DNA of 64,000 nucleotides. It comes from a virus (taxonomy: Duplodnaviria > Heunggongvirae > Uroviricota > Caudoviricetes > Crassvirales). The stretch is taken from the IMG/VR virus record IMGVR_UViG_3300037280_000040, positions 20,379 to 84,378 of that record. One strand, given 5' to 3'. The first letter of the stretch is position 1. Each line of letters begins with the position of its first letter. The translations under genes were made by a program, and so were the position numbers. Of the stretch, positions 1 to 64,000 are shown one piece after another. The notes beneath the pieces were generated by a model. It worked only from the letters and a program-made list of their open reading frames with translations. It made no database searches and was not told where the DNA came from.

Positions 1-756
1 TCTCTTGCTTGTTGAGCTACCCAACCTTTCTTTAAGCAACCTAAATAACTAAATTCAGATACCATTAAAGAGAATAACCAATAGTCAAAAGCATTCCAAA
101 TACTACAATCACTATGAGCTACATCATGACAGAAATGTTGAATATCTACTAATTCACTAGGAATAGAAGAAGAAACTTCATCATCAGTTACCCAATTAGG
201 TTGAATAAAAGTAACTTCATTACCAAATTGTTCTTTAGAGAAGTTACAATATCTAGTAGATTGTTCAGCAATAGAATCAACTCTATGTCTATTAAACTCT
301 CTACTCACACCAATATCACAAGTGAATCTTACAGAGATTCTTTTTTGATGTAATTCATCTGGAGTATTGACTATATAAGGTTTATGGGCAAACCATCCAC
401 TCTCTATAATAACTCTGTAATTAGTAGTTATATAATAATAAATACCTCCCAAAGTAAAATGCATCTTTACTCTACTATATTTGCTTCGTTTAAATCCTTG
501 TATAAGAACTTCTTTTATAGCTTTTTCTTCATCCTCAGGTTCATCTTCTTTAATCTTAGGTACAAATATAACAAGATAAACAGTACCATGTTCAAGCATA
601 GCTCCATGACCTCTCTCAATAAGATTAGATACAATCTTTTCAGCAGAACCCTGCATGATTTTATCTTGACTCATATAACAGGTCCTAGCTGCTCTCTCAA
701 TATCTTTATACAATCCTTCTGATTGTAAAATTTCAAACTTAGGTTTAATTAGTTTC
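1..756 (-). CDS. thyX: Flavin-dependent thymidylate synthase ThyX. The start ATG is at 754-756 and the C-terminus runs off the window edge.
   Basis: My own translation of the minus strand from 756 gives MKLIKPKFEILQ... and contains the ThyX signature RHRVDSIAEQSTRY (RHR-x7-S-x-RY). Confidence 0.8.
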
Positions 757-757
757 A

Positions 758-1372
758 TTACTTAACAATTCTAATTAATTCAGGGTCAATTCCAATTCCT
801 TTACCTTCAGATATATCTTGTAGAGTAAGTTTAACAATAGTACCTTTTGGGGTAACTTTTTTAATTTTACTACAAGTAACAATATCTCCATTTTTACCCT
901 CTTTTAATCTTGCATAAGATTCAGGAGTCATAACAATATAAGGAGATTCACTATTCTCAAGTTTACCAATATAAACTCTTATTCTATTAGACTTACTAAA
1001 ATCAGTATCATTTAAAGGAGCTAATACTAAATCTCCAATATTAAATACATCAGGTTTAGTAGAAGTTTCAACTTCCTTAACTTCTTCTACTACATCTTTA
1101 ACAGATTCTGTAGCACTTGGTCTTGGATATTTTTGAAAGAAATCATTATAATAATGGGTGTTTATTATAGCTGCCCAAAATACAATACCTTCTCCATCAT
1201 TTTTAGTTATACCCCAATCAAATCCTCCTAATCTCCTAGAAGTATCACGTTTTGCTTGGAATATTTTAATATTTCTTACATTACCTTGTATCTGTTGATG
1301 ATACAACATCCTCTCTACTACTTCAATAGGTAAATTTTTTATATCACCTATTAAATCATCTTTTGTAACCAT
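758..1372 (-). CDS. Hypothetical protein (204 aa)
   Basis: Long ORF packed tightly in the minus-strand gene array. No motif recognised. Confidence 0.5.
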   Translation of the reverse strand: MVTKDDLIGDIKNLPIEVVERMLYHQQIQGNVRNIKIFQAKRDTSRRLGGFDWGITKNDGEGIVFWAAIINTHYYNDFFQKYPRPSATESVKDVVEEVKEVETSTKPDVFNIGDLVLAPLNDTDFSKSNRIRVYIGKLENSESPYIVMTPESYARLKEGKNGDIVTCSKIKKVTPKGTIVKLTLQDISEGKGIGIDPELIRIVK

Positions 1373-1553
1373 TTCTTACAATTTTAATTTTATTTCTTTT
1401 AATAATTCAAACTCTTCATTAGAGATTAATTTATCTCTAAAACCAATCTTTTTTTGAGAAGCAATTACTTTAGTAATAGCTGATTTAAAAAGATTAATTT
1501 CCTTTTCTCCATTCAACTGCACCATTGCAATGTTGGTAATTGCTATCTCCATA

Positions 1554-1751
1554 TTATTGTAATTCTATTGATTCTACTGTAAAATCTTTTTCACTATTAA
1601 TAAAATAATCTCTTACTTTTTCTTCTAAATCCTTATTTATTTCTTCTTCAGAAATAGTAGGACTAAAATCTCCATGTACAAATAATTTAATAGTTACTAT
1701 TACTTCTTTCTCTACATAAATATCATCACAAGGGTCTCCTATCTCACTCAT
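1554..1751 (-). CDS. Hypothetical small protein
   Basis: ORF overlapping the next gene by 4 nt, which suggests translational coupling. Confidence 0.3.
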   Translation of the reverse strand: MSEIGDPCDDIYVEKEVIVTIKLFVHGDFSPTISEEEINKDLEEKVRDYFINSEKDFTVESIELQ

Positions 1752-1978
1752 TTTAACTTACCTTTACAAAATTTCCAAACTATTTCAGCATTTTCTTCAG
1801 TATCAGACATATGTTCATCTAAGAAGTCTTTTCCTTCTTTAAGACCAATATTTTTATAGTAATCTTTAGGATTTCTACTAAGTTCTACCATTCCTTTTAG
1901 AACTGTTAATTTATTACCTTTTCTTATATTTTCAATAAAAAAGATAATAAATTCATCTTTACTCAATTTCTTTTCCAT
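1748..1978 (-). CDS. Hypothetical small protein
   Basis: ORF in an operon-like array. Confidence 0.3.
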   Translation of the reverse strand: MEKKLSKDEFIIFFIENIRKGNKLTVLKGMVELSRNPKDYYKNIGLKEGKDFLDEHMSDTEENAEIVWKFCKGKLK

Positions 1979-2558
1979 CTTTATAGTATAATAATGTTGG
2001 ATTATTCTTATGTATATCTACTGGGAATTCTTCAAAAGTTGTAAACTCTTTAATATTAAAAGGTCTAGTAATTAAATGCCAACCATTTAATGTAGGAATT
2101 TTACCTAATACATTTACTTCAAAACCTGATTGACACTTATTAATACTGTCAGTATAAACATTTATCACATCCTCATTAAAGAAATCTAAATCAACTATCC
2201 ACAGTTTATCACCAGTAGTATATTGACCACATACACTATCAAAAGCTGATTTAACTGACCAAAACTGGTCATTAAGTATCTTATCAGTTACTTCCTTTAG
2301 CATATAAAAAGCTAACTTTTTATAGTTTCTTCTATTTAAGCCAATATAAGCTCTAGCATTAAAGAACTTACATAACTTTTTAATCTCGTCCTGAATAGAA
2401 TCATAGTACTCTAAAGTACTTATATAATAAGTTTTAATAATCCTATTATTATTATTCTCATCAGGATTTTCTTTTCTCCTTCTTATAATTTGTAGAAAGT
2501 AGAAATCACCTTCTTTAAATTTAAGAAATTGCTTAATTAATTCAAAATTATCAATCAT
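1959..2558 (-). CDS. Hypothetical protein (199 aa)
   Basis: ORF. No motif recognised. Confidence 0.4.
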   Translation of the reverse strand: MIDNFELIKQFLKFKEGDFYFLQIIRRRKENPDENNNNRIIKTYYISTLEYYDSIQDEIKKLCKFFNARAYIGLNRRNYKKLAFYMLKEVTDKILNDQFWSVKSAFDSVCGQYTTGDKLWIVDLDFFNEDVINVYTDSINKCQSGFEVNVLGKIPTLNGWHLITRPFNIKEFTTFEEFPVDIHKNNPTLLYYKDGKEIE

Positions 2559-3364
2559 AATATTTCTTCTTTAATAAGTATTTCTTTTACTTTAATAATT
2601 AAATCTTCAATAGTACCATTATTTTCAATTACATAATCAAACTTATAATCATCTAAAGCAGTTTCAGATTCATGTTCTATAGCTAAAGATTTTATTGCAG
2701 CATCAAATATATTAGGTCTATTAACTCTAATAGTTATACCATTTCTATCTTTAATAGCTTTAGCTTCATTAGGAAATCTACAATCAGTTATAATCCAATT
2801 AGGATAACCATTATTATATCTTTCAGGATTAGATAAAATTGTCATTTCAATTTGTCCTCCAAAACCAATATTTCCAGTAGGTTTTACTTTATATTCATAT
2901 CCTTCATTAGGAGTATAATCCCCCATAGTAGCATTAACCCAAATATCAGGATGAATTATTTGTCTACCACATTGAGTACCTATTAATTGTAATAACTTTC
3001 TAGGTGTTAAAGGAACTTGTTTACATTCACAAAATGAACAATTTTCTTTATCTAAATTTTTACATACATATTCTTTGGGTTGATTCCATTCCTCACCTAA
3101 TTCAGTCTCTTTAAATTTTTGGTTTTCAAGTTGTTCTCTTGTACATCCTATTAAAAGACATACAATATCTTTTAATTTATCTGCAAACTTTTTAATTTCA
3201 ACTCCTGATACCTTACTTAAGTCTACAGTAGCTAATTCTTCTATAAATACATCAGGTGGATAATATCTTCCTCTAACTTCTTTAGTCATATAAAGATGAT
3301 ATTGAATTATTTTACCTACTAAGTCTTTTCCCGACCCTATCTTACCACTAACCCCTATTAACAT
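2555..3364 (-). CDS. P-loop NTPase, putative (deoxy)nucleotide kinase. It has an inserted Cys cluster, CSFCEC.
   Basis: The N-terminal Walker A, MLIGVSGKIGSGKD, resembles phage dNMP kinases. It sits between thyX and the DNA polymerase. Confidence 0.5.
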   Translation of the reverse strand: MLIGVSGKIGSGKDLVGKIIQYHLYMTKEVRGRYYPPDVFIEELATVDLSKVSGVEIKKFADKLKDIVCLLIGCTREQLENQKFKETELGEEWNQPKEYVCKNLDKENCSFCECKQVPLTPRKLLQLIGTQCGRQIIHPDIWVNATMGDYTPNEGYEYKVKPTGNIGFGGQIEMTILSNPERYNNGYPNWIITDCRFPNEAKAIKDRNGITIRVNRPNIFDAAIKSLAIEHESETALDDYKFDYVIENNGTIEDLIIKVKEILIKEEIL

Positions 3365-3725
3365 TCTTTTCCTCCTTTTCTTTATCTTTTAAAGTGATAT
3401 AATTATCTAAAAGGTATTTAGTTTTAATAGCTATTTGTCTGTACTCTAAATCATTATCTTTATCATCTAAAGCTATTAATAATATAGCTGGATAAGCATG
3501 TTTATCTTCATCATTATAAATCCAACAATTTTTAATAGCTTTAAATCTAAACCCTGATTTTTTATTAATAAATATCCTTTCTTTATCTACAGTAGTTTGC
3601 ATTTTACAAAGTAAATATATACCAAATAGAAATATAATACTAACAATACCTAATACAAGTATCAATTTTAATATATGTGGGTCCATTATTTTAAAATTTA
3701 AAAGTGGCACTATTACTAATGCCAC
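3348..3725 (-). CDS. Small membrane protein
   Basis: Hydrophobic stretch ILKLILVLGIVSIIFLFGIYLL. Confidence 0.35.
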   Translation of the reverse strand: MALVIVPLLNFKIMDPHILKLILVLGIVSIIFLFGIYLLCKMQTTVDKERIFINKKSGFRFKAIKNCWIYNDEDKHAYPAILLIALDDKDNDLEYRQIAIKTKYLLDNYITLKDKEKEEKNVNRG

Positions 3726-3883
3726 TTATTTATTATTAATCACTTAACTCTTTATTAAGAAGTCTTTTTACTCTTCTTTTGTATATTCTCATAAGTTGTG
3801 TTTTACCTATACTTGGTTTAAAATCACTTTTTCTATCACATCTTTTTGATATAATATACTTTCTAAATAATCCTTTTTCCATA

Positions 3884-4129
3884 TTAATGAATCCAATATT
3901 TAGCTGTTTCAGGTACTGCAACTAATTTAACTGATTTACAGAATATAGCAGCTGCTTCATCCATAGCTTTTTTTAAATTTGCTGCTACTTCATCTACTAT
4001 TTCATCAGGAGATTCAACTAAGTACTCATCATGTACATCATTAGGAATCCAAACTGTAAACAATAGATTATTTCTAAGTAAATAATTAAAGAATCTAATA
4101 CCTGCTATTTTTGTAACTATAGCTGCTGT
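3884..4129 (-). CDS. DNA polymerase I family (PolA), 3' exon. It carries motif C and the C-terminus.
   Basis: Manual translation of the minus strand gives TAAIVTKIAGIRFFNYLLRNNLLFTVWIPNDVHDEYLVESPDEIVDEVAANLKKAMDEAAAIFCKSVKLVAVPETAKYWIH*. VHDE is PolA motif C. It joins in frame to ...NAPVQG of exon 1. Confidence 0.7.
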   Translation of the reverse strand, partial: TAAIVTKIAGIRFFNYLLRNNLLFTVWIPNDVHDEYLVESPDEIVDEVAANLKKAMDEAAAIFCKSVKLVAVPETAKYWIH

Positions 4130-4918
4130 CAGCTTTGTTATCTTATAGGCTCTTTATCCTATAATTCAATACCTTTAACTTTCGGTATTGCTCGGACTAT
4201 ATCTTAAAATATTATTACAAAAATTTATAAGTTCTTGTGTGGTAGCAGAATTTTTCATAGAGTTAGCTTTCTTACTGATAATCATAATGTTATTTTTAGT
4301 GTAACCAATACTATTATCTATCCTATCTAGAGATGGACTATACTCGTAGTTCCCCTTACTGCCTTTAACTAAAGGAACAAGTAATATAGGACAAATATCA
4401 GGAATAATTATATCTTCTACTGTTAAAGTAAATTCCATATTTTTTCTTTCTGCCCTCTTTTTAGCTGCATTTAGCATACCTACTTTATAAGGAATATCCT
4501 TTTTTAAAGAATTTCTCTTTAAAAGATTAGTTCTTTCCTTAAAACTAGTATCATATAACCTTCTAAATTGTCTCATAGACATATCTTCTGGTTTAGATTC
4601 TATACAATCTATGCAAGCCCACTCTCTTTTATACTCTCCCTTATAAGCAATTCTAAAAGAATCTAGGGGAAGTAATCTTCCACATTTTTTACAAATTTTT
4701 GTTTCCATACATATAGTTATTTATTACTTACACAAAGGTAAGTAATAATTTTGATATATGCAAATATTTTACCCCTTTTCTTGGTGTTTTACCTTCCCAT
4801 AGGGAATCCATACACTAGTCTCTACACCTTCTACTTATTACTAAGTAGCTTGGCTCGGTATTCCCATCTCAGGGTTCACCGAATTTAAGGGTTTTAAATA
4901 GGGCACAACTTTATGTCC
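4130..4918 (-). mobile_element. Group I intron interrupting the PolA gene, with an HNH endonuclease ORF in the P8 position
   Basis: On the minus-strand RNA there is an R-like element, GGUGUAGAGACUA (plus 4816-4828), and an S element, AAGAUAUAGUCC (plus 4194-4205). Exon 1 ends in U and the intron ends in G. A homologous core with compensatory stem changes is present in the RNR intron. Confidence 0.7.
4175..4708 (-). CDS. HNH homing endonuclease encoded inside the PolA intron
   Basis: The N-terminal CKKCG...CIDC zinc ribbon and SLDRIDNSIGYTKNNIMIISKKANSMKN resemble the second HNH ORF at 9137-9805. Confidence 0.6.
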   Translation of the reverse strand: METKICKKCGRLLPLDSFRIAYKGEYKREWACIDCIESKPEDMSMRQFRRLYDTSFKERTNLLKRNSLKKDIPYKVGMLNAAKKRAERKNMEFTLTVEDIIIPDICPILLVPLVKGSKGNYEYSPSLDRIDNSIGYTKNNIMIISKKANSMKNSATTQELINFCNNILRYSPSNTES

Positions 4919-6724
4919 ACCCTGTACAGGTGCATTTAAAGCATTTCTCTCATAACCACTTTTAGTCTGAAAGAATTTACTTACATCTAACATCATTTGA
5001 GGTCTATCATCTCTATTACTTCCATTAGCTATCCATTGCTGTTTAACTACTCTATACTCTGACCAAAACTCATAATCCATTGATTTTTCAATCGCTTTTA
5101 ATTCTTTCCAATCATGTATAAACATTTTATGACCAGTTATAGAATTAATAAGAATATAACCTTTATCCCACATATCTTTCTTTACTCTTTTAAAGTAAAC
5201 TTCTATATTAGGTAACCCAGTTAAATAAGATTTTTCAATAGCATTACCTTGTTCTAAAGGTAAAGATAAATTTCTTGCAATAGTTGAACCATTTCCTCCA
5301 TAATGTATTGAAAATTTAGCTTTTTTTGCTAATGTTCTTAAATCAGGTCTTTTAGGTTTCACTTCTTCTTCAGATAAAATATCTAAATCTTTAGGAAAGC
5401 AAATTTTAGCAACAAAACTATGTCCATCTCTTTTTCTAGTATCATTGTAAAATTCAATAAGTTTTTGTTCCTGAGATAACTCAGCAAATATAAAATCTTC
5501 TTGAGCAGTATAATCACAATCAATTAAAGTATAGCCACTTTGAGCTACAAAACTATGTCTTGTCTCATCATTATTAGGTAGATTTTGTAGGTTAAGATGC
5601 TCTATATTATTAGTTTTATCTTTACCACCACAACTTAATCTACCAGTGTCCATCATCTGATTAAAATTAGTATGAATTCTACCACTAATAGGATTTATTT
5701 GGTCTATAACACCTTGTCCATAAGTACTTACTACCTTATCAAAACCTTTATAATCTAAATAAGGTTGGGTAATAGTTGATACATCTTTCTGTAAACTAAT
5801 TACTTTAGCTTCAACAGATTTTTTCATCAATCCAGTTTTCTTATCTTTAGTAAGTAATTTAAATCCTAAAATTTCAAACAACTTAACTACTTGAGGAGAA
5901 CTAGCCCAATTAATATTACATACAGGTTCAGCATTAAAACCTTCAAATAAATCACCTTGTAAATCAGTTTCTGTAAATTTTAATAATCTTGAATCAGTTT
6001 TACTATTATCTACTACCCATTTATTAAGTACTATTCTAGAATCTTCTAATTTCTTAGAATCATTAGCCATTTTAGACTTCCACTTCTCAATATCTAACTT
6101 AATGCCACTATACTCAATATAAGCAAGTACTTTAACAAATTCATTTTCAACTCTAGCAGCTGAATGTAAGTCTTTTTCTGTTAGAGCTAACTCTTGAGCA
6201 TCTTTGATTTGACTAAGATATTTTACATCATTACAACCATATTCTATAACTTCTTCTGTTAAAGCTCTTTTAATATTACCTCTTTCTGATTTATCAAGAT
6301 AAATGTTTAGATAATTACCAGCACAGCCTTGTAAACCCATGCTTCTTTTACCTGGAGGATAACCCATATAGAGTAATTTCTCTACTACAAAAGTATCATA
6401 AACATTCCTTATAACAATTCTTTTATGATACAAGAATTGTAAATCAAATTTAGCATTATGTAATATAAATAGCTTAGAAGAATCTTCTAATAATGGCTTT
6501 AATAATTCAATATTGATAGTATAATCTATAGCAAATTGATTCTCAAAATCTCCCAACTGAAGTAATAATAATGCTTTTGTATAAACATCTAATCCTTCAG
6601 TTTCAGTATCAAGACCTATGATAGGTTTATCAGCAAAATAATCTAAACAAAATTGTAAATTACATACTGATACTCTATCATAGGTATTGAATAGTTGAAC
6701 ATTATTAGTTATAAAATACTTCAT
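4919..6724 (-). CDS. DNA polymerase I family (PolA), 5' exon. It carries the 3'-5' exonuclease domain and polymerase motifs A and B.
   Basis: Exo I is DTETEGLD. Motif A-like is LIDCDYTAQEDFIFAELS. Motif B is RTLAKKAKFSIHYGG. The conserved ERNALNAPVQG lies just before the splice point. The 24 codons that follow it are intron read-through. Confidence 0.75.
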
Positions 6725-6987
6725 TACTTAAATGTAATTATACAACCTGTTCCAGGAATAAAATCAATAAATCTTACAATAAATCCCTCAATATCAGAAC
6801 CTAATCTAATATTGGGACCATCTACTATGTTTACATAAATATGATTAAACTCATCATATTCAGGTATAATCCCTTCACTAGCTTTAACAATATAAGTTTT
6901 AGAGTCAATTCCTTCAGTTACAGAGTTTAATTTCTGTAAATAATTATTAGCTCCATTTTTACAATTTAACTTTATGATTTTGTCCAT
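6724..6987 (-). CDS. Hypothetical protein (87 aa)
   Basis: ORF whose stop abuts the PolA start. Confidence 0.35.
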   Translation of the reverse strand: MDKIIKLNCKNGANNYLQKLNSVTEGIDSKTYIVKASEGIIPEYDEFNHIYVNIVDGPNIRLGSDIEGFIVRFIDFIPGTGCIITFK

Positions 6988-7550
6988 ATTACCATGTTAT
7001 TAAAGTCAAGTTCCCATTGATGAGTAGTAAAGAATTTACTACCTAATACACCATGTAACTGTATATTATTATCATGTAATACTACAGTAAATACATCTGT
7101 CATAGGCATTAATACAAATTCTTCTCTAAATTTATAATTATCATAATCAAAATTTAAAGTACATTTAGTACTTTCTTCTATACCACTACCTGTAGTAACT
7201 TTACTATTAGGTAATTCTTCTAAATTATTAGTAGTTTTAATATTATTAAATATGTCTTTATTAAACATATTAACATCAGCCCCACTATCTAATAAGAAGT
7301 TGTATTCTACACCATATAAAGTTAATCTTATGATAGGTAATTTATGCTTCTCAAAATCCTTTTTAAACTTTAATTTATTATCTTTAAGTCTTAATACTCT
7401 TAGATTAAAAATATACTCTTTTTTAATTACTGCTCTAATATGTTTTACCATATAAAACAATGGAATTCCTAAAATTAAAAGGAATCCTAAAATTACCAAA
7501 ATCATTTCTATCATCTTCTCTTTATTTTTTACCAGTTGAGCCAAATCCAC
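6972..7550 (-). CDS. Membrane-anchored retropepsin-like aspartic protease
   Basis: An N-terminal TM helix, MIEMILVILGFLLILGIPLFYMV, plus the LLDSGADVN motif (hh-D-S/T-G-A). Confidence 0.5.
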   Translation of the reverse strand: MDLAQLVKNKEKMIEMILVILGFLLILGIPLFYMVKHIRAVIKKEYIFNLRVLRLKDNKLKFKKDFEKHKLPIIRLTLYGVEYNFLLDSGADVNMFNKDIFNNIKTTNNLEELPNSKVTTGSGIEESTKCTLNFDYDNYKFREEFVLMPMTDVFTVVLHDNNIQLHGVLGSKFFTTHQWELDFNNMVIWTKS

Positions 7551-8010
7551 CTCTATTAGGATTTTTCAAACTCTCAACTTCTACAAATTTAACTTTGCTT
7601 GTAAATAACCATTTTAATTTTATCCATACTGGAGCTGTCTGAGTAGGTCTTATTCTAAACTGACAAATTCTTTCTCCTTCTTTAATGGTAGTAGCTCTAA
7701 AGGCAGTAGCTAAAAATCCCCACTTATCATCATCTCCACAATAAGTATTATCAATAACTCCTTGAGAGTTATTAGATATAATGCCATATTTATTATAGGT
7801 ACTAGACCTAGGTAATACATTAGCTTCAAAATGCTTAGGTAACTGCATACTTACTCCTAATGGAATAATAGCACTATTGAAGAGGATAGAGTTATCACTG
7901 TTAACTTTAGGACCTTGTAAGGTTACTTCTTTTTCAGCTCTAAGGTCTATCCAATCTCCAAAGGATTCAATTTTACAAATAGGATTACTATATTTAATTT
8001 TAATTTTCAT
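7522..8010 (-). CDS. dut: dUTP pyrophosphatase
   Basis: All five dUTPase motifs are present: GDWIDL, PRSS, GVIDNTYCGDD, ERICQF and RGGFGSTG. Confidence 0.85.
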   Translation of the reverse strand: MKIKIKYSNPICKIESFGDWIDLRAEKEVTLQGPKVNSDNSILFNSAIIPLGVSMQLPKHFEANVLPRSSTYNKYGIISNNSQGVIDNTYCGDDDKWGFLATAFRATTIKEGERICQFRIRPTQTAPVWIKLKWLFTSKVKFVEVESLKNPNRGGFGSTGKK

Positions 8011-8013
8011 GTT

Positions 8014-9153
8014 TTATGTTAATGATTGATGAATAAAGAAACATTTAGAGTAAGTACATTCAGAGCACTTAACACAACCTGCTTCATGAACTAGTGGTTT
8101 ACCACAATCAGGACAAACTTCTCCTTTAACTTCTTCTTTAGGAATATATTTACCTAATACTCTACACATTGCTGAACTAAATGAAGTAATATTATCATTT
8201 ATTTTTCTAGTAGTATCTATAATAAAAGATATTGCAGCCCCATGTCTTAATAACATAGAAGTATAAATAGTACAAGCTTTTTCTTCAATCTTATCATTAG
8301 CTAATTGTAAATTAGGATAAACATAAAATTCAGAATTAAACTGATATTGTCCTTTTTTAACTTTAGTAATAGTACCAATAGTATTCTTAGCTAATTTTTC
8401 TCCTAATGAATCTTTCTTTAATTCATAAGCAAATATCTCAAAAGGTTTGCCATCTAATAATCCTACTATAACTGCATAACTAATACCTTGAGATTTAACT
8501 ACATACATTTCAGCAGGTAATGTTTTAGGTCTTTTGGGAGCAGAATTTTCTTTAATTGTACCTAATTTTTCTTCAGTAGTAATGTTATTTAATATACCAT
8601 CTCTACAACCATCTCTATAAATAGTAATACCTTTAAGATTTTTATTCCAAGCCATCATAAATATCTGAGAAATAGTCTCTTCTTTTACATCCTTAGGTAA
8701 ATTAATAGTAGAACTAATAGAATGAGTAGTATATTTTTGAACTATTGATTGTAATTCAATTCTATCCTCCCAATCAATACTAGCTGAATCAGAGTTGTAC
8801 CAAGGAGATTTTTTAAAATAATCTTCTAACTCAAATGTTTTTATTCCTTCACAACCATCATCATATTTAAGTTGAATCCATTGTTTAAATGGTTCATGTA
8901 AAACATAGAATTTAGTAAATTTCTCTCCAGTAATATCAGTAAAATCAACTCTATCATTCTCAGACATACATTTCTTACTTCTCTCATAATAAGGAGCAAA
9001 TATAGGTTCAATACCTGAAGATACTTGTGCCATAATACTTACAGTACCAGTTGGTGCTACAGTAGAAAAAGAAACATTCCTCCTCCCATACTTTTGCATT
9101 TTCTCATATTGTTGTGGAAAATTTTCTTTTATAAATTTATACCAAGCATTCAT
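8014..9153 (-). CDS. Ribonucleotide reductase large subunit, C-terminal fragment, translated as a separate ORF
   Basis: RRNVSFSTVAPTGTVSIMAQVSSGIEP matches the RNR alpha LRNSLLIAPMPTASTSQI...ESIEP region. It ends in a Cys cluster, CPDCG...CVKCSEC. Confidence 0.7.
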   Translation of the reverse strand: MNAWYKFIKENFPQQYEKMQKYGRRNVSFSTVAPTGTVSIMAQVSSGIEPIFAPYYERSKKCMSENDRVDFTDITGEKFTKFYVLHEPFKQWIQLKYDDGCEGIKTFELEDYFKKSPWYNSDSASIDWEDRIELQSIVQKYTTHSISSTINLPKDVKEETISQIFMMAWNKNLKGITIYRDGCRDGILNNITTEEKLGTIKENSAPKRPKTLPAEMYVVKSQGISYAVIVGLLDGKPFEIFAYELKKDSLGEKLAKNTIGTITKVKKGQYQFNSEFYVYPNLQLANDKIEEKACTIYTSMLLRHGAAISFIIDTTRKINDNITSFSSAMCRVLGKYIPKEEVKGEVCPDCGKPLVHEAGCVKCSECTYSKCFFIHQSLT

Positions 9154-9805
9154 ATTTTTTTCTTTTTTGATTTAATGCAATTTTGGTGCACATATTTATA
9201 AAATGTTCTTGAGTATATACATTTTTCATTATATTAATATCCCTATGTACCCATTGTACATTTCCTTCAATATAACCCTTTGTAGAATCTATTCTATCCA
9301 AAGAAGCATCAAAAGCTCCAAAATCTAGATTACCACTATAGACATTTTTTTTATTAATAAGTACTCCTGGTTCAAATAGTTTTATATCTATACCAGATAA
9401 ATTACATTTTTTATTTTGTTTAATAAATAATTCCCATAAATATTCTATAGATATATTAAATTCATGACCTCTTGACTTGGCTGCATTTTTATAATGCCAA
9501 TATAAAGATCTTGGTAAATCCCCTATTCCTTGATGTTTAGGAGAATATCCAACTGAACATATTCTGCCATTTAATTTATTATTTTTCCATTTTTCTCTAT
9601 TAGAACATTTTCTACATCTCGTAGACTTTTCTGATTTTAAAGTATCTCCTCTAATTAATTTTTCAGCTCCACATTTAATACATTGTACTTTTATAAATCC
9701 TCTATGTATATTATTAGTTTTATTCTTAACATTATATACAGTTGAATCAATTACTTTATAAATACCATATATTTCATCTTCTTTAAAATTATATTGTCTT
9801 GGCAT
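9137..9805 (-). CDS. HNH homing endonuclease inserted between two RNR fragments
   Basis: It has a zinc ribbon, CIKCG...CRKCS, and SLDRIDSTKGYIEGNVQWVHRDINIMKN. Its start overlaps the upstream RNR fragment stop as TAATG. Its end overlaps the downstream fragment start by 17 nt. Confidence 0.6.
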   Translation of the reverse strand: MPRQYNFKEDEIYGIYKVIDSTVYNVKNKTNNIHRGFIKVQCIKCGAEKLIRGDTLKSEKSTRCRKCSNREKWKNNKLNGRICSVGYSPKHQGIGDLPRSLYWHYKNAAKSRGHEFNISIEYLWELFIKQNKKCNLSGIDIKLFEPGVLINKKNVYSGNLDFGAFDASLDRIDSTKGYIEGNVQWVHRDINIMKNVYTQEHFINMCTKIALNQKRKKYECLV

Positions 9806-10677
9806 TATAATACTTTTTCTAATTCTGCATCATAACCATCAAATGTACCTCTTATTATAGCTAAATCAATAGTAGAATCTAATTCTCCCATCATTTTAGT
9901 ATAAAGAATTAAATCAGTATATTCTAAAGACTCTTCACTACCATATCTTATACCTAACATAGCAAATACATCTGCTAATCCAGTAAATCCTACTCCAGCT
10001 CTTCTACCTTTTTTAGCAGTTTCTTGGATTTTAATCCATAAATCTAATTCTAATATATCAGGTTCTTCTGCTCTACTAATATGGTCTATAATTCTATCAA
10101 TTGCTTCAACTTCTAAATCAATTAAATCATCTGCTAATCTCATTGTTTTATAAGCTACTTCATATAACTTATCTGTCTCAAATTGAGCAGAATCTGTATA
10201 AGGATTAGATACAAAACTAGCTAAATTAATATGAATTAATCTACAAGAATCATAAGGTTGCATAAAGATTTCACCACAAGGATTTGTTGTAACTCCTCTG
10301 TATTGAGGATATACTCCATCAGGACTATAATCATGATGATTATCTTCAAACATAATTCCTGGCTCAGCAGTATTCCAAGCACAATGTACTAGAGAATTCC
10401 ATAATTCTTTTGCTTTTACTTTCTTAAACCATAATGGATTTAAACTATTTTGAGCTGAATATAACTCATTATAATTAAAATCTCCTATAATCATATTAGC
10501 TCCTGCATTAATAGGAAACTGTTGTATAAAATCTTTATTTTTATCTACTGATTCCATAAATTCAGTAGTAAGCTTTACTGATATATTAGCACCAGTAATC
10601 TTATCTAAATTCTGTTTAGAAGTAATAAAATCTCCACTATCAGGATGTACTATACTAATAGTTTCCATTAATGCCCC
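9805..10677 (-). CDS. Ribonucleotide reductase large subunit, middle exon with the active site
   Basis: The NPCGEI active-site motif and RRAGVGFTGLADVFAMLGIRYGSEESLEY match RNR alpha. It joins in frame to exon 1 as GGRR|GALMETISIVHPD. Confidence 0.7.
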   Translation of the reverse strand, partial: GALMETISIVHPDSGDFITSKQNLDKITGANISVKLTTEFMESVDKNKDFIQQFPINAGANMIIGDFNYNELYSAQNSLNPLWFKKVKAKELWNSLVHCAWNTAEPGIMFEDNHHDYSPDGVYPQYRGVTTNPCGEIFMQPYDSCRLIHINLASFVSNPYTDSAQFETDKLYEVAYKTMRLADDLIDLEVEAIDRIIDHISRAEEPDILELDLWIKIQETAKKGRRAGVGFTGLADVFAMLGIRYGSEESLEYTDLILYTKMMGELDSTIDLAIIRGTFDGYDAELEKVL

Positions 10678-11657
10678 CTATTTGGACTATATCACACCTT
10701 AATTTAATAATTAAGGCTTGGGTTCTAATTCTGGTTATTAAGGGAAACCAATTTCCCTCCAGTAGTCTCTACACCTTCTATAGAATGGTCTATAGCTCGG
10801 CTCGGTATTGCATTATCACTAATGGTTTCACCGAATTCTCCCAATTCAAGACGCAGGGCATTGAATTTATCAAATTTTCTCTTTAATGGTATAAAATCTC
10901 TATCTTGGTATAACCAATCATAGAATTTTAATACATCTTTTTTATTAGAGAATTCTAATACAAAACAATCAGATTTTGTCTTAGGTTTAATAGAAGTAGA
11001 TATCCCTATTTTATATAGTATTTTTTGAGTAGCTAATAAAAGACCATAAGAAGAAGTAAAAGACACTTTTTGCCATATTCTTCCTCTATCTATTCTTTTG
11101 CCCCAAGTTATACAACCATCAGCATCAAATAAACCTTGTATCATATACTTTTCTAAACTATTTTTTAAAATAGGAAGATTTCTTTCTTTTTTAAGAGTAT
11201 TTCCTAAAAATTTAGATAATCCATTTATCTTTCTAGTAATACTAACATCAGGGAATTTTTTAGTAATTTCATTTCTAGTTAAATCTTCAAATGTATTACA
11301 TCCTAATATATTACCTAAAAAATCAATCAATTCTTTATCCCTATGTTGTAGTACTAATTGTACCATATCATTATTTATATAACTATCAGCAGCTATAAAT
11401 CCAATAAGATAAGCCCATTCTTTTGTTTCTATTTTATCTAAAATTAAAGTTGGATTTTTTTTATGAATCATTAAATTAGTTAATTCATACTTTTTAATCC
11501 AATATCTTAAAGATAAAGGTAATAACCCTAAATCTCTTTCTATTTGTCTTACACTTTTTCCCTCTAATAGGAAATTTGATAATTGTTCTTTTGTAATATT
11601 ACATACTCTATTCATTTTCTGTATATATTTAATTAAAATTTAATTAAGAACTTGTTT
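10678..11657 (-). mobile_element. Group I intron in the RNR gene, carrying a LAGLIDADG endonuclease ORF
   Basis: The R-like element is at plus 10762-10774 and the S-like element, GUGAUAUAGUCC, at plus 10684-10695. The core is homologous to the PolA intron, and the variable hairpin shows compensatory changes (ctatag/ctatag here, ctactta/taagtag there). Exon 1 ends ...cgU and the intron ends ...AAAUAG. Confidence 0.7.
10725..11615 (-). CDS. LAGLIDADG homing endonuclease, double-motif, encoded inside the intron
   Basis: The two motifs are LIGFIAADS and GLFDADGCI. Confidence 0.7.
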   Translation of the reverse strand: MNRVCNITKEQLSNFLLEGKSVRQIERDLGLLPLSLRYWIKKYELTNLMIHKKNPTLILDKIETKEWAYLIGFIAADSYINNDMVQLVLQHRDKELIDFLGNILGCNTFEDLTRNEITKKFPDVSITRKINGLSKFLGNTLKKERNLPILKNSLEKYMIQGLFDADGCITWGKRIDRGRIWQKVSFTSSYGLLLATQKILYKIGISTSIKPKTKSDCFVLEFSNKKDVLKFYDWLYQDRDFIPLKRKFDKFNALRLELGEFGETISDNAIPSRAIDHSIEGVETTGGKLVSLNNQN

Positions 11658-12224
11658 ACGTCTACCTCCCTGAGCCACTTCTCTAGTGATTTCAGAGTCT
11701 ACTTCCATAAAAGAAACAGGTCCTGTAGAAGTCTTTGCAGCATTGTTTACAAAAGCTCCATTAGGTCTAAGTAAAGATAAATCTTTACCTACTCCTCCAC
11801 GTCTCTTCATAAGTTGAGCTTGCTCAGTTCTTTTAAGCATAATGCCACCATAAGAATCACTAGGTTGTCCAATTACAAAACAATTAGATAATGAACCTAT
11901 TTGAGTAGTATTACCTAACATACTCATTACTGAACCACCTGGAATGACATATTTAAAATTCTTAAATAATCTATAAATATCAGAATATATATCAGCAGAA
12001 GTAGCTTTTAATAAATCTACTTGTAGCTTTTTTCCATAATCTGATAAAGAATTAACATCATAAGATTTATCTGATTGTTTATAATTCCATTCAATCCTAG
12101 TAAACTCTTTTGCCATTCTTTTGTGCATATCATCAGGAGTTATTTCTCCTTCAATAGCATACTTACTTTTCCAAGCTTGTGTAGCTAATTCATCTCCATT
12201 AAAATACTTAAGTATTTCTTTCAT
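11658..12224 (-). CDS. Ribonucleotide reductase large subunit, 5' exon. No ATP cone is present.
   Basis: GSLSNCFV is the first catalytic Cys motif and VAQGGRR follows it. The ORF tail KQVLN* is intron read-through. Confidence 0.7.
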
Positions 12225-12225
12225 C

Positions 12226-13272
12226 TTAGTTTTTTAAAAATAAGTTAGTTATATCTCTTTGTCCATTAGCTTGATAAGAAGCAAATGAATAATCTATTTT
12301 TCCACTTTCTATGTGCCAATTAAATTCAGTTAATAGATTGTACCAACCTTTATAAAGAGTGCCATCTATTGATATTCTATCTCCTGTAATTTTACTGTCT
12401 TTATAAATCCAACACAATGGTTTCTGATTATATCTATTAATACAAATAAACATAAAAGGTAATATCTCAAAATCTTTAAAATATTCATCTTCTGAGCATA
12501 TTTTTCTTAATATATAAGAATACATAGTAGCTTGTAAATCATATCTCCATGCTGTAAAAGAATGTTCAAATTCTTCTTCAGGTTTACCTGTAGTTTTTAA
12601 ATCTATAGGTTGAATAGTTTTTTCTTTATGATTTACTATTACTCTATCAAACATACATCTAATAGATAATTTACTACCAATTATTCTAAATTTAAGTTGA
12701 TAGAAAGCTTCAGTATCTGTATCAAAAGGATTATCATAAAAGAACTTAGATGTAAATGGATGTGTTTTTAATACTTCTATACATTGTTGTGCTCTATTAT
12801 AATCATTTTGAGACATTAAAGTTTTACCATCACATAATGCTAATAATTCAAAATAAGATTGACCCTCTTCTATAATTTTATTAATTCTAGTAGTATCTTT
12901 CCAATTGGTATAGTAATTTTCTTCATTAATGTACATAAGTATAATATCATGATTAACTTTACTAAGATTATTATTAGTCTTATCAGATTTATCCCATATA
13001 TTAGTAATAATTTTGGTAATTACTTCTGTTGGTTTATTAAATTCAGCTATGACAAATTTATCATTAAGTAACTCTGGCTCAGTCATTAATGTATCTGTTA
13101 GTGACCCAAATCTTAAGGCTTCACTATTTTTTTTATCTTTTAAATGAGGTATGCATTTAGCTCCCTCTCTTGCAAACATACTTAGAGTAGAATATGAAAC
13201 TGCTTCACTTGCTCTATATGTTTCTTCATCAACATCCCATGCTAATTCTTTAATACTTTTTCTTTCTAGCAT
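12226..13272 (-). CDS. Putative PD-(D/E)XK family nuclease (exonuclease-like)
   Basis: MFDRVIV...IQPIDLKTTGK fits the D...(D/E)xK core. Confidence 0.4.
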   Translation of the reverse strand: MLERKSIKELAWDVDEETYRASEAVSYSTLSMFAREGAKCIPHLKDKKNSEALRFGSLTDTLMTEPELLNDKFVIAEFNKPTEVITKIITNIWDKSDKTNNNLSKVNHDIILMYINEENYYTNWKDTTRINKIIEEGQSYFELLALCDGKTLMSQNDYNRAQQCIEVLKTHPFTSKFFYDNPFDTDTEAFYQLKFRIIGSKLSIRCMFDRVIVNHKEKTIQPIDLKTTGKPEEEFEHSFTAWRYDLQATMYSYILRKICSEDEYFKDFEILPFMFICINRYNQKPLCWIYKDSKITGDRISIDGTLYKGWYNLLTEFNWHIESGKIDYSFASYQANGQRDITNLFLKN

Positions 13273-13586
13273 AAATCCTCTTCATTAACTATAGGTTCAT
13301 CTTCCTTATCATCTACTCTATACACCTCATCGTCATCATCTTCAATTCTTTGTGCTCTATAAGATATAATCATAGCTAGTAACATCTCTAAATCAGCCAT
13401 ATTTATACTTAAATATTCTTCTTTAGGATTCTCTCCTCTTAGATTATATTCTATTATAACAATAGCAGAATCTACTAAGTTCTGTAACTCAGAAAAGTTT
13501 CTATCATCTAATAATTTTAGACCTATAGTTACATCTGATTTAGGTAAAGAACTTATCAATAATTTTATTTTATCTATTGTTTTCAT
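13266..13586 (-). CDS. Acidic hypothetical protein
   Basis: ORF with an Asp/Glu-rich C-terminus. Confidence 0.35.
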   Translation of the reverse strand: MKTIDKIKLLISSLPKSDVTIGLKLLDDRNFSELQNLVDSAIVIIEYNLRGENPKEEYLSINMADLEMLLAMIISYRAQRIEDDDDEVYRVDDKEDEPIVNEEDLC

Positions 13587-14050
13587 AATTCTTTAATTAT
13601 TTTAATACACTCTTTCATTTGTTTTTTACTATGAGGTTCAAAAAATATAAATTTATCTCCAGTTTTAACAGCTTCTCTCTCTAAATAAGCTAAAAATAGC
13701 TTCTTTTTAAGAGGATAAGTATCATTAGGATTACCTTTTGATTCAATAAATATTTTATATCCTTTATATTCTAAGTAAAAATCAGGAGTATAAGTCATAC
13801 TTATTATTTTCTGATGATTTAAACCAAATACTCTTCTTAGATTTCTTGGCTTATATACATCATAAATTATAAGAGAATTAGAGGGATAAAAACCTTCTAA
13901 TAATACTATTTTAGTAGTCTCATAGCCAAATTTAAAATCTTCCTCTAATTCTAATAACTTATAACAATTGCATTCAAGTTCACTTCTGAATTTTATACCA
14001 TTGTACTCAATTCTTTTAGCATTCTTGACCTTTTTATTTTCTTCTTCCAC
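13583..14050 (-). CDS. Small PD-(D/E)XK nuclease, possibly resolvase or VRR-NUC-like
   Basis: YTPDFYLEYKGYKIFIESKG carries PD...ExK. Confidence 0.4.
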   Translation of the reverse strand: MEEENKKVKNAKRIEYNGIKFRSELECNCYKLLELEEDFKFGYETTKIVLLEGFYPSNSLIIYDVYKPRNLRRVFGLNHQKIISMTYTPDFYLEYKGYKIFIESKGNPNDTYPLKKKLFLAYLEREAVKTGDKFIFFEPHSKKQMKECIKIIKEL

Positions 14051-14678
14051 TGAAAATTTCCTTCTTTAAAGGAGCTAAGATTTTAATAGCTACAATAGCA
14101 TCTACTTCTGACCTAAATAAACCAATTGTATTGGTAGATTTAAGAAATCCTGGTTCAATAAAATAAGGATTACCTGTAGCAGAACTAATAGTATATAATC
14201 TAGGAGAATTACTAATATGGTCAGGATATTGACTATCTAAAGCAACAGCAATTTCTTTAAGTATTAAACTAAAATAAGCACCTTTATTAATATGTTTAAT
14301 TGCTTTTATGTATTCAACAGCTTCTACTATTGTCAAATTTTCACTAGTTCCTGCCACTTTTTTAGCAAGAATAAACTCATAGTGACTAATACTAGTATGT
14401 ACCAATTTAAGTGTATCAGAAATAGCCACACTAAGGTTAGACTTATCTGCTTTTACACGTTCAATATTTGGTTTATATGTAGCTATTTCTTTTTTTCCTT
14501 CTTCTTTAATATTAATTACTTGGATAATTCCTACACTTATAAGAAAAGGAATTGTATCTTCTGATACTATTACTTCTCTATGAGTACTACTAGTATTATC
14601 TTTTGAAGGAGTAATAAGTAAAACAGTATCACCCATAAATACTTCTTTATCATTCCCCTTAAATTTCAGGTTCTTCAT
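14034..14678 (-). CDS. Hypothetical protein (214 aa)
   Basis: ORF. Confidence 0.4.
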   Translation of the reverse strand: MKNLKFKGNDKEVFMGDTVLLITPSKDNTSSTHREVIVSEDTIPFLISVGIIQVINIKEEGKKEIATYKPNIERVKADKSNLSVAISDTLKLVHTSISHYEFILAKKVAGTSENLTIVEAVEYIKAIKHINKGAYFSLILKEIAVALDSQYPDHISNSPRLYTISSATGNPYFIEPGFLKSTNTIGLFRSEVDAIVAIKILAPLKKEIFSGRRK

Positions 14679-15345
14679 ACCATTTTATTTTTAAATTGTT
14701 TTTTAATTTAAGTAAATTATTAATTTTTATAAACACATCATAGTTGGTTTTAACTCCTAATCTAGCATAATAAGCTGGGTGTTTATATTCAAAAACATAA
14801 TTAAGTTCTTGATTTATATAAGGTTTAAAAGTTTTAGCAGTCTCACCAAATAAAACATAAACAATTCCCATATTTTTATCAGATAATTCAGATAATAAGG
14901 AGCTAATAAACGGTCTCCAAAACATTGTATGTGACCCTACTTTATTTGCCTCAACTGTAAGAGCTGAATTTATCATTAGAATACCTTGTTTAGACCAAGA
15001 TTCTAATGTTGTATCAAATATTATAGGATTCATCATAGTACTTTTAGTATAATCAAGTACATTTTCTTTTATTAGTTCTAAAGAGGGACTTAAATTAATA
15101 GTTCCCTCTTTATTACCAAATAAAATTCCAGTAGCTATGTCCTTTTGAGGATAAGGGTCTTGCCCTATCATAACTACTTTTAAATCAGAATAGTTACATA
15201 AATTAAAAGCTTTAAATATATTTGATTGTAAAGGATATACTATAGATTTTGAATATAAAATACCCAATTTCTGTAGTAATTCTAACAATTTATTTTTATC
15301 TATTACTTTCAACCAGTCATTAAAAAAATTCTCTAGTAAATCCAA
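14659..15345 (-). CDS. Uracil-DNA glycosylase (family 1-like)
   Basis: VVMIGQDPYPQ contains the GQDPY water-activating loop. HPAYYARLG sits near the C-terminus. Confidence 0.6.
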   Translation of the reverse strand: MDLLENFFNDWLKVIDKNKLLELLQKLGILYSKSIVYPLQSNIFKAFNLCNYSDLKVVMIGQDPYPQKDIATGILFGNKEGTINLSPSLELIKENVLDYTKSTMMNPIIFDTTLESWSKQGILMINSALTVEANKVGSHTMFWRPFISSLLSELSDKNMGIVYVLFGETAKTFKPYINQELNYVFEYKHPAYYARLGVKTNYDVFIKINNLLKLKNNLKIKWYEEPEI

Positions 15346-16096
15346 CTTCTGAAGTTATAAAGTTAATACTTTCTTTAAGTAACTCATTCATTACAAGATT
15401 AACATTTTCTTTAGGTTTTACAACCTTTTGTAACCAAGAGCTTTTATCCTGAATTTCTATATCAATAGGTAAACCACCATTATAATTACTTTTACTTATA
15501 TAAGTAGGAATAATCTTATTTATAATAGTTTTAGATATTAAATCTTTAGAAGTAAATGCTATAGGATTAACATAAATAGTTCTTTTAATTTGTGCTACTT
15601 TAAACTCACTTATATTATACTTAATAGTAGTCATTAATAATATATTATAATTAGCATCTACTATTAAACCTTTGCCACAAAAGAATTTATCTCCATTAGT
15701 TATAGTAAAAGGTACAAATCTTGCATTAGCATTCTGTTCATATATAAATTTAATAATAGCATCTCCTGTTTTTAATACAGGAGTAATAATATTTTCTCCC
15801 CAAGATAAATCACCTACTTCAGGCATAGGTATTATTACATTTTTAAAATCATTTATCAAAGTTTCAGCTTCTTCTACTGAACTATTTAATATTATACTTC
15901 TATAGTTTAGCATACTTCTCTCAAATATAACTTTTCCAATAGTAGGAATTTCTACACTAGTAGGATATACATTAGTAATTAAAAACTTGGAATATAATCT
16001 ATTATCTACTAATAATCTATTATAATAAGAATTACTACTATTGGAACTATTACTTATAAATACAGCAAACATACGTTCTATAACAGATTCTCTCAT
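15320..16096 (-). CDS. Hypothetical protein (258 aa)
   Basis: ORF directly downstream of the E1/JAB pair. Confidence 0.4.
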   Translation of the reverse strand: MRESVIERMFAVFISNSSNSSNSYYNRLLVDNRLYSKFLITNVYPTSVEIPTIGKVIFERSMLNYRSIILNSSVEEAETLINDFKNVIIPMPEVGDLSWGENIITPVLKTGDAIIKFIYEQNANARFVPFTITNGDKFFCGKGLIVDANYNILLMTTIKYNISEFKVAQIKRTIYVNPIAFTSKDLISKTIINKIIPTYISKSNYNGGLPIDIEIQDKSSWLQKVVKPKENVNLVMNELLKESINFITSEVGFTREFF

Positions 16097-16097
16097 A

Positions 16098-17108
16098 TCA
16101 ATCTACAGTTTTAAAGTACATAGTACTTGCATTATATTCTGTTAAGAATGGTAGAGTTCTATCTATAATAGGATTACATTTATTAGCTATAAAATTTACA
16201 AATAAATTAACCATAGTAGAAGCTATATGATTAGCCATAAAAGTAGTTTGCTTATAAGAGCAAATAGTAGGGTCAGCTTCTTCATCAGAGAATAAGTACT
16301 CATTAGTATATTTATTAATAGAATAATCATCATTACCTTGAATACATAAAATTTGATATTCCTCAGCAGCTAATCTACCATCAATAAATAAAGCATTGGC
16401 TTTTTCATTACCTTTTAATCTCTTAACATGTTTAAGCCAATTAGTAAAGTATACTTTTCTTGCTTGCATATTATCAAATCCACAAATCATAATGTTTTTA
16501 ACTGAATTATCAACAGTATATCTATCATTATAAGTGTAAATCTTATGAAATTTAGAATAAATTCTTATCATATTAGCTATAGCTCCTACTTTACTACTAT
16601 TTATATCTTGAATACTAAATAGTTGTCCAGACAAGTTACCTTCTTCTACAATATCATTATCAAATAAGACTAATTGTTGTATATTTAATCTTGATAATAA
16701 AAATGCTACATAAGAACCAATACCTCCAACACCTGCTAACATTACCTCTGCTTTCTGTATTTCTTCATACCATTCAGCTGAGCTAAATCTAGAAGTTACT
16801 ACATCTACACTTAAAGACTCTGAGTTAACTGGTATTAAATCAGGTATAGGTTCTAATATAGTTGGTACTGGTGGGGCTATTTGTATAGCTTCTCCACTTC
16901 CTAAATCATCTATATCAAAAAATTCTTCAATATCCAAGGATTCTTCAGTATGTGTACCTGTTATTGGTACTGGTACATCTTCTGCTAATTGATTTGTTTC
17001 ATGTAAATATGCTCCTATACTACTAGCATCTATTGCATCTCTACTAGTTCCAGTTGAATCTACTTCCAATGAGTCTAATAATTCATCTATTACTTCATCT
17101 TCATCCAT
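16098..17108 (-). CDS. E1-like (ThiF/MoeB/UBA superfamily) adenylyltransferase with a 115-aa acidic N-terminal extension
   Basis: The nucleotide-binding loop is VMLAGVGGIGSYVAFLLSRLNIQQLVLFDNDIVEEGNLSGQ, encoded at 16717-16736. ICGFDNMQARKVYF matches the E1 D-x-D-N...R motif. Confidence 0.65.
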   Translation of the reverse strand: MDEDEVIDELLDSLEVDSTGTSRDAIDASSIGAYLHETNQLAEDVPVPITGTHTEESLDIEEFFDIDDLGSGEAIQIAPPVPTILEPIPDLIPVNSESLSVDVVTSRFSSAEWYEEIQKAEVMLAGVGGIGSYVAFLLSRLNIQQLVLFDNDIVEEGNLSGQLFSIQDINSSKVGAIANMIRIYSKFHKIYTYNDRYTVDNSVKNIMICGFDNMQARKVYFTNWLKHVKRLKGNEKANALFIDGRLAAEEYQILCIQGNDDYSINKYTNEYLFSDEEADPTICSYKQTTFMANHIASTMVNLFVNFIANKCNPIIDRTLPFLTEYNASTMYFKTVD

Positions 17109-17121
17109 TTTTATTCATTTT

Positions 17122-18411
17122 TTAAATTACATAATTAGAAAGTTCTGTTATAATAGCATTAAGATACTCATTCATAGGAAATTCTTGCAAATAACTTATA
17201 AGAGAAAATGCAGCTATTGCAGCTGTTTTATCTTCATCAAATGAATATAAATTAACATCATCAATATTGAATAAGATAGTTTCAATAAATCCTGAAATAA
17301 AGAAATCAAATGCTTCTTTAGTAGGTAAAATAGCTGTATAAGCTTCTTCCATCCTAGGTATAAAGTTATTTAAATTTATCTTATTATTCTCAGGAACTAA
17401 CATAGACCCCATAACTATTTTTTTAGCTAATAAGTCAGTTAGTTTATCTTGCAATACTGTATCATAAAGTAAAGAGTTATCCTCTTCATCTGTAGCTGTT
17501 TCCTCTTTAGTAGGAACTGTTATTACAGAATCTTTAATCCTTTTGTCTGAAAATTCTTTAATAGGAAATGTTTTAGCAGTAGGAACTTCTCTTACAACAG
17601 GAATCTTAAAATCTCTATTAAAATCCATTTCCTGCATACCTTTAGTAAAGCTATTATTAGGATTATTACCTTGCCAACCTGCTGTACCATTGTACTTATT
17701 AGATTGATATATAGGAGCTCTATAAGCTTCTCTTTTTTTCTTAGCTATTTCATCTAATCTAGCAATAATTTCAGCATTATTATACGCAGGTACATCAATG
17801 ATTACTTTTAATTTAGACCAAATAATTTCTGACTTTTCCTCATCAATTTCAGTTTCTTCAGTATCAGAAATAACACTACCATCAAAAGTTACATATTCAT
17901 ATAACTCTGTTACTTTTGATTTAGATTTAGTTTTAAGAACAGTAGTAACAGCAGCTGTATAAGTACGTCTATTATTTACAATTAATGACACAAAATGATT
18001 ATGACACATTGCTTCTTCTCTCAAAGTATTAGTATCAGTACCACTAAAGAAAGTTTCCATATTATTATGAGAATGGATTAAACCCATACCACAATCTAAT
18101 AGGTCATTTTCTGCCATATATGTAATAATATCAGGTGATTCTGTATACTCTGTATAAGCAGCACTACCAATATCCATAACATAAATATCTTGAGCTAAGA
18201 CATTTAAATTATTTTCTGTAAATGAACCTTCAGTTGTATAAAATAATACTCCTGACCATTCATCTTTATTAATTTTTGAACAAATTAAATCTATTTTGTC
18301 CTGTACCTCTTTTTTAATTGTTAATGAAAAAGGCTTTTGGACTTCCTTGAACCCTATAACTGGTAATTTCTTCTCCTGTATAGGGATGGGTATCTGTGTG
18401 TTTTGTTCCAT
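17122..18411 (-). CDS. JAB/MPN (JAMM) metalloprotease-domain protein with a roughly 290-aa C-terminal extension
   Basis: The JAMM motif is H113-S-H115-x7-S123-x2-D126 (LIHSHNNMETFFSGTD), with HSH encoded at 18067-18075. Glu residues lie upstream in TTEGSF. Confidence 0.65.
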   Translation of the reverse strand: MEQNTQIPIPIQEKKLPVIGFKEVQKPFSLTIKKEVQDKIDLICSKINKDEWSGVLFYTTEGSFTENNLNVLAQDIYVMDIGSAAYTEYTESPDIITYMAENDLLDCGMGLIHSHNNMETFFSGTDTNTLREEAMCHNHFVSLIVNNRRTYTAAVTTVLKTKSKSKVTELYEYVTFDGSVISDTEETEIDEEKSEIIWSKLKVIIDVPAYNNAEIIARLDEIAKKKREAYRAPIYQSNKYNGTAGWQGNNPNNSFTKGMQEMDFNRDFKIPVVREVPTAKTFPIKEFSDKRIKDSVITVPTKEETATDEEDNSLLYDTVLQDKLTDLLAKKIVMGSMLVPENNKINLNNFIPRMEEAYTAILPTKEAFDFFISGFIETILFNIDDVNLYSFDEDKTAAIAAFSLISYLQEFPMNEYLNAIITELSNYVI

Positions 18412-19651
18412 AATTTACGTTACTAATTACTATTATTTTTTTAACTATGTGTTGTACTAATCCTGGATTTAATAAGATTGAGTGGTTATCTACTGTATTC
18501 TCTAAGGTACTTCTTGTAATAGTTATAGGAATTCTATTACCTTTAAAGGTACAGGCAGATTGTCTCTCTGCTTTTTCTATATCACTATCACTAACACTTT
18601 GAGAAACTGACAATACTTTAATAAAAGTAGATGATACTATAGCTTTTACTAATAATCCTGATGCTAACATAGCATTTAAATTAGGAAAAAGAATTCCTTC
18701 TTTATTTTTTTCATTGATATACTTTATAAAAGTATTACTAATTAAAACATTAGTATCAACAAAATTCATAGCTATATTATAAGCATTATTATTAAAATTA
18801 AATGGCAATACATTACTATTAAATAAGTATTCTAAGAATCCAGTGATTATAGGTTTAATACTAAATCCTGGTATATTATTAATTGAAGTATAATTTTGCT
18901 TATCTAAAGTAAAACTTTTATGTTCTCTATAACTAAAATTTCTTTTACCTATATTTTCAAATCTTTGATAAGGAGTTCCTTTAATAGATTCTACTTGAAC
19001 ATATTTAGATAACTCTAGACAGAACATTAACCATTCATCTTCATCATAATGAGTAGTTAATCTTAATATAGTATCTCTAATTGGACCTGAGCCAGTACAA
19101 CATCCTTTAAATAAGTTAAGTTGTGATAATTCAATTTGATGTACATGGGAATGCATATATAAGCTTGCAAGTTCATCTTCTGTATATTCAGCTCTATTAA
19201 ACTTCATAGCTTGTCCTCCCATAGTACCTTCATTATCTATATGGATTCTTGCAAATAACTTATTAATCTCCATATGTTTATCATTCTCATTAGAAATGGT
19301 AACTTTAGGAAAATATACTAATATAAATATTTCTTTAAAATATTCAAATATTATTCTTTCAACAATCTTATTAAAGAATAAATCTAAAATATCAGGATTA
19401 AGGATAGTTTCTATTCCCTTATTAGCTTTTATATTACTATAACAAATAAATTCAGGAGAATCTTCACTATACTTAGAAAAACTAACTATATTTCCTATCT
19501 TTATATCTTTAGCTATGATTGAAAAATCTTCATAACTTAAAATATGCATGTCTACTTTATCTTCTCCAAAAAAATCTGAGAATATAGTAAAAACTTGGTT
19601 AGGAATTCTAACCAAGTCTTTATATTTATTTGTAAGAATCTCTTCTAACAT
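18314..19651 (-). CDS. Hypothetical protein (445 aa). The true start is probably an internal Met, because the 5' end overlaps the JAB gene.
   Basis: Long ORF immediately upstream of the JAB/E1 pair. No motif assigned. Confidence 0.4.
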   Translation of the reverse strand: MLEEILTNKYKDLVRIPNQVFTIFSDFFGEDKVDMHILSYEDFSIIAKDIKIGNIVSFSKYSEDSPEFICYSNIKANKGIETILNPDILDLFFNKIVERIIFEYFKEIFILVYFPKVTISNENDKHMEINKLFARIHIDNEGTMGGQAMKFNRAEYTEDELASLYMHSHVHQIELSQLNLFKGCCTGSGPIRDTILRLTTHYDEDEWLMFCLELSKYVQVESIKGTPYQRFENIGKRNFSYREHKSFTLDKQNYTSINNIPGFSIKPIITGFLEYLFNSNVLPFNFNNNAYNIAMNFVDTNVLISNTFIKYINEKNKEGILFPNLNAMLASGLLVKAIVSSTFIKVLSVSQSVSDSDIEKAERQSACTFKGNRIPITITRSTLENTVDNHSILLNPGLVQHIVKKIIVISNVNYGTKHTDTHPYTGEEITSYRVQGSPKAFFINN

Positions 19652-19662
19652 ACTTTTTCTAC

Positions 19663-20427
19663 TTATTTACGAATAGAAGCTTCAAATTCTCTTAATTCAG
19701 CATCTGAGTAAGAAGAAGTTAATTCTTCTACTTTAGCTACTACTTTATCTTCAGACTCAGTAACTGCATGGTCATCAATACTGGCAATATCTGTTACTAA
19801 AGTATCATACTCATCATCAGCAATAACTTCAGCACCAAAGAGTAAACCTACTATTGCAGTCAATACACTTTTTACAGTAGCTTTAGAAGCTTTTACTTCT
19901 TTAGAAGCAGCTGGTTTTTTAGCTTCTTTTTTAACTACAGGAACAATTTCTTCCACTTTAACTACTGGAGTAGCAGGATTTTTCTTACTAGCTTTAGATG
20001 CAGTAGTACTTACTCCTTGTTTAGAGTTTTTATGTCCATCAACAAATTTTAGCAAATCTTCAGTTTTTACCTGAGTATAGTTTTTACCATCAAATTTTAG
20101 TTTAATAGCATCACCTAATTTGTTTTCTTTGATATAATCAAAGGCATCAGTTCTATCAGAACCTGATTTGATTTTTTTGTTTTTGAGAGTAAGCATAATT
20201 ACTAACTCATTGGTGGTTTCACCTTTATAAGGAAGATTTGTAGGTAATACAGAGCTGTCATCCAATAATTCTACCTTAGCAATTGCTACATAGAATGTCA
20301 TATCATCAAAGTTAATATTGTTTTCAATTAAATTTCCTTTTAATTGACCCAATGTTTCAGCATTACTTACAAAAGTGATTTTACCTTGACCTGCTGCTTT
20401 AATTACCGTAATTTTTCTTGGTTCCAT
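19663..20427 (-). CDS. Hypothetical protein with a Lys/Ala-rich region and a compact N-terminal domain of about 90 aa
   Basis: KKEAKKPAASKEVKASKATVKS is histone H1-like low complexity. The N-terminal domain ends ...KIKSG. Confidence 0.4.
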   Translation of the reverse strand: MEPRKITVIKAAGQGKITFVSNAETLGQLKGNLIENNINFDDMTFYVAIAKVELLDDSSVLPTNLPYKGETTNELVIMLTLKNKKIKSGSDRTDAFDYIKENKLGDAIKLKFDGKNYTQVKTEDLLKFVDGHKNSKQGVSTTASKASKKNPATPVVKVEEIVPVVKKEAKKPAASKEVKASKATVKSVLTAIVGLLFGAEVIADDEYDTLVTDIASIDDHAVTESEDKVVAKVEELTSSYSDAELREFEASIRK

Positions 20428-20461
20428 AATAATTTTTTTTGTTTGTTTTTAAAAAAGTTTT

Positions 20462-21481
20462 TTATTTATTTATAAGTTTAAAGATTATTTCTCTAAACAT
20501 TTCTACACCACAATTTTTTCTTAAATCTGATGAGTCTTTTGATAGATACTTTTGATTAATTTCTATCTGAGGTAGACCAAACTCATTTGCTATTTTAGCT
20601 CCTAATGTTCTACCAGGATTATCTTTCTTTTCCCAATCATTATCATATAAAACCCAAACATTTTTAAATCTGAATTTTAATTCTTCAACTACTTGTTTCT
20701 TAGGAAAATAAGATTCTGCTTGTAGACTGCAACTAGGAATACCTGTATTCTCCCATATACATAAAGCATCTTTTCTACTTGAAGTGATAATTACATCATC
20801 TCCATATTGAGGAAGTTGTTGCCATAAATCCCAAACGGAAGAATCATGATTATTAGACCATTTATGGTTAATACTATAAGGTTGATAGATTTTAATAGAC
20901 TCTACTCCATCCTTAAATTCAACATATACATATGCATATTTTTCTGCTCCAATGACTATTTTTTGGTCATCTTTTGTTATTATAATATGAGAAATAGGAT
21001 AAGTACAAGAGAATTTTAACCAAGGAAGGGATATACCATATTGTTTCCAATATGCTATATCATAGTCCTTCCATTCTCTAACTTTAACTTGTAGTGTTAC
21101 TGGGGTTTTATTAATCTTAATTTCTTTTATATTATTTAATTTGGAGTTTAATGTATAGTTAGGTTCTAATAAGTTACTATTATCTAATAACTCTTCAGTT
21201 ATTTTGTTAATAGTTTCTTGTATAGTAGTATGTCCCCACATTAATTGTAGTAAATTAAAGGTATTACCTCTTTCTTGAGTTTTAAAATCTCTAAAGAATA
21301 TATGTTCACCATCATAAGTATTTAAACTTAATGAGGGATGATTATCTACTCTTAAAGGAGAATGTATTAAACAAGGAAGTTCTGTTATACCTAAATAATA
21401 AGCTAATATCTTAGATTCTGATACTATACTACTTAATTCATTGATAGACATACTATCTTTTCTACTTTTTCCAAATCCCAT
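20462..21481 (-). CDS. DnaG-like DNA primase (zinc-binding plus TOPRIM)
   Basis: CLIHSPLRVDNHPSLSL resembles the CHC2 zinc finger CPFHxEKTPSF. VLYDNDWEKKDNPGR is a TOPRIM DxD motif. Confidence 0.55.
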   Translation of the reverse strand: MGFGKSRKDSMSINELSSIVSESKILAYYLGITELPCLIHSPLRVDNHPSLSLNTYDGEHIFFRDFKTQERGNTFNLLQLMWGHTTIQETINKITEELLDNSNLLEPNYTLNSKLNNIKEIKINKTPVTLQVKVREWKDYDIAYWKQYGISLPWLKFSCTYPISHIIITKDDQKIVIGAEKYAYVYVEFKDGVESIKIYQPYSINHKWSNNHDSSVWDLWQQLPQYGDDVIITSSRKDALCIWENTGIPSCSLQAESYFPKKQVVEELKFRFKNVWVLYDNDWEKKDNPGRTLGAKIANEFGLPQIEINQKYLSKDSSDLRKNCGVEMFREIIFKLINK

Positions 21482-21490
21482 AATTAAATT

Positions 21491-22429
21491 TTACATAGGT
21501 AAATCATTACCTCCAAAGAAACTACCTAAATCAGCAGCTGCTACTGGAGGTTGTCCAGCTGGTGCTTCTGTAAATGTAGTAGCATTTACTACATATTCAT
21601 GCAAAGGTTCAATACTAAATTCTGTTTTAGAATAAGCATTATTAGCCTTAGCATCTTTAATAGCTGCATCTACTTTAGAGTAATCAGCAATACTATTTCT
21701 AATAGGCATTCTACTAAAAATATCTTGATACTGTTTACCTTCATCTATAGTTTTAATACCTACTGCTAACTTGATTTTATTTTCAGGTTGTAACTTGATA
21801 AGTTCCTTAATTTCTTTTACATTACCTGTAAAATAATTAGCAATATTATCTAATCTTGCTTCAGCATCAGATATATTATCAAGAGTTACAACTTCCCCAT
21901 TTTTCTTTTTGTAAGACTTATTAGGAATATTCAAATACACTTTTAAGAAGGCAGTTAATTCTTCTTCACCTACTACTACTTTTTTGTAAGGTCCTTCAAA
22001 CCAAGTAGCAACTTTTTCAGGGATTGCTCCAGTAGCTACATCATCAACACCTACCCAAGTACATTCTCCATAAGCATTGATAACCTGAACTTTAGTTTTA
22101 TCTTTATTCAGTTTATCTTCTTGTTTAAGGAAGAAGCTTTGTTTAGTAAGTAATTCAATACCATTATTTTTATCAGGTACTGTTTTAATAATAAAGTCAA
22201 GTCTTACTTGATTAACACCTGTTTCTTCTTCTACTGAAGTATATTCAGGTTCTTTCTCAAGTTCTCTACCATAAATCTTTTCAGATTCAGCCATAGTAGG
22301 ATTTAAAGCAATTACATTGAATACACCAATACCAATGTATTTAGGATAAACTACTGCATCTGTAGTTTCTCTACCACCACCAAATGCCATAAACAATGAA
22401 CCACTACTTAATTTTTCTTCTTCTTTCAT
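21491..22429 (-). CDS. Putative ssDNA-binding protein
   Basis: It lies between the primase and the helicase. It ends FFGGNDLPM, reminiscent of SSB C-terminal tails. Weak call. Confidence 0.3.
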   Translation of the reverse strand: MKEEEKLSSGSLFMAFGGGRETTDAVVYPKYIGIGVFNVIALNPTMAESEKIYGRELEKEPEYTSVEEETGVNQVRLDFIIKTVPDKNNGIELLTKQSFFLKQEDKLNKDKTKVQVINAYGECTWVGVDDVATGAIPEKVATWFEGPYKKVVVGEEELTAFLKVYLNIPNKSYKKKNGEVVTLDNISDAEARLDNIANYFTGNVKEIKELIKLQPENKIKLAVGIKTIDEGKQYQDIFSRMPIRNSIADYSKVDAAIKDAKANNAYSKTEFSIEPLHEYVVNATTFTEAPAGQPPVAAADLGSFFGGNDLPM

Positions 22430-22473
22430 TACTCTTTCTATTTTTATATATTAAAGGATATTTTTTTTTATTT

Positions 22474-22851
22474 TTAAAGTACTATTTCTTCTGTAGGAGT
22501 ATTAGTAGGTTCAAGAATCTCATCTTCAGATTGTTGACTTCTCAACTCAGCTGTTACATCAATTTCTTCAGGAGTAGCAGTTTCATCAATATTATTGGCT
22601 AAAACTGAAGTAGATGGAGAAATAACAGACTGAGGGTTAAGTACCTCTTCAATTGTTTTACCACCTGTATAAGCTATAGCAGCTTCATGTATACGTTTAA
22701 TTTCAGTTTCTAACTCTTCTTTTTCAGTTTTGTTTTTGTTTAACAATTCTGCTTCTTTTTCATTGATACGGTCAAGTTTTCTTTGTAAAGATACTAAATC
22801 TCTTGACATGCTTTTAATAGCATTTACTTTAAAATTACTTAAATCACTCAT
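22474..22851 (-). CDS. Coiled-coil small protein
   Basis: Heptad-like charged helix, LQRKLDRINEKEAELLNKNKTEKEELETEIKR. Confidence 0.35.
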   Translation of the reverse strand: MSDLSNFKVNAIKSMSRDLVSLQRKLDRINEKEAELLNKNKTEKEELETEIKRIHEAAIAYTGGKTIEEVLNPQSVISPSTSVLANNIDETATPEEIDVTAELRSQQSEDEILEPTNTPTEEIVL

Positions 22852-22874
22852 TTTTTCTTACTTTTTATTTATTT

Positions 22875-23555
22875 TTAATTATAATACTCATCCATAGCTG
22901 TAAATACTAAAGCTAAGTCATTTGGTATTGTTTTTGATTCAAACATTTCTTCAGGAGTCTTAGCAGGTATTTCTATACCATTAATAAGAGCTTTCCTTGT
23001 ATAAAATTGAAATACTGGCTCATTGTTTTTATCAAAACTAGGGGCACAATATAAACACATTGATACTACTTCAATTGGATTATAATGAGCTTCTACCATT
23101 TGTCCAACTAACTTACATTTTTTACCAACAATAGTTTTATCATTGATAATATCATCATCATGTAGCATCATTACTACTTTTAAATCTACTCTAGCTTGTT
23201 CAGCAGCTTCAATAATACTATGAAAATGTTGAGCATACTCAGTAAACTTAGTATATCCAACTTCTTTTGCTCTCTTCATAAATTCTTTTTCCATTATGAA
23301 TCTAGCATCATCAATAATGATAGTTTTAACACCTGGAGCTTGAGAGCTAACCATCTGAATAAATGGTACTACTTTATCCCAAGTATCAATACTAACCATA
23401 TTTTTATTAGCCTCAGAATACAATGTTCTTGACCCTCTAAAAGGTAAATCCTTTTTTAAAGTATTAATAATGATTGTTTCTTTTGGATTTAAGTTTTTAG
23501 TACTCCTACTCTTTCCTGACCCTGTTGGTCCTAGCACAATTAAAATCTTTCCCAT
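22875..23555 (-). CDS. P-loop ATPase, AAA_24/Sak4-like or helicase-loader-like
   Basis: Walker A is ILIVLGPTGSGKS and Walker B is TIIIDDARF. It sits directly downstream of the helicase. Confidence 0.5.
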   Translation of the reverse strand: MGKILIVLGPTGSGKSRSTKNLNPKETIIINTLKKDLPFRGSRTLYSEANKNMVSIDTWDKVVPFIQMVSSQAPGVKTIIIDDARFIMEKEFMKRAKEVGYTKFTEYAQHFHSIIEAAEQARVDLKVVMMLHDDDIINDKTIVGKKCKLVGQMVEAHYNPIEVVSMCLYCAPSFDKNNEPVFQFYTRKALINGIEIPAKTPEEMFESKTIPNDLALVFTAMDEYYN

Positions 23556-24796
23556 TAATTTAATAAATTGTTTAACATTACTTTTCTGGTTTTATGTAAT
23601 GTTGATTGTAAAAACTTAGGAGTGTATTTATCAGCTCCATATAACATCATCATCAGATTATTTCTTAGAATAATCTCTCCACTTCTAATTCTATCTAGCA
23701 TTTTAAAGCTAGATTTTAATAACTCAGATTCATTAGGTAAAGGTAATTCACTAAAGAAATTAACACCTCCATCAAAGAATAAGGGACATACTGTTCCACC
23801 TCCTCCTTCTCTACCAGCAATAAGTTCCATGAATCTTATATTATCTCTAAATTTAGTTATATCATAATTTTCATAGCTTTGTATGCCATGTCTAAAAGGA
23901 CTAAATAAACCAATAATTACATCAGCATCTCTGGCTATTACTTTAGCATCACCATAACCATCTAAAGTGGGTTGTAACTTTCCTAACTTTCTATTCTCAT
24001 TACCTTCTTGAGCAGCAGCTTGTTGTATAACTATAATCATAATATATCTATACTTATTTCTTAAAGTAATAGAATATTCAGAAGAGAATTTTACAATAGC
24101 ATCCCTTAATGTACCATTTTTTTCAGGGCTTAATAAAGCAATATGGTCTATAACACATTCAACATATTCATCAGGGTCATTTGCTTCATAATAATCATCA
24201 ATTTCTTGTTGAGATTCAACTTCTCCTGTATTATTATTAATAAAAGGGACTATTTTAGTATGCTGCACACCGTTAGACTGAGCATATTGTTTCATGAATT
24301 TATAAATCCCAAAAGGATTTTTAATATTATCAATAAATACAACAGTCTCTTCAAAGAATTGAAAATATTGCTTATAAGTATCAGAAGCTAATATATCAAG
24401 AATATCTTGAGATAAAGGGTTTCTAATATCAGCACTTCTTAAATCTTTTGGTGTAATTCTTATATTACCTCTTGAAAGCATAAATAATAAGTGACACATA
24501 AATTGCTGATACTTTTGTTCTTTACTCATTTCAAGAGTAAAATAAAATATCTTTAATCTAATTTTTTCTTTATTTTTTAATGCATAAAAATAAGGAGTAT
24601 AAAGAAATAAATAATCAGATAATTGTGTCTTACCTACTTTAGTACTTGCTGTAACATGATAGGTTGTTTTCTGCTCAATTCCAGGCAATTCTGTAGAGAA
24701 TCTATGTAAACTAAAAGGTATTGAATTAACTTTACCTTCTTCTAATCTATTCTTTCTTGTTATTAAATCATCTATAACTCTATTATATAATTCCAT
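23555..24796 (-). CDS. DnaB-like replicative helicase (SF4 RecA-fold domain)
   Basis: IPFSLHRFSTELPGIEQKTTYHVTASTKVGKTQ matches DnaB GVPTGF..LD..T.G....LIIVAARPSMGKTA. FTLEMSKEQ matches FSLEMS. Confidence 0.6.
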   Translation of the reverse strand: MELYNRVIDDLITRKNRLEEGKVNSIPFSLHRFSTELPGIEQKTTYHVTASTKVGKTQLSDYLFLYTPYFYALKNKEKIRLKIFYFTLEMSKEQKYQQFMCHLLFMLSRGNIRITPKDLRSADIRNPLSQDILDILASDTYKQYFQFFEETVVFIDNIKNPFGIYKFMKQYAQSNGVQHTKIVPFINNNTGEVESQQEIDDYYEANDPDEYVECVIDHIALLSPEKNGTLRDAIVKFSSEYSITLRNKYRYIMIIVIQQAAAQEGNENRKLGKLQPTLDGYGDAKVIARDADVIIGLFSPFRHGIQSYENYDITKFRDNIRFMELIAGREGGGGTVCPLFFDGGVNFFSELPLPNESELLKSSFKMLDRIRSGEIILRNNLMMMLYGADKYTPKFLQSTLHKTRKVMLNNLLN

Positions 24797-24972
24797 TATA
24801 ATAGTTCATCAATTCTAATTAAAAAACTAACTATATCACTTTCAGTTAATCCTTCTTCTTCATATTTTTCTTCTGCTTCATTCATGATATTATCAATATC
24901 CTCTTTAAGCAAAGGGAAGTCACTAATTAGCTTTTTAGCATGTTCTCTTAATCTTTTCATCATCTTCATTTT

Positions 24973-25572
24973 TTACTTTAATTTACTAGTCCAATTTTGG
25001 TCTAATCTATTCTCAACAGCACCAGCATTCTCAATATAATTCATCAACTCACTTACTTCATCACCTTTATCAGGACTTTTTTTCCAAATAAAGTATTTAA
25101 GTAATTGCATATAAGTTATATCATTCTTAAAAGACTGCATATATCTTGTAGTTGCATCTACTAATTGTTCATCTGTATAGTTACTACCATATTTTTTAAA
25201 AAAAGATTGTAGTTTCTTTACAATATCAGGAACATTACCTCTCCAGTAATAATTAGTTCCTTGCTTCTTACCTTCAGGATAAATGACTTGTAATTTAACA
25301 GCAAGTGCTTTTAATCTATCTAAGGCAGGTACATCTTTATCAGACTCTAATGTAAGGTCCTCTAATACTGCTACTCCTTTATCCATTATAAAAAGTTCAT
25401 TAGTAGGTTTAGTCATAAAATACTTTCTACTAACATATCCTTTCTCTAATAAAATAGGAACAGTTTTATCCAAATCTACATGGTAATATAAAGCTAGTAA
25501 TACAACAGCTTCTTGGAAGCTAACATTATGTTTCTCTAATATATTAGAGGTTATATTAATACCATTACTCAT
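24973..25572 (-). CDS. Hypothetical protein
   Basis: ORF. Confidence 0.4.
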   Translation of the reverse strand: MSNGINITSNILEKHNVSFQEAVVLLALYYHVDLDKTVPILLEKGYVSRKYFMTKPTNELFIMDKGVAVLEDLTLESDKDVPALDRLKALAVKLQVIYPEGKKQGTNYYWRGNVPDIVKKLQSFFKKYGSNYTDEQLVDATTRYMQSFKNDITYMQLLKYFIWKKSPDKGDEVSELMNYIENAGAVENRLDQNWTSKLK

Positions 25573-25840
25573 TTTTTTCCTCCAATTTTTTTCTTAATTT
25601 ATTAGCAATAAATAATCTTTTAAACTTAGGTCTAATTAGGACATCTCCTATAAATTTTACCTTAGCTTCATCTTTAATATTATCTAATTTAGCAATTTTT
25701 TCAATATTTATTAATTTACTCTGTACAGAATTACTATTATATGCTTCCATAATAATAGTTGCTGCTTCAATTCCATAAGAAAGGATAACATTTATATTAA
25801 TATTATCCTTTCTAGGAATATTCTCTTTAACTGAATTCAT
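25565..25840 (-). CDS. Hypothetical small protein
   Basis: ORF overlapping its neighbours by 8 nt. Confidence 0.3.
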   Translation of the reverse strand: MNSVKENIPRKDNININVILSYGIEAATIIMEAYNSNSVQSKLINIEKIAKLDNIKDEAKVKFIGDVLIRPKFKRLFIANKLRKKLEEKNE

Positions 25841-25858
25841 AATAAAACTTTTTTAAGA

Positions 25859-27082
25859 TTATAAAATATCTATTTCCTCTGCACTTGTAACTATGTTAAT
25901 ATATTCAGGGTCTATATCCTTGATTATATTTTGCATGTACTCTTCATCTCTGGTATCTTTATAATAAAATACTAATAAAATTGGCTCATCTGCTCTTAAA
26001 GTTCTACCACTTTTTTGTGTAAATGGTCTTTCTACTCCATCTAATTGAATAATTACTCCTGCTTCAATACCTGAAAGATTTTGACCCTCTTGCAACATTC
26101 CTACTGCAAAGATACTATTTATTTTCCTTTTATCAAAATTATCAATAACTTCAGCTGGTGTACTATCTTTCATTTTAGAATGTATAGCATTCTTTTTACC
26201 TAATAATTCAGCTTGTACAATACTACCACAAAAACAAATAAATCTCTTTTTCTTAAGTAACTTAATAAAAGGTTTTACTTTATTTGTCTTAGAATCAGCT
26301 AGAAATCTCTTTCTCTCAGACCCTATTAACATCCATTTTACCTTAGCAAATTCTTGTCTTGTTCTCATATAAAGATTCTTGTAATAAATGAATTGAGCAT
26401 TTAAATGAAAATTCTTTTCATATTGAGTACAGGAAATTACTAATTTTACATTAGGATATGTATCTTTTTTATGCGTTAAATATTGCCATCTATCACCATA
26501 ATTACAGTAAATAGTAACTCTATCTTTTACTTTACCCCATGATTCTTCTACAATACAGTCTCTAATAACTTTTTCAAGTGTGAGAGGTATAAGAAAAATT
26601 CTAGGTTTAGGGAGTATACCCCATAGAATAGCTTGTTTTAAAGATATTTTAAATTCTTTAAACTTACCATAGATTCCTTCAATATAGTACTTATTTTCCA
26701 CTCCTAATGTAGCAGTTAATAACACTATTTTATTAGCCTTAATAGTAGATAAATAATCTAATCTTATCTCTGAAGCAGCATGATGCCCCTCATCTAAACA
26801 TAATAAATCAATATTATCATTAACATTGTTTTTAAGAGAAGCATAGCAGAATATCTTAGTTTTTTTAAGTAATTCTTCTTTACCATGCTTTTTATACTCA
26901 TCTTCCCAGTTTTTAATATGAGCTATTTCTGCTACTACAATCCAAGTAATCTCAGCTTTAAGATATTCTTGTATTTTAATAAAAGCATAACTTTTACCAC
27001 AACCAGTTGCCCATGATAATAATAATCTGTTATTAGTACTTATTAGGCTAATAGATTCACTTTGTATGTCATCTTTAGTCAT
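25859..27082 (-). CDS. SF2 helicase (DEAH-like)
   Basis: Motif I is ATGCGKS, motif II is LCLDEGHH and motif III is LLTATL. Confidence 0.6.
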   Translation of the reverse strand: MTKDDIQSESISLISTNNRLLLSWATGCGKSYAFIKIQEYLKAEITWIVVAEIAHIKNWEDEYKKHGKEELLKKTKIFCYASLKNNVNDNIDLLCLDEGHHAASEIRLDYLSTIKANKIVLLTATLGVENKYYIEGIYGKFKEFKISLKQAILWGILPKPRIFLIPLTLEKVIRDCIVEESWGKVKDRVTIYCNYGDRWQYLTHKKDTYPNVKLVISCTQYEKNFHLNAQFIYYKNLYMRTRQEFAKVKWMLIGSERKRFLADSKTNKVKPFIKLLKKKRFICFCGSIVQAELLGKKNAIHSKMKDSTPAEVIDNFDKRKINSIFAVGMLQEGQNLSGIEAGVIIQLDGVERPFTQKSGRTLRADEPILLVFYYKDTRDEEYMQNIIKDIDPEYINIVTSAEEIDIL

Positions 27083-27085
27083 TTT

Positions 27086-27433
27086 TTACTTCTTCTCTCT
27101 ATTTTTTAAAATCTCTAAAGCAGCTTCAATACCTTTTAATAAAGCAGCATCATAATCTTTTCCATGTGGAATAAATGTAGCCATTCTATTAAAACTAGCA
27201 TAAGTCCTATTATAACTATTAATATCAAATAATTCTGCCCAATATAATCTTTCTTCTCTTGTAGTTGAATAAGTAATATCTATTCTAATATGAATATTTT
27301 GAGTATCTCTTAACCAAGCTTGTATATCTGTCATAAAATTATGACAATTACTAACAGGACATCCTAGTTTAATATATTCTTGTAGTATATCCATTTTAAA
27401 TACCTTTAGAGGAAAGAAGTTTATAAATACCAC
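27086..27433 (-). CDS. Hypothetical protein
   Basis: ORF. Confidence 0.35.
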   Translation of the reverse strand: MVFINFFPLKVFKMDILQEYIKLGCPVSNCHNFMTDIQAWLRDTQNIHIRIDITYSTTREERLYWAELFDINSYNRTYASFNRMATFIPHGKDYDAALLKGIEAALEILKNREKK

Positions 27434-27812
27434 TTACTGTCTTACCCTCAAATAGACCTTCATGATTAGCCTTAAAATAAGCCATACATACTCCTATTGA
27501 AGTAAAGCATTGTTCTGTAATAATATCACTTATTTCTTCTTTACTTAATTGAGTAGGAAGGAATAAATTTAATAACAAATTCTCATCCTCTAATTCTTTA
27601 GTTGCTACACACTTATTATTATCAGTAATAATACCTTTAATAATTCTTATAACATCAGAATCACTAGGATTTCTAGGGTCTTTAGTATTTAATTTGCTAT
27701 TTAATTCCTCATCTCTTGAAATCTCTGCAAGAACAATACCTAGAATTACTCTACTCTCTTTATGAGTATTTCTATAGGTAATAATTTTTTCTAACAATGT
27801 ACTTTCTGCCAT
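27396..27812 (-). CDS. Hypothetical protein
   Basis: ORF. Confidence 0.35.
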   Translation of the reverse strand: MAESTLLEKIITYRNTHKESRVILGIVLAEISRDEELNSKLNTKDPRNPSDSDVIRIIKGIITDNNKCVATKELEDENLLLNLFLPTQLSKEEISDIITEQCFTSIGVCMAYFKANHEGLFEGKTVSGIYKLLSSKGI

Positions 27813-28279
27813 TCTACCATCTGTTTTAATTTATAAATATACTTCTTATCTTTAGCATATTTTATTCTTTTTAAGAAACTAAAGTAATCCTCACTGGGAG
27901 GTTTAAATCTAGCTTGTATGAATAAAGAATATGCTTTTACTGATTCATGCCAATGATTAAATTTCATATACTTACCATTTTGTCCTGTTAGACCAAATAA
28001 GTTCTTTCTTAGTATAAAATTATTAGATTTAAAATGACTTGATTCTAGTAAAGCTTGTACTAATACTACATTTTTACATTTTATACTATAATAATCTAAA
28101 CATTTATTTAGTTCTACAATACTTATAGAATCTGAATTTAAGAAGTTAGGTCTTATCTCAGGCAATAAAATGCCTATATGAGGTCTACTATCTATATACT
28201 CAGTTCTAACAACTCTAGGACTACAAGAAGATATAATATTTAACACCACTAACATAATAATTACTACTTTCTCTCTCAT
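27791..28279 (-). CDS. Lipoprotein with a GH73 glucosaminidase (FlgJ-like) domain. It is a putative peptidoglycan hydrolase and a possible endolysin.
   Basis: The lipobox is LNIISSCSP. VQALLESSHFKSNNFILRKNLFGLTG matches the GH73 signature AQAALESGWG...NNLFGIK. Confidence 0.5.
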   Translation of the reverse strand: MREKVVIIMLVVLNIISSCSPRVVRTEYIDSRPHIGILLPEIRPNFLNSDSISIVELNKCLDYYSIKCKNVVLVQALLESSHFKSNNFILRKNLFGLTGQNGKYMKFNHWHESVKAYSLFIQARFKPPSEDYFSFLKRIKYAKDKKYIYKLKQMVEWQKVHC

Positions 28280-28299
28280 ACTTTATTATTTAATTAATA

Positions 28300-28545
28300 C
28301 TAAATTCTTTCTCTCTCTCTCTGTTTCTTTTTAAAACCTTTCATTAACATAGTAATACCTAAGTCAAATTTTTGTAAATCTGTACTTAAAGTGTTTCTTC
28401 TAATTAAATCTTTGTTTATGAATCTTTTCCTTCTCTTTGCTGTATAAGCTACATCTAATCTTCTTATAGCCATGAGTAAAAGACCTTTTCTCTCTTGAGT
28501 ACTAAATACTAAATCATACTCTTTATCATTAAATCTTTTTCTCAT
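28300..28545 (-). CDS. Basic small protein
   Basis: Lys/Arg-rich ORF. Confidence 0.3.
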   Translation of the reverse strand: MRKRFNDKEYDLVFSTQERKGLLLMAIRRLDVAYTAKRRKRFINKDLIRRNTLSTDLQKFDLGITMLMKGFKKKQRERERI

Positions 28546-28811
28546 AATTTTTTACTATTATGATAAATAATAAACCCTTGAGTAAACATTATACAAATAA
28601 TTAAAAACCATTTACCTATAAAGTTATATTTAGTACTAGATATTAAATCAATTTGTACATGCATACAGATAGTTATAAATCCAATAGTTGCTAATAAGAT
28701 ATAGACAAATCCTAATACTTTGTTTAATTTTTTGCCTGCCATAATGTGATTTGTTTTTAAGTTATTAAAATAATTGATTAATGTATTGATTAATGTATTG
28801 ATTATCAACAC
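28542..28811 (-). CDS. Small two-TM membrane protein, possibly a holin. The true start is probably the internal MAGKK.
   Basis: Two hydrophobic helices, VLGFVYILLATIGFITICMHV and FIGKWFLIICIMFTQGFIIY. The 5' end overlaps a 12-bp tandem repeat. Confidence 0.35.
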   Translation of the reverse strand: MLIINTLINTLINYFNNLKTNHIMAGKKLNKVLGFVYILLATIGFITICMHVQIDLISSTKYNFIGKWFLIICIMFTQGFIIYHNSKKL

Positions 28812-28813
28812 TT

Positions 28814-29224
28814 TGGTGGAGCTAGAGGGAGTCGAACCCTCGTGTTATCTTAATACTTACTAATAATCTTATATATGCTTAGTATTTACTGTACTTTTTC
28901 AGCTATTTCTAGTAATAGAGTGAAATATTGAAAACTCTAGGACTGTTTGGGACACAAACAGACACCACCATGCAATGAGATTGCAATACTTAATATTCCT
29001 CAGTAAGGAGGCAATATATCTCAAGACTTTTTAAGAAAGTTTAAACTTTTTACAACTTTATTTGATAAGGTTGTTGTCACCCCAGTTCTCTTACGCTACT
29101 AAAGCAAGCTTTGCAGCAGGAACAAAAACAATAGTTTTGCCTGTTATTCTTCTTTGAGTATTTAAAGGACTCCTCCATGCATAAATTACTACTTTTCTTG
29201 AGATAGTCTAAACCAACTAGCCCC
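28814..29224 (-). ncRNA. ssrA: tmRNA-like RNA (ssrA-like), about 411 nt
   Basis: The 5' end, GGGGCUAGUUGGUUUAGACUA, parallels E. coli GGGGCUGAUUCUGGAUUCGAC. The 3' end is GAGGGUUCGACUCCCUCUAGCUCCACCA, with a T-arm, an acceptor stem with a G3:U wobble, and an encoded CCA. A tag-like ORF reads AAUAACAGGCAAAACUAUUG...GCUUUAGUAGCGUAA, giving GKTIVFVPAAKLALVA* from a GGC resume codon or AKLLFLFLLQSLL* from GCA. Confidence 0.55.
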
Positions 29225-29246
29225 AGTTTTTTATTTAAAAATAAGA

Positions 29247-29272
29247 GTATAACATAGTTACCTATGTTATAC
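29247..29272. promoter_or_regulatory. Perfect 11-bp inverted repeat, gtataacatag-ttac-ctatgttatac, 23 nt upstream of the tmRNA 5' end
   Basis: Read directly from the sequence. On the minus strand it is followed by a U-rich run. Confidence 0.4.
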
Positions 29273-29429
29273 CCTTAATAAATTAACTAACTTCACAGTC
29301 TGCTAATTTTCAGTGTTAAATTTTCTATTTTAATAAGAAATTTAATACTTATAATACACAATACACATAAATAAAACCGTTATCAAATGTTTAATATTTT
29401 ATATTTTTACTTTAATAGAATTAAAAAGT

Positions 29430-29460
29430 AAATAGCATGACTATTAAAGCCATGCTATTT
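29430..29460 (-). terminator. Candidate intrinsic terminator, 10-bp stem aaatagcatg/catgctattt
   Basis: A hairpin followed on the minus strand by ACUUUUUAAU, downstream of gene 29771-30112. Confidence 0.4.
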
Positions 29461-29770
29461 AAAAATAATTCTATCACCTCTTAAGCCTTCAGTTATTTTT
29501 TCAAATCCTCTATGTATTTCATTCAATTAATTTAATATAATTTAGTCTTTCAGATTCATGCTATAGTGTTTCACTGATGAGAGCATTATCTCATTCAAAG
29601 AGGAGTATTTAGATTATTGTTGTCTACAAGTTTTATATACCAAACAGTATATGGGGAGACACTTACCCTGCTTGATTTAAGAATCTCACTTAAATCTCCT
29701 TAACTTCATATTATATTATATAATATGTAAGGTATGGGTCTAACCAGCCTAGATTATTACTAATCTATTT

Positions 29771-30112
29771 TTATTTTAGCATAGCTTCTAACTCTTCATC
29801 AGAAATTTGAGTAATTTTCAACTCTTTTCTTCTTGCTATTTCAACAAGAATTTTCTGATTATTTTCTTTAATAGCAGCAGCATCTCTAAGAGTTTTAGCT
29901 GCATCCTTTTTAGTAATGTAAATATCTTTTAAGATATTAAAAGATAATTCAATTAACTTATCAACTTTACTTTCAGATTCTTCTAAAAAGTCAAGTTCAT
30001 CATCATCACTAGCTTTAAGAGATTTCTTAATAGCTTTAATAGTGATTTTTAAAGTTGTTACAGAGATTACAATTGTGTACTGATGATTTAGGGTCTCTAA
30101 AAATAGGGTCAT
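29771..30112 (-). CDS. Hypothetical protein
   Basis: ORF overlapping the upstream ORF by 77 nt in a different frame. Confidence 0.3.
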   Translation of the reverse strand: MTLFLETLNHQYTIVISVTTLKITIKAIKKSLKASDDDELDFLEESESKVDKLIELSFNILKDIYITKKDAAKTLRDAAAIKENNQKILVEIARRKELKITQISDEELEAMLK

Positions 30113-30239
30113 CTATAGGTGAAAAGGATTCTAAATATAAATCCCAAGCTTGTTGTCCAGTAATACTACTTCTAAATAGCTTACCTCTCTCGCACATTTT
30201 ATCAAATTGTGCTTGCATTAATTGATTTAATTCTTTCAT
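30036..30239 (-). CDS. Hypothetical small protein
   Basis: ORF with a C-terminal CNLCNNF. Confidence 0.3.
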   Translation of the reverse strand: MKELNQLMQAQFDKMCERGKLFRSSITGQQAWDLYLESFSPIDDPIFRDPKSSVHNCNLCNNFKNHY

Positions 30240-30493
30240 TTATTTAATGTTTTGATTTATAATCTAAAAGTATTTATTAGCACCCTCCTCCTTAGACTCA
30301 CTAAGATTTATTCCACGCATTTAAGGTAGGGTCACATTATAACAATCTCAGGTTAGTAGCCCAATGCTATAATTTGCTGAGAACTCATTTGTGTTGATAT
30401 ACTACTTAGGATATATTCCCTACACCTTTCCTTTCTCAAAGGAACAACACATTCAGACTCTCATCTGATATCCAATTATTTAAGTGGTTTTCA

Positions 30494-31075
30494 ATGTTTA
30501 GTCCACTATTTCTCAAAATAATAATCAATAGATTTGGTAATATGAGATATTTTACTTATATTTGTATTTTAAGATTTAAAATTATGAATAAAGAAACTTT
30601 AATTAATCTGATTAATCAGAATTTAAGCACTTGGCAGATTGCTGAACAATCTAATACTACTCAAGCTAATGTAAGATATTGGCTTAAAAAGTATGATTTA
30701 CAAACTATTAGAACTATTAATAAAGAGAATGAATTAAAATTATGCCCTAAATGTAATACATCTAAGTTAAAATCTGAATTTTATCAATATAAGAAAAGTA
30801 GTTCTTATTGTAAATCTTGTATTGTTGAATCTAATTTAGAAAGACAAAGAGATACTAAATCTTTAGCTGTTGAATATAAAGGAGGAAAATGTTCTATATG
30901 TGGTTACAATAAATCTATTGCAGCTTTAGAATTTCATCATTTAAATCCAACAGAAAAAGATAAAGATTACTTTAATATGAGAGCAGGATTAACTCCTACT
31001 CTAAAAATAGAATTGGATAAATGTGTACTTCTTTGTGCAAATTGTCATAGAGAAACACATCATTTAATTCAATAA
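30494..31075 (+). CDS. Free-standing HNH endonuclease with an N-terminal HTH. It is the only plus-strand gene in the minus-strand block.
   Basis: The HNH motif is EFHHLNP...CANCHRETHH, with a Cys ribbon CPKCN...CKSC. The HTH-like region is STWQIAEQSNTTQANVRYWLKKY. Confidence 0.6.
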   Translation: MFSPLFLKIIINRFGNMRYFTYICILRFKIMNKETLINLINQNLSTWQIAEQSNTTQANVRYWLKKYDLQTIRTINKENELKLCPKCNTSKLKSEFYQYKKSSSYCKSCIVESNLERQRDTKSLAVEYKGGKCSICGYNKSIAALEFHHLNPTEKDKDYFNMRAGLTPTLKIELDKCVLLCANCHRETHHLIQ

Positions 31076-32743
31076 TTACCTCTTATTAGTTAGGTAACAT
31101 GCATCATTATTTACAATCACAATACCTGCATTAGTACAATGAATAATTGAGTTAGCTGAAGCTACAGAACAATCAAATTCAAGTATTGGATTCATATCTA
31201 ATAATCTAGCAAATTGTATTTTATTATCATAAGGTATTACTGCTAAATCATTATTAAGCACATCAAAGTATTTTAATTCGGTCTCAGAAGCTAAATAAGT
31301 AAGTTTTAGATTTGAGATACTAGCATATTGATAAGTTACCTTCTCATTAGCTATTTCTTCAAGTAAAACTAAGTTTCCTCTTTGAATTATATTCTTAATT
31401 GCTATATCAGCCATTACATAGTTTAAACTATTCTTTTCACAATACATCAATACAGTTTTACCTGATACACTCTGATAAATACTATCTATCTGAGTAAATC
31501 CTCTACCATATACAGAAGTTATAGTATAAGATAATCCTAATAAACTTTTACTTAAATCAAAATTATACAGTTTATCTTCTGTTACTAATACAAGATTAGA
31601 ACCATATAAATCAGCTTTGATTTTAATAGTACTAGGAACACTAGCTATATGTTCTAATTTAGGATAGAGTTGAAGTAAGTTACCATTACTATTGAGACAA
31701 TAAATAGCTTTTTCATATACAAAAAACTTAGGATTTTTAGCAGTTATTTTGTCACTTTTTACAAGAGTAGCAGTACCTTTAAGTGAGGTATCATATATAA
31801 AATACTCACCTCTAACTGTATACAATAATAACAAATCCTTACTAGCAGTTGATTGAATAATCTGAGTACCTACTCCTCCAAACATTGTTCTTACAGTCAT
31901 ATTAGCTGATTGTATATTTACAGGTTGTTTAATTACAGTATTAATAATCATAGTATTAAGACTTATAATAAATCTTTCTCCATTATTAAATACTCTATTA
32001 AATTGATTGAGTAACATATTATCAGAAATAGGCTCATAGCACTTAGGAATTATAATATCAGGAGAATTAGACAATATTGATTCCTTCTTAATCATTCTAT
32101 CTGCTATCTTAGGTATCTTTTTATGCATACCTTTGAATGGGTGTACATAAGTAAGCATATTAAATACCAAAATAGACAAGGCAAAATAATCAGAATTAAT
32201 AGATACATCTCCATTAAATAAAAAGTCCCTAACATCTTCTAATAACACACCTGAATGTTTAAATCCAGGGGTCTGAAAGGAATCAGTATCTATAAAATAC
32301 ACAATTCCATCTCTATTAATTAAGATATTATAAGGATTTAAATCTCCTATAACTACCTGATTGCTATGAGCATATTTAACACCTTGTATTAAAGCTTCAA
32401 TTACTTTTTTCTTTGTATCTAAAGTAATTGATTCTCTATTACAAAACACTTTATTTAATAATGAAACTAAAGGAAAGAAATCACTAGGAATTTTCCTCAT
32501 TGAGAATCCAAGAACATGTTTATTAGCATCATAAAGTAATGATTCAGGCTTGATAAACATGGGATTATCTAATTTGTGTAATTCTAGAAATTTACTTTCA
32601 GCAATAGGTTTAACATTGGGAAGATACAATTTAACCACATGGTTAGCATCCAAATCAAGGACTCTTCCTTCTCCACCTCTTGCAATCTCTTTAGATTCAT
32701 TAATATCATAAAGTAGTTGACCATTCTTATCAAATACTTTCAT
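31076..32743 (-). CDS. Eukaryotic-like Ser/Thr protein kinase with a C-terminal domain of about 280 aa and unknown fold
   Basis: The Gly-rich loop is IARGGEGRV, followed by the VVKL lysine. The catalytic loop is HSNQVVIGDLNPYNILI and the DFG-like motif is FIDTDSF. Confidence 0.6.
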   Translation of the reverse strand: MKVFDKNGQLLYDINESKEIARGGEGRVLDLDANHVVKLYLPNVKPIAESKFLELHKLDNPMFIKPESLLYDANKHVLGFSMRKIPSDFFPLVSLLNKVFCNRESITLDTKKKVIEALIQGVKYAHSNQVVIGDLNPYNILINRDGIVYFIDTDSFQTPGFKHSGVLLEDVRDFLFNGDVSINSDYFALSILVFNMLTYVHPFKGMHKKIPKIADRMIKKESILSNSPDIIIPKCYEPISDNMLLNQFNRVFNNGERFIISLNTMIINTVIKQPVNIQSANMTVRTMFGGVGTQIIQSTASKDLLLLYTVRGEYFIYDTSLKGTATLVKSDKITAKNPKFFVYEKAIYCLNSNGNLLQLYPKLEHIASVPSTIKIKADLYGSNLVLVTEDKLYNFDLSKSLLGLSYTITSVYGRGFTQIDSIYQSVSGKTVLMYCEKNSLNYVMADIAIKNIIQRGNLVLLEEIANEKVTYQYASISNLKLTYLASETELKYFDVLNNDLAVIPYDNKIQFARLLDMNPILEFDCSVASANSIIHCTNAGIVIVNNDACYLTNKR

Positions 32744-33461
32744 CAGTTGGCTCTTTTATGAATCTAACAATACTAATATCATCAAAATTAATATAACCTT
32801 TTTTTCTAAAAATGTTATACTTTCTTGATAACATAGCATCTGACCCTATTAAACTTCTATCATTTAAGAATGTATCAATTGCTAATGCTGTAGCATCTTC
32901 TTTAAGTGCATTTCTAAATGAACAGATACCATCACTACAGATACTTACATCTTTTTTAAATGTAAATGAATGTAGATTAGTATGTTTAGCCATTACTAGT
33001 GTAGGATTCTTATCTAAGTAGTAAGCCATATAATCAGGAGCATTATCTTTAGATTCAAGAATTATTAATTCATCATCCACTTTTATTACTCCATCACCTG
33101 AGCTAAGAATTAAAACTTCATCACCTCTAATAATACAAATTATCATAGTTGATACTAATTCTAATTCTTTTAAATCTAATAAATGTTGTACTTCTTTAAA
33201 TCCATCAAATATATCATGAAATAGTATATTCATAATAAAATGAAGATTTAAATCAGCTACATTCTTAAAATTATTACAGGAATGTTTTAATACTTTAACT
33301 AATAGAGAAGAAGCAAAATGAGAATCCATACCGGTGGAGCAACCATCAAAGATTGCTCCAATGTATAAAGGTTCTTTTGCATCTTGAACTCTAAAGAATA
33401 AGGAATCCTCACAATAAGTGAGATGGTCATCTCCTTTTTTAACAAGAGTTCTAACTTCCAT
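32730..33461 (-). CDS. PP2C-family Ser/Thr phosphatase
   Basis: GAIFDGCSTG matches the (V)FDGHGG metal-binding motif. ILSSGDGV matches the GDSR-like motif. Confidence 0.55.
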   Translation of the reverse strand: MEVRTLVKKGDDHLTYCEDSLFFRVQDAKEPLYIGAIFDGCSTGMDSHFASSLLVKVLKHSCNNFKNVADLNLHFIMNILFHDIFDGFKEVQHLLDLKELELVSTMIICIIRGDEVLILSSGDGVIKVDDELIILESKDNAPDYMAYYLDKNPTLVMAKHTNLHSFTFKKDVSICSDGICSFRNALKEDATALAIDTFLNDRSLIGSDAMLSRKYNIFRKKGYINFDDISIVRFIKEPTDESI

Positions 33462-34144
33462 TAGAAAGTTACATCTAAAGGATTAGCACCACTACTTGAT
33501 TTAGAGATAGAAGAAGAAATGAAATTAATCATTTTTCTTATCTCAGCACCAGTATTACCTACTTTAGCCAAATGTTGAATACCCATTAACTTTTGAGCTC
33601 TCTCAAAAGAAGAATCATCTCCTACTCCAAATAAGATTGAAGTAAAAGAAAAGGCACTTGCTTCATTTTTAGCAATATCATCAAGAGTAGTTTTAACAGC
33701 ATCAGCTGCACCTCTCTGTGATGAATTATCTTCACCATCAGTAATTACAAATACTAATGTTTTAACATTAATACCAGTATTTTCAAGGTTCTCTCTGTAC
33801 TCAATAGCATTTTTAATACCTTGAGCCACTGCATCATATAAAGCTGTACCATGACCTGATGGAGTAAATTGAATAGTTGGTACTCCAATAATAGGTTGGA
33901 ATCCACTTCTTACTTTAACTTTATCATGGAATTCTACAATAGAAACAAATAATCTATCATGAATATGACTTTGTTGCATAGTTTGAATAAAATCATTGAA
34001 GGCATTATTCAAGTCACTAGAATATGGGTATATTGATGGAGAAATATCCACAATGAATACAGCATTAATAGTTTCTTCTACTTGAATTTGCTCTGGGTCA
34101 AAATTATTAAAATCCAGAGATAAGTCTAAATCATTAAAATCCAT
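33461..34144 (-). CDS. von Willebrand factor A (vWA) domain protein with a MIDAS motif
   Basis: The MIDAS is FIVDISPSI (DxSxS), then TALYDAV, then VFVITDGEDN. Confidence 0.6.
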   Translation of the reverse strand: MDFNDLDLSLDFNNFDPEQIQVEETINAVFIVDISPSIYPYSSDLNNAFNDFIQTMQQSHIHDRLFVSIVEFHDKVKVRSGFQPIIGVPTIQFTPSGHGTALYDAVAQGIKNAIEYRENLENTGINVKTLVFVITDGEDNSSQRGAADAVKTTLDDIAKNEASAFSFTSILFGVGDDSSFERAQKLMGIQHLAKVGNTGAEIRKMINFISSSISKSSSGANPLDVTF

Positions 34145-34149
34145 GATAG

Positions 34150-34938
34150 TTACAGTTTAATATTGGTTGATATTTCAAATTTAATTCCCATAGCTTGAGC
34201 ATCTGCATAAATACTATCAGCCATATGTTCAAATCCTGTTACAGGACTCATACAGTCAGTTAAGATTATAAATTTCTTAGCTAACTCAGGAAATTGCATG
34301 GCTTGTTTAAGAGTATTAGCCACACAATGAGATTGTGCTTCTCCTGCAAAGTAAATAACATCAAATGTTTCCAGCTTTTGTAACAAAGCTTGATTCAATT
34401 GAGTCTCAGGATGTCCTGCTACTGGAATATTTGCTCTGAATGCACCAAAGTGTTCAGTTAAGGGATAAGTTCCTTTTGCTACTACTTGATAGAAAGATTT
34501 TGTTTCTCTAGCCCAAGCTGTAACAGCATCCATAATAGGCTCAACAAAAGAAGCTCCTTTAGTTCCAATAACACAATGCTCAGCCCAAATACAATGAGGG
34601 AATTCTCCTTGTTTCTCAAGTTCCTCAATATACTTAGTAGCTTCATTAGGCACAAATCTTGGACTCCATTTACCATCTAACACATCTTGATATGTTATGA
34701 TTGTAAAAATAGGTGGGAAATTACCATCTTTATCTGTCCAAAATCCTGGGTGAGCAATATCTAATACTTGGTGACTGTCCATAGTCATACCAATGTAATT
34801 AATGCTGTTTTTATTTTTAGTAATAAATTCAGCTAGTCTCAACATGTCTTTATCTGCATTATCTACAAATAATGATCCTTTTGGGTCACAAAAGTCAAAT
34901 TGAGCATCTATAATTAAAAGAGCTATTTTTTTATACAT
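34150..34938 (-). CDS. Isochorismatase-family cysteine hydrolase, nicotinamidase (PncA)-like
   Basis: IALLIIDAQFDFCDPKGSLFV matches PncA ALLLVDLQNDFC..G.L.V. A candidate catalytic Cys lies in FAGEAQSHCV. Confidence 0.55.
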   Translation of the reverse strand: MYKKIALLIIDAQFDFCDPKGSLFVDNADKDMLRLAEFITKNKNSINYIGMTMDSHQVLDIAHPGFWTDKDGNFPPIFTIITYQDVLDGKWSPRFVPNEATKYIEELEKQGEFPHCIWAEHCVIGTKGASFVEPIMDAVTAWARETKSFYQVVAKGTYPLTEHFGAFRANIPVAGHPETQLNQALLQKLETFDVIYFAGEAQSHCVANTLKQAMQFPELAKKFIILTDCMSPVTGFEHMADSIYADAQAMGIKFEISTNIKL

Positions 34939-34962
34939 TGTGTAAATATTTAATAAGTGAAT

Positions 34963-35295
34963 TTAAATCTTTTTAGTGAGAAATGTAATAATTTTACCTG
35001 CTTTATATACAATATTCTTATCATCAGTATAATACTGAATTATTAGATTTATAATAAAAGCTAATGACATAATAATATTAATAAAAGGAATAAAGAATGT
35101 TATTCCCATTACTATATATACAATTAATGGATATTTTACTCTTTCAGTAGCTACTGAATCTTCAATTAATTCTAATTTATTAGAGTAAAATCCAGTATTT
35201 TTTCTAAAACAATCTTCAGTATATCTATAAGATTGTTTTAGCATATTGTATAATAGAATATACAATATTAAAGCTATGATATATCCTATCCACAT
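34963..35295 (-). CDS. Small membrane protein
   Basis: Two hydrophobic segments. Confidence 0.35.
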   Translation of the reverse strand: MWIGYIIALILYILLYNMLKQSYRYTEDCFRKNTGFYSNKLELIEDSVATERVKYPLIVYIVMGITFFIPFINIIMSLAFIINLIIQYYTDDKNIVYKAGKIITFLTKKI

Positions 35296-35299
35296 AGTA

Positions 35300-36154
35300 C
35301 TACTTAATTAATAGTCCACCATTAACTCCATAAGTAGTAGGATATTTACCATCCCATACTTTTAATCTTTGTAATTCTACAAGAGCAGGAGTTAAAGATT
35401 TTGATACTTTCTGATTATAATATTCTTCTGCATCTGCTTCAATTTTTCTTGCATCTGCACGTCCTTTTGCTTCAGCTATAGCTATATTGGCATGAGCTGT
35501 TGCAAGAGCAACTTTATTCTCTTCCTTTTGAGCATCTTGAGTCATTGCAACTTTAGCATCTAAAGCATCTTTTATAGATTTAGGTATTCTTACTGAACCA
35601 ATTAGATATATATTATCAATTAATATACCATCATTCTTAAGATTAGCTGTTACAACCTTTTTAACTGAATCAATTAATAATCCTTTACCAGCACCATACA
35701 CTGATTCAACAGGCATATTACCACTAATTCTATTCAATGCATCTCTTACTGTATTCCTTAATACTATACTTCTTATTTCTTCAACTTGTTTATGATAGGT
35801 AGTATACATATGAGGTAATTTATCAAAATCAAAATGCATAGCTATTCCTAAATCAACTGCACATTCCATTCCTTCTTTTGTTTGAAATGTAAATTCTTCA
35901 TTGTCTTTAGAACCTTCAGTTGAACTGGCAGTAAATGTATAATTAACCTTAAAGGTAGGGAAATCATAGTAGTTTTGACCCCATGATTCAAAATAATTAC
36001 CTGGTCCAACTGCTTTAGGTTGTACTCCTTTATTATCACCATACTTTTCAAGAATAACTGAAGCTGAGCCTATCTCAGTTCTGTGCATACAACTTGTGAG
36101 AGTCATAGTCAAAGCTACCATAAGTAGCATAGAAAAAATCTTTAATCCTTTCAT
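35300..36154 (-). CDS. Lipoprotein with an SPFH/Band-7 (HflK/C-like) domain
   Basis: Signal plus lipobox MLLMVALTMTLTSCM. The C-terminus has an Ala/Glu-rich coiled coil, ALATAHANIAIAEAKGRADARKIEADAEE, typical of SPFH proteins. Confidence 0.5.
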   Translation of the reverse strand: MKGLKIFSMLLMVALTMTLTSCMHRTEIGSASVILEKYGDNKGVQPKAVGPGNYFESWGQNYYDFPTFKVNYTFTASSTEGSKDNEEFTFQTKEGMECAVDLGIAMHFDFDKLPHMYTTYHKQVEEIRSIVLRNTVRDALNRISGNMPVESVYGAGKGLLIDSVKKVVTANLKNDGILIDNIYLIGSVRIPKSIKDALDAKVAMTQDAQKEENKVALATAHANIAIAEAKGRADARKIEADAEEYYNQKVSKSLTPALVELQRLKVWDGKYPTTYGVNGGLLIK

Positions 36155-36177
36155 CTTTTTACTTTTTTTGTTTGTTT

Positions 36178-36414
36178 TTAATTATTATTTTGAGAATTTA
36201 AATCCTGATATAAGAAAATACCAAATCTGATTATTTTATATAATGCAAATAGTATTAAAATTGCTGAGATACTTATACCTCCAATAAATGCAATAGTACT
36301 TGCCTGACTCATAAGTCTAGGTATTTCTATTGCAAATGCTATAAAATAAATTGCTATAAATATAAGCAATTTAATAGTAAAGGTTGTATAAGTAATTTTA
36401 TTAAACTGTTTCAT
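36178..36414 (-). CDS. Small membrane protein
   Basis: Two TM helices. It is part of a run of four small TM ORFs. Confidence 0.35.
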   Translation of the reverse strand: MKQFNKITYTTFTIKLLIFIAIYFIAFAIEIPRLMSQASTIAFIGGISISAILILFALYKIIRFGIFLYQDLNSQNNN

Positions 36415-36660
36415 TTAATGTTTATATTTACTATGAACTTCTTCATGATTATCTATTAGTTTAGATAACCATTTTGCTAATTTAAAAAATGTTATCACTA
36501 TTAAAACTAATTCAATACCTACAGCAATAATAGTTGTAAGAAATATTTCTAATTTTAATAATGCAGGGACCACTAAGAACATTAATATAACATATATCAA
36601 TATCCATAGAACATATTTACCTAGTATTAATAGCAGGTAATTAAATTTATAAGAACTCAT
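36415..36660 (-). CDS. Small membrane protein
   Basis: Two TM helices. Confidence 0.35.
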   Translation of the reverse strand: MSSYKFNYLLLILGKYVLWILIYVILMFLVVPALLKLEIFLTTIIAVGIELVLIVITFFKLAKWLSKLIDNHEEVHSKYKH

Positions 36661-36839
36661 GCTATAAAAGCTTTAATTATAATTACAATAATAATAATTA
36701 AGAATAAATGATATATAAAGAATCTTCTTATTGTATCAATTCTTATAAATAGAATGTTAGTTTGTATTATCTTATATAATAAATATATAAGTCCTAATCC
36801 AGGAATTAAACTAACAATAAAAGGATAATGATTATGCAT
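36657..36839 (-). CDS. Small membrane protein
   Basis: Hydrophobic ORF. Confidence 0.3.
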   Translation of the reverse strand: MHNHYPFIVSLIPGLGLIYLLYKIIQTNILFIRIDTIRRFFIYHLFLIIIIVIIIKAFIA

Positions 36840-36902
36840 ATTATATTTTTTTAATAGTTTAAACTTATTAGATTCTAGGTCTAAGAAGATAGATAAAATA
36901 TA

Positions 36903-37175
36903 TTACTTTATACTTACCTCATTATTATTCACTGTTTTAGTAGGATGTTCAGGTATATTAAACCATCCAATTACACCACCTATAGGGGGCATAAATATAC
37001 CTACAGTATAAAGAACTTCTCTTTTACCTAGATTATTTATATCCCAATCAGATTTAATATCTTTTACAATACATTGAATCCATCCTATTATTAGGAAAAT
37101 TACTACTATGAATGTAAAACATCCTGAACCTTGTGCTATATGATTATAGCCAAAATTGCCACCACTTCTTCTCAT
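36903..37175 (-). CDS. Small membrane protein
   Basis: Two TM helices. Confidence 0.35.
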   Translation of the reverse strand: MRRSGGNFGYNHIAQGSGCFTFIVVIFLIIGWIQCIVKDIKSDWDINNLGKREVLYTVGIFMPPIGGVIGWFNIPEHPTKTVNNNEVSIK

Positions 37176-37500
37176 ACTTTCTAATTAATTTATTTATAAA
37201 TTTTAATCTTACTTTAAAATCTCCTTGTTTCCACCAATATAAACTAATGCAATATTCCTTATGAAATTCATCATAATTTTTATAAGGTTTTTTAGGTCTG
37301 TTTATTGATAAAAACCTATTTAATGTTATATACTCATATGTATTAAGTGTACCATCAAATAATAAACAATGTGTCATATTACATAATCCTAAACTATCAG
37401 AATATTTATCTGATATTATAGCATCTCTTAATAGTATTAATAATGTTTTTATTCCTCTTTCTATAAGAGTATTATCTATTCCAGTTATTGAATTATCCAT
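37144..37500 (-). CDS. Hypothetical protein
   Basis: ORF. Confidence 0.35.
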   Translation of the reverse strand: MDNSITGIDNTLIERGIKTLLILLRDAIISDKYSDSLGLCNMTHCLLFDGTLNTYEYITLNRFLSINRPKKPYKNYDEFHKEYCISLYWWKQGDFKVRLKFINKLIRKYEKKWWQFWL

Positions 37501-37585
37501 ATGATTTTAATTTTAGAAGAGTTATATCTATATAGTACTTTGTAAGCTTTTATTATTAGCTTCTATATGATATAACTCTTACTTA

Positions 37586-37903
37586 TTACTTAGTAGTAAT
37601 AATATTATTTTCCTTAAACACATTATGAATCTGTTCAATCTCTGCTCTTTTAAGCTGATGAATAGTTTTACCCTCAAAATAAGCATCAGATTTATACAAT
37701 CTTTTCTCATCAGTGGTTAATTCTCTCCACCATAATATAGCAGCTTTTCTTGACTCTAAAGTACTAGGATTTACTACTTTAGTTTCTTGAATTTCTTCAT
37801 TAGTATCATCAGATACTTCTACTGGGATTACTTTTTTAGGTTTCTTAAGTAACACTAGGCTTATAATACTTCCTACAATAATAATAATTAATGGAATACT
37901 CAT
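37586..37903 (-). CDS. Membrane-anchored hypothetical protein
   Basis: N-terminal TM segment, IPLIIIIVGSIISLVLL. Confidence 0.35.
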   Translation of the reverse strand: MSIPLIIIIVGSIISLVLLKKPKKVIPVEVSDDTNEEIQETKVVNPSTLESRKAAILWWRELTTDEKRLYKSDAYFEGKTIHQLKRAEIEQIHNVFKENNIITTK

Positions 37904-37952
37904 GATTTGTAAATGTTTTTGTATTAGTTAATAAATAATTTGTTTATATAAT

Positions 37953-38585
37953 TTAAAGATTTTCTTTAATCCAATATTTCCAAATTTCATCTTCAGTATT
38001 AAATCTATGATTATGGTCTTGAGCTAAGAATTTAAGAAAATTTAATCCTATTTCTTTTATCTCTTTTCTATTCCAAAGTTCTTTTACTTCTTTAATAGTG
38101 ATAGTATTTTTTTTAGGATTTATTTTAATAGTATCAAATACTGGTGATGCACCATTATCCATCCATTTATTATAATCAGCTTTATCATATTCAACTAAAA
38201 CATCAGTAATAACATTACCTTTATTATATTCTTCAATATATTTTTCAATAAATTGTTGAGAAAGTTTAGGTATAATTGCTTGTAATGAATTAGGTGATAT
38301 TTTAAAATCAGTCGTTGCAATTATTTTAGAAGAATATACATTATTATGTTGTCCTATACTTTGCATCATTCTGTCATAACTCCAATCATTTTCTTTTATT
38401 TCTTCATCAGAAGTAATATAAAGATGTTGAGAAATATCAGGTAAAGTTCTAAAAATATTAAATCCAATTGATAATTTACTATCACAATCAAAGTATATAA
38501 TACTTTGTGCTTTTTCATTAGTAGGAAGCATAACTACTTTACAATTCTTATAATATTTACTATTAATTTCTTTTAACTGTGACAT
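37953..38585 (-). CDS. Hypothetical protein (210 aa)
   Basis: ORF. Confidence 0.4.
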   Translation of the reverse strand: MSQLKEINSKYYKNCKVVMLPTNEKAQSIIYFDCDSKLSIGFNIFRTLPDISQHLYITSDEEIKENDWSYDRMMQSIGQHNNVYSSKIIATTDFKISPNSLQAIIPKLSQQFIEKYIEEYNKGNVITDVLVEYDKADYNKWMDNGASPVFDTIKINPKKNTITIKEVKELWNRKEIKEIGLNFLKFLAQDHNHRFNTEDEIWKYWIKENL

Positions 38586-38625
38586 AATGTTCTTAAGTAC
38601 TAAGATTAATAATTTATTTAATTGT

Positions 38626-38698
38626 GATTCAGAAGGGATTCAAACCCTTGACCCCTACCTTAGAAGGGTAGTGCTCTATTCAGCTGAGCTACTGAACC
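38626..38698 (-). tRNA. tRNA-Arg (anticodon UCU)
   Basis: Manual fold: acceptor GGUUCAG/CUGAAUC, D stem GCUC/GAGC, anticodon stem CUACC/GGUAG with loop CUUCUAA, T arm AAGGG-UUUGAAU-CCCUU. Confidence 0.7.
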
Positions 38699-38758
38699 GT
38701 TTAAAATAAGTCTTAACTATTAGCTAAGACTTATATTATGGTATTTAATTTATTCTTT

Positions 38759-39229
38759 TTAAGCTTCTGCTTTTTCTACTTCTTGAGCAAGAATGGGAGA
38801 ATCATCTTTTTCTCTCTCATTAATTTCCCTCATACTATCTTCAATATCACAACTACCTGCATTTGGGCAATTGTCACAATCATGAGAATGAGTTCTACTT
38901 AATAAGTTTGCTTGGTCAATTAAATCTTTATTCATTATATCCTCAGGAGTAATCTTAATTTCTTCCCTTTGTTCAGGATGTTCAAGATTATAAGCCTTTA
39001 ATTCTTCAGATATTCTAGCCAAAGCTGAGACAATAGAATCAGATTCTATTTTATCTAAACCTTTATCAGGAAGTAATAAACATAATGCAAGTAATCCTGC
39101 AAGATATTTATCTTTATCTTCTTCAGTAATACCTTCTTTAAGATATTCAGTAGAATACTTAGAGAATAATGTAATCAGGAAATTAAAGCTACAAATTTTA
39201 GCTAATAACATTAATGCAATTTTTAACAT
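38759..39229 (-). CDS. Hypothetical protein with an N-terminal hydrophobic segment and a CxxC-type cluster, HSHDCDNCPNAGSCD
   Basis: ORF. Confidence 0.35.
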   Translation of the reverse strand: MLKIALMLLAKICSFNFLITLFSKYSTEYLKEGITEEDKDKYLAGLLALCLLLPDKGLDKIESDSIVSALARISEELKAYNLEHPEQREEIKITPEDIMNKDLIDQANLLSRTHSHDCDNCPNAGSCDIEDSMREINEREKDDSPILAQEVEKAEA

Positions 39230-39253
39230 AATGAATAATTTTGAGTGTTTTGT

Positions 39254-39448
39254 TTATAAATGTTTAATACTAATATTTAATAAAATAGGAATATAAACTC
39301 CTGTTTGAATAAAAGGAATTATAGTTACTTTACCTTGTTTATAAAGTAATAGTAACATATCTATTTCCTCACTTGTTAGTGTGTCCATATAATTCACAAT
39401 TATGAGGTTCAACATATAAATCCTTGTTATTGGGGTCAGTATCTTCAA
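39254..39448 (-). CDS. Hypothetical small protein. It overlaps the next ORF in another frame, so it is uncertain.
   Basis: ORF. Confidence 0.2.
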   Translation of the reverse strand: MKILTPITRIYMLNLIIVNYMDTLTSEEIDMLLLLYKQGKVTIIPFIQTGVYIPILLNISIKHL

Positions 39449-39575
39449 TATAAATTCTTACTCCTGATAAAGGTATTACTACTACTCTATCAACAGTAAG
39501 AATTTGTGTTATGACTCCTGTACTAACAATAACTTGGTTACCTTTTTCTAATAAATGAGCTTGTTTAATGGTCAT
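39369..39575 (-). CDS. Hypothetical small beta-rich protein
   Basis: KGNQVIVSTGVITQILTVDRVVVIPLSGVRIYIED looks like real protein sequence. Confidence 0.3.
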   Translation of the reverse strand: MTIKQAHLLEKGNQVIVSTGVITQILTVDRVVVIPLSGVRIYIEDTDPNNKDLYVEPHNCELYGHTNK

Positions 39576-39868
39576 CTTAATAGGGCTATTTTATAATCAA
39601 TTTGAGCATGAATAGAATCACAATCATAGTTTAATGGAACTGAATCATTAAACTTCTTATAAGCTTCAGTTTTACTTGTAGCTTTAATAATGGCTTGATT
39701 ACAATCACCTAAATGATAAGTACTATCATCATGGTCTTTATAATATACTTCATAATCCACTATAAATAATGAATCATGAGTATGAGCAGGAACAGGCAAG
39801 AATACAGCAATAATAATACTAATTATTATTATGATAGAAACAGTAATAAAAAATGTTTTTCTTTGCAT
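39572..39868 (-). CDS. Membrane-anchored small protein
   Basis: N-terminal TM segment, FFITVSIIIIISIIIAVFL. Confidence 0.35.
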   Translation of the reverse strand: MQRKTFFITVSIIIIISIIIAVFLPVPAHTHDSLFIVDYEVYYKDHDDSTYHLGDCNQAIIKATSKTEAYKKFNDSVPLNYDCDSIHAQIDYKIALLR

Positions 39869-39888
39869 TTTAATAGATTTAATAATGA

Positions 39889-40218
39889 CTATTGTTTTGG
39901 GTTTAATAAATACCCTAGAGTATTTTCGTCTGCTACATGAGTATTAATTATATTATTTACCTCAGAGTATATCCAATTCTCAAAATGAGATTTCTTATAT
40001 TCTGATATTTTCTTTAATATACTTAATATATCATACAATTCTTTCTCAGCTTGTTTGAGGTCAAAGGATTTACTACTAGTCATATCAAATCCTGCATTCT
40101 GTAATAATACACTAATAGTAGCATAATTATCAGATTTCCAGTGATTTGAAATGTCTTGTACAATAGCTTGAAAAGCTCTTATTTCCTTTTTGATTAAAAT
40201 TAAAGTATTTACTTTCAT
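39889..40218 (-). CDS. Hypothetical protein
   Basis: ORF. Confidence 0.35.
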   Translation of the reverse strand: MKVNTLILIKKEIRAFQAIVQDISNHWKSDNYATISVLLQNAGFDMTSSKSFDLKQAEKELYDILSILKKISEYKKSHFENWIYSEVNNIINTHVADENTLGYLLNPKQ

Positions 40219-41437
40219 CTTGATTAATAGTTTTTTAATGGTTTAATTCTCAACTATTAATATAGATTAGTTGAGATAGTTTAATAATAATGTTTCATTT
40301 TTCTTGAATTATAGTGAATAATTAGTAAAAAAGAATTAGACAGGTAAATAAAAAATAAACTATAACTAGTCCAATAGAGTGTGTTAATACATCTTTATTT
40401 AGACTTAGTTATAGAATTATACTATCAAATAACTGATGTTTATAATTTTTAATTGGTTTGTTCTTGCTTATCAGGTTCATAATAAACCTTAGCAGGATGA
40501 GTTAATTGGATATCTAATACTTTAGTAAATAAATAGAAAAATCCTATTATAACTACTAAAGCAATGATTAATCCAGTTACTTTTACATGGATAACTTTGA
40601 TTGTTTTCATTAGGACTATTGATTATTGATTGTTGATTAAAAATAAAATAACTCTCTTACTTGACCTGACTATCCTAAGTTATCAAAGATTAACTAGTAT
40701 TCCTAATAGGGCTTTCTGTTGTCTTTCAGAGAGTTAAAAAATAATCTTAAACTATGGGTTGTATGCATTCTTTATCTCGTAGGCTTTACTTGCATAATAT
40801 CAACTCTGACGTTTCTCAGCTTTTAGAGTCCATAATTTAAGATTAAGGGATTGTAATATAAATAAACAAGGCTCTTTACAATCTCAACAATAGTTAAGTT
40901 CTGCAAGTCTTATACAATTATTCATTGCCTTTAAATAGGATTAAACTTATTATATTCAGGGCTGTAATGTGACACCTGCTTGTTTAAAATTTACTACACT
41001 TATTACCACTATTATTTTCAAATGGCTGTATAGTTGATTTATATCTAGAGAGTATTCTAGTTATATTTCATTGGCTATTTAATATAATAAAGAGCTATTT
41101 AAACCCAAACAATACTCGTTTGTAGCTGAATACTCTCTAATATATTTTTTACTATTACTTAATCACTACCATCTAATCCTGGGTAGTCATAATCTTGTGA
41201 ACAATCATCTAAATCACCATCAAGGTCATCTAAATCTCTTTTTCTATAAGCCATAATGGTTAAATTAAGATATTATTGTATCACAATTTTGTTGATTGGC
41301 AAATTTAATTGCTCTAGCTAATGACCTACTAGCACCTTTATTTTTATTAGGTGCTAGTACATCTTCAAATTTATCAGTTTTATTGTTTTTACGTTTGGAC
41401 TGTTTAACTGTACTTACTCTATGAATGGTCATAATAT

Positions 41438-41749
41438 TTACTTTATTAGTTCATTAACATTATAATCAGTAAAGAAGTGTTTCATGATTGTACCTCTACC
41501 TGAGTAGGCAAAGATACTATCATTACTTTCTACAATAATAGTGTAAGACCTTGTATCTATATTACATATTTGGTCTATTATTCTCACAGAATCTTTAAAT
41601 GAATTAAGATTCTCAATAAATTGAGTATCACTAATTAGTTCTAACTCAGGACTTGTGTTAATACTAGTATCTCTTTTGTAATTCTCAGGAGTACATGAAG
41701 TTATTACTATACTTAGTATAATAATAATAAATAAGATAGTTCTTTTCAT
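41438..41749 (-). CDS. Small lipoprotein
   Basis: Signal plus lipobox ILSIVITSCTP. Confidence 0.4.
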   Translation of the reverse strand: MKRTILFIIIILSIVITSCTPENYKRDTSINTSPELELISDTQFIENLNSFKDSVRIIDQICNIDTRSYTIIVESNDSIFAYSGRGTIMKHFFTDYNVNELIK

Positions 41750-42151
41750 TGTGTTTGTATGTGTAATTGTTGATTAATTAAAGAATTTAACTTCTCCAGT
41801 AGGATATGCAATGCATATTCTATTGCTATTAATACGTGTTTTCATTGTGTTTAATGTGTTTATTAATGTATTATTGATTATTGTATGTTAAGTTATAACA
41901 GTAAATACTGTTAAGTAATAATAAATGTATGTATTTGTTCTATATGTTGCTATCAGGCAATAAATAGTGGGTTGTTTATAGACATCAGATTATCAACACA
42001 TTAGCTACATAAATCTAAAGTAATACTGTAGGTATGACCAATGTTAGAGATTTATTATTAAGGGTAATGTATAACTTTAACAATGTGAGTTCTATCAATG
42101 TAACAATGTGAAATGTATTAATGTATCAATGATTTAATGTTACTCTTAACA

Positions 42152-42182
42152 ATAAAAAAAAGAACAGGAGATTGCTCTCCTG
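42152..42182 (-). terminator. Intrinsic terminator downstream of gene 42202-42507
   Basis: GC-rich hairpin caggaga-ttgc-tctcctg. On the minus strand it is followed by UCUUUUUUUU. Confidence 0.6.
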
Positions 42183-42201
42183 CTCTTAGTTTAGAATTTG
42201 C

Positions 42202-42507
42202 TTAGAATTCTGCCAATACAGCAGCATTGGTGTTTTCACCTAATTGGTGTAACATAAAGAATACACCACTTGGATTCCTTTCAGTTGGGTCACCTGTAAC
42301 TTCAGATACAACTGGTTTGTCCATTGCAGCTAATGTACCAACTTTTTTGATACTGACTGAACCAACTACTTGGTTAAGGTCATTTAGCATACTTAAAGAA
42401 CCTGCATTAAGTTCTTTCACTTTGATAACTTTTGTTCCAATAGAAGCTTTGAAGTCTTCTACACTCATAGTCTTATTAAAGACTAGAGGATTTGCATGTT
42501 CTGTCAT
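42202..42507 (-). CDS. Hypothetical protein (101 aa). It is the first gene of the minus-strand block and has its own terminator.
   Basis: ORF adjacent to the divergent control region and followed by a strong terminator. Confidence 0.45.
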   Translation of the reverse strand: MTEHANPLVFNKTMSVEDFKASIGTKVIKVKELNAGSLSMLNDLNQVVGSVSIKKVGTLAAMDKPVVSEVTGDPTERNPSGVFFMLHQLGENTNAAVLAEF

Positions 42508-42866
42508 AATGAATGTTGTTTAAAGAATGTAAATAATAAATGTTGATTAAATGAAATTTGCCAAATTTGAATGTCCCAGAGGGGGATATACCCAAGTGGC
42601 TAAGAGGTGGGGAGAGTCTGGATAGTTTATATATCACTTGTATAAAAATTTATAATTTTCAAAATTTTAGAGTATACATCACTTGCATAAACTTTTTTTA
42701 TTTCAAAAAAAAAATTAGAATTTTTAAATTTTGAATATTCAGACTAGTTAGTATAATAGGTACATAGAAAGAAGAAGTAAAAAAGGAGTGTACTCAAAGT
42801 CTTGAAATATAGATAGATATATTTATTAAAACTTATTAACTTTTATTGTGTTGTGTATGTCAATTA

Positions 42867-42885
42867 TTTTACTTATCTTTGTTGC
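42867..42885 (+). promoter_or_regulatory. Bacteroidetes-type promoter -7 box (TAtcTTTG at 42874-42881) inside the conserved TTTTACTTATCTTTGT motif
   Basis: The same extended motif recurs before six further plus-strand transcription units. Confidence 0.5.
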
Positions 42886-43586
42886 ATCTGATTAGAGTAT
42901 TACTTTCTAATATCATCCAATCTTATATAAATAAGAAGAAATGTAAGTATTGGATTAGAAGTTGGGTTGTAAGTATACAAATATAGTATATTGAGATGTC
43001 CCCAATACAGATAAAAATGACTTATATATAAGTAAATTTCAGACACCCAAGTAATTGAGAAAAGGTAAAGGTAAAGTCTGTTGAGGGATAAAAGTAGAAA
43101 TACTTTAAGACGTGGTTTATGAAGTTATAAGTTTATAAGGACTCTCAGCAATGAGAAGTTTTTTAGTCATTAACAATTTGGCTAGGACTTCTTATATCAA
43201 TAATTAAATAAATAGAAATATTAAAAACAAATAAGGAATAGAACTTAATAGGGGATTGGGGATTGTTGTATGGCAAAGAAAACTCCATTTAAAGCCTTAT
43301 TAAAGTTTATAAATTTGTAAATAAATAAATATTAATAGTATGAAATTAAAAGTAATGAACTTTAAGATTAAACTAGATATGTTTATGGTTAAATATAATA
43401 ATAATATTATTACAAGTATTATTGCTATGTTGCCATTACTATATCTATTATTTTTACTGTAGGAGAAGGAGATAAATACATAAGAATCAAGGTCTAGGAA
43501 GATAGAAAAAATTAAATATAGTTTATTTTTATCTTCTTAATCAAGTTATATGCTTAGAAATTTTATAAAAGATTTGGTAATCTCAA

Positions 43587-43608
43587 TTATTTTACATATC
43601 TTTGTATA
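43587..43608 (+). promoter_or_regulatory. Promoter motif TTTTACATATCTTTGT, with the -7 box at 43597-43604
   Basis: It shares 22 nt of context, caattattttacNtatctttgt, with the copy at 42861. Confidence 0.5.
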
Positions 43609-43794
43609 GACTTTAAGAGATGTCTATATAATTATTAATTTTTAAACTCATATCCTACTATGAAAACAACTAAGAAATCACCTAAAAAGGGTGGTGGCAA
43701 ATGCTAAAGATTTAGTAATTAAGGGGATAAGTAGTTATTCCCTTTTTTATTATTAATTTATAAAGTTTTAACTATATTTATTTGGTATATTAAG

Positions 43795-43816
43795 TAATTA
43801 TACTTATCTTTGTGTA
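43795..43816 (+). promoter_or_regulatory. Promoter motif TACTTATCTTTGTG, with the -7 box at 43805-43812, upstream of gene 43836
   Basis: Motif match. Confidence 0.5.
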
Positions 43817-43835
43817 TAATTTTAAAGGTAAGATA

Positions 43836-44117
43836 ATGAATGAAGTAGAAAGATTTATATCAGTAGTAAGAGATTCTTTTATAGGGTCACAACAAGTATA
43901 TACAGAAGGTAGTTGTTATCATTTTTATTTAATACTTAAAGAAGTATTTCCTACAGCTGAACCTTATTTTGATAAGGACCATGTTATTACTAAAATAGAT
44001 GATAAATTTTATGATATTACTGGAGAAGTAAGAGGTGATTTAACTCTCTATAAGTATGAAAGATTACCTTCTTATGGATTAAAAAGTCCTTATAATATTT
44101 ATAAGAATAATAACTAA
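43836..44117 (+). CDS. Hypothetical protein. The start was moved to the ATG at 43836 behind the promoter and an aggtaag spacer.
   Basis: The ORF listed from 43812 overlaps the promoter box. The internal Met, MNEVERF, is the likely start. Confidence 0.4.
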   Translation: MNEVERFISVVRDSFIGSQQVYTEGSCYHFYLILKEVFPTAEPYFDKDHVITKIDDKFYDITGEVRGDLTLYKYERLPSYGLKSPYNIYKNNN

Positions 44118-44123
44118 TAAAAT

Positions 44124-44194
44124 AGTTTCCTAGTGTAATGGTAGCACAAGAGTCTTTGGTCCTCTTAGTTAAAGTTCAAATCTTTAGGAGACTA
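44124..44194 (+). tRNA. tRNA-Gln (anticodon UUG)
   Basis: Manual fold: acceptor AGUUUCC/GGAGACU, D stem GUG/CAC, anticodon loop CUUUGGU, T arm UAAAG-UUCAAAU-CUUUA. Confidence 0.55.
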
Positions 44195-44203
44195 CAATAA
44201 TAT

Positions 44204-44275
44204 GCCTTTATAGTGTAATGAATAGCACACGATTCTTCTAAGATTATAGTATAGGTTTGAATCCTATTAGGGGTA
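44204..44275 (+). tRNA. tRNA-like, probably tRNA-Arg (UCU), with a weak anticodon stem
   Basis: Acceptor GCCUUUA/UAGGGGU is wobble-rich. The T arm is AUAGG-UUUGAAU-CCUAU. The anticodon loop is CUUCUAA, but only 4 of 5 stem pairs form. Confidence 0.4.
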
Positions 44276-44290
44276 CAATAATTAATAAAT

Positions 44291-44557
44291 ATGATACAAA
44301 GAGTTCCTGTATTGAGAGAATGTTCTTATAAAGAATATAATGATAACATAGATAAACATCCTGATGAATATCTTAGATTATTTGTAGTTGATAGTAATAC
44401 TGAAAGTACTGAGGATATTACAAAAGAGGTTGATGATAATATTGATGCAATAGGTAATACTGATAAGAATAAGTTTTACAAAGTATTAGGATTAGTTAGT
44501 TCTCAAGAGTTAGAAAAAGATATACAACAAACACAACAAAGTAGTTTGTTGAATTAA
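44291..44557 (+). CDS. Hypothetical acidic protein
   Basis: ORF. Confidence 0.35.
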   Translation: MIQRVPVLRECSYKEYNDNIDKHPDEYLRLFVVDSNTESTEDITKEVDDNIDAIGNTDKNKFYKVLGLVSSQELEKDIQQTQQSSLLN

Positions 44558-44718
44558 ATCATAAATGTTTTTAATAAAGTTGATTTAGCTATACTTAGTC
44601 TGTGAAGATAGAGATAGCACAAAAATATAGATATAGTTCAGTTGCTAGAATGCTTGGTTTGGGACCAAGAGGTCAAGAGTTGGAGTCTCTTTATCTATAC
44701 AATTTATTTTAGAATTAA

Positions 44719-44932
44719 AATGGAAGAAGAAAAGAAAACATTAGAACCTTATCAACTAAGAGTTATTGATGAGTTTAAAGATATTGATTTTAAAGTAAGA
44801 AAGATAGAGAAATTTATATTAACTGATGTATATAAAAATTTATCTAAATCAGAACAAAGTATGATAGACTTACAGGTTATGTATATGACTGGTTATTATA
44901 AAGTTTTAATGGAAAGAATAAATAGATTTTAA
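44719..44932 (+). CDS. Hypothetical small protein. The start was moved to the internal MEEEKKT.
   Basis: ORF. The upstream part of the listed ORF is unlikely to be coding. Confidence 0.35.
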
Positions 44933-44935
44933 TAA

Positions 44936-45009
44936 GGGGTCTTAGCTCAATTGGCTAGAGCGATTGCTTTGCAAGCAATAGGTAGTGGGTTCAATCCCCA
45001 CAGATTCCA
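44936..45009 (+). tRNA. tRNA-Ala (anticodon UGC)
   Basis: Acceptor GGGGUCU/AGAUUCC with G3:U70. D stem GCUC/GAGC. Anticodon stem AUUGC/GCAAU with loop UUUGCAA. T arm GUGGG-UUCAAUC-CCCAC. Confidence 0.75.
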
Positions 45010-45014
45010 CATAT

Positions 45015-45088
45015 GTTCTAATAGCTCAATTGGTTAGAGCTTTTGACTGTTAATCAAAGGGTTGTAGGTTCAAGTCCTACTTAGAACG
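45015..45088 (+). tRNA. tRNA-Asn (anticodon GUU)
   Basis: Acceptor GUUCUAA/UUAGAAC. Anticodon stem UUUGA/UCAAA with loop CUGUUAA. T arm GUAGG-UUCAAGU-CCUAC. Confidence 0.75.
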
Positions 45089-45111
45089 CAGTATTAATTT
45101 AATTAAAAACA

Positions 45112-45414
45112 ATGGCACAAATTGAAGTAATGTTAGAGATTATAGATGATGTAATTCCTTTATATCCTGATTTAGTATCAAAAGATTATAAAGAAACTAT
45201 CATATATGATTATAAAAATTTATTAGATACTAAAGAATCTCTATATAAATATAGAGAAATAGTAAGAGAATTAGAAGTAGCTTTAAAAGAAAGAGAATAT
45301 AAATTTAATAAACAATCTCAATTTTTTAATATTGTTTATAAGACTGAAATTAAACAAGGAGTTGATAAACCTGAATATGCTGATACTATGCATGTAAAGG
45401 GAAAAGTATATTAA
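45112..45414 (+). CDS. Hypothetical protein
   Basis: ORF. Confidence 0.4.
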   Translation: MAQIEVMLEIIDDVIPLYPDLVSKDYKETIIYDYKNLLDTKESLYKYREIVRELEVALKEREYKFNKQSQFFNIVYKTEIKQGVDKPEYADTMHVKGKVY

Positions 45415-45415
45415 T

Positions 45416-45643
45416 ATGACTTGGGAAGAAGCTTACTTAGAGATGGAGAAAGGTAATATTATTACCACTCCTAATAGTCCTAATTATTGTTTACTATATG
45501 CTCCTAATCATATATTAGTATTTTGTGAACCTGATAGATTATATCATATTAGTAGTAATAAAAGAATTAAAGAAGTTACTGATTATATAGTTGATAATAC
45601 TAAGAGAGATATTATTAATAATTTAGTAATAAAACTAAAATAG
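45416..45643 (+). CDS. Hypothetical small protein
   Basis: ORF 2 nt after the previous stop. Confidence 0.35.
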   Translation: MTWEEAYLEMEKGNIITTPNSPNYCLLYAPNHILVFCEPDRLYHISSNKRIKEVTDYIVDNTKRDIINNLVIKLK

Positions 45644-45677
45644 TTTATTTTTATCTTCCTACTCAATTTTAAAGCGT

Positions 45678-45938
45678 ATGAATAGATACTTTATAGTTAA
45701 TCCAAATCTTTATATATCTAAAGATAAATACATAGTAAGACTAACTGAATACAATATTGATACTCATATCTTTAAAGGAACTAAGATTAGTTGGATTACA
45801 AATGATGAGGATGGTAAAATAGAAGATATTAGAATAGAAGATATTGAATTGGATGATAATAAATTATCAATATTTAAAGAAATAAATAAAAGAATTTTTT
45901 ATAAGATATTATTAGTACTATTAAAGAATTCTTATTAA
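45678..45938 (+). CDS. Hypothetical small protein
   Basis: ORF. Confidence 0.35.
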   Translation: MNRYFIVNPNLYISKDKYIVRLTEYNIDTHIFKGTKISWITNDEDGKIEDIRIEDIELDDNKLSIFKEINKRIFYKILLVLLKNSY

Positions 45939-45956
45939 CCTTAAAAACTTAATAAA

Positions 45957-46397
45957 ATGGACAATTTTGATTTAGATTTAAGTCTAAGACCTAAGGGTGG
46001 TAGTGGTAATACTAGTGGTACTAGTACTTTTAAAGATTTTATATGTAAACTTGAAAGTTATAAAACTAAATTTAAGAATTTACATTGGGGAGCTATGAAT
46101 GATACTTTACATTTAAGAGTAGACCAATTCTTAGATGAGTTAACTGACTTCCAAGATGAATTATCTGAGACAGGGCAAGGTATTATAGGATTCCAATTTG
46201 GACCTAATGATATAGTTACTACTCACTTAAATTATACTGACCCAATAGTAGCTTTAACTACTCTTAAAGATAAAACATTAGCATTTCATAAAAGTATTAA
46301 TTCTAATCCTGAATTAATTGGTTTAGTAAATTCTGTAGAAGGATTTATGACTATAGTAGGAAAATTCTTATATTTATTTAGAATAGCTGCTAAGTAA
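45957..46397 (+). CDS. Hypothetical protein (146 aa)
   Basis: ORF. Confidence 0.4.
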   Translation: MDNFDLDLSLRPKGGSGNTSGTSTFKDFICKLESYKTKFKNLHWGAMNDTLHLRVDQFLDELTDFQDELSETGQGIIGFQFGPNDIVTTHLNYTDPIVALTTLKDKTLAFHKSINSNPELIGLVNSVEGFMTIVGKFLYLFRIAAK

Positions 46398-46406
46398 TTA
46401 GTCTAA

Positions 46407-46479
46407 GGACCAGTAGCTCAGTTGGTAGAGCACCTGACTCATAATCAGTAAGTCCCAAGTTCAATCCTTGGATGGTCCA
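46407..46479 (+). tRNA. tRNA with a CAU anticodon, Met or Ile2-lysidine type
   Basis: Acceptor GGACCAG/AUGGUCC with a G7·A66 mismatch. D stem GCUC/GAGC. Anticodon loop CUCAUAA. T arm CCAAG-UUCAAUC-CUUGG. Confidence 0.55.
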
Positions 46480-46480
46480 C

Positions 46481-46553
46481 TGTGTGGAAAGCTCTTATGG
46501 TGAGAGTGCCAAATTGTGGATTTGGAGGGAGGGTTCGAGTCCCTACTACACCC
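46481..46553 (+). tRNA. tRNA-like, probably tRNA-His (GUG). The acceptor/D-stem junction is irregular.
   Basis: Clean anticodon arm CCAAA-UUGUGGA-UUUGG. T loop UUCGAGU. Discriminator C, as in tRNA-His. Three A residues separate the acceptor and D stems. Confidence 0.4.
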
Positions 46554-46558
46554 TTAAT

Positions 46559-46631
46559 GGAAATATGGCAGACATGATGTATGCACTAGTTTGAAGCACT
46601 AGCTAAGGGAGTTTGAGTCTCTCTGTTTCCA
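46559..46631 (+). tRNA. tRNA-Phe (anticodon GAA)
   Basis: Acceptor GGAAAUA/UGUUUCC. Anticodon stem CUAGU/ACUAG with loop UUGAAGC. T arm GGGAG-UUUGAGU-CUCUC. Confidence 0.55.
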
Positions 46632-46692
46632 CAATATTAGTTAATACTTAAAACTTTAACAATAATAATTAGGTCATGTAGTTTATTTTACT

Positions 46693-46700
46693 TACCTTTG
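46693..46700 (+). promoter_or_regulatory. Promoter -7 box TAccTTTG inside TTTTACTTACCTTTGT, upstream of gene 46724
   Basis: Motif family match. Confidence 0.45.
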
Positions 46701-46723
46701 TATCAACAAATAAAAAATAAAGT

Positions 46724-47092
46724 ATGAGTGTAGTTTTATTAAATAGTTTGAATGCTGATAGAGATTTTATTTTAAATCTTAATGGTATTTTTAATAATGG
46801 AAAAATTATAGATAAAAAATTATTTTTTCATTCTGAAATTTATATATATTCTAATTCTACAGTAGAAGGAGTAGTAATGTATGTACCTACTAATGAGGTT
46901 TTTCTTAGAATTAAAGTAACTTATCCTACCCAAAATATTGCTAATAAGAGTGCATGGATTATGACTAGTAACTTAGAAGAAGAATTATTAAGACAAATAT
47001 TATTTGCTAAAGAAACTAATAATACTATAACTGATACTAAAGGTAATATTATTAAAACATTTGCTGATTATAAAAAAGAAATAATGCCTTGA
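46724..47092 (+). CDS. Hypothetical protein
   Basis: ORF behind the promoter motif. Confidence 0.4.
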   Translation: MSVVLLNSLNADRDFILNLNGIFNNGKIIDKKLFFHSEIYIYSNSTVEGVVMYVPTNEVFLRIKVTYPTQNIANKSAWIMTSNLEEELLRQILFAKETNNTITDTKGNIIKTFADYKKEIMP

Positions 47093-47171
47093 TGGTGGAA
47101 TTGGTAGACACGCAGGACTTAAAATCCTGTGAGCAGTAATGCTCGTATGGGTTCAAGTCCCATTCAAGGTA
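47086..47171 (+). tRNA. tRNA-Leu (anticodon UAA), type II with a long variable arm
   Basis: Acceptor GCCUUGA/UCAAGGU. Anticodon stem CAGGA/UCCUG with loop CUUAAAA. Variable-arm hairpin GAGC-AGUAAU-GCUC. T arm AUGGG-UUCAAGU-CCCAU. Confidence 0.75.
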
Positions 47172-47254
47172 CAATTATTTAGTTTCTAACAAAGTGGATG
47201 GAAGTTAGAATTAAGTGGAGACATGTAATATTCCAACTAAATAATTTTTAAAAT

Positions 47255-47326
47255 GCCAAATAAACTTTGATGATGAAGCCCACTCTTGTAAAGTGGTTTA
47301 ACTAGGTTTGAGTCCTAGATTTGGCT
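47255..47326 (+). tRNA. tRNA-Thr (anticodon UGU) with an atypical D arm
   Basis: Perfect acceptor GCCAAAU/AUUUGGC. Anticodon stem CCACU/AGUGG with loop CUUGUAA. T arm CUAGG-UUUGAGU-CCUAG. The D stem pairs poorly. Confidence 0.5.
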
Positions 47327-47337
47327 CAAAAAAAAAT

Positions 47338-47411
47338 AGCGGGTTAGAGCAGTCAGGTAGCTCAACAGACTCATAATCTGTAGGTCACTGGTTCAAATCC
47401 AGTACCCGCCA
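47338..47411 (+). tRNA. Second CAU-anticodon tRNA, with an A1·C72 mismatch
   Basis: Acceptor AGCGGGU/ACCCGCC. D stem GAGC/GCUC. Anticodon stem ACAGA/UCUGU with loop CUCAUAA. T arm ACUGG-UUCAAAU-CCAGU. Confidence 0.6.
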
Positions 47412-47434
47412 CTAAATACTTTAAATATATAAAT

Positions 47435-47680
47435 ATGAATCTAATTCAAAGACTTAAAGCTCCAACACCTATAGTTTATAAAAAGTGGGGCAAAACATTT
47501 AAATGGATTGCAGGTGCTTTAATAGCAGGAACTGTAGGAGTTAATACAACAGGATTAACATTACCAACTAATTTTAATACTTACATAGCTTCTGCTATTT
47601 TTATAACTAGTGCAGTATCAACTGCTTGTTATGCTCAAGTAGAAGATAATACAAAAGAAGATGATACTAAAAACAACTAA
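47435..47680 (+). CDS. Small membrane protein
   Basis: TM segments WIAGALIAGTVGV and ASAIFITSAVSTA. Confidence 0.35.
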   Translation: MNLIQRLKAPTPIVYKKWGKTFKWIAGALIAGTVGVNTTGLTLPTNFNTYIASAIFITSAVSTACYAQVEDNTKEDDTKNN

Positions 47681-47831
47681 CTTTACTACTAGTAGGGACT
47701 TATGTAAATTTGTTAATGCTAATGGAATTACAAAAACTAATATAGCTGCTATCTTTATTAAAGATGATGCTTTATATTTATTATATTGGGATGAAATTAA
47801 ATAATAATTAAAAATATTTGGGAGGATATTT

Positions 47832-48287
47832 ATGAGTGAAAATTTAGAAGACACTAATGTTTATCATTATGACAAACTTAGTATAGAAAAGATTGAAAAA
47901 GTTATGATAGAAATGTCTAAAGAAGAAAAAAAGACATTTAATAGAAAAGTACAAGATACTGTAAAAGAAAAGTTTCCTGATTATAAAGAAGATGTAGATG
48001 AATTACCAGTACAAGTAAAAGCTCTTGAAGTAGGAGAAAGTTTTGAGGATAGAAGGATTAATAATCTTAAGAATCAAGGTATTGACTTAGAAAAACCTCA
48101 TGATTTAGTTTATTTTGATGGTACTAGAAAACATAAATCTGTATGGAGAGCTATGAGAAGAGGTCATACAAGTGTTAATGGAGAAGAGTTTCCTAATAGA
48201 CCTTTTAATAATAGGAAAGATAAAAAAATTAATGAGATTAAAAAAGACATTTATGGAGAATACAAAAAAGTTGCCAGTAGAGAATAA
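47832..48287 (+). CDS. Hypothetical basic protein
   Basis: ORF with a ggagg RBS-like element upstream. Confidence 0.4.
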   Translation: MSENLEDTNVYHYDKLSIEKIEKVMIEMSKEEKKTFNRKVQDTVKEKFPDYKEDVDELPVQVKALEVGESFEDRRINNLKNQGIDLEKPHDLVYFDGTRKHKSVWRAMRRGHTSVNGEEFPNRPFNNRKDKKINEIKKDIYGEYKKVASRE

Positions 48288-48480
48288 GACTACTACTGAA
48301 GAATATAATAATATTCCTGTACATTATTGTAGTAAATGTCTCTCATTAAAAATAATGAATTACGATAATAGTATAAGTTACTGTGATGATTGTGGTAGTA
48401 CTGAAATAGAATCTACTCATATAAATAATTATTTACAACTAGTTAAAAACAAAAAAGAAGAAGATGGAAAAAGGAAATAA
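48253..48480 (+). CDS. Small zinc-ribbon protein. The start was moved to MENTKK.
   Basis: Four Cys in CSKC...CDDCGS. Confidence 0.35.
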   Translation: MENTKKLPVENKTTTEEYNNIPVHYCSKCLSLKIMNYDNSISYCDDCGSTEIESTHINNYLQLVKNKKEEDGKRK

Positions 48481-48787
48481 ACTACATATTGTAGAAAAAG
48501 AAACAATATCTGATGACAAAGAAGTATTAGAAAGTGTTCAATCTAAACAAGAAGAGGTTAATCAAGAAGTATCTTATGAGCAAATGAAAACAATTGCTAT
48601 ACAAGCTACTCAACAAACAGAAATGCTTCAAAAAGAGTTACAAAGACTTCAACAAGAATCATTCTATATTAGATTAGACTTTTTATTTAAAGTAGTACAG
48701 TTTAATAAATCATTTCCACCATCATTTGTAAATAAATGTGCAAAAGAAATTGAGGGTAGTATAACTATTCCTGATTTAAAAAAATAA
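48464..48787 (+). CDS. Hypothetical protein
   Basis: ORF. Confidence 0.35.
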   Translation: MEKGNKLHIVEKETISDDKEVLESVQSKQEEVNQEVSYEQMKTIAIQATQQTEMLQKELQRLQQESFYIRLDFLFKVVQFNKSFPPSFVNKCAKEIEGSITIPDLKK

Positions 48788-48799
48788 ATATTAAGAGGT

Positions 48800-49180
48800 A
48801 TGGCTAAAAATATAAATATACTTAGAATACCTACCTCATTAAATACTAAGTTTTTTAGATATTGGTTTGAATTTTTAGAACCAGTACACAAGTTAACTGG
48901 GAGAGAGATTGATGTTATTACCTCTTTTATTAAACATAGGTATTTATTATCTAAAGTAATTCAAGATGAAGATATTTTAGATAAGGTAGTCATGAGTGAA
49001 GATACTAAAAAGAAAATTAGAGAAGAATGTGACATTACTCTTTCTCATTTTCAAGTGATTATGAGTAAATTAAAAAAGAATAAACTTATAATTGATGGTA
49101 AAATAAATAAAAAGTATATTCCTAATATTGAGGAAAATGCTGGAGAATTTAGACTAATATTACATTTTGAGTTAAAGTAA
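48800..49180 (+). CDS. Hypothetical protein
   Basis: ORF. Confidence 0.4.
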   Translation: MAKNINILRIPTSLNTKFFRYWFEFLEPVHKLTGREIDVITSFIKHRYLLSKVIQDEDILDKVVMSEDTKKKIREECDITLSHFQVIMSKLKKNKLIIDGKINKKYIPNIEENAGEFRLILHFELK

Positions 49181-49181
49181 T

Positions 49182-49469
49182 ATGATATATGACAAGTTAT
49201 TTCAAAAAATTATTAAAGAATTAGCAGTTAAACATAATTTACCTGAAGAAGTTATTACAGTAGCTTATAGGTCTTATTGGGAGTTTGTAAAATCTACTAT
49301 AAAAGAATTAGAACTAAAAGAAGGTATAACTGAAGAAGAGTTTAATAAATTAAGAACTAACTTTAATATACCTAGTATAGGTAAACTATATGTAACTTGG
49401 GATAAATTAGAAAAAATAAAAAAGAGAAGAATCTATATTAAAAATTTAAGGGAGAAGAAAGATGATTAA
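49182..49469 (+). CDS. Hypothetical protein
   Basis: ORF. Confidence 0.35.
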   Translation: MIYDKLFQKIIKELAVKHNLPEEVITVAYRSYWEFVKSTIKELELKEGITEEEFNKLRTNFNIPSIGKLYVTWDKLEKIKKRRIYIKNLREKKDD

Positions 49470-49908
49470 ATTAAAGAAAATTACACCAATGTTTAATGGT
49501 ATTATCACCACTGCTGATGTATATGAGCAAGATAGTGTATCAGCAGCAGGTATAATTGATGGTAAAACTAAGAAAGGTGCTTTAAAAGAGTATCAGACTG
49601 TAATATCAATTGGTAGTTCTGTTAGAGCTTGTAAAGTAGGAGATATGATTTGTGTAAATCCTAAAAGATATGAAGTTAGAAAGTATGGTAAGGATAGCAC
49701 CAAAGAAGCTATGGTTGAAAATTATAATACAGTTGTTAGTTATAATTTTAATTTCATTGAGATTAATGATGAGTTATGTTTGCAATTATATGATGATGAC
49801 ATCAAATATGTAGTAGATGAATTTGAAGAAGTAGATGACCCAGTTATGGAACCACCTAAAGAGAAAAGTAATTTAATTTTACCACCAACCAATCTAATAT
49901 TACCATAA
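49462..49908 (+). CDS. Possible GroES/gp31-like co-chaperonin
   Basis: ITPMFNGIITTADVYEQDSVSAAGII...VISIGSS...CKVGDMICV loosely follows the GroES pattern IKPLxDRVLV...GGIxL...VxAVGxG...VKVGDxVL. Weak call. Confidence 0.3.
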   Translation: MIKLKKITPMFNGIITTADVYEQDSVSAAGIIDGKTKKGALKEYQTVISIGSSVRACKVGDMICVNPKRYEVRKYGKDSTKEAMVENYNTVVSYNFNFIEINDELCLQLYDDDIKYVVDEFEEVDDPVMEPPKEKSNLILPPTNLILP

Positions 49909-49922
49909 TACTTAACAATTAA

Positions 49923-49952
49923 AAAGCCTTTCTTACCAGTTAGGCTTTTTCT
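49923..49952 (+). terminator. Intrinsic terminator, stem aaagcct/aggcttt followed by a T run
   Basis: A hairpin plus TTTTTCT directly after gene 49462-49908. Confidence 0.5.
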
Positions 49953-49966
49953 ATATAAATTAAAAT

Positions 49967-50515
49967 ATGAAACTAGTAAAATTTGAGAATTATAAACTTA
50001 CTATAAGTGAAGAAGCTTTATTTATAAAGTCTTTTGCAGCTCTATGGGATAGAGATAAATCAGTAGATAAAAGTAAAGCTTTATCAGAATTAGGATTTAT
50101 TTACTTTCAATATGACCCAAGAAGTGACTACATGTATCTTGATGATGAAAATGAAAGATTTGAAAAGATTAAACAAAGTGAAGGTTTACCTTCTAATTGG
50201 AAACCTGATAAATTAATATTAGCAGCTATTAAAGATTATTTACCATTAGTTAATACAACTAGTTCATTATTATTAGAAGATACTAGAGGAGCTATAGCTA
50301 AAATTAGGAAGTTTTTAAGAGAATTAGATATGGATGCTACTGATGATAAAGGTAAACCAAAGTATACTATTAATACTATTACTTCTGCTGTTAATCAGAT
50401 GCCTAAATTAGCTAAAGACTTAACTGTTGCTGAAAAAGAAATATCTAAAGAAATTACTGAGAATAGTAGAATGAGAGGTAAAAAAGAAAAGAAAATATGT
50501 GAGGATGGTATGTAA
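49967..50515 (+). CDS. Hypothetical protein, a candidate small terminase subunit by position only
   Basis: It precedes the large terminase gene. No motif seen. Confidence 0.25.
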   Translation: MKLVKFENYKLTISEEALFIKSFAALWDRDKSVDKSKALSELGFIYFQYDPRSDYMYLDDENERFEKIKQSEGLPSNWKPDKLILAAIKDYLPLVNTTSSLLLEDTRGAIAKIRKFLRELDMDATDDKGKPKYTINTITSAVNQMPKLAKDLTVAEKEISKEITENSRMRGKKEKKICEDGM

Positions 50516-50814
50516 TGGCTAATATAAAATATACATTAAGAGTAGAGGATTTAGCAATAGCTTTAAATAATCTTACTGGAAGTAAAGGACTTTATGTTAT
50601 TAAAAGAAACATAGAAAAGAATGAACTCTTTGGAGCTATTAAAATCTTTACTATTGAACTATTATACAAAGAAATAGGTAAAGAAATAGTATCAGTATTA
50701 AGAAGTATTAGAAGTAATAAATGTACTACTGATGTAGAAGAATTAAATAACTGGAATGAAGTAAGTATTGAGTTTACAAAAGAAGTATTAAACTATATAA
50801 AATGGAAGAAATAA
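50515..50814 (+). CDS. Hypothetical protein
   Basis: ORF with ATGA overlap. Confidence 0.35.
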   Translation: MANIKYTLRVEDLAIALNNLTGSKGLYVIKRNIEKNELFGAIKIFTIELLYKEIGKEIVSVLRSIRSNKCTTDVEELNNWNEVSIEFTKEVLNYIKWKK

Positions 50815-53171
50815 TATTAAATAAGTATCAAACTCCTATTACAGAAGAGTATTTAGAATCTCTAAATCCTGAAGTAAAAGATGATTTATTAGATGCTATT
50901 ACTAATATTGAATTTATAAAAAGATTAATAAGTCCTGATAGAAAATATGCTAAAGATTTAGATAGAAGAGCAGTAAGTATAGTTACTGATATTACTACTA
51001 ATACAAGAGTAATTGAGAATAGAATTATAGTAGATATAGTTAATCCTCATATACTTGAAGATATGGAATATTTTAGACCAACAGGTAATCATTTTAGACA
51101 ACATGGTACACTTACTAACTTAAGACCTAATGCTAATCCTAGTAGTGAATTTGGTAAATGGTTAAGACAAGAAAAGTTAAGAATTTGGTATGGAATGGTT
51201 AGACCTAGTGATGGTGAATGGATTACAGGAGATATGTATTTTTATTTAAACTATACTCCAATTATTCAATCTAAAATTAGAGAAGGTACTAAACAAGCTG
51301 ATAGAGTTATTGACTTCCCTGAGGTATGGGAAGGTATTTACTTATGGTTTCATTATCAAGACCAAGCTAGAAATGGAGGTATATATAATAATTGGGAAGG
51401 AGCAGAACATGCTATACAGATAGCTAGACGTGGAGCTAGTAAGAGTTATAGTGCTGCTGCAAGACTTGCCAAGCTATTTATATGTGGAGAGAATGAGTTA
51501 GCATGTAAGTCAGTAAAAGGAGCTGTTACAGCTTATCAGAAAGAGTATTTAACTAAAGATGGTATTCTTAATAAGTTTATTGATATTATAGATTTTAATG
51601 CTGAACATACTCAATTTCCTTCTCAAAGATTAAAGGATTCTTTGGCAGATATGTCATGGATGATGGGATATAAAGATGCTGATACTAATACTAATAAGGG
51701 TACAGGTAATGAAGTTTTAGGTATATCAGCAAAAGATAATACTGATAAATCCAGGGGTAAAAGGTCTAATATTTTTATCTATGAAGAATTTGGAGCTTTC
51801 CCTAAATTTATTGATACATGGGGAGTTAATAAATCAAATGTTCAGGAAGATGATATTGTATTTGGTCAAGCTGTAGGATTTGGTACAGGAGGTTCTGAAG
51901 GTTCAGATTTTAGTGGAGCTTTAGAAATGATTTATAATCCTATTGGTTATGGTGTATATGCTTTACCTAATGTGTATGATAAAAATAGTCAAGGTAAACA
52001 AAAGACTGTATTCTTTTTTGGTTCTTATCTAAATAGAAAAGGGTGTTATAATAAGGATGGAGTATCTGATGTTATATTAGCTTTAACTAGAGAGTTTGAA
52101 GCTAGGTTTAAAGTTAAATATAATAGTAGTGACTCAATGGCTTTAACTAGAAAAAAAGCAGAGCAAGCTATTACTATTCAAGAAGCTGTAATGAAAAGAG
52201 AGGGAACTATTTATCCAGTAGCTGACCTTACAGATAGATTAAATGAATTAGATTTTAATCCTAAAAGTTATGATGATATCTTAGTAGGACTCATCTCTTT
52301 AGATAAGGATGCTGTAGTTAGATTTAAACCTAGTAGTGAAGTTAAACCTATTAGAGAATTCCCACATAAAGATAATAAATTAGAAGGATGTATTGAGATA
52401 CATGCATTACCAGTAATGGATTCTAATAATAAAGTTTATAGAGGTAGATATATTGCAGGTATTGACCCTTATGATGATGATGCTTCAGGTACTTTATCTT
52501 TAGGTTCTTTATATATTTTAGATTTATATACTGATAAAATTGTATTTGAATATACAGGTAGACCTATGTTTGCTAATGATTTTTATGAGATTTGTAGAAG
52601 AGCTTTATTAATGTATAATGCTGAGTGTAACTATGAAAATAATAAGAAAGGTTTATTTACTTATTTTTCTACTCATAATTGTACTTACTTATTATCAGAT
52701 AATCTTGAGTTTTTAAAAGATAAAGCTTCTACTAAGGTTGAAGCAAACTATGGAAATAAAGCTAAAGGTACTATATCATCTGCTCCTATTAAAGCTTATG
52801 GTAGGAGAGCAATTAAAGAATGGTTATTAAAACCTTATACTGTTACTAAAGTTATTGATAAAGAAGAAGTAGATGTAAAAGTACCTTTTCTTACTCAACT
52901 TAACTCAAGAGCACTTATCAAGGAATTAATACTATGGAATCCTGATGGTAACTTTGATAGACATGATGCTTTAGCTATGCTTATGTTAATAAGAGAAGAT
53001 AAGTTAAGGTTATTTGGTACTAATACTCCTTCAGAATCTTTAGGTAAAGAGAGAGGAAGTGAATTAGCAGATGACCCATTTTTTACAAATAACTATAAAC
53101 CTTATAAAGAAGATACTTTTACTAAGAATTACAAGGCATTAGGACTACATTTAGATAATAATCAAGAGTAA
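50802..53171 (+). CDS. Terminase large subunit
   Basis: Walker A-like IARRGASKSYS. The C-terminal nuclease-domain motif is YIAGIDPYDDDASG. It precedes the portal gene. Confidence 0.55.
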   Translation: MEEIILNKYQTPITEEYLESLNPEVKDDLLDAITNIEFIKRLISPDRKYAKDLDRRAVSIVTDITTNTRVIENRIIVDIVNPHILEDMEYFRPTGNHFRQHGTLTNLRPNANPSSEFGKWLRQEKLRIWYGMVRPSDGEWITGDMYFYLNYTPIIQSKIREGTKQADRVIDFPEVWEGIYLWFHYQDQARNGGIYNNWEGAEHAIQIARRGASKSYSAAARLAKLFICGENELACKSVKGAVTAYQKEYLTKDGILNKFIDIIDFNAEHTQFPSQRLKDSLADMSWMMGYKDADTNTNKGTGNEVLGISAKDNTDKSRGKRSNIFIYEEFGAFPKFIDTWGVNKSNVQEDDIVFGQAVGFGTGGSEGSDFSGALEMIYNPIGYGVYALPNVYDKNSQGKQKTVFFFGSYLNRKGCYNKDGVSDVILALTREFEARFKVKYNSSDSMALTRKKAEQAITIQEAVMKREGTIYPVADLTDRLNELDFNPKSYDDILVGLISLDKDAVVRFKPSSEVKPIREFPHKDNKLEGCIEIHALPVMDSNNKVYRGRYIAGIDPYDDDASGTLSLGSLYILDLYTDKIVFEYTGRPMFANDFYEICRRALLMYNAECNYENNKKGLFTYFSTHNCTYLLSDNLEFLKDKASTKVEANYGNKAKGTISSAPIKAYGRRAIKEWLLKPYTVTKVIDKEEVDVKVPFLTQLNSRALIKELILWNPDGNFDRHDALAMLMLIREDKLRLFGTNTPSESLGKERGSELADDPFFTNNYKPYKEDTFTKNYKALGLHLDNNQE

Positions 53172-53242
53172 ATTTAGTAATAAACTATACCTAAATACAT
53201 TAGTTTTTTAATTATCTTATTGTATATATCATAAAATTTACA

Positions 53243-53250
53243 TATCTTTG
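53243..53250 (+). promoter_or_regulatory. Promoter -7 box TAtcTTTG inside TTTACATATCTTTGT, upstream of the portal gene
   Basis: Motif family match. Confidence 0.5.
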
Positions 53251-53271
53251 TATTTTAAAATTTAAAAAAAT

Positions 53272-55686
53272 ATGTTTCAAAATAATTTACCTCCACAACA
53301 AATATCCTTCTTAAGAAAAAATAAAGAATGGAGAAAGAAACATTTAGACTGGGCAGACCACAGAACATTTGCTACTGATAGTTTAGTAAGAAACTCTGTT
53401 ATACATAAAAGAATCAATTATGATTTACTTAATGGTAAACTTAATGTAGATGATATGAATCAAGTATTAAATCCTGACTCTATACAAGCAGGATTTATAC
53501 CTGAACATATTACTCATTATCCTATTATGAATGCTAAATTAAATGTTCTTAGAGGTGAAGAATCTAAAAGAAGATTTGATTTCAGAATGATAGTAACCAA
53601 TCCAAATGCTATATCTGAGATAGAAGATAAAAAGAAAGAATTATTATTTGCTGATGTAAAAAAGTTAGTATCTAAGAATGGCTTATCAGATGACCAGTTT
53701 AATGGTGAACTAGATAAAATAAATGACTATTATAGTTATGAGTATCAAGATATTAGAGAGATTAGAGCTAATGCTTTAATACAACATTATACTAAAGAAT
53801 TAGAAATTCCTACTACATTTAACGCAGGTTTTGTAGACGCTATGAGTGTTGGTGAAGAAATTTATCAATCTGATATAGTATCAGGAGAACCAACCTTTCA
53901 AAGAATTAATCCATTAAAAATAAGAATATTTAGGTCAGGATTCTCTAACAGAATAGAAGATGCTGATATTATTGTGCTTGAAGATTTTTGGAGTCCTGGT
54001 AGAATTATTGATAATTATTATGATGCATTATCTCCAGCAGATATGGATTATATTGAACATTTACCTCAAGCTGCTTATGCAGACCAAATGGGTAATATAG
54101 ATGAAAGAAGAGCCTTTATTAATGTTAATGATTTAAGTGGTACTACAGAAGAAGGTGTAGTAATTGATAGTTATGCATTATTTACAGGACCATCAGCTAC
54201 TAATAATTACTATGATAATAGTGGTAATATTAAAGTACTTAGAGTATATTGGAAGTCTAAAAGAAAAATTAAAAAAGTAAAATTCTATGACCCTGAAACA
54301 GGTGAACCTGATTTTAAATTTTATCCTGAAACTTATACAATAGATAAAAATAAAGGAGAAGAAGAAAGTATTTATTGGATTAATGAAGCTTGGGAAGGTA
54401 CTAAAATAGGACAACATATTTATTTGAATATGAGACCTAGATTAGTTCAGTATAATAGATTAAGTAATCCATCAAGATGTCACTTTGGAATAGTAGGAAC
54501 ATTATATAATTTAAATGATTCTAGACCATTCTCAATGGTTGATATGATGAAACCTTATAATTATATGTATGATGCTACTCATGATAGATTAAATAAAGCA
54601 ATTGCTTCTAACTGGGGTAAAATACTTGAGTTAGATTTAGCATTAGTTCCTAAAGGATGGGATGTTGAGAAATGGTTATACTATGCTAAAATTAATCATA
54701 TAGCTATTAAAGATAGTTTTAAAGAGGGTAATATTGGAATAGCTACAGGTAAGTTAGCAGGGTCAATGAATAATGCTTCTAAGGGAGTAATTGATGCTGA
54801 AACAGGTTCTTATATTCAACAACATATAAATCTACTTGAGTTTATTAAAATGGAAATGGCTGAAGTAGCAGGTATTTCTAAACAAAGAGAGGGACAAATA
54901 AGTAATAGAGAAACAGTTGGAGGAGTTGAAAGGTCTAATTTACAATCATCACACATAACTGAATGGTTATTCTTACAACATGATAATACTAAAAAAAGAA
55001 GTTTAGAGTGTTTTATAGAAACAGCTAAAGTAGCTATGAAAGGTAGAAGTAAGAAATTTCAATATATCTTACCTGATGCTTCTTATAGATTAATGGATAT
55101 TGATGGTGATGAATTTGCTGAATGTGATTATGGTTGTGTTATAGATAATTCTAATGGTACAGCTGAATTAGCTTCTAAGTTAGATACATTAGCTCAAGCA
55201 GCATTACAGAATCAAACACTTGACTTCTCTACTATTATGAAGATATATACTACTACTTCATTAGCTGAGACTCAAAGAATTGTAGAAAAGAATGAACAAG
55301 CTATGCAAGAAAATAAACAAAAATCTGAGCAAGCTCAACAACAACATGAACAATCTATTGAGCAAATGAAGCAACAAAATATTATTAATAGTAATCAATT
55401 ATTAGATTCAATGAATCAAAGAGATAATGAAACTAAAATAACAGTTGCTACTATAACTGCTAATGCTAAGAGTCAACAACAACAAACCCAAGAGGAAGAT
55501 ACTCAAGAATATGACCCAGTTGCACAAGCTAAATTGTTTGAAGATATGAAACAATTTAGTTTAGAACATGGATTAAAAATTGATGATTTACAATTTAAGA
55601 AGAAAGTTCATGCTGATAATATGGATATTAAAAAGCAAGACATTGCTATTAAGAGACAGAATGCTAATAAGAAAACTACTAAATAA
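53272..55686 (+). CDS. Portal protein (804 aa) with a Gln-rich C-terminal region
   Basis: It follows the large terminase and matches crAss-like portal size. The C-terminus reads QENKQKSEQAQQQHEQSIEQMKQQN. Confidence 0.5.
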   Translation: MFQNNLPPQQISFLRKNKEWRKKHLDWADHRTFATDSLVRNSVIHKRINYDLLNGKLNVDDMNQVLNPDSIQAGFIPEHITHYPIMNAKLNVLRGEESKRRFDFRMIVTNPNAISEIEDKKKELLFADVKKLVSKNGLSDDQFNGELDKINDYYSYEYQDIREIRANALIQHYTKELEIPTTFNAGFVDAMSVGEEIYQSDIVSGEPTFQRINPLKIRIFRSGFSNRIEDADIIVLEDFWSPGRIIDNYYDALSPADMDYIEHLPQAAYADQMGNIDERRAFINVNDLSGTTEEGVVIDSYALFTGPSATNNYYDNSGNIKVLRVYWKSKRKIKKVKFYDPETGEPDFKFYPETYTIDKNKGEEESIYWINEAWEGTKIGQHIYLNMRPRLVQYNRLSNPSRCHFGIVGTLYNLNDSRPFSMVDMMKPYNYMYDATHDRLNKAIASNWGKILELDLALVPKGWDVEKWLYYAKINHIAIKDSFKEGNIGIATGKLAGSMNNASKGVIDAETGSYIQQHINLLEFIKMEMAEVAGISKQREGQISNRETVGGVERSNLQSSHITEWLFLQHDNTKKRSLECFIETAKVAMKGRSKKFQYILPDASYRLMDIDGDEFAECDYGCVIDNSNGTAELASKLDTLAQAALQNQTLDFSTIMKIYTTTSLAETQRIVEKNEQAMQENKQKSEQAQQQHEQSIEQMKQQNIINSNQLLDSMNQRDNETKITVATITANAKSQQQQTQEEDTQEYDPVAQAKLFEDMKQFSLEHGLKIDDLQFKKKVHADNMDIKKQDIAIKRQNANKKTTK

Positions 55687-55694
55687 TAAATATA

Positions 55695-56342
55695 ATGATT
55701 ATAATTTTAAATTTAATTAAAGATTTTATATTAAAACATAAGAAAGTTTTAATAAGTACTATAGGTATATTAATAACTTTATTAACTATAGTAATAATGA
55801 AGTCTACTATTAATAAACTTGAGAAAGATTTAAATGCTTCTGTTATTAATAATAAGGCATATAGTAATGAAAACTCAACTCTTAAGAATAATACAAGAGT
55901 TTTCTTATTAACTATAGACCAATTAAATGATAGCAAAGATTCTTTAAATGTTTCTTTGAATGATACTAAGAAAGCTCTAAAAATTAAAGATAAAAATTTA
56001 ATTGCTATGCAGAGTATTAAAGACCATTTTACTAAGAAAGATACTACTATTTTAAGAGATACTACTTTTGTTAAAGGTTTAGATATAGATACTATAATTG
56101 GAGATAAATTTTATACTCTTAATTTAAGATTACAATATCCTAATATCATAACTGACTCTATATCAATTGTAAATACTAAACAGATTTTTATATCAAGACA
56201 AAAAGAAACTATTAACCCTCCTAAAAAATTCTTTTTATTAAGATGGTTTCAGAAGAAACAAGAGGTTATAATAGTAAATATTAAAGATAGTAATCCTTAT
56301 ATCATAAAAGACCAAGATAGATTCATACAAATATTTAAATAA
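55695..56342 (+). CDS. Membrane-anchored protein
   Basis: N-terminal TM segment, VLISTIGILITLLTIVIM. Confidence 0.4.
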   Translation: MIIILNLIKDFILKHKKVLISTIGILITLLTIVIMKSTINKLEKDLNASVINNKAYSNENSTLKNNTRVFLLTIDQLNDSKDSLNVSLNDTKKALKIKDKNLIAMQSIKDHFTKKDTTILRDTTFVKGLDIDTIIGDKFYTLNLRLQYPNIITDSISIVNTKQIFISRQKETINPPKKFFLLRWFQKKQEVIIVNIKDSNPYIIKDQDRFIQIFK

Positions 56343-56352
56343 ATAAAGATAC

Positions 56353-56706
56353 ATGACAACACTAATAGGAGGATTAATATCAGCACTTCTAATTATCCTA
56401 GGATATGTGGTAGGTATAAGAAAAAATGATTCAGAGGTTAGAAAAAATGATGCTGATACTGCTAAAAGTACAGCTGAAACTAAAAAGATAGAATTAGATA
56501 CAAGAACAGAAGAAATAAAATTCTATGATACTTTATCTAAAACTATGACTGAACATAATAAAAGATTATTAATACAAAATGAAGAATTAATTAAAACTGT
56601 TCATAGGTTAGATGATAGGATTAAAGCTCTTGAAAATACTGTAGAGAAAATGACCTGTAATAATGCTCTTACTTGTGATAAAAAAATAAATATTAAGGCA
56701 AAATAA
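56353..56706 (+). CDS. Membrane-anchored coiled-coil protein
   Basis: TM segment LIGGLISALLIILGYVVGI followed by a charged helix. Confidence 0.4.
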   Translation: MTTLIGGLISALLIILGYVVGIRKNDSEVRKNDADTAKSTAETKKIELDTRTEEIKFYDTLSKTMTEHNKRLLIQNEELIKTVHRLDDRIKALENTVEKMTCNNALTCDKKINIKAK

Positions 56707-56707
56707 T

Positions 56708-57109
56708 ATGGATGATTTATTAGTAATATTTGATGTAGTTTCTGAGGGTAGTACTTTTCCAGGAGTAGAATTAGAAGTATATGAAGAAATAGCAGTAGAA
56801 GGGTCAGTTGACCCTACTCTTATTCCTGTTGATTTAACAGGAGCTTCTATTATTATGAACTGTGTTAAATCTAACATGGTTCATGCTATATATTCTACTG
56901 ATAATGGTAAACTAGTTATTGGTACTACTGAAATAATTAATGGTGTTACTCAAAGTGTTACACATAAGATAATTATGCCTGAACATATACCCACTTTAAC
57001 TCATGGTACATATGACTTTGACTTTAATATTACCTTAGCTAGTGGTGATAAAATCACTGGATTTGCTAAAGGACAATGGAAAATAACTAACCCTATAACT
57101 AAATTATAA
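56708..57109 (+). CDS. Hypothetical structural protein
   Basis: ORF with ATGA overlap. Confidence 0.4.
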   Translation: MDDLLVIFDVVSEGSTFPGVELEVYEEIAVEGSVDPTLIPVDLTGASIIMNCVKSNMVHAIYSTDNGKLVIGTTEIINGVTQSVTHKIIMPEHIPTLTHGTYDFDFNITLASGDKITGFAKGQWKITNPITKL

Positions 57110-59814
57110 TGCAAACTTTCAGGATAATAGTTAACCAAACTACTCAATCCTATAATGTTGTTGTAAAAAATATCATAAGGTCTTATGTTATACAAGCAAA
57201 TAGTATAAGATGGAAAAGTTTAGGAGAAAGGGGACCAGCTGGTAGAGATGGTAAGTCTGCTTTTGAACTTTCTCAAGATGCAGGATTTACTGGCTCTTTA
57301 GATGATTTTACTAAAGCACAAAAAGGAAAAGATGGATATACTCCTATAAAAGAAGTAGATTATTTTGATGGTAGTAGAGGTGTAGATGGTTATACTCCAA
57401 TTAAAGGTAAAGACTATTTTGATGGACATACTCCAGTTAAAAATGTTGATTATTTTGATGGAAGAGATGGTAATACTCCTTATATACAAGATGGTAATTG
57501 GTGGATTAGTCAATTAGATACAGGTATTTCTGCTAATGGTATAGCAGGTATAAGTCCTAATATTGGGACTAATGGTAATTGGTTTATTGGTACTACAGAT
57601 ACTGGTGTATATGCACAAGGTCCTGCGGGTGACCCTACATTATTATTAGATGATACTCAAGTTAGTTTAACTAAAACTTATAGTTCTAGTTATATTAATA
57701 GTAACTATGAAAGAATTATAGGATTAGGTAATAGTAATCAATACTTTAATGGATTAAAACAATGGGTTAATTTTCCTACTATTCCTACTCAGTATACTGA
57801 TACAATGGCTAGAGCTGCACAATATACAGCTAATGGTACAACAACAGGATTACTTACTTATACAGACTTTTTAGTTTTTAATGCTAAAGTTACATTTCCT
57901 GGATTTGGTACTAGTCATGTTACAGCAGCTTATGGTGACCATAGCCATAGTGGAATATATCAACCAGTTGGAAGTTACCTTACTTCATATACCGAGACTG
58001 ACCCCATATTTACTGCTTGGAATAAGTCTACAGGAATTAGTATAACTAAATCACAAGTATTAGACTTCCCCACACAGTTATCCCAATTTACTAATAATTT
58101 AGGAAACTATGGGGGATATCTAACTAGTATTACCTCAAGTCAAATTACTACAGCTTTAGGTTTTACTCCATATAATGCTACCAATCCTAATAATTATATT
58201 AGTAGCATAACAAGTTCACAAATAACAAATGCACTAGGTAGTCAAACTGCTAATATGGTATATGCATCACCTAATGGAAGTGCAGGTAATCCATCATTCA
58301 GATATTTACAATCAGCTGATATACCAAGTGGAGTCAATGCATATATTTGGAATCAAACCTCTCAACAGTCAGCTACTATAAATGTAAGTGGTAGTGTAAC
58401 AGGGACTGGTGGCTTATTTAAAAGTGACTATTATATGTCATCTCCAAATGGGGGATTATTTATAACATCTAATGGAGGTTTTACAGGAGCAATAACTATA
58501 ACTCTACCTGCTTCAATAGGTGCTACTATGACAAGCATGTGGATAGATGTTTATAACTATGCTGCTGATACTAGCTTTTCTGTTCAAGTTGGTGGATATA
58601 CCTATACTGGGAATACATGGGCTAATAGTCCATTTGCTATAGTATATGGTGCTGATTATACAGTTAGATTAGGTCATAATGGGACTAACTTTGTGATTTA
58701 TATAGGTGAAACTTCTACAACATGGTCTTACCCACAAGTATCAGTAAGAGATATTATTTTAGGTTATGCAGCATCTACTACTAATTGGAAAAATAGTATA
58801 GGAGTATCATTTTCAACATCTTTTTTAAATGTTACTGCAACTTGTACAACAAAAGCATGGACAACTAAAAATTTTTCACCATCTAATTATTTACCTTTAA
58901 CAGGTGGTTCATTAAGTGGTTCACTAAATATAACTGGTTCTAATTGGCTTAATATGACAACAGCAACTTACTCTAATGTTGCTATACTTACAGGAAATTG
59001 GGTAGGTGCAGGTATATGGGGTTTTGGAAATGAAAATGGACATATTTTAAAATTTGACCAAGTTTCAGGACAAGCATTTCAAGGGGCAAGCGATATAACT
59101 TTAAAATTAGGAACTAAAACAGTTATTGATAGTAGTTCTATTGGTGCACAATCAGTAAACTATGCATCTACAGCAGGCAGTGCAGGTTATGCAGGAAGTG
59201 CAAATGGTATTAGTCTAGGTACAGCTATAACAAACCTAAACACATTCTATACATCAAATGGTAATTCAATCCAATTTGCCCAATATGGAGTTGGGACTAC
59301 TGGTATACCTACATTTAACAGTGCTGCATTCGATGGATTTGTTATGAATTTTAATTGGTATTCAACTAATGCTAATAGTTATGGCTCTCAAATTGCTTTT
59401 GGTAATGATAGTGCTAGTGGTCAAGAGGAGATTGCATTTAGAGGTCGCGATATAAATGGCAATCAAGGTACTTGGAAACAGATATTTCATAGTGGAAATA
59501 TTGCTAGTTTACAAACAGCATTTGGTACTCCTTGGACATCAGCTGGTTATTTAGCAAGTTCTGCAGCAAGTTATGTTACAAATGGATATCAGAAACTTAG
59601 TAATGGATTCATAATACAATGGGGACAAGCAACAGCAAACAATACAGTTTATTTCCCAGTTGCATTTACTACAAGAGTATTCTATATAGGTGGTAGCAAT
59701 ATATCAAACAATAATACAGAAGCATTCTCTATAACTAGTTTAACCCTATCTAGTTTCTACTTTAATGAGTATGGAAAGACAAATACTGGTAACTGGTTAG
59801 CTATGGGATATTAA
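57109..59814 (+). CDS. Tail fibre / receptor-binding protein with collagen-like repeats
   Basis: GERGPAGRDGKS and the repeats KGKDGYTPIKEVDYFDG, SRGVDGYTPIKGKDYFDG and HTPVKNVDYFDGRDG. The long C-terminal region is Ser/Thr/Gly/Asn-rich. Confidence 0.5.
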   Translation: MQTFRIIVNQTTQSYNVVVKNIIRSYVIQANSIRWKSLGERGPAGRDGKSAFELSQDAGFTGSLDDFTKAQKGKDGYTPIKEVDYFDGSRGVDGYTPIKGKDYFDGHTPVKNVDYFDGRDGNTPYIQDGNWWISQLDTGISANGIAGISPNIGTNGNWFIGTTDTGVYAQGPAGDPTLLLDDTQVSLTKTYSSSYINSNYERIIGLGNSNQYFNGLKQWVNFPTIPTQYTDTMARAAQYTANGTTTGLLTYTDFLVFNAKVTFPGFGTSHVTAAYGDHSHSGIYQPVGSYLTSYTETDPIFTAWNKSTGISITKSQVLDFPTQLSQFTNNLGNYGGYLTSITSSQITTALGFTPYNATNPNNYISSITSSQITNALGSQTANMVYASPNGSAGNPSFRYLQSADIPSGVNAYIWNQTSQQSATINVSGSVTGTGGLFKSDYYMSSPNGGLFITSNGGFTGAITITLPASIGATMTSMWIDVYNYAADTSFSVQVGGYTYTGNTWANSPFAIVYGADYTVRLGHNGTNFVIYIGETSTTWSYPQVSVRDIILGYAASTTNWKNSIGVSFSTSFLNVTATCTTKAWTTKNFSPSNYLPLTGGSLSGSLNITGSNWLNMTTATYSNVAILTGNWVGAGIWGFGNENGHILKFDQVSGQAFQGASDITLKLGTKTVIDSSSIGAQSVNYASTAGSAGYAGSANGISLGTAITNLNTFYTSNGNSIQFAQYGVGTTGIPTFNSAAFDGFVMNFNWYSTNANSYGSQIAFGNDSASGQEEIAFRGRDINGNQGTWKQIFHSGNIASLQTAFGTPWTSAGYLASSAASYVTNGYQKLSNGFIIQWGQATANNTVYFPVAFTTRVFYIGGSNISNNNTEAFSITSLTLSSFYFNEYGKTNTGNWLAMGY

Positions 59815-59893
59815 TATAGTGATAAATACATATACATATTCAGTTTAGTATTAATAAAATAATAAATAGCTTGTATATATAAAATATTTTTCT

Positions 59894-59901
59894 TATATTT
59901 G
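59894..59901 (+). promoter_or_regulatory. Promoter -7 box variant TAtaTTTG upstream of gene 59935
   Basis: TTTTTCTTATATTTGTATATT. Confidence 0.4.
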
Positions 59902-59934
59902 TATATTAATTTAATAAAATAATAAAAAAAGATT

Positions 59935-60210
59935 ATGGAAATTACAAAAACAAATGAAACTACTACTACAGAAGCTAATGTAATTATAGGTAGTATTATT
60001 TATACTTTTAACTATGTATCAAAGGATTCTAAAGTTCTAAGTTTAAATGGAAATGCAGTTATAGATAGTAAAAATATAGCTACTTTTAATGTATATCCTT
60101 CAGGGATTACATCTAATAGTAATATTAATTTTTCTGCTGATTGTACTATTGATAATAAAAAATTAATAGTAGGAGATGTAGATGATATCTATACTACAAT
60201 AAGTAAATAA
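59935..60210 (+). CDS. Hypothetical small protein
   Basis: ORF. Confidence 0.35.
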   Translation: MEITKTNETTTTEANVIIGSIIYTFNYVSKDSKVLSLNGNAVIDSKNIATFNVYPSGITSNSNINFSADCTIDNKKLIVGDVDDIYTTISK

Positions 60211-60233
60211 TTAATTAATTTTAAAAAGGGGAG

Positions 60234-60677
60234 ATGAAAAATTACAAAGTAAAAATGCTATTTGAAGGAGTATCAGAACTATTAAACTATTGTTATAAAC
60301 AAAACATTAAAAATATAGTTCTTACTACTAGATTGAATCAAAATTTAATTCTTTTAAAAGATGCTACAGAAATCATAGATAAATGTGTATCTCAAGAATT
60401 AAAAGACTTGGAAAAGAAAGCTTGGGAAGCTTTAGAATTAAAGAAAAAAGAAATGATTGAAGCAAAAGAATCAATTGATAATCTTAATTTCTTTGATGCT
60501 CTTAAATTACTATCTGAGGAAGAAAGAGAGAAACATACAGAGTTAATGAAAGAGTATGAGAAAGATATGGATAAAGAATATGTGATTAAACTTATTCTTA
60601 TTGATGTTGAAGATTTAAAAAATACATCAATTGACCCAAGATACTCACCTTTATTAGCTGAATTAATAACAAAATAA
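60234..60677 (+). CDS. Hypothetical protein
   Basis: ORF with a gggaga RBS-like element upstream. Confidence 0.4.
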   Translation: MKNYKVKMLFEGVSELLNYCYKQNIKNIVLTTRLNQNLILLKDATEIIDKCVSQELKDLEKKAWEALELKKKEMIEAKESIDNLNFFDALKLLSEEEREKHTELMKEYEKDMDKEYVIKLILIDVEDLKNTSIDPRYSPLLAELITK

Positions 60678-60678
60678 T

Positions 60679-61104
60679 ATGGAACTATTAGTTAAAAGAA
60701 TATATTTAGCTCCTGATTATACTATAGGTAAACTTAGTATAAATGGAGTTTATTTCTGTGATACCTTAGAAGATACTAACAGAGATATTAATAAAGATGG
60801 TAAGTTTGATAATAATGAAGCTAAAGTATTTAGTAAAACATGTATTCCTTTTGGAAAATATGAAGTAACTATGACTTACTCTAATCATTTTAAAAGAGTA
60901 TTACCTTTACTTATTAATGTACCTTCCTTTGCAGGAGTTAGAATACATTCAGGTAATGATGTTGAAGATACAGAAGGTTGTATTTTAGTAGGTAATAATA
61001 CTGCAAAAGGTAAGTTAACTACATCAAGAGTTGCTTCAGATAAGTTAAATCAATTAATAACAGAAGCTATTAAGACTGAGAAAGTTTTTATAACTTTAGA
61101 GTAA
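60679..61104 (+). CDS. Hypothetical protein with an H-x11-GC motif reminiscent of L,D-transpeptidase (YkuD-like) catalytic sites
   Basis: VRIHSGNDVEDTEGCILVG. Confidence 0.3.
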   Translation: MELLVKRIYLAPDYTIGKLSINGVYFCDTLEDTNRDINKDGKFDNNEAKVFSKTCIPFGKYEVTMTYSNHFKRVLPLLINVPSFAGVRIHSGNDVEDTEGCILVGNNTAKGKLTTSRVASDKLNQLITEAIKTEKVFITLE

Positions 61105-61139
61105 AATTAGTATTATAAATAATTTCAAAGTATAAGTAA

Positions 61140-61172
61140 AAAACTTAATGATTTGCATATATTAAGTTTTTT
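61140..61172 (+). terminator. AT-rich hairpin terminator, 10-bp stem aaaacttaat/attaagtttt, directly before a promoter box
   Basis: Perfect inverted repeat with an 11-nt loop followed by TT. The promoter box is at 61176-61183. Confidence 0.45.
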
Positions 61173-61175
61173 ACA

Positions 61176-61183
61176 TATCTTTG
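61176..61183 (+). promoter_or_regulatory. Promoter -7 box TAtcTTTG inside TTTTACATATCTTTGT, upstream of the scaffold gene
   Basis: Motif family match. Confidence 0.5.
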
Positions 61184-61212
61184 TTTAATAAATTAAAAAG
61201 GGAGAACAATTT

Positions 61213-62349
61213 ATGCCAGGATTTGATAAAATTGATGAATTAGATATTGAAAATATCTTTATGGATGAAACTGAATTAGGGTTTGAAGATAAAGATAAAG
61301 TAGATAATTCTGATGAAGATAAAGATAAAAAGATAGAAACTAATGAGGTGGATGAGAATAATTTATTCCCAACATCAGAGAGCGTAGTTAGTGAAGATAA
61401 AGACAACAAGGACAAGGAGGACACCAATCTTGAGAAAGATAAAGATAAACAAAGTGCTTCTCCCAACACCTACTCTTCTCTTGCTAAAGCTTTAAAAGAT
61501 GAAGGTGTCCTACCTGACCTTGATGATGATTTCTTAAAGACAGTTACTGATGCTGAAACTTTTGTTACAGCTATGGAGAAGCAAGTAGAGTCTAAACTAG
61601 AAGAATCACAAAAAAGAATTAAAGATGCTCTTGATAGTGGAGTAGAAACCTCAGAGATTAAATATTTTGAGAATACTATTAGTTATTTAAATGGTTTAAC
61701 TGAAGAGTTTATTTCTGAAGAAACTGAGCAAGCTACTAAACTTAGAGGACAATTAATATTTCAAGATTATATTAATAAAGGATTCTCAGAAGAAAGAGCA
61801 CAAAAGCAAGTAAATAAATCAATAGCTTCAGGTTCTGATATTGAAGATGCTTTAGAAGCATTAGTAAGTAATAAAGAACATTTTGTTGGTAAGTATGAAG
61901 ATACTATTAAAGCAGCTAGAACTGAAGTAGAAAATGAAAAGAAAGCTATTAAAAAAGAAGCTGCTGAGCTAGAAAAAAAGATATTAGAAACAGAGAAGCC
62001 TTTCTCTGATATAGTACTTAATAAAGATACAAGAAAGAGAATATTTGATAATGCTAGTAAACCTATTTTTAAAGATGAAGAAGGTAATTACTATACAGCT
62101 ATTCAAAAGTATCAAAAAGAAAATAAATCTGATTTCCTTCATAAAGTAGCTGTTATTTTTACCCTTACTGATGGGTTTAAAAATATGGATAACTTAATTA
62201 AAGGTGCTGTTAAAGCTGAGAATAGAAAGAGTATGAAAGAATTTGAGCATACTCTTATCAATAATAGCAGTTTATCTAATGGTAACTTAGAGTTTGTAGG
62301 AGGTATTGAAGATAAAGAGAAACATATAGGTCTAAGATTAGACGTATAA
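61213..62349 (+). CDS. Putative capsid scaffolding protein
   Basis: Highly charged protein with KDKDK repeats and long helices. It lies immediately upstream of the capsid gene. Confidence 0.5.
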   Translation: MPGFDKIDELDIENIFMDETELGFEDKDKVDNSDEDKDKKIETNEVDENNLFPTSESVVSEDKDNKDKEDTNLEKDKDKQSASPNTYSSLAKALKDEGVLPDLDDDFLKTVTDAETFVTAMEKQVESKLEESQKRIKDALDSGVETSEIKYFENTISYLNGLTEEFISEETEQATKLRGQLIFQDYINKGFSEERAQKQVNKSIASGSDIEDALEALVSNKEHFVGKYEDTIKAARTEVENEKKAIKKEAAELEKKILETEKPFSDIVLNKDTRKRIFDNASKPIFKDEEGNYYTAIQKYQKENKSDFLHKVAVIFTLTDGFKNMDNLIKGAVKAENRKSMKEFEHTLINNSSLSNGNLEFVGGIEDKEKHIGLRLDV

Positions 62350-62392
62350 TAATAAAGTATTTTATAAACAAGATTAAAAAAATTAATAAGAA

Positions 62393-63883
62393 ATGGCACA
62401 ATTAGGAAGATTCCAAACTTACGGTTTCAGCCACTGGAAAGGTCTTACTAAAGACAATCACTTAGGAGCTATATTCCAAAGAGCACCACAGAAAGCAACT
62501 AACTTAATGGTTCAGTTGTTAGCATTACAAAGAGGTAAATCTCTTGAAACTTATCTTTCTCAATTCCCTATTAAGGAATTTGATACAGATGAGGAATATA
62601 CTTGGGATGTTATTGGTAGCTCAAGAAGAAATATTCCTTTAGTAGAAGCTAGAGACCAAAATGGTAATGTTATCACTTCAGGTAATGCTGGTGTTGCAGG
62701 TGAACCTTTTTACTTAGTATTTAACGAGGATTGGTTTGCTGATGGTAATGTTATTGTAGGGGAAAAGAATGAAGTTTACCCATTGAGATTGCTTGCTGAA
62801 GGTAAAGCAGAAGGTTCTAATACAGTCTATAAGGTTGAACTTATGGGTGGAGTTATGACTGGTATGCCTTTTGATGAGTTAACCTTAGGTAAAAGATTTA
62901 GTGTTGAATACTCTCCAGTAGAAAGAGAAATGTCAAGAGGTGTAGGTGATGTAAGATTCAGCTCTCCAATTGCAATGAGAAATGAATGGTCTCAAATTAG
63001 AATCAAACATAAAGTTCCTGGTTCTATGTTGAACAAAAAATTAGCTATTGGTATACCTTTCTTAGATGAAAGTGGTAAGAAAGTAGTTGATAATATGTGG
63101 ATGCACCACGTAGATTACCAAGTAGAAACAACTTTTTCTGAGGAAAAAAATAATGTTACTATGTATGGTAGAAGTAATAGAAATAGAAATGGTGAATATT
63201 TGAACTTTGGTAAATCAGGTAATGTTATTAAACAAGGTGCTGGTTTAAGAGAACAAATGGAAGTATCTAATGTTATCTATTACAATAGATTCAGTTTAAA
63301 ATTAATTGAAGATGCTTTATATCAATTATCTTCTTCAAAATTAGCTTTAAATGACCGTGTATTCATTATGAAAACAGGGGAAAGAGGTGCTGCTCAATTT
63401 AGTAAAGTAGTATTAAATGAAGTATCAGGATGGACTGCATTCAAAATTAATGCTGATGCATTAGGAATGATTCAGAAAGTTCAATCACCTTTACATCAAA
63501 ATGCTTTAGCTGCTGGGTTCCAGTTCACTGAATTTAGAGCACCTAATGGGGTTACTGTAAAAGTAGAAGTTGATTCATTATATGATGATGAAATTAGAAA
63601 TAAAATTCAACATCCTGATGGAGGTCCAGCTGAATCATATAGATATGATATTCTTTATATTGGGTCTACTGACCAACCTAATATTCAGTTAGCTAGAATT
63701 AAAGGTCAAAATGATATTAGAGGTTATATTTGGGGTTTAAGAAATCCTTTTACTGGTGAAGTAAATAACTTTAATATGGCTCATGATGAAGATTCTGCTG
63801 TTATCCATAAAATGTGGACTGGTGGTGTATTTATCTTAGATGCTACAAGAACAATATCATTGATACCATCTATTCTTAGATAA
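62393..63883 (+). CDS. Major capsid protein (crAss-like, 496 aa)
   Basis: Its size and its position after the scaffold gene fit. A strong terminator follows. Confidence 0.55.
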   Translation: MAQLGRFQTYGFSHWKGLTKDNHLGAIFQRAPQKATNLMVQLLALQRGKSLETYLSQFPIKEFDTDEEYTWDVIGSSRRNIPLVEARDQNGNVITSGNAGVAGEPFYLVFNEDWFADGNVIVGEKNEVYPLRLLAEGKAEGSNTVYKVELMGGVMTGMPFDELTLGKRFSVEYSPVEREMSRGVGDVRFSSPIAMRNEWSQIRIKHKVPGSMLNKKLAIGIPFLDESGKKVVDNMWMHHVDYQVETTFSEEKNNVTMYGRSNRNRNGEYLNFGKSGNVIKQGAGLREQMEVSNVIYYNRFSLKLIEDALYQLSSSKLALNDRVFIMKTGERGAAQFSKVVLNEVSGWTAFKINADALGMIQKVQSPLHQNALAAGFQFTEFRAPNGVTVKVEVDSLYDDEIRNKIQHPDGGPAESYRYDILYIGSTDQPNIQLARIKGQNDIRGYIWGLRNPFTGEVNNFNMAHDEDSAVIHKMWTGGVFILDATRTISLIPSILR

Positions 63884-63894
63884 AAAAATTAATT

Positions 63895-63924
63895 AGTAGG
63901 GGATTAATACTCCCCTACTTTTTA
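63895..63924 (+). terminator. Intrinsic terminator after the capsid gene
   Basis: GC hairpin agtagggga-ttaatac-tcccctact followed by TTTTTA. Confidence 0.7.
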
Positions 63925-64000
63925 TAAAAAAATAAAAAACAAAATGGGAGAGGGAGAAAAAACAAAAAAGATTTAGATTTAGATTTAGATTTAAATGAAA

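Follow-up and report, generated by a model that had tools for sequence, protein, structure and literature searches.

A Predicted Nicotinamidase Heading a Conserved VWA-PP2C-Kinase Operon in a crAss-like Phage

A crAss-like gut phage was found to encode a protein of 262 aa that is classified as a nicotinamidase by every in silico test. Its gene heads a conserved operon and is followed by genes for a VWA-domain protein, a PP2C-family phosphatase and a Ser/Thr kinase with a C-terminal beta-propeller. The protein is predicted to be an active, metal-dependent enzyme that feeds NAD+ salvage from the head of this operon, and this reading as a whole is considered fairly probable. The in silico evidence covers the identity of the enzyme, the integrity of its active site, the structure of the operon, the linkage of its genes and their embedding in NAD+ clusters. 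The original prediction, which had proposed a PncA-like nicotinamidase with a possible role against NAD+-depleting defenses, is partly supported. The DNA analyzed here (the window) is a stretch of 64 kb from a genome of ~100 kb, and the genes concerned are as follows.

31076..32743, minus strand: Hanks-type Ser/Thr kinase with a 7-bladed beta-propeller (Pfam Pkinase and RIO1)
32730..33461, minus strand: PP2C-family Ser/Thr phosphatase, 243 aa (Pfam PP2C_2, 34.8 bits)
33461..34144, minus strand: VWA-domain protein, 227 aa (Pfam VWA, 26.7 bits)
34150..34938, minus strand: PncA-like nicotinamidase, ATG-initiated ORF of 262 aa
34963..35295, minus strand: two-helix membrane protein, 110 aa, upstream of pncA with a gap of 24 bp
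35300..36154, minus strand: SPFH/Band-7 lipoprotein (Band_7, 57.6 bits; phrog_200), after a further gap of 4 bp

Sequence and Structure of the Nicotinamidase

The peptide IALLIIDAQFDFCDPKGSL corresponds to residues 5-23 of the PncA-like protein. The peptide is real, and so is its alignment with the strand that bears the catalytic Asp in yeast Pnc1 and in the PncA proteins of M. tuberculosis and P. horikoshii, although the initial description of this N-terminal motif as a strong match was overstated: the protein scores 18.8 bits against Pfam Isochorismatase (PF00857), below the cutoff of 27, and 36.1 bits against the NCBIfam PncA equivalog (NF008623), below the cutoff of 174. Judged by its sequence, it represents a divergent nicotinamidase subfamily.

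The catalytic triad is Asp11-Lys155-Cys205, and its three residues, whose verification the original prediction had called for, are all present. In a residue-by-residue alignment, D11/K155/C205 pair with D8/K122/C167 of yeast Pnc1. The metal ligands are Asp54, His56, His63 and His121, and D54/H56/H121 pair with D51/H53/H94 of Pnc1 and with D49/H51/H71 of M. tuberculosis PncA, in which H57 takes the position of H63. A201 lies within the G-x-A-x-x-x-C segment ahead of C205. The triad and the four metal ligands are kept down to ~31% identity among homologs. Conservation of D11, K155 and C205 is at least 97% in 67 homologs, with invariance also seen in a 40-member set, and the metal ligands are invariant in both family sets (40 and 67 members).

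When the family was turned into a profile, yeast Pnc1 was matched with an E-value of 5e-17, and all 12 of the 12 profile matches in PDB are nicotinamidases. The AF2 model (pLDDT 96.6) shows an isochorismatase-like alpha/beta fold, to which solved nicotinamidases are the nearest structures; every Foldseek match from rank 1 to rank 13 is a nicotinamidase (E = 3.5e-15 to 7e-10), and characterized nicotinamidases rank ahead of BiuH, CSHase, RutB and NicF. Because the family profile and the structure both point to a nicotinamidase, the doubt raised by the weak Pfam and NCBIfam scores is removed. The assignment as a PncA-type nicotinamidase thus holds, with an invariant triad Cys, an intact metal site and agreement of profile and structure, and the protein groups with nicotinamidases and not with other amidases of the superfamily. 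Neither of the two observations that the original prediction had named as contradicting it, a missing triad Cys or clustering with isochorismatases of unrelated specificity, was thus made.

The solved PncA/Pnc1 proteins (yeast 2h0r/3v8e, A. baumannii 2wta, M. tuberculosis 3pl1, P. horikoshii 1ilw) share with the phage protein the same fold, the Asp-Lys-Cys triad, the Asp-His-His(-His) metal site and the active-site segment G-x-A-x-x-x-C-V, whereas the identity to them is only 14-22%. At 262 aa, the phage protein also exceeds these enzymes in length (180-216 aa), and a longer conserved insertion separates its metal motifs. The insertion amounts to ~25 aa when compared with Pnc1, and its residues H63, W67, G72, T79, G89, W91 and Y103 are invariant.

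The metal site is the feature that sets nicotinamidases apart from the rest of the isochorismatase-like hydrolase superfamily. In published nicotinamidase structures, it holds the unsubstituted nitrogen of the pyridine ring, which is blocked in ribosylated nucleotides. Hydrolysis of a signaling nucleotide, an alternative raised in the original prediction, is therefore unlikely. More generally, the enzyme might act on another substrate, for example a small amide or a nucleotide-derived signal, with a coincidental or regulatory NAD+ context. The superfamily is catalytically diverse, as reflected by BiuH, RutB, NicF and CSHase among the Foldseek matches, the sequence falls under the cutoffs of the curated PncA models, and the insertion contains invariant residues. 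This reading is nevertheless regarded as very improbable, since the Asp-His-His(-His) metal site is kept and invariant, the nearest structures and the sole profile matches are nicotinamidases, and the gene is found in the pncA position beside pncB.

Megablast of 10 kb around pncA against 50,697 deposited phages yielded no match, and the nicotinamidase gene was present in none of 85 deposited crAss-like genomes. Gene fusions were considered as a clue to partners (Rosetta stone), but the long family members (P0290, P0241, P0313 and others) carried no recognizable added domain or were tandem duplications.

Operon Structure and Conservation of the Cassette

The genes of the operon are arranged in the order of PncA, MIDAS-type VWA, PP2C and kinase-propeller. 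The VWA gene starts 5 bp past the pncA stop, and the next two junctions are overlaps, of 1 bp between the VWA and PP2C genes and of 14 bp between the PP2C and kinase genes. The kinase-phosphatase island noted originally (PP2C at 32730-33461 and kinase at 31076-32743) is real. The nicotinamidase beside it is not lone, as had been described; the VWA gene at 33461-34144, which lies between the nicotinamidase and the island, had been overlooked, and PncA, VWA, PP2C and kinase constitute one conserved cassette.

Conservation was assessed in 48 dereplicated PncA-seeded phage clusters, with partners counted within 8 kb. PP2C was found in 41 of the 48 and the kinase in 40, and VWA, PP2C and kinase were all present in 40/48. 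In most PncA-seeded phage loci, VWA is the next gene after PncA, and seen from the other side, PncA is directly upstream of VWA for all 44 of 44 strong VWA relatives. The cassette proteins diverge in step (Spearman 0.73-0.86 over 62 loci), which shared genome history alone could also yield. PP2C and the kinase are evolving much faster than PncA.

The association is not universal. The partner triad is missing near ten homologs from Dyadobacter, Persicitalea and Bacteroidia, and one large group of huge phages from the gut lacks it as well; a bacterial NAD operon without the triad still contains a kinase remnant. Since some bacterial and huge-phage homologs lack it, the nicotinamidase does not need the VWA-PP2C-kinase triad. 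The sequence comparison of PncA proteins linked and unlinked to VWA revealed only S55/T as a distinguishing residue and no interface signature.

All three partners retain their catalytic or MIDAS residues. The VWA protein has an intact MIDAS motif (D33, S35, S37, T100 and D136, conserved in the alignment) and a conserved C-terminal tail, Ser-rich at residues 206-218, whose final residue is Phe. In PP2C, the metal-binding Asp motifs D19, D39-G40, D123-G124, D177-G178 and D227-D228 are conserved among 35 homologs. The kinase domain (aa 1-264) includes a GGEG loop, K38, D134..N139 and D152-x-D154, with invariant catalytic residues, and is followed by a disordered linker and the C-terminal 7-bladed beta-propeller (aa 280-555). 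The AF2 model of this protein has a pLDDT of 90.5, and its Foldseek matches are protein kinases and the propellers of Hsv2, Vps18, WDR33 and G-beta.

The two genes upstream of pncA (34963..36154) are probably co-transcribed with the cassette and are outside its core. Both are kept in the sister contig L002, while the SPFH gene is close to the cassette in only 4 of the 48 PncA-seeded clusters. When the operon was scanned for promoters and terminators, there were fewer sigma-70-like matches than in shuffled sequence, with models that do not cover Bacteroidota promoters. Repeated elements are observed upstream in the loci L001 and L022; they are AT-rich, and their degeneracy is too high for an informative NrtR operator search in the phage, whose genome is 27% GC. 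A tmRNA call by ARAGORN was also discarded after Rfam gave no confirmation.

No publication was found in which a nicotinamidase is connected to TerY-P or to the combination of VWA, PP2C and kinase. In the phage family, a dedicated VWA gene usually comes next and PP2C and the kinase accompany it, while no such report was found for characterized nicotinamidases.

NAD+ Salvage Context

The family members from Bacteroidota fill the pncA slot in NrtR-PncB-X-NadE(-Nudt9) operons, and like classical pncA, they adjoin pncB under NrtR. The NrtR-PncB-PncA-NadE arrangement corresponds to the canonical 'salvage I' regulon of NrtR (PMC2330246). In several huge phages, the triad genes are interspersed with genes for PncB, a NadD-like enzyme, NadE and NrtR; the NadD-like gene is CTP_transf_like (NadD/NMNAT-type), and the phage NrtR is a true NrtR. 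About one fifth of the related phage loci contain PncB, the NadD-like gene and/or NadE in the same cluster. Because of this gene context with NrtR, PncB and NadE neighbors in bacteria and phages, a role of the phage nicotinamidase in NAD+ salvage is well supported, and the link to NAD+ salvage made in the original prediction gains strong support.

The PncB- or NadE-like partners that the original prediction had suggested looking for elsewhere in the genome are absent from the window, although relatives have them. No PncB, NadD, NadE, Nampt, NMNAT or PnuC was found in the 64 kb. Tblastn of the window (E ≤ 5), seeded with PncB, both types of NadE, NrtR, Nudt9 and Nudix, returned noise only, and Pfam scans of 61 further ORFs of the window detected no NAD family. 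Within the window, the phage thus has the first salvage enzyme alone, short of an enzyme set sufficient to rebuild NAD+.

The occurrence of PncA without downstream enzymes in the window also fits a different function, the clearance of nicotinamide instead of NAD+ resynthesis. Clearance could relieve nicotinamide-inhibited NAD+ consumers of phage or host, such as sirtuins, ADP-ribosyltransferases and Tpt1. Yeast Pnc1 controls Sir2 by removing nicotinamide, and genes for Tpt1, ADP-ribosylglycohydrolase (ARH) and NADAR are recurrent neighbors of the cassette in relatives. Clearance could alternatively starve competing phages, as inter-phage competition, by depriving the Namat of NARP1 or the Nampt of NARP2 of substrate; NARP1 (Adps and Namat) and NARP2 (Nampt and Nmnat) both use up nicotinamide, according to PMC13464706. 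Against clearance, the PncB, NadD-like and/or NadE genes in ~1/5 of the related phage loci and the placement of bacterial members in salvage operons indicate flux into NAD+, and clearance as the main function is considered unlikely.

Comparison with TerY-P Triads

The cassette and TerY-P share the same three domain types, the same order of VWA, PP2C and kinase, and tight operon packing; adjacent genes for VWA, PP2C and a Ser/Thr kinase characterize TerY-P, and in the window they are adjacent or overlapping. TerY-P triads are reportedly described in Anantharaman 2012 and are also associated with CoCoNuT systems. The cassette and TerY-P differ at the kinase C-terminus. In TerY-P, it is a zinc ribbon in the CoCoNuT/Ter type and an OB fold in the defense type of Gao 2020, whereas residues 280-555 of the window kinase form a 7-bladed beta-propeller with no Cys-rich ribbon. 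The assignment of the cassette to TerY-P was ruled out by this domain. The gene contexts differ as well: the triad of the cassette is tied to NAD+ salvage genes, and TerY-P to Ter, McrBC or restriction genes.

The TerY-P triad, composed of a TerY-like VWA protein, PP2C and a Ser/Thr kinase, has been hypothesized to be a phosphorylation switch (PMC11090510), and variants of it serve as stand-alone antiphage systems, as the same article states with reference to Gao 2020. By analogy, the cassette might be a phage-borne defense or exclusion system, in which the triad is the sensor and switch, the PncA-like enzyme is the effector or an accessory, and the infected cell is shielded from other mobile elements. 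Besides the shared architecture, the rapid evolution of PP2C and the kinase and the weak, generic similarity of the kinase to PD-T4-6, MAD6 and MkoA in PADLOC are compatible with it. PADLOC, however, gave no defense-system assignment for PncA, VWA or PP2C, the only trace being a marginal PglX match of VWA (E = 0.0019), and NCBIfam contained no TerY-type match for VWA or PP2C. The propeller in place of a zinc ribbon or OB fold, and the embedding in NrtR/PncB/NadE operons of bacteria and phages, which is a metabolic and not a defense-island context, further argue against it. A defense or exclusion function is thus held to be quite unlikely.

Discussion

In the favored reading, that of a nicotinamidase feeding NAD+ salvage, PncA would hydrolyze nicotinamide, yielding nicotinate and ammonia, and thereby open the Preiss-Handler (deamidated) route of NAD+ salvage. 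The phage itself would contribute no more than this entry enzyme and the proteins that partner it. Since the window holds no other NAD gene, the route would depend on host enzymes, with the later steps performed by PncB, NadD and NadE of the Bacteroidota host, the presence of which is assumed. In many larger phages, the same cassette is combined with phage-encoded PncB, NadD-like enzyme and NadE, and with NrtR, a regulator that senses ADP-ribose. The gain for the phage would be the recycling of nicotinamide towards NAD+, and the nicotinamide could originate from NAD+-cleaving defenses of the host or from NAD+-consuming enzymes. A cost is also conceivable, in that nicotinamide clearance could relieve the product inhibition of host NADases and harm the phage.

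As for the partners, we infer that the VWA protein acts directly and physically with the nicotinamidase. The kinase/PP2C pair would set the phosphorylation state of the VWA protein, probably on its Ser-rich tail, and this putative phospho-switch would regulate the nicotinamidase: the beta-propeller may sense something, and the response of the kinase and PP2C may gate salvage.

NAD+ depletion is among the commonest anti-phage strategies of bacteria. Since 2024, three NAD+-rebuilding pathways of phages have been reported, and a nicotinamidase is part of none: NARP1, NARP2 and NARP3 (PnuC and NadR-like). They resemble the present case as phage-encoded rebuilding of NAD+, and two of the three start from nicotinamide. 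The chemistry is different, as the cassette would follow the deamidated Preiss-Handler route via nicotinate, and none of the three descriptions includes a nicotinamidase or a module of kinase, phosphatase and VWA. The cassette of related phages is comparable to the NARPs as a complete pathway cluster (PncA, PncB, NadD-like and NadE), sometimes with NrtR, whereas the window phage has the first enzyme alone, and a NARP-like anti-defense function is putative here. The countermeasure against Thoeris, DSR and SIR2 envisaged in the original prediction may be its purpose.

A PncA-like gene is known in the mega phage G (gp275; PMC12484599), and pncB-nadD-nadE clusters are known in jumbo phages (PMC11662467). 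These reports are annotations only and leave the VWA, PP2C and kinase partners unmentioned, and in contrast to those mega and jumbo phages, the present example is a crAss-like phage of ~100 kb.

A broader interpretation can be offered tentatively. PncA, VWA, PP2C and the propeller kinase may be the regulated core of a fourth, Preiss-Handler-based kind of NAD+ reconstitution by phages, common among huge phages and found in crAss-like phages too. The propeller would sense NAD+ breakdown or host defense, the phospho-switch would act through VWA to turn on recycling, and the same module would control salvage in some Bacteroidota. If true, this would be the first known nicotinamidase under the control of a dedicated kinase, phosphatase and VWA protein.

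The evidence points to phage salvage of NAD+ by a deamidated route, which some large phages encode in full and which brings its own signaling hardware. It suggests that phages regulate NAD+ recycling rather than only boosting this recycling. It also gives the TerY-P-like triad of VWA, PP2C and kinase a concrete metabolic partner, where the mechanism of TerY-P has so far only been hypothesized. Since its carriers include crAss-like phages of gut Bacteroidota, the module may affect the turnover of nicotinamide and nicotinate in the gut microbiome.

A Predicted Nicotinamidase of a crAss-like Phage

The peptide quoted in the original prediction corresponds to residues 5–23 of the following open reading frame (ORF):

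34150–34938, minus strand, PncA-like nicotinamidase ORF with ATG start, 262 aa

It had been called a strong match to the isochorismatase/nicotinamidase motif, which overstates the curated sequence models: Pfam Isochorismatase gives 18.8 bits versus a gathering score of 27, and the NCBIfam nicotinamidase equivalog 36 bits versus a cutoff of 174. The identity as a PncA-like nicotinamidase was borne out by the catalytic triad, the metal ligands, the AlphaFold2 model, and Foldseek and profile matches. A direct PDB sequence search with the protein matched nicotinamidases only, with yeast Pnc1 at the top (E = 1.3e-8). Relatives numbered 900, mostly of ~262 aa, in a search of 5.8 billion proteins, and searching all representatives clustered at 50% identity exhaustively gave 601 clusters at E ≤ 1e-30.

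D11, K155, C205, D54, H56, H121, and A201 are invariant in a 40-sequence alignment and, together with H63, at least 97% conserved among 67 sequences reaching down to ~31% identity. The triad Cys, whose absence had been considered a sign against the assignment, is thus present as C205.

Residue correspondences counted along HMMER alignments (window protein; yeast Pnc1; M. tuberculosis PncA)
D11; D8; D8
K155; K122; not mapped
C205; C167; not mapped
D54; D51; D49
H56; H53; H51
H121; H94; H71

In the published structures, the aligned Pnc1 and PncA positions are the catalytic triad and metal ligands. H63 lies seven residues past H56, matching the place of His57, the fourth metal ligand of M. tuberculosis PncA.

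The AlphaFold2 model has a pLDDT of 96.6 and a pTM of 0.92. In a Foldseek search of the PDB with this model, biochemically characterised nicotinamidases take the first 13 ranks, while biuret hydrolase, N-carbamoylsarcosine amidase, RutB, NicF, and maleamate amidase appear at lower ranks. The family profile retrieved 12 PDB sequences at E ≤ 1e-3, all nicotinamidase or pyrazinamidase, and clustering with isochorismatases of unrelated specificity was not seen in either search. The window protein is therefore predicted in silico to be a catalytically intact nicotinamidase. N-ribosylated nucleotides are unlikely to be substrates, since in nicotinamidases it is the unsubstituted ring nitrogen of nicotinamide that the metal site binds.

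A Conserved Four-Gene Cassette

The gene was originally described as a lone nicotinamidase beside a kinase-phosphatase island; instead, it forms an operon with VWA, PP2C, and kinase genes that is conserved in relatives. The intergenic gaps in the window are +5, −1, and −14 bp.

34938–34150, minus strand, PncA-like
34144–33461, minus strand, VWA
33461–32730, minus strand, PP2C
32743–31076, minus strand, kinase

Phage contigs with all four genes in this order (identity to window PncA/VWA/PP2C/kinase)
100 kb sister contig: 85/85/67/70%
148 kb phage contig: 65/75/45/42%
462 kb huge phage LR756500: 57/54/36/36%

With the PncA alignment, 80 IMG/VR loci were fetched, their neighbours were scored by HMMs built from the cassette, and dereplication at 90% identity left 48 PncA-seeded phage clusters. 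VWA is present in 42 of these, PP2C in 41, and the kinase in 40; all three lie within 8 kb in 40/48. In 32 scored clusters, the VWA gene lies downstream of PncA at a distance of no more than 150 bp, and the window, with its minus-strand cassette, is the 33rd. Reciprocally, the VWA alignment as a seed gave 48 loci. Each of the 44 strong VWA matches has PncA directly upstream; the other four matches are weak, and three of these are on giant-virus bins. The linkage is thus strongly conserved. Across 62 loci, the pairwise divergences of these proteins show a strong correlation (Spearman 0.73–0.86, Mantel p = 0.001), which indicates co-inheritance and not interaction, because shared genome history contributes to it. 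Mean identity is 43% for PncA, the slowest to evolve, 33% for VWA, 27% for the kinase, and 25% for PP2C.

Directly upstream of the cassette, 34963–36154 (minus strand) encodes a two-helix membrane protein of 110 aa and a lipoprotein of the SPFH/Band-7 type, as in the sister contig; SPFH is near the cassette in only 4/48 clusters. A separate group of 31 near-identical IMG/VR loci (L073–L103) comes from gut huge phages with contigs of mostly 120–400 kb. Their PncA is shorter (253 aa, 34% identical) and directly follows an NH3-type NadE, and HMM scoring of the neighbours found no VWA, PP2C, or kinase.

Partner Proteins and Comparison with TerY-P

The three partners are predicted to be catalytically intact. 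In the VWA protein, the MIDAS signature D33, S37, T100, and D136 is invariant, and the conserved C-terminal tail is Ser-rich with a terminal Phe. PP2C retains all metal-binding Asp motifs, and the kinase retains the Gly-rich loop, K38, D134..N139, and D152-x-D154. The kinase model (pLDDT 90.5) consists of a kinase domain (1–264), a disordered linker, and an all-beta domain (280–555) that matched 7-bladed propellers in a structure search.

VWA, PP2C, and kinase show the same architecture as the TerY-P triad, which was proposed as a phosphorylation switch (PMC11090510). TerY-P kinases carry a zinc ribbon or OB fold, whereas the cassette kinase carries a beta-propeller. The window VWA matched generic VWA domains only and no TerY model, and PADLOC did not recognise the cassette proteins as TerY-P. 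Membership was rejected on the kinase C-terminus and the PADLOC result; by analogy, the cassette may work like the TerY-P triad.

NAD+ Genes around the Cassette

Several huge phages have the triad genes interspersed with further genes of the Preiss-Handler route.

Gene orders in huge-phage loci
L066, L069/L135, L139: PncA, VWA, PncB, NadE, PP2C, kinase
L123, L132, L141: PncB, (NadE), PncA, VWA, PP2C, kinase, (NadE)
L071: VWA, PP2C, PncA, kinase, PncB, NadE
L120–L122: NadE, PncA, VWA ... PP2C, kinase, NrtR

All neighbouring ORFs were clustered label-free in a pooled set of 75 dereplicated phage loci, which is partly VWA-seeded and therefore biased towards cassette presence.

Recurrent neighbours ranking after the four cassette genes (of 75 loci)
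NadE: 16
PncB: about 13
NrtR or other Nudix: 10, among them true NrtR (Nudix plus NrtR_WHD domains)
CTP_transf_like nucleotidyltransferase, NadD/NMNAT type: two ORF clusters, 10 and 5
Tpt1/KptA: 7
RlaP: 6
ADP-ribosylglycohydrolase: 5
NADAR: 5
RNA ligase: 5

By this list, NAD+ and ADP-ribose biology dominates the phage neighbourhood. In huge phages, the cassette lies among genes for Tpt1/KptA RNA 2'-phosphotransferase, ADP-ribosylglycohydrolase, NADAR, RNA ligase, and RlaP (island genes at L025 3597–4121, L031 10810–11592, L051 12327–12872, L069 2420–3793, and L032 14757–16010). As judged from gene content, these surroundings amount to an NAD+/ADP-ribose and RNA-repair island.

A look for NadE-like or nicotinate phosphoribosyltransferase partners elsewhere in the genome had been suggested. 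PncB, NadE, NrtR, Nudt9, Nampt, NMNAT/NadD, PnuC, and Nudix were not found in the 64 kb window, beyond which about a third of the genome lies. With no further salvage gene in the window, the phage would depend on host enzymes past the first step.

Bacterial Relatives

The proposed link to NAD+ holds in bacterial NrtR-PncB-NadE operons as well as in the phage loci with PncB, NadE, and NrtR. A Prolixibacteraceae MAG carries the operon NrtR, PncB, X, a 76 aa ORF, NadE, and a Nudt9-type Nudix, where X is 61% identical to the window protein, and a 6.7 Mb bacterial contig has the order NrtR, PncB, X, VWA, PP2C, kinase, NadE. The nrtR-pncA-pncB cluster is the canonical NrtR "salvage I" regulon, and NrtR is released from DNA by ADP-ribose (PMC2330246). 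The family thus fills the pncA slot. The 76 aa ORF (L022 8058–8288 and L023 6585–6815) is what remains of the C-terminal end of the kinase (51% identity, E = 7e-19), so the triad was once in the Prolixibacteraceae operon and has since been lost. A Sphingobacteriales genome encodes the PncA-VWA pair only, and in ten genomes of Dyadobacter, Persicitalea, and Bacteroidia the gene occurs without the triad.

The Phage Genome

The window belongs to a crAss-like (Crassvirales) phage, with ~27% GC and 11 tRNA genes.

62393–63883, ORF matching the Crassvirus major capsid model (660 bits)
50802–53171, terminase
53272–55686, portal
4841–6724, family A DNA polymerase

The capsid is 65–70% identical to those of gut crAss-like phages, among them cr111_1, cr108_1, and the PhiCrAssBcn phages that infect Bacteroides intestinalis, and the host is thus presumably a member of Bacteroidota. 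None of 85 deposited crAss-like phages encodes the PncA-like protein or the neighbouring kinase, and in this lineage the nicotinamidase gene is therefore an accessory acquisition. In the deposited-phage collection, three uncultured huge phages matched both the PncA-like protein and the kinase; the PncA-like protein also matched a faecal fragment of 6.5 kb.

At ~41000–43000, gene orientation and the sign of GC skew both switch, and a minus-strand replication/accessory block diverges from a plus-strand tRNA/structural block. Just past the switch is a ten-tRNA array (44124–47412, plus strand: Gln, Arg, Pro, Ala, Asn, Met, His, Phe, Leu, Met); the eleventh, tRNA-Arg(TCT), is on the opposite strand (38624–38698, minus). 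ARAGORN predicted a tmRNA at 28814–29224 (minus) with the tag peptide GKTIVFVPAAKLALVA; an Rfam scan at gathering threshold found just the 11 tRNAs and no tmRNA there, and this is a doubtful call or a very divergent gene. A ThiF/E1-like ORF (16098–17108, minus), to which a ThiF match (E = 1.8e-16) of an unlabelled ORF in a batch Pfam scan was assigned by its GVGGIG motif, adjoins an ORF that weakly matches a prokaryotic JAB domain (17122–18411), and the two may form a pair for ubiquitin-like conjugation or deconjugation. Three separate ORFs at ~8.0–13.3 kb (minus), including 8014–9153, match the ribonucleotide reductase large-subunit barrel, and a LAGLIDADG endonuclease ORF is in the same region, which suggests an RNR gene split by a homing endonuclease or intein.

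Proposed Function and Novelty

The cassette is embedded in salvage clusters in silico. The nicotinamidase would channel nicotinamide into NAD+ resynthesis during infection. The near-obligate adjacency, including the bacterial PncA-VWA pair without a kinase, suggests that the VWA protein works directly with the enzyme or on it, and the phosphorylation state of VWA may be toggled by the kinase and PP2C in response to a propeller ligand. Apart from S55/T, no PncA residues separating VWA-linked from unlinked enzymes were found; such coupling would therefore leave no trace in the enzyme sequence. Nicotinamide and ADP-ribose are products of host NADases, and the ADP-ribose sensor NrtR is present in some relatives; an anti-defence purpose is thus plausible.

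A phage nicotinamidase as such is not new, since a PncA-like gene is annotated in phage G (PMC12484599) and a jumbo-phage study describes a pncB-nadD-nadE cluster and also mentions phage-encoded pncA (PMC11662467). Three pathways by which phages rebuild NAD+ have been described experimentally: NARP1 with Adps and Namat, NARP2 with Nampt and Nmnat, and NARP3 with PnuC and a NadR-like enzyme. Unlike the cassette, they involve neither a nicotinamidase nor a signalling module. The linkage with VWA, PP2C, and kinase is not mentioned in a viral NAD+/ADP-ribose survey (PMC9503650), the NrtR regulon paper (PMC2330246), or the results of full-text literature searches. Coupling of the enzyme that opens NAD+ salvage to a VWA, PP2C, and propeller-kinase module of its own is apparently undescribed, and the significance therefore lies in this conserved linkage and not in the enzyme itself.

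Follow-up and report, generated by a model that had tools for sequence, protein, structure and literature searches.

A crAss-like phage probably places its non-replicative modules under extended promoters of the host sigma-A type

Which RNA polymerase reads the plus-strand module of this crAss-like phage, and from which signals? In the 64-kb window (the whole stretch of DNA analysed here), a first-pass annotation had listed seven −7 boxes at 42874, 43597, 43805, 46693, 53243, 59894 and 61176, and all of these coordinates are correct. The box itself, TAnnTTTG, was properly recognized, but its description as a −7 element alone overlooked a −33 TTG at a fixed spacing of 20 nt. The conserved unit is 35 nt long and consists of TTTG, a fixed 20-nt spacer and TAnnTTTGT, a complete Bacteroidetes sigma-A −33/−7 promoter. 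There are nine copies in the window rather than seven, the additional two lying at 30533-30567 (+) and 4730-4764 (−). The −7 element is present in 9/9 copies and the −33 TTG, exactly 20 nt from the box, in eight; the remaining copy (P4) has TAG. The spacer is A/T-rich with conserved internal positions. Two copies had been described as sharing 22 nt, and they are indeed nearly identical (21/22 bases), with the second stretch starting at 43584 and not at 43581.

The significance of these sites resides in the extended motif and not in the bare TAnnTTTG box, which shows no enrichment in the window (91 observed versus 105 expected). With up to 2 mismatches allowed, the 16-mer TTTTACWTATCTTTGT has 10 matches versus 0.96 ± 0.94 in dinucleotide shuffles, and 0 of 100 shuffles reach 10. 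Scanning the window with a 35-nt matrix gave 9 matches, all above 30 bits, with none scoring 8-30 and a shuffle maximum of 20.3; in leave-one-out matrices every site scored 20-36 bits and the best non-site at most 9.4. All nine copies are intergenic (intergenic DNA makes up 14.6% of the window) and lie in the sense orientation with respect to the next gene. The looser pattern TTG-N18-22-TAnnTTTG picked out eight copies of the 35-nt element, intergenic and sense in every case with a spacer of 20 nt, and its one further intergenic match was antisense within the tmRNA gene; matches in coding regions were at chance level. Promoters of the E. coli −35/−10 type were also considered and rejected, with 100 matches versus 134 in shuffles and the nine sites not among them. 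The boxes had been placed 25-35 nt before start codons. The measured distance from box to ATG is 29-41 nt, and the boxes at 42874 and 43597 have no ORF at that distance; in the seven other copies the 35-nt element lies 19-31 nt from the start codon.

As first proposed, the sites head plus-strand units; these include the tRNA and small genes, the portal gene, and the gp092-like and capsid genes. P1 (42850-42884, +), composed of GTTG, a 20-nt spacer and TATCTTTG (38.9 bits, leave-one-out 26.3), comes first among the promoters of the plus-strand module, upstream of a non-coding structured RNA. P2 (43573-43607, +; 42.5 bits) precedes a short unit of ~140 nt ending at an intrinsic terminator. P3 (43781-43815, +), 21 nt before a YunG-like gene (43836-44117), heads a tRNA-rich run containing tRNA-Gln, Arg, Pro, Ala, Asn, Met, His and Phe. 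P4 (46669-46703, +), the copy with TAG at −33, heads a run that begins at gene 46724-47092 and proceeds through tRNA-Leu, tRNA-Met and small genes up to the large terminase gene (50802-53171), which has no promoter of its own in the window. P5 (53219-53253, +) lies 19 nt before the portal gene (53272-55686), and P6 (59870-59904, +) precedes three small genes (59935-61104), one of which encodes a DUF5675 protein. P7 (61152-61186, +) is followed by gene 61213-62349, a homologue of gp092 of Cellulophaga phage phi14:2 (E = 5e-26), and then by the major head protein gene (62393-63883).

This gene-specific pattern is retained in relatives. A promoter lies ≤90 nt upstream of the portal gene in 58/78 relatives and before the gp092-like gene in 20/20; as in the window, none precedes the terminase gene (0/72), and none was found before the capsid gene (0/17). 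The motif search was extended to related phages, as the first-pass annotation suggested. In 1.41 Mb of their sequence, the family matrix matched the gene strand 250 times and the opposite strand twice; since the matrix had been trained on these very loci, such counts are in part circular. No such circularity affects the gene-specific pattern or the matches in phi14:2 and in hosts described below. When relatives are aligned, the promoter blocks alone are conserved and the flanking sequence diverges.

The middle and late promoters of crAss-like phages are defined by phi14:2 (Drobysheva et al., bioRxiv 10.1101/2020.03.07.982082; Nature 2021). In that phage the 5′ ends mapped for middle transcripts are preceded by an extended tripartite motif; the genes that bear it are middle or late genes rather than early ones and are rifampicin-sensitive, and sigma-70 holoenzyme transcribes from the promoters in vitro (10.1101/2020.03.07.982082). 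Portal, gp092 and tRNA genes frequently have the motif in front of them across 14 crAss-like genomes (10.1101/2020.03.07.982082). A matrix built from relatives, without phi14:2, recovered the phi14:2 promoters P075, P108 and P110 on the correct strand, and a strict pattern matched P108 exactly; P070 of that phage was not recovered by the fixed-spacing matrix. P108 of phi14:2 (TTTGCATATGTCAAATATTTTACGTAGTTTTGT) and P7 of the window (TTTGCATATATTAAGTTTTTTACATATCTTTGT) carry the same extended motif. The two phages also agree in placement, with copies before the portal gene, the gp092 homologue and the tRNA/small genes (P3, P4, P5 and P7 in the window), in tandem promoters at the module head, and in confinement of the motif to the strand with the non-replicative modules. 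The opposite-strand replicative module is devoid of it, save for the two copies at HNH genes in the window. Unlike phi14:2, the phage studied here is an uncultured one, known from its sequence; it is a separate phage, with portal DNA ~71% identical over a short stretch only, and it has, in addition, copies before homing-endonuclease genes and a structured RNA with a promoter to itself.

We conclude, with a probability of roughly 85%, that the nine 35-nt elements are promoters for host RNA polymerase carrying the primary sigma factor, sigma-A. The original assignment to the Bacteroidetes sigma-A type is thereby upheld by the complete −33/−7 structure, the position and orientation kept in relatives, and the equivalence with mapped phi14:2 promoters. 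Against it count the TAG at −33 of P4 and, for a plain sigma-A promoter, consistent differences between phage and host sites in the discriminator and in the base that precedes the −7 box. Because the motif matches the mapped, rifampicin-sensitive middle promoters of phi14:2, the class is already known, and having been described for crAss-like phages it is confirmed rather than discovered here. What is added is another uncultured crAss-like lineage to which the published rule extends, whereby the virion polymerase is assigned the replication genes and all other modules are left to the host polymerase, acting at consensus host promoters.

Promoters of the Bacteroidetes primary sigma factor (sigma-A, sigma-ABfr) have TTTG at −33 and TAnnTTTG at −7, spaced by 19-21 nt, and the published consensus has an A/T-rich spacer of variable length (PMC7366714, PMC9723704). 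The phage sites resemble them in having both elements, a spacing inside that range and short leaders, and if the published geometry holds the box would occupy −12 to −5 relative to the start. They depart from the published consensus in a spacer of exactly 20 nt with conserved internal positions. This extended form, conserved positions included, is also found in the Bacteroidales genomes examined and therefore may be a feature of the lineage. The extended recognition sequence had been thought phage-specific, a view that finds no support here, as the extended pattern also occurs before housekeeping genes in Bacteroidales chromosomes. With 22 fixed bases, it is matched exactly at 61 loci of bacterial genomes, chiefly those of Paludibacteraceae and other Bacteroidales. 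At 48 of the 61 loci the G+C content is 40-55%, several are on contigs of 100-400 kb, and most have an ORF start within ~60 nt of the pattern. Pfam matches were obtained for 17 of 20 downstream ORFs scanned, all to ordinary cell proteins, SecA, GltX, MnmE, DapB, a Mur ligase and an asparaginase among them. A matrix trained on phage sites alone found 83 additional sites in 359 kb of those bacterial loci, versus 0 in shuffles. This match to promoters of Paludibacteraceae and other Bacteroidales is a hint at the host lineage. Literature searches turned up no relevant structure in which a Bacteroidetes holoenzyme is bound to its promoter.

One clear phage-versus-host difference is the base 5′ of the −7 box: in the Bacteroidales genomes, which were chosen for carrying the motif and may not be those of this phage's host, it is G at 83% of sites, versus 11% of phage sites (p = 3e-37), the phages having T or A. 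In comparison with host sites, those of phages more often have T at position 21 (94% versus 68%), and their discriminator is A/T-rich. Such consistent differences leave room for a phage-encoded modifier, and one could suppose that the conserved spacer and the non-G base are read by an early activator or sigma-modifier, in the manner of T4 MotA/AsiA, which would delay expression until the early phase is over. Some timing control does exist, since the corresponding genes of phi14:2 fall in the middle and late classes. Nonetheless, we regard a requirement for a phage factor as improbable. Host housekeeping promoters conserve the spacer block CATATnTCA and the T-tract no less than phage promoters do, the promoters of phi14:2 need only sigma-70 holoenzyme for transcription in vitro (10.1101/2020.03.07.982082), and the A/T differences could simply reflect the 27% G+C of the phage. 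In addition, no sigma-like or activator gene was identified among those window ORFs that were compared with family libraries. The single-position difference is a testable lead for timing control.

Two further explanations are very unlikely. The motif might be a promoter for an RNA polymerase that the phage itself supplies, as crAss-like phages carry a giant virion RNA polymerase (10.1101/2020.03.07.982082). In phi14:2, however, that enzyme reads the early (replication) module, where the 5′ ends have no common motif, and it is the rifampicin-sensitive genes that bear the motif (10.1101/2020.03.07.982082); moreover, the replication module of the window lacks the motif, and cellular housekeeping genes have promoters identical to it. 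That the copies are intergenic repeats which only look like promoters and act, for instance, as DNA-binding sites, recombination hotspots or a spreading cassette, could draw on the 21/22 bases common to two copies and on their association with mobile endonuclease genes, but is countered by the sense orientation of 9/9 copies in the window and 250/252 in relatives, the fixed distance to start codons, conservation limited to the promoter blocks between diverging flanks, and the 5′ ends mapped at such sites in phi14:2 (10.1101/2020.03.07.982082).

Under the host sigma-A reading, transcription is predicted to begin ~5 nt past the final G of the element, giving leaders of 17-29 nt. The seven promoters P1-P7 would split the plus-strand module into units, namely the structured RNA, the short RNA, two tRNA/small-gene runs of which the second ends with the terminase gene, the portal gene with a fibre-like run, a small-gene run, and the gp092-like gene with the capsid gene. 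From the phi14:2 precedent we infer that middle and late genes are passed to the host enzyme through these promoters, and that the minus-strand replication module is read by the injected virion RNA polymerase. The two further copies would serve HNH homing-endonuclease genes lodged in the replication module. For annotation of such phages, the 35-nt matrix can be used to obtain clean boundaries of transcription units. Beyond the window, where the tail and RNA-polymerase modules of this genome are located, it predicts additional sites before the IHF-like, gp069-like and polymerase genes.

The predicted transcript of P1 (42886-43211, +) is a conserved structured RNA of ~300 nt with a core at 42945-43134, situated upstream of the phage tRNA array. 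At least 70 crAss-like contigs conserve both the RNA and its promoter, and in 66/70 relatives the orthologous P1 promoter lies 43-60 nt before it. It contains at least 5 helices with compensatory changes and several invariant single-stranded blocks. An Rfam search with the RNA of the window and of G+C-richer relatives gave no match, BLAST against 50,697 GenBank phage records gave nothing past a 27-nt promoter match, and a covariance-model search of phi14:2 (bases 1-100,000 of 100,418) found no copy. RNase P RNA, tmRNA, 6S, SRP and GOLLD/ROOL were rejected, as no Rfam family scores, and for RNase P RNA the motif order, judged by eye, does not fit. No described crAss non-coding RNA was found in literature searches. 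We lean slightly towards the view that P1 makes an undescribed structured RNA, perhaps a new phage ribonucleoprotein or regulatory RNA; separately, the T or A before the −7 box could be a genuine phage-specific timing signal. The short transcript predicted from P2 (43609-43750, +) has a terminator hairpin at 43721-43744, a fold z-score of −2.6 and a single ORF, of 15 aa, and its nucleotide sequence is not retained in relatives.

The minus-strand block (42 kb) codes for DNA polymerase, ribonucleotide reductase, helicases, primase and exonuclease. A search for a motif shared by these presumed early genes found local repeats only, in the divergent region, with no window-wide enrichment. The sole 35-nt copies in this block are two, both at HNH endonuclease genes. 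P8 (30533-30567, +) lies 20 nt before an HNH gene (30587-31075) that is the only plus-strand gene inside the replication module. P9 (4730-4764, −; 30.9 bits, outside the training set) lies 22 nt before another (4175-4708, −), and both P9 and this gene are within an insertion that interrupts the gene for the family-A DNA polymerase, which is truncated at the insertion and has a downstream exon with VHDE. A group I intron match at 4721-4939 (−) (RF00028, 19.9 bits, E = 0.018), weak and under the family threshold, tentatively suggests that the insertion may be an intron. In phage T4 there are homing-endonuclease genes, lying in introns or intergenically, that bring along a middle or late promoter of their own. 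The two HNH genes here are similar in being located in early replication genes with a private copy of the phage's later-class promoter; they differ from the T4 cases in the type of polymerase and promoter and in the tentative status of the intron. The promoter-carrying endonuclease genes, together with the promoter-linked structured RNA, are the parts of this system most likely to be new. In Bacteroides phage PhiCrAssBcn14, a LAGLIDADG gene splits the replicative helicase.

Bare TAnnTTTG, the -7 box, is not enriched in the window (91 occurrences observed versus 105 expected), and the signal therefore resides in a longer unit. All seven boxes listed in the first-pass annotation lie where it had placed them, and the enrichment over a shuffled background that its motif called for was found: the 16-mer TTTTACWTATCTTTGT, allowing up to 2 mismatches, occurs 10 times versus 0.96 ± 0.94 in dinucleotide-preserving shuffles, none of which gave 10. 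Alignment of the copies revealed an element that the annotation had missed, a TTG (mostly TTTG) located exactly 20 nt 5′ of the TA of the -7 box, and with this fixed spacing the unit is a complete 35-nt, -33/-7 promoter. Other details required revision. The window holds nine copies (designated P1 to P9) instead of seven, and the distance from box to ATG, given as 25–35 nt, measures 29–41 nt. Two 22-mers described as shared are indeed nearly identical (21 of 22 bases), with the second beginning at 43584 and not 43581.

A 35-nt matrix applied to the window returned nine sites above 30 bits and none between 8 and 30, with a shuffle maximum of 20.3, and it recovered the copy at 4730–4764 (−) even though this was outside the training set. 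With leave-one-out matrices, sites scored 20–36 bits and the best non-site ≤9.4. The degenerate pattern TTG-N18-22-TAnnTTTG matched 17 times versus 9.2 ± 3 expected. Eight of these matches are sense and intergenic, and all eight are members of the promoter family with a 20-nt spacer; the eight in coding regions equal the chance expectation, and one extra intergenic match is antisense, within the tmRNA gene. The ninth promoter copy, which has TAG instead of TTG, falls outside the pattern. A weak promoter-like match to the family matrix (15.9 bits) at 26104–26138 (−), within a helicase-like gene (25859–27082, −), may be a chance occurrence or a weak internal promoter.

The window has a G+C content of 27% and switches coding strand near 42.5 kb. 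It encodes crAss-like terminase, portal and head proteins, and among named phages it is closest at the DNA level to Cellulophaga phage phi14:2 and a Kolpuevirus. The minus-strand 42 kb is the replication module, encoding a family-A DNA polymerase, ribonucleotide reductase, two helicases, a primase, an exonuclease and a dUTPase, and the motif is absent from it save for two copies that precede HNH endonuclease genes. Intergenic sequence makes up 14.6% of the window and accommodates all nine sites, each directed at the next gene. On the plus strand, P1 (42850) precedes a non-coding RNA, P2 (43573) a stretch of ~140 nt closed by a terminator at 43721–43744, and P3 (43781) a YunG-like gene and eight tRNAs. 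P4 (46669) heads a unit of small genes, two tRNAs and the large terminase; P5 (53219) a unit running from the portal through a fibre-like 901-aa protein; P6 (59870) three small genes; and P7 (61152) the major head protein and a homologue of the phi14:2 protein gp092. If the box occupies -12 to -5, as in the published geometry, predicted starts leave leaders of 17–29 nt at seven sites.

P8 (30533–30567, +) serves a free-standing HNH endonuclease gene (30587–31075, +), the sole plus-strand gene within the replication module. P9 (4730–4764, −) lies, in the region 3886–4940 (−), within an insertion that truncates the family-A DNA polymerase gene (4841–6724) and encodes an HNH endonuclease (4175–4708, −) carrying its own promoter copy. 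The Pfam match of the truncated polymerase covers positions 29–303 of 381, and the frame resumes downstream, near 4100, with a VHDE motif. The insertion also matches the group I intron family weakly at 4721–4939 (RF00028, E = 0.018; 19.9 bits, under the family threshold). In Bacteroides phage PhiCrAssBcn14 (OQ221549.1, 1496–2429), the same 35-mer, identical to P1 at 27 nt, stands 20 nt ahead of a gene for a LAGLIDADG endonuclease. This gene interrupts the replicative helicase and has on each side a fragment with the annotation replicative DNA helicase.

In phi14:2, the replication module is early, rifampicin-resistant and read by a virion polymerase, while the middle and late modules have the opposite orientation and are rifampicin-sensitive (Drobysheva et al., bioRxiv 10.1101/2020.03.07.982082). 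The mapped middle 5′ ends are preceded by an "extended tripartite motif" with two -35/-10-like blocks, these promoters are transcribed in vitro by sigma-70 holoenzyme, and 126 similar sites were reported in 14 crAss-like genomes, mostly before the portal, gp092, IHF and polymerase genes and tRNAs (bioRxiv 10.1101/2020.03.07.982082). The phi14:2 genome sequence carries the same motif as the window. Its promoters P075, P108 and P110 were picked by a matrix built from relatives with no phi14:2 training, and P108 (TTTGCATATGTCAAATATTTTACGTAGTTTTGT) is an exact match to a strict pattern with 22 fixed bases (TTGCATATRTCA-N4-TTTTA-N2-TA-N2-TTTG). This identity and the matrix recovery add the window elements to a promoter class that had already been described. 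At phi14:2 P110 (47752–47788, −), only 3 nt separate the TTTGT of the -7 box from the g110 start codon (TATCTTTGTagtATG), and the predicted P110 start would therefore coincide with the annotated start codon or fall inside it.

The motif is also kept in related phages, as a search of 80 loci retrieved via the portal protein (~57–65% amino-acid identity) showed. A matrix refined on them gave 250 gene-strand matches versus 2 on the opposite strand in 1.41 Mb; these totals are partly circular, since the matrix was trained on the same loci, but the contrast between genes is not. A match lies ≤90 nt upstream of the portal in 58 of 78 loci and upstream of the gp092-like gene in all 20, versus 0 of 72 for terminase, 0 of 17 for the capsid gene and none for two other conserved genes. 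Placement is thus gene-specific among relatives. Upstream of the portal, where the flanks have diverged, nearly all loci still show TTG, a T-tract and TAnnTTTG(C/T)A in register.

The first-pass annotation had proposed host-RNAP promoters with a phage-specific extended recognition sequence. The host-type promoter is upheld by the phi14:2 match and by cellular matches; the phage-specificity is not. The strict pattern gave 89 matches in viral contigs and 61 in a collection of bacterial and archaeal genomes, the latter mostly from Paludibacteraceae and other uncultured Bacteroidales of ruminant and other guts, a concentration that may point to the host lineage. Of the 61 loci, 48 have 40–55% G+C, and several are on contigs of 100–400 kb. 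Several low-G+C matches, in bins labelled Bacilli, Clostridia, Acholeplasmatales, Alphaproteobacteria and Methanosarcina, look like mis-binned crAss-like phage contigs. Most chromosomal matches have an ORF start within ~60 nt, and 17 of 20 ORFs scanned against Pfam gave matches, all to ordinary cellular proteins (among them Mur ligase, DapB, a LacI-type regulator, asparaginase, a response regulator, MnmE, alpha-amylase, PPIase, glutamyl-tRNA synthetase and SecA). On 359 kb of bacterial loci the phage-trained matrix found 83 further sites versus 0 in shuffles; 61 of them have an ORF start within 150 nt, and their consensus, TTTGCaTATnTcAAAAAttTtTtGTACCTTTGCAg, has a spacer block at least as strong as that of phage sites. 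On this evidence the extended motif is the ordinary promoter of this Bacteroidales lineage, copied by the phage.

We estimate a probability of about 0.85 that the nine elements are host sigma-A holoenzyme promoters which divide the non-replicative module, with the replication module left to the virion polymerase. Start sites, polymerase usage and timing in the window phage we infer from its sequence and from phi14:2. The host holoenzyme would read the plus-strand non-replicative module from these promoters, and the virion polymerase, by analogy with phi14:2, would read the replication module. It is improbable that a phage co-factor is also required. Delayed timing in phi14:2 favors one, as does a base difference at -13: immediately 5′ of the -7 box, G is present in 83% of host sites versus 11% of phage sites (p = 3e-37), the "host" genomes having been selected by motif and perhaps not representing the true host. 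All nine window sites have T or A there, and the discriminator is A/T-rich in phage and G/C-rich in host; the difference may reflect either composition drift or a signal. Against a co-factor stand the matches before host housekeeping genes and transcription by holoenzyme alone in vitro. A phage-polymerase promoter or a non-promoter repeat is very improbable, as each is at odds with the strand rule, with the matches in host genomes and with the findings for phi14:2.

The P1 transcript is predicted to be a conserved structured RNA of ~300 nt (42886–43211, +; core 42945–43134), located upstream of the tRNA array in a stretch with no plausible ORF. Its DNA identity is 71–79% in relatives whose portal proteins are only ~60% identical. 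A covariance model found it in 15 of an initial 83 sources and in 65 of 65 contigs retrieved by a conserved-block pattern, mostly crAss-like and 90–106 kb long. RNA and promoter occur together in at least 70 crAss-like contigs, with the promoter 43–60 nt upstream in 66 of 70 copies. When 18 diverse copies were aligned by plain MAFFT, compensatory changes were seen in 22 of the 23 predicted pairs; pairing holds in 87% of cells versus 60% in shuffles (0 of 500 as high) and 34–48% with slid partners, and the covariation score is 0.70 versus 0.22 and ≤0.15, respectively. For a further helix, checked without alignment, 55 of the 61 distinct sequences have a perfect stem of 6 bp, and the flanking 6-mers occur in 14 versions. 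Invariant blocks include CAGAAGUUGGGU, GUCCCCAAUAC and UGAGAAAAGGUAMAGG. The RNA matched no Rfam family and no GenBank phage record, and the covariance model found no copy in bases 1–100,000 of the 100,418 of phi14:2.

The P2 unit (43609–43750, +) has a single ORF of 15 aa (MKTTKKSPKKGGGKC), a strong terminator hairpin (43721–43744), a fold z-score of -2.6 and no DNA-level conservation in relatives; it could be a small RNA or micro-peptide unit. A phage tmRNA at 28814–29224 (−), within a 1-kb ORF-free stretch, was called by ARAGORN with the tag peptide GKTIVFVPAAKLALVA and matched by RF00023 at the same coordinates (46.2 bits, threshold 47; E = 8e-16); the window matrix scan placed no promoter copy 5′ of it. 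The divergent inter-module region contains repeats of two kinds (42070–42132 and 42623–42709), three TATCAATGTAACAATGT-like 17-nt repeats with 23-nt spacing and a 42-nt direct repeat, 45 nt from start to start, that includes ATCACTTGYATAAA. Together with a bidirectional terminator-like hairpin at 42160–42187, they could be origin or early-promoter elements.

Follow-up and report, generated by a model that had tools for sequence, protein, structure and literature searches.

A genuine phage tRNA gene array lies at positions 44124–47411 of the window (the whole 64,000-nucleotide stretch of DNA that was analysed) in an AT-rich crAss-like gut phage. The array opens the structural module on the plus strand, with the terminase gene ~3.4 kb further downstream, and is composed of 11 plus-strand tRNA genes; with a second Arg-UCU gene on the minus strand, 12 tRNA genes were counted in all. 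These genes and the small ORFs interspersed among them are:

38625–38698, minus strand: tRNA-Arg(UCU), second copy, on the early/replication strand; elbow A19:U56 (ARAGORN; Rfam 64.4 bits)
44124–44194, plus strand: tRNA-Gln(UUG); A1:U72, U31·C39 mismatch at the base of the anticodon stem (ARAGORN; Rfam 54.7 bits)
44204–44275, plus strand: tRNA-Arg(UCU); weak anticodon stem, elbow A19:U56 (ARAGORN; Rfam 49.3 bits)
44291–44557, plus strand: small ORF of 88 aa between tRNA genes, without a family match
44627–44699, plus strand: tRNA-Pro(UGG); elbow swapped to C19:G56 (ARAGORN; Rfam 62.9 bits)
44720–44932, plus strand: small ORF of 70 aa, crAss001_48-related protein (Pfam PF21825, E 1.6e-12)
44936–45009, plus strand: tRNA-Ala(UGC), canonical, with G3·U70 (ARAGORN; Rfam 66.8 bits)
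45015–45088, plus strand: tRNA-Asn(GUU), canonical (ARAGORN; Rfam 74.1 bits)
45957–46397, plus strand: Dps-like ORF of 146 aa embedded in the array (PHROG 858)
46407–46479, plus strand: tRNA(CAU) with an Ile2 (lysidine) acceptor-stem signature (ARAGORN; Rfam 63.0 bits)
46482–46552, plus strand: tRNA-His(GUG), irregular (ARAGORN drawing; Rfam 33.0 bits, gathering score 29)
46559–46631, plus strand: tRNA-Phe(GAA); three-pair D stem, large D loop without GG, elbow A19:U56 (ARAGORN; Rfam 45.5 bits)
47086–47171, plus strand: tRNA-Leu(UAA), class II, long variable arm, canonical (ARAGORN; Rfam 59.4 bits)
47255–47326, plus strand: tRNA-Thr(UGU)-like gene, sub-threshold in standard predictors (custom model 39.2 bits)
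47338–47411, plus strand: initiator-type tRNA(CAU) (ARAGORN; Rfam 65.4 bits)

Default detection, consisting of ARAGORN and of Rfam RF00005 above its gathering score (29 bits), agreed on ten plus-strand tRNAs in the array and on the minus-strand Arg(UCU). A preliminary description of this DNA had also listed ten plus-strand tRNAs, nine of which were recovered by both predictors, as was its minus-strand Arg(UCU), and all of the anticodons it stated were those predicted. The list was nevertheless incomplete, as tRNA-Pro(UGG) had been overlooked, and its Thr-UGU gene fell below the default thresholds. It also lacked the recognition that the array is a known, conserved family feature, and that compensation at positions 19 and 56 underlies most of the D loops considered irregular. 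The anticodon loops are ordinary seven-nucleotide loops with U33, and all 12 tRNA genes have a common flanking pattern. As a smaller copy of an array already annotated in the relatives, it is ordinary in kind, with several tRNAs that are structurally unusual but compensated.

Based on its proteins, the window, which has 27% GC, can be assigned to a Steigviridae-like crAss-like phage. Its terminase, portal and major capsid ORFs match PHROG profiles essentially end to end, and the capsid protein is 65–70% identical to those of cr111_1, cr108_1 and PhiCrAssBcn phages. The gene order of the array matches that in 26 viral contigs and in the RefSeq phage cr111_1 (NC_055880). The annotation of cr111_1 lists 26 tRNAs, its array likewise encloses a DpsA gene, and its minus strand carries an Arg(UCU) in the corresponding position. 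In 26 viral contigs, the tRNA array contains a homolog ~40% identical to the Dps-like ORF, the cr111_1 counterpart being annotated as "putative DpsA", and we regard this ORF as a conserved landmark of the relatives' arrays. By the same comparison, the array can be described as a pruned form of the 20–26 gene array of the same order in its relatives, with small ORFs where tRNAs have been lost.

The extent of that pruning, to 11 genes from 20–26, with ORFs or spacers at the sites of the missing genes, could also mean that the array is decaying and that its irregular members, the Thr-like, His and Arg 44204 genes, are pseudogenes of a larger ancestral array. We consider this unlikely, although each of the three has features that fit decay. 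The anticodon stem of Arg 44204, correctly described earlier as weak, has a C27·A43 mismatch and two G·U pairs, and a better second Arg-UCU copy exists at 38625; the gene is 78% identical to the relatives' array Arg and is not stably folded in silico (z 0.16). For tRNA-His, whose score of 33 bits is likewise in keeping with decay, the ARAGORN drawing bore out the irregular acceptor/D junction reported at 46481. Three nucleotides separate the acceptor and D stems, the acceptor helix has six pairs with a U·C mismatch at its top, an extra or unpaired A is located at the junction, and a G·A pair ends the T stem. In addition, there is a U at position −1 (no encoded G−1) and C73; bacterial HisRS normally needs G−1. 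However, this odd architecture recurs in four diverged phages (L008, L012, L013 and L014), and relative to L008 and L012 four base pairs have been changed on both sides, evidence that it has been maintained by compensatory changes.

For the Thr-like gene, it is the lack of a default call that fits decay. Acceptance by tRNA predictors was the test that the preliminary description had set for its candidates, and here both default predictors rejected the gene: there was no default ARAGORN call, relaxing the Rfam tRNA search to E ≤ 10 did not bring it up, and ARAGORN reported it only at an 85% threshold, beside five probable false positives. In contrast, a custom covariance model (R1) built from the relatives' tRNA-Thr matched it with E 2e-7, where non-tRNA noise scored ≤16 bits. 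The lowest-energy structure of the gene is a full cloverleaf (−18.5 kcal/mol, z −2.2), which argues against a pseudogene, as do the pairs that it retains (seven in the acceptor stem and five each in the anticodon and T stems), its intact CUUGUAA loop and its compensated A19:U56, the D loop without GG being paired with U56. It has G1:C72, C2:G71, U73 and a D stem of three or four pairs, lies after Leu(UAA) in the slot that synteny assigns to Thr, and is flanked by aaaat and caa, matching the other tRNAs. We regard it as a real, tRNA-Thr-like homolog despite its default rejection. All three irregular genes keep the shared flanking motif, and, in a low-power comparison, their regions are identical or one loop base apart in the independent near-identical contigs L001 and L030.

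In five of the 12 tRNAs the near-universal G19:C56 elbow is replaced by a compensated pair, either A19:U56 (both Arg genes, Phe and the Thr-like gene) or C19:G56 (Pro). The minus-strand Arg has the D loop AGCTGAATA and the T loop TTTGAAT, compared to GG and TTC in its ortholog in phage contig L057, whereas Pro has AGTTGCTA and TTGGAGT, compared to AGTTGGTA and TTCGAGT. Since these L057 orthologs are canonical, the double elbow changes arose in this lineage. Complementarity of the 19:56 tertiary pair is kept in every case, and a residue other than C at position 56 is associated with a D loop without GG (Fisher p = 3e-12, with counts that include repeated identical sequences); the deduplicated set has the same pattern. 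The maintained complementarity points to selection on tRNA structure.

The two CAU tRNAs differ in type. That at 47338 can be classed as initiator-type based on its identity elements. As noted previously, its A1·C72 is unpaired; it also has G2:C71 and C3:G70, and the D-stem pairs A11:U24 and G12:C23, which are complete discriminators of tRNA-fMet (Silva et al. 2006, PMC1635315). The absence of the three G-C pairs from its anticodon stem was also confirmed, as the 29–31:39–41 stack is au/GC/au, with G30:C40 the sole G-C pair. The natural initiator variants au/GC/gu and au/GC/GC are known, although au/GC/au is not listed, and G30:C40 is the essential pair of the stack in E. coli (PMC5389676). 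Because that pair is retained, the missing G-C pairs are no argument against an initiator role. Bacterial tRNA-fMet shares the unpaired 1:72, the acceptor and D-stem pairs named above, three consecutive purine:pyrimidine pairs in the stack, G30:C40 among them, and the T loop UUCAAAU, but has C1·A72 rather than A1·C72, and G-C in place of the first and third A-U pairs; 55 of 74 positions are identical to E. coli tRNA-fMet. The terminal array slot also holds an initiator-type tRNA in the relatives.

The tRNA at 46407 is probably tRNA-Ile2, as had been proposed for one of the two. The Rfam alignment reproduced its reported G7·A66 and C27·U43 mismatches, and its acceptor stem has A3:U70, C4:G69 and C5:G68. 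A3 and T70 are negative discriminators versus Met and fMet, and so point to tRNA-Ile(CAT), and C4:G69 and C5:G68 are common among Ile2 tRNAs (PMC1635315); in E. coli these two pairs are determinants for TilS. The CAU anticodon, A37, A38, A73, U12:A23 and the very heavy use of AUA by the genome are further likenesses to Ile2 systems, while the two mismatches are unlike them, and lysidine formation and Ile charging are predictions. In addition, the tRNA has U29:A41, not the C29:G41 that E. coli IleRS prefers. Phage-encoded AUA decoders include T4 tRNA-Ile. No TilS gene was identified among 40 window ORFs scanned with Pfam.

That this tRNA is instead an ordinary elongator tRNA-Met is a serious, if less probable, possibility. 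ARAGORN and database annotations label it tRNA-Met, it is slightly nearer to E. coli elongator Met (57/73) than to E. coli Ile2 (53/73), and the relatives hold a CAU tRNA in this slot before His plus a separate Ile-UAU. Met and Ile2 are also hard to tell apart by single positions (Silva et al., PMC1635315). However, A3:U70 is a complete negative discriminator versus Met/fMet and C4:G69 with C5:G68 is typical of Ile2 (PMC1635315). In sequence it is not related to the CAU tRNA that the relatives have in this slot, being closest to the CAU tRNA of crAss phage cr7_1 (81% identity, also A3:U70 and also labeled tRNA-Met) and next to the Ile-UAU of cr111_1 (73%), and the window has no other decoder of AUA, despite its abundance (36 per thousand codons).

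The genetic code is standard. No suppressor tRNA with a CUA or UCA anticodon was found by ARAGORN, 62 ORFs end in TAA (50), TAG (7) or TGA (5), and the terminase, portal and major capsid genes are intact in the standard code, consistent with the earlier conclusion that there is no recoding. A tmRNA gene is located at 28814–29224; this, the compensated elbow swaps and the tRNA-His without an encoded G−1 are new observations.

Codon usage was computed over 16,062 codons. AGA, for which there are two Arg-UCU genes, represents 89% of Arg codons (31 per thousand), UUA 67% of Leu (57 per thousand), CAA 85% of Gln, AUA 40% of Ile, AAU 89% of Asn, CAU 90% of His and UUU 83% of Phe codons. The most likely function of the array is to supply decoders for A/U-ending and rare codons. 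The tRNA genes would be transcribed jointly with the interspersed ORFs and the tRNAs excised by host RNase P and 3′ processing enzymes. Since every gene is followed by C-A and not CCA, the host CCA-adding enzyme would finish the 3′ ends, prior to charging by host synthetases. The tRNAs may then top up the decoders of A/U-ending codons in a 27% GC genome, with AGA, UUA, AUA and CAA, codons usually rare in less AT-rich hosts, as the main targets. Before it could read AUA, the Ile2-type tRNA would have to have its C34 changed to lysidine by the host's TilS, and the initiator-type tRNA could provide extra initiation capacity. The phage tRNAs of the four-codon boxes carry U34, yet U is the third base of the most frequent codons there (CCU 68%, GCU 67%, ACU 64%), so reading these would depend on some U34 modification. 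Codon compensation is at best partial, because the most used codons, AAA, GAU and GAA (71, 56 and 54 per thousand, respectively), are uncovered by the retained set; tRNAs for Lys, Glu and Asp are present in the relatives.

Both codon compensation and escape from defences have been hypothesized for phage tRNA clusters (PMC10264068, PMC12482277). Possibly, the array mainly sustains translation when host tRNAs are depleted by anticodon nucleases, other tRNA-targeting defences or phage-induced shut-off, its altered elbows and odd stems making the phage tRNAs poor nuclease substrates. Such a role is compatible with codon supplementation and has been published for other phages (PMC10264068), and it suits a retained set that does not track the most used codons. 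The altered elbows of five of the 12 tRNAs affect a surface recognized by many proteins and RNAs (PMC4810234), and base composition alone does not explain them, since L057 is equally AT-rich with canonical elbows. We doubt that this is the main role, however, as the escape changes known so far affect the anticodon loop, which is ordinary here, and it is precisely the classic AT-rich rare codons that the retained tRNAs read. With the gene identities, anticodons, synteny, codon usage and compensated structures observed here, we place the probability of a pruned Steigviridae-like array supplying decoders, including the proposed mechanism, at about 0.72.

Compared with phage tRNA clusters in general, such as those of T4, T5, mycobacteriophages and Sf14-like phages, the array is similarly clustered, in a lytic-type phage, enriched in readers of A/U-ending codons, and in a genome whose base composition differs from that of the likely host. 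It is unlike them in its interleaved small ORFs, its initiator and probable Ile2 tRNAs, and its tRNA-His. The closest counterparts are the Steigviridae arrays of cr111_1 and PhiCrAss001, the latter having 25 tRNAs and 34.7% GC in a host of 42.5% GC (PMC6235969). As in those arrays, the genes follow a strand switch upstream of the terminase, in the order Gln-Arg-...-Pro-Ala-...-Asn-...-CAU/Ile-His-...-Phe-...-Leu(UAA)-Thr-...-initiator CAU, with an embedded Dps-like ORF and an extra opposite-strand Arg-UCU. Missing here are Glu, Asp, Ser, Val, Trp, Ile-GAU, Ile-UAU, Lys, Tyr, Cys, Leu-UAG and Gly. The Dps ORF precedes CAU-His-Phe, whereas in the relatives it follows Leu(UAG), the CAU tRNA before His has a different, Ile2-like sequence, and the initiator has a normal variable loop with A1·C72 where several relatives have a long variable arm with C1·A72. 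The five elbows other than G19:C56 and a more AT-rich genome (27% versus 35% GC) further set this phage apart from its relatives.

The best-supported reading of our analyses is that the tRNA array at 44124-47411 is a functional, reduced set of supplementing decoders for AT-rich codons, with expression, processing and charging being steps that we infer. Across the whole window ARAGORN predicted ten plus-strand tRNAs (44124 to 47412), a minus-strand Arg(UCU) at about 38625-38698 and one tmRNA. The same eleven tRNA loci scored above the Rfam RF00005 gathering score of 29 bits, ranging from 33 bits (His) to 74 bits (Asn), so that all ten plus-strand genes and the minus-strand Arg combine a family match with an ARAGORN cloverleaf. 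The features on which our argument draws are as follows.

38625-38698, minus strand: tRNA-Arg(UCU)
44124-47411, plus strand: tRNA array, in the order Gln, Arg, Pro, Ala, Asn, CAU, His, Phe, Leu(UAA), Thr-like, CAU
44204 (start), plus strand: tRNA-Arg(UCU)
44627-44699, plus strand: tRNA-Pro(UGG), 62.9 bits
45957-46397: Dps-like ORF lying within the array
46407 (start), plus strand: CAU tRNA, probably tRNA-Ile2
46482 (start), plus strand: tRNA-His(GUG)
47255 (start), plus strand: Thr(UGU)-like gene
47338 (start), plus strand: CAU tRNA, predicted initiator type
50802-53171, plus strand: terminase, PHROG match nearly end to end
53272-55686, plus strand: portal, PHROG match nearly end to end
62393-63883, plus strand: major capsid protein, PHROG match nearly end to end

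A preliminary description, made by eye, had listed these plus-strand tRNAs with their anticodons and had singled out several of irregular geometry. Its observation proved real and its interpretation is supported, with two corrections. All of its anticodons agreed with ARAGORN and Rfam and its gene list otherwise matched the predictors, but it had overlooked tRNA-Pro(UGG), and its Thr(UGU) gene at 47255, called by neither default ARAGORN nor Rfam at E<=10, stands instead as a tRNA-Thr homologue on the basis of a custom model, synteny and fold. The irregularities were borne out as well: two G.U pairs and a C27.A43 mismatch weaken the anticodon stem of the Arg tRNA at 44204, three As separate the acceptor and D stems of tRNA-His, whose acceptor stem is topped by a U.C mismatch, the CAU tRNA at 46407 has G7.A66 and C27.U43 mismatches, and that at 47338 has A1.C72, with G30:C40 as the sole G-C pair at 29-31:39-41.

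The window has a GC content of 26-30% and its coding strand switches near 41-43 kb, the minus-strand genes having replication functions and the terminase, portal and major capsid protein genes lying downstream of the array on the plus strand. Its capsid protein shares 65-70% identity with its counterparts in cr111_1, cr108_1 and the Bacteroides PhiCrAssBcn phages, and cr111_1 is classified in the Steigviridae. Because of these identities and the PHROG matches, the phage is, as judged from its sequence, a new member of the PhiCrAss001 family group, with a higher AT content. When the Dps-like ORF was used as a probe for the array, homologues ~40% identical to it were found in 26 viral contigs, each about 100 kb, around which ARAGORN predicted up to 23 tRNAs in a fixed order: Gln, Arg, Glu, Asp, Ser, Pro, Ala, Val, Asn, Trp, Ile(GAU), CAU, His, Ile(UAU), Lys, Lys, Tyr, Phe, Leu(UAG), the Dps ORF, Leu(UAA), Thr(UGU), Gly and CAU. 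The window array is therefore of the Steigviridae type in its tRNA order, its embedded Dps-like ORF and its location upstream of the terminase on the structural-gene strand. Intermediate relatives, sought for measuring covariation in the irregular tRNAs, were scarce: searches of viral and metagenome collections with the Dps-like ORF returned only near-identical contigs (L001 and L030) or ~40% identical ones beyond a single locus at 62% identity, L031, which is without tRNAs. L001 is 98.7% identical to the window, with one change each in the His and Thr-like genes, which is too few for a test of selection. Terminase relatives led to the contig L057 (67% identical), which has only Arg, Leu, Pro and initiator tRNAs in common with the window.

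The region of the strand switch (40218-43812, ~3.6 kb) has few ORFs of at least 60 aa and contains a 23-bp tandem repeat (42078-42131) and, immediately upstream of the array, a strong terminator-like hairpin (43721-43744). This region may contain an origin or regulatory region. A sigma-70 promoter scan found fewer sites than in shuffled sequence and is uninformative for a Bacteroidota-type host.

The Thr-like gene is missed by the standard tools because its D loop is without GG and its T loop is UUUGAGU. ARAGORN called it only at a threshold lowered to 85%, alongside five probably false calls inside coding sequence. It occupies the slot that holds Thr(UGU) in the relatives, after Leu(UAA) and before the terminal CAU tRNA, and shares with the relatives' gene its length, G1:C72, C2:G71, the discriminator U73 and the anticodon loop CUUGUAA. 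A covariance model built from the Thr genes of ten relatives (R1) matched it over its full length with 39.2 bits (E 2e-7), which placed it above four accepted tRNAs, while the best non-tRNA matches had at most 16 bits. Its minimum-energy fold is a complete cloverleaf (-18.5 kcal/mol, z -2.2) and its flanks are those of the other window tRNA genes. Homology of this gene to phage tRNA-Thr is thus supported by likeness of sequence, position and predicted fold. Two other sub-threshold ARAGORN calls, at 7731 and 36735 (minus strand), lie inside coding sequence, had no R1 support and were rejected.

The two CAU tRNAs appear to differ in identity. The D stem of the tRNA at 47338 (G10 A11 G12 C13 with G22 C23 U24 C25) contains A11:U24 and G12:C23, which are complete discriminators of tRNA-fMet (Silva et al., PMC1635315), and its acceptor stem has a 1:72 position that is not Watson-Crick, followed by G2:C71 and C3:G70. 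The mismatch is A1.C72, in contrast to the canonical C1.A72 of bacterial tRNA-fMet. The anticodon stem has A29:U41, G30:C40 and A31:U39 (au/GC/au) in place of the three consecutive G-C pairs of bacterial initiators (relaxed consensus R29 G30 G31 / Y39 C40 Y41); it retains three purine:pyrimidine pairs, including G30:C40, which in E. coli is necessary and, in suitable contexts, sufficient (PMC5389676). On these features the gene is assigned as an initiator-type tRNA. The terminal slot of the relatives' arrays is likewise occupied by initiator-type tRNAs, in which the bases at 1:72 vary but never form a strong pair: mostly C.A, with U.U in L057 and A-U in the contig L059. In several PhiCrAss001-like contigs the terminal initiator-type CAU tRNA (C1.A72) is 85-89 nt long with a hairpin in its variable region (L003, 2438-2525; L017, 4016-4100; L023, 4341-4429); a long variable arm is unusual in Met or fMet tRNA.

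The acceptor stem of the CAU tRNA at 46407 (G1 G2 A3 C4 C5 A6 G7 with A66 U67 G68 G69 U70 C71 C72) has A3:U70, C4:G69 and C5:G68. A 3:70 pair other than C3:G70 (G3 or A3, C70 or T70) argues against Met and fMet, A3 or T70 excluding both, and tRNA-Ile(CAT) often has C4:G69 and C5:G68 (PMC1635315). Unlike its relatives, the window has no Ile(UAU) tRNA, and AUA makes up 40% of its Ile codons (36 per thousand). This gene is therefore probably a lysidine-dependent AUA decoder, tRNA-Ile2. Its sequence is unrelated to that of the relatives' CAU tRNA preceding His; its best match is a CAU tRNA of the Suoliviridae phage cr7_1 (81% identical), likewise with A3:U70. A blastn comparison with E. coli genomes did not separate Met from Ile2, the match being dominated by the common D arm. 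In the cr7_1 locus L028 (NC_055895), the annotated 'tRNA-Met' at 5001-5075 is Ile2-like in its A3:U70 and C4:G69, as is 46407.

The tRNA-His departs from the bacterial type. With G46482 as position 1, by homology to canonical relatives and by the Rfam alignment, the window and 12/12 relatives examined have U at position -1, C73 is present, and the relatives' junction with the preceding tRNA always reads A73-C-U-G1 (twelve inspected), so that an encoded G-1 opposite C73 is absent from the window and all twelve relatives. G-1 is the feature normally recognised by bacterial HisRS. The His tRNAs of the window and of four related loci (L008, L012, L013 and L014) have a six-pair acceptor helix with one A left unpaired at the junction, and their T stem ends in a non-standard pair. 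Between the two lineages four pairs of the D and anticodon stems are changed on both sides while pairing is kept at 97.5%, and these double-sided changes point to selection on structure. No Thg1-like, TilS, CCA-adding or tRNA-repair enzyme turned up when 40 ORFs of the window were scanned with Pfam.

Five tRNAs of the window are without the usual elbow pair G19:C56, and every change is compensated.

Arg 38625, Arg 44204, Phe and Thr-like: D loop G18 A19, T loop U56, pair A19:U56
Pro: D loop G18 C19, T loop G56, pair C19:G56

As a background we used 388 unique phage tRNA sequences, 344 of which have a clear T arm. Only ten of these 344 have a base other than C56; four come from the window, and other loci never had more than one each. 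In all ten, 19 still pairs with 56 (A:U 5, C:G 2, U:A 1, G.U 2), and the association of a non-C56 base with a D loop lacking GG has a Fisher p of 3e-12, with counts that include repeated identical sequences. The Arg and Pro orthologues in L057 have the canonical GG and C56 and therefore the double changes arose in the window lineage; since L057 likewise has 27% GC, base composition alone is insufficient as an explanation. Factors that use the G19:C56 face include the ribosome, RNase P and RNase Z (PMC4810234). Partial decay of the array is a possible alternative and is compatible with parts of the data; the maintained 19:56 pairing argues that the elbow-variant tRNAs are working tRNAs. It is improbable, in our estimation, that the five independent compensated changes were selected rather than drifting and that a distinct elbow face insulates the phage tRNAs from an elbow-reading factor. 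Such a factor might be a host defence that targets tRNAs, or an activity directed by the phage that depletes host tRNAs; docking to the ribosome and RNase P would be preserved, and the G-1-less His and the au/GC/au initiator could be further signs of altered tRNA identity rules being tolerated or exploited.

All 12 window tRNA genes are followed by C then A (mostly CAA) and never by CCA. AAAT or AAT stands before most of them, and these common flanks may represent a shared processing context. CCA is encoded only by the tmRNA gene (28814-29224, minus strand), which lies in an ORF-free gap (28811-29771). It has GGGGCUA...UAGCUCCACCA, with G3.U70, and a tag peptide predicted by ARAGORN as GKTIVFVPAAKLALVA*. 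Its Rfam RF00023 score of 46.2 bits is just below the gathering score of 47 (E 1.3e-16 in a local scan). A blastn search against annotated phages gave no match, and a scan of viral contigs for its 3'-end pattern found tRNA-Ala genes only. The 'tmRNA' in the RefSeq annotation of cr7_1 (L028 7367-7730, NC_055895) is a permuted-type call of ARAGORN whose tag peptide differs; a 'tRNA-Cys' (anticodon ACA) overlaps it, and the call, which looks uncurated, may be artefactual. The elbow changes, the tRNA-His without G-1 and the tmRNA merit closer inspection by a specialist.

Adjoining the tmRNA gap is an HNH endonuclease gene (30494-31075), on the strand opposite to a run of signalling-type genes at 31076-36154.

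31076-32743, minus strand: Ser/Thr protein kinase
32730-33461, minus strand: PP2C phosphatase
33461-34144, minus strand: VWA-domain protein
35300-36154, minus strand: SPFH/Band 7 protein

Elsewhere on the minus strand, two ORFs (9805-10668 and 8014-9153) encode parts of the ribonucleotide reductase large subunit, with one unassigned ORF between them and a LAGLIDADG endonuclease ORF at 10725-11615; the arrangement at 8014-11615 is suggestive of a homing endonuclease carried by an intron or intein. A ThiF-family (E1-like) protein adjoining a protein with a weak JAB-domain match (16098-18411, minus strand) suggests a ubiquitin-like conjugation pair.

ARAGORN found no suppressor anticodon (CUA or UCA) in the window, where the standard code gives long, densely packed ORFs. 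The late ORFs are full length and the stop codons comprise 50 TAA, 7 TAG and 5 TGA. The suggestion that stop-codon recoding is unused here therefore held, as neither a suppressor tRNA nor the interrupted late genes of crAss-like recoding are present. The closest non-identical terminase relatives, L057 and the 53% identical L066, carry an amber suppressor tRNA(CUA) (4373-4444 and 3342-3413, respectively), and thus recoding occurs in sister lineages and not in the window. The codons read by the array are strongly favoured within their families (AGA, 89% of Arg; UUA, 67% of Leu; CAA, 85% of Gln; AAU, 89% of Asn; CAU, 90% of His; UUU, 83% of Phe; AUA, 40% of Ile). By standard wobble these tRNAs would decode about one third of all codons, and the most frequent, AAA, GAA and GAU, are outside its coverage. 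For Pro, Ala and Thr the commonest codons are U-ending and the phage tRNAs have U34. PhiCrAss001 has 34.7% GC versus 42.5% in its known host (PMC6235969), and supplementation would mainly concern codons that are often uncommon in hosts of lower AT content. Escape from tRNA-targeting defences (PMC10264068) is possible as a role of the array and is likewise compatible with parts of the data; supplementary decoding is the reading that we prefer.

For annotation, the analysis adds the Pro gene and the sub-threshold Thr gene, and of the two 'tRNA-Met' genes one is better described as an initiator, the other being probably Ile2. The compensated 19:56 variants of the window form a natural set, with canonical orthologues for comparison in a sister phage, and together with it a phage family's tRNA-His without encoded G-1 and an initiator retaining G30:C40 alone are testable oddities of use to tRNA biology. 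Should the elbow, His or initiator oddities affect processing, charging or defence resistance, they would bear on why phages carry tRNAs.

Long tRNA arrays are established in this group. PhiCrAss001 was published with 25 tRNAs (PMC6235969), and the RefSeq record of cr111_1 has 26 annotated tRNAs in the same order as the relatives, a 'putative DpsA' gene, and Gln and Arg genes upstream on the opposite strand. The window array keeps the relatives' order but lacks many of their genes and has small ORFs interspersed, one encoding a crAss001_48-related protein and another a YunG-like protein; it is one more, reduced, instance of a documented feature of crAss-like phages.
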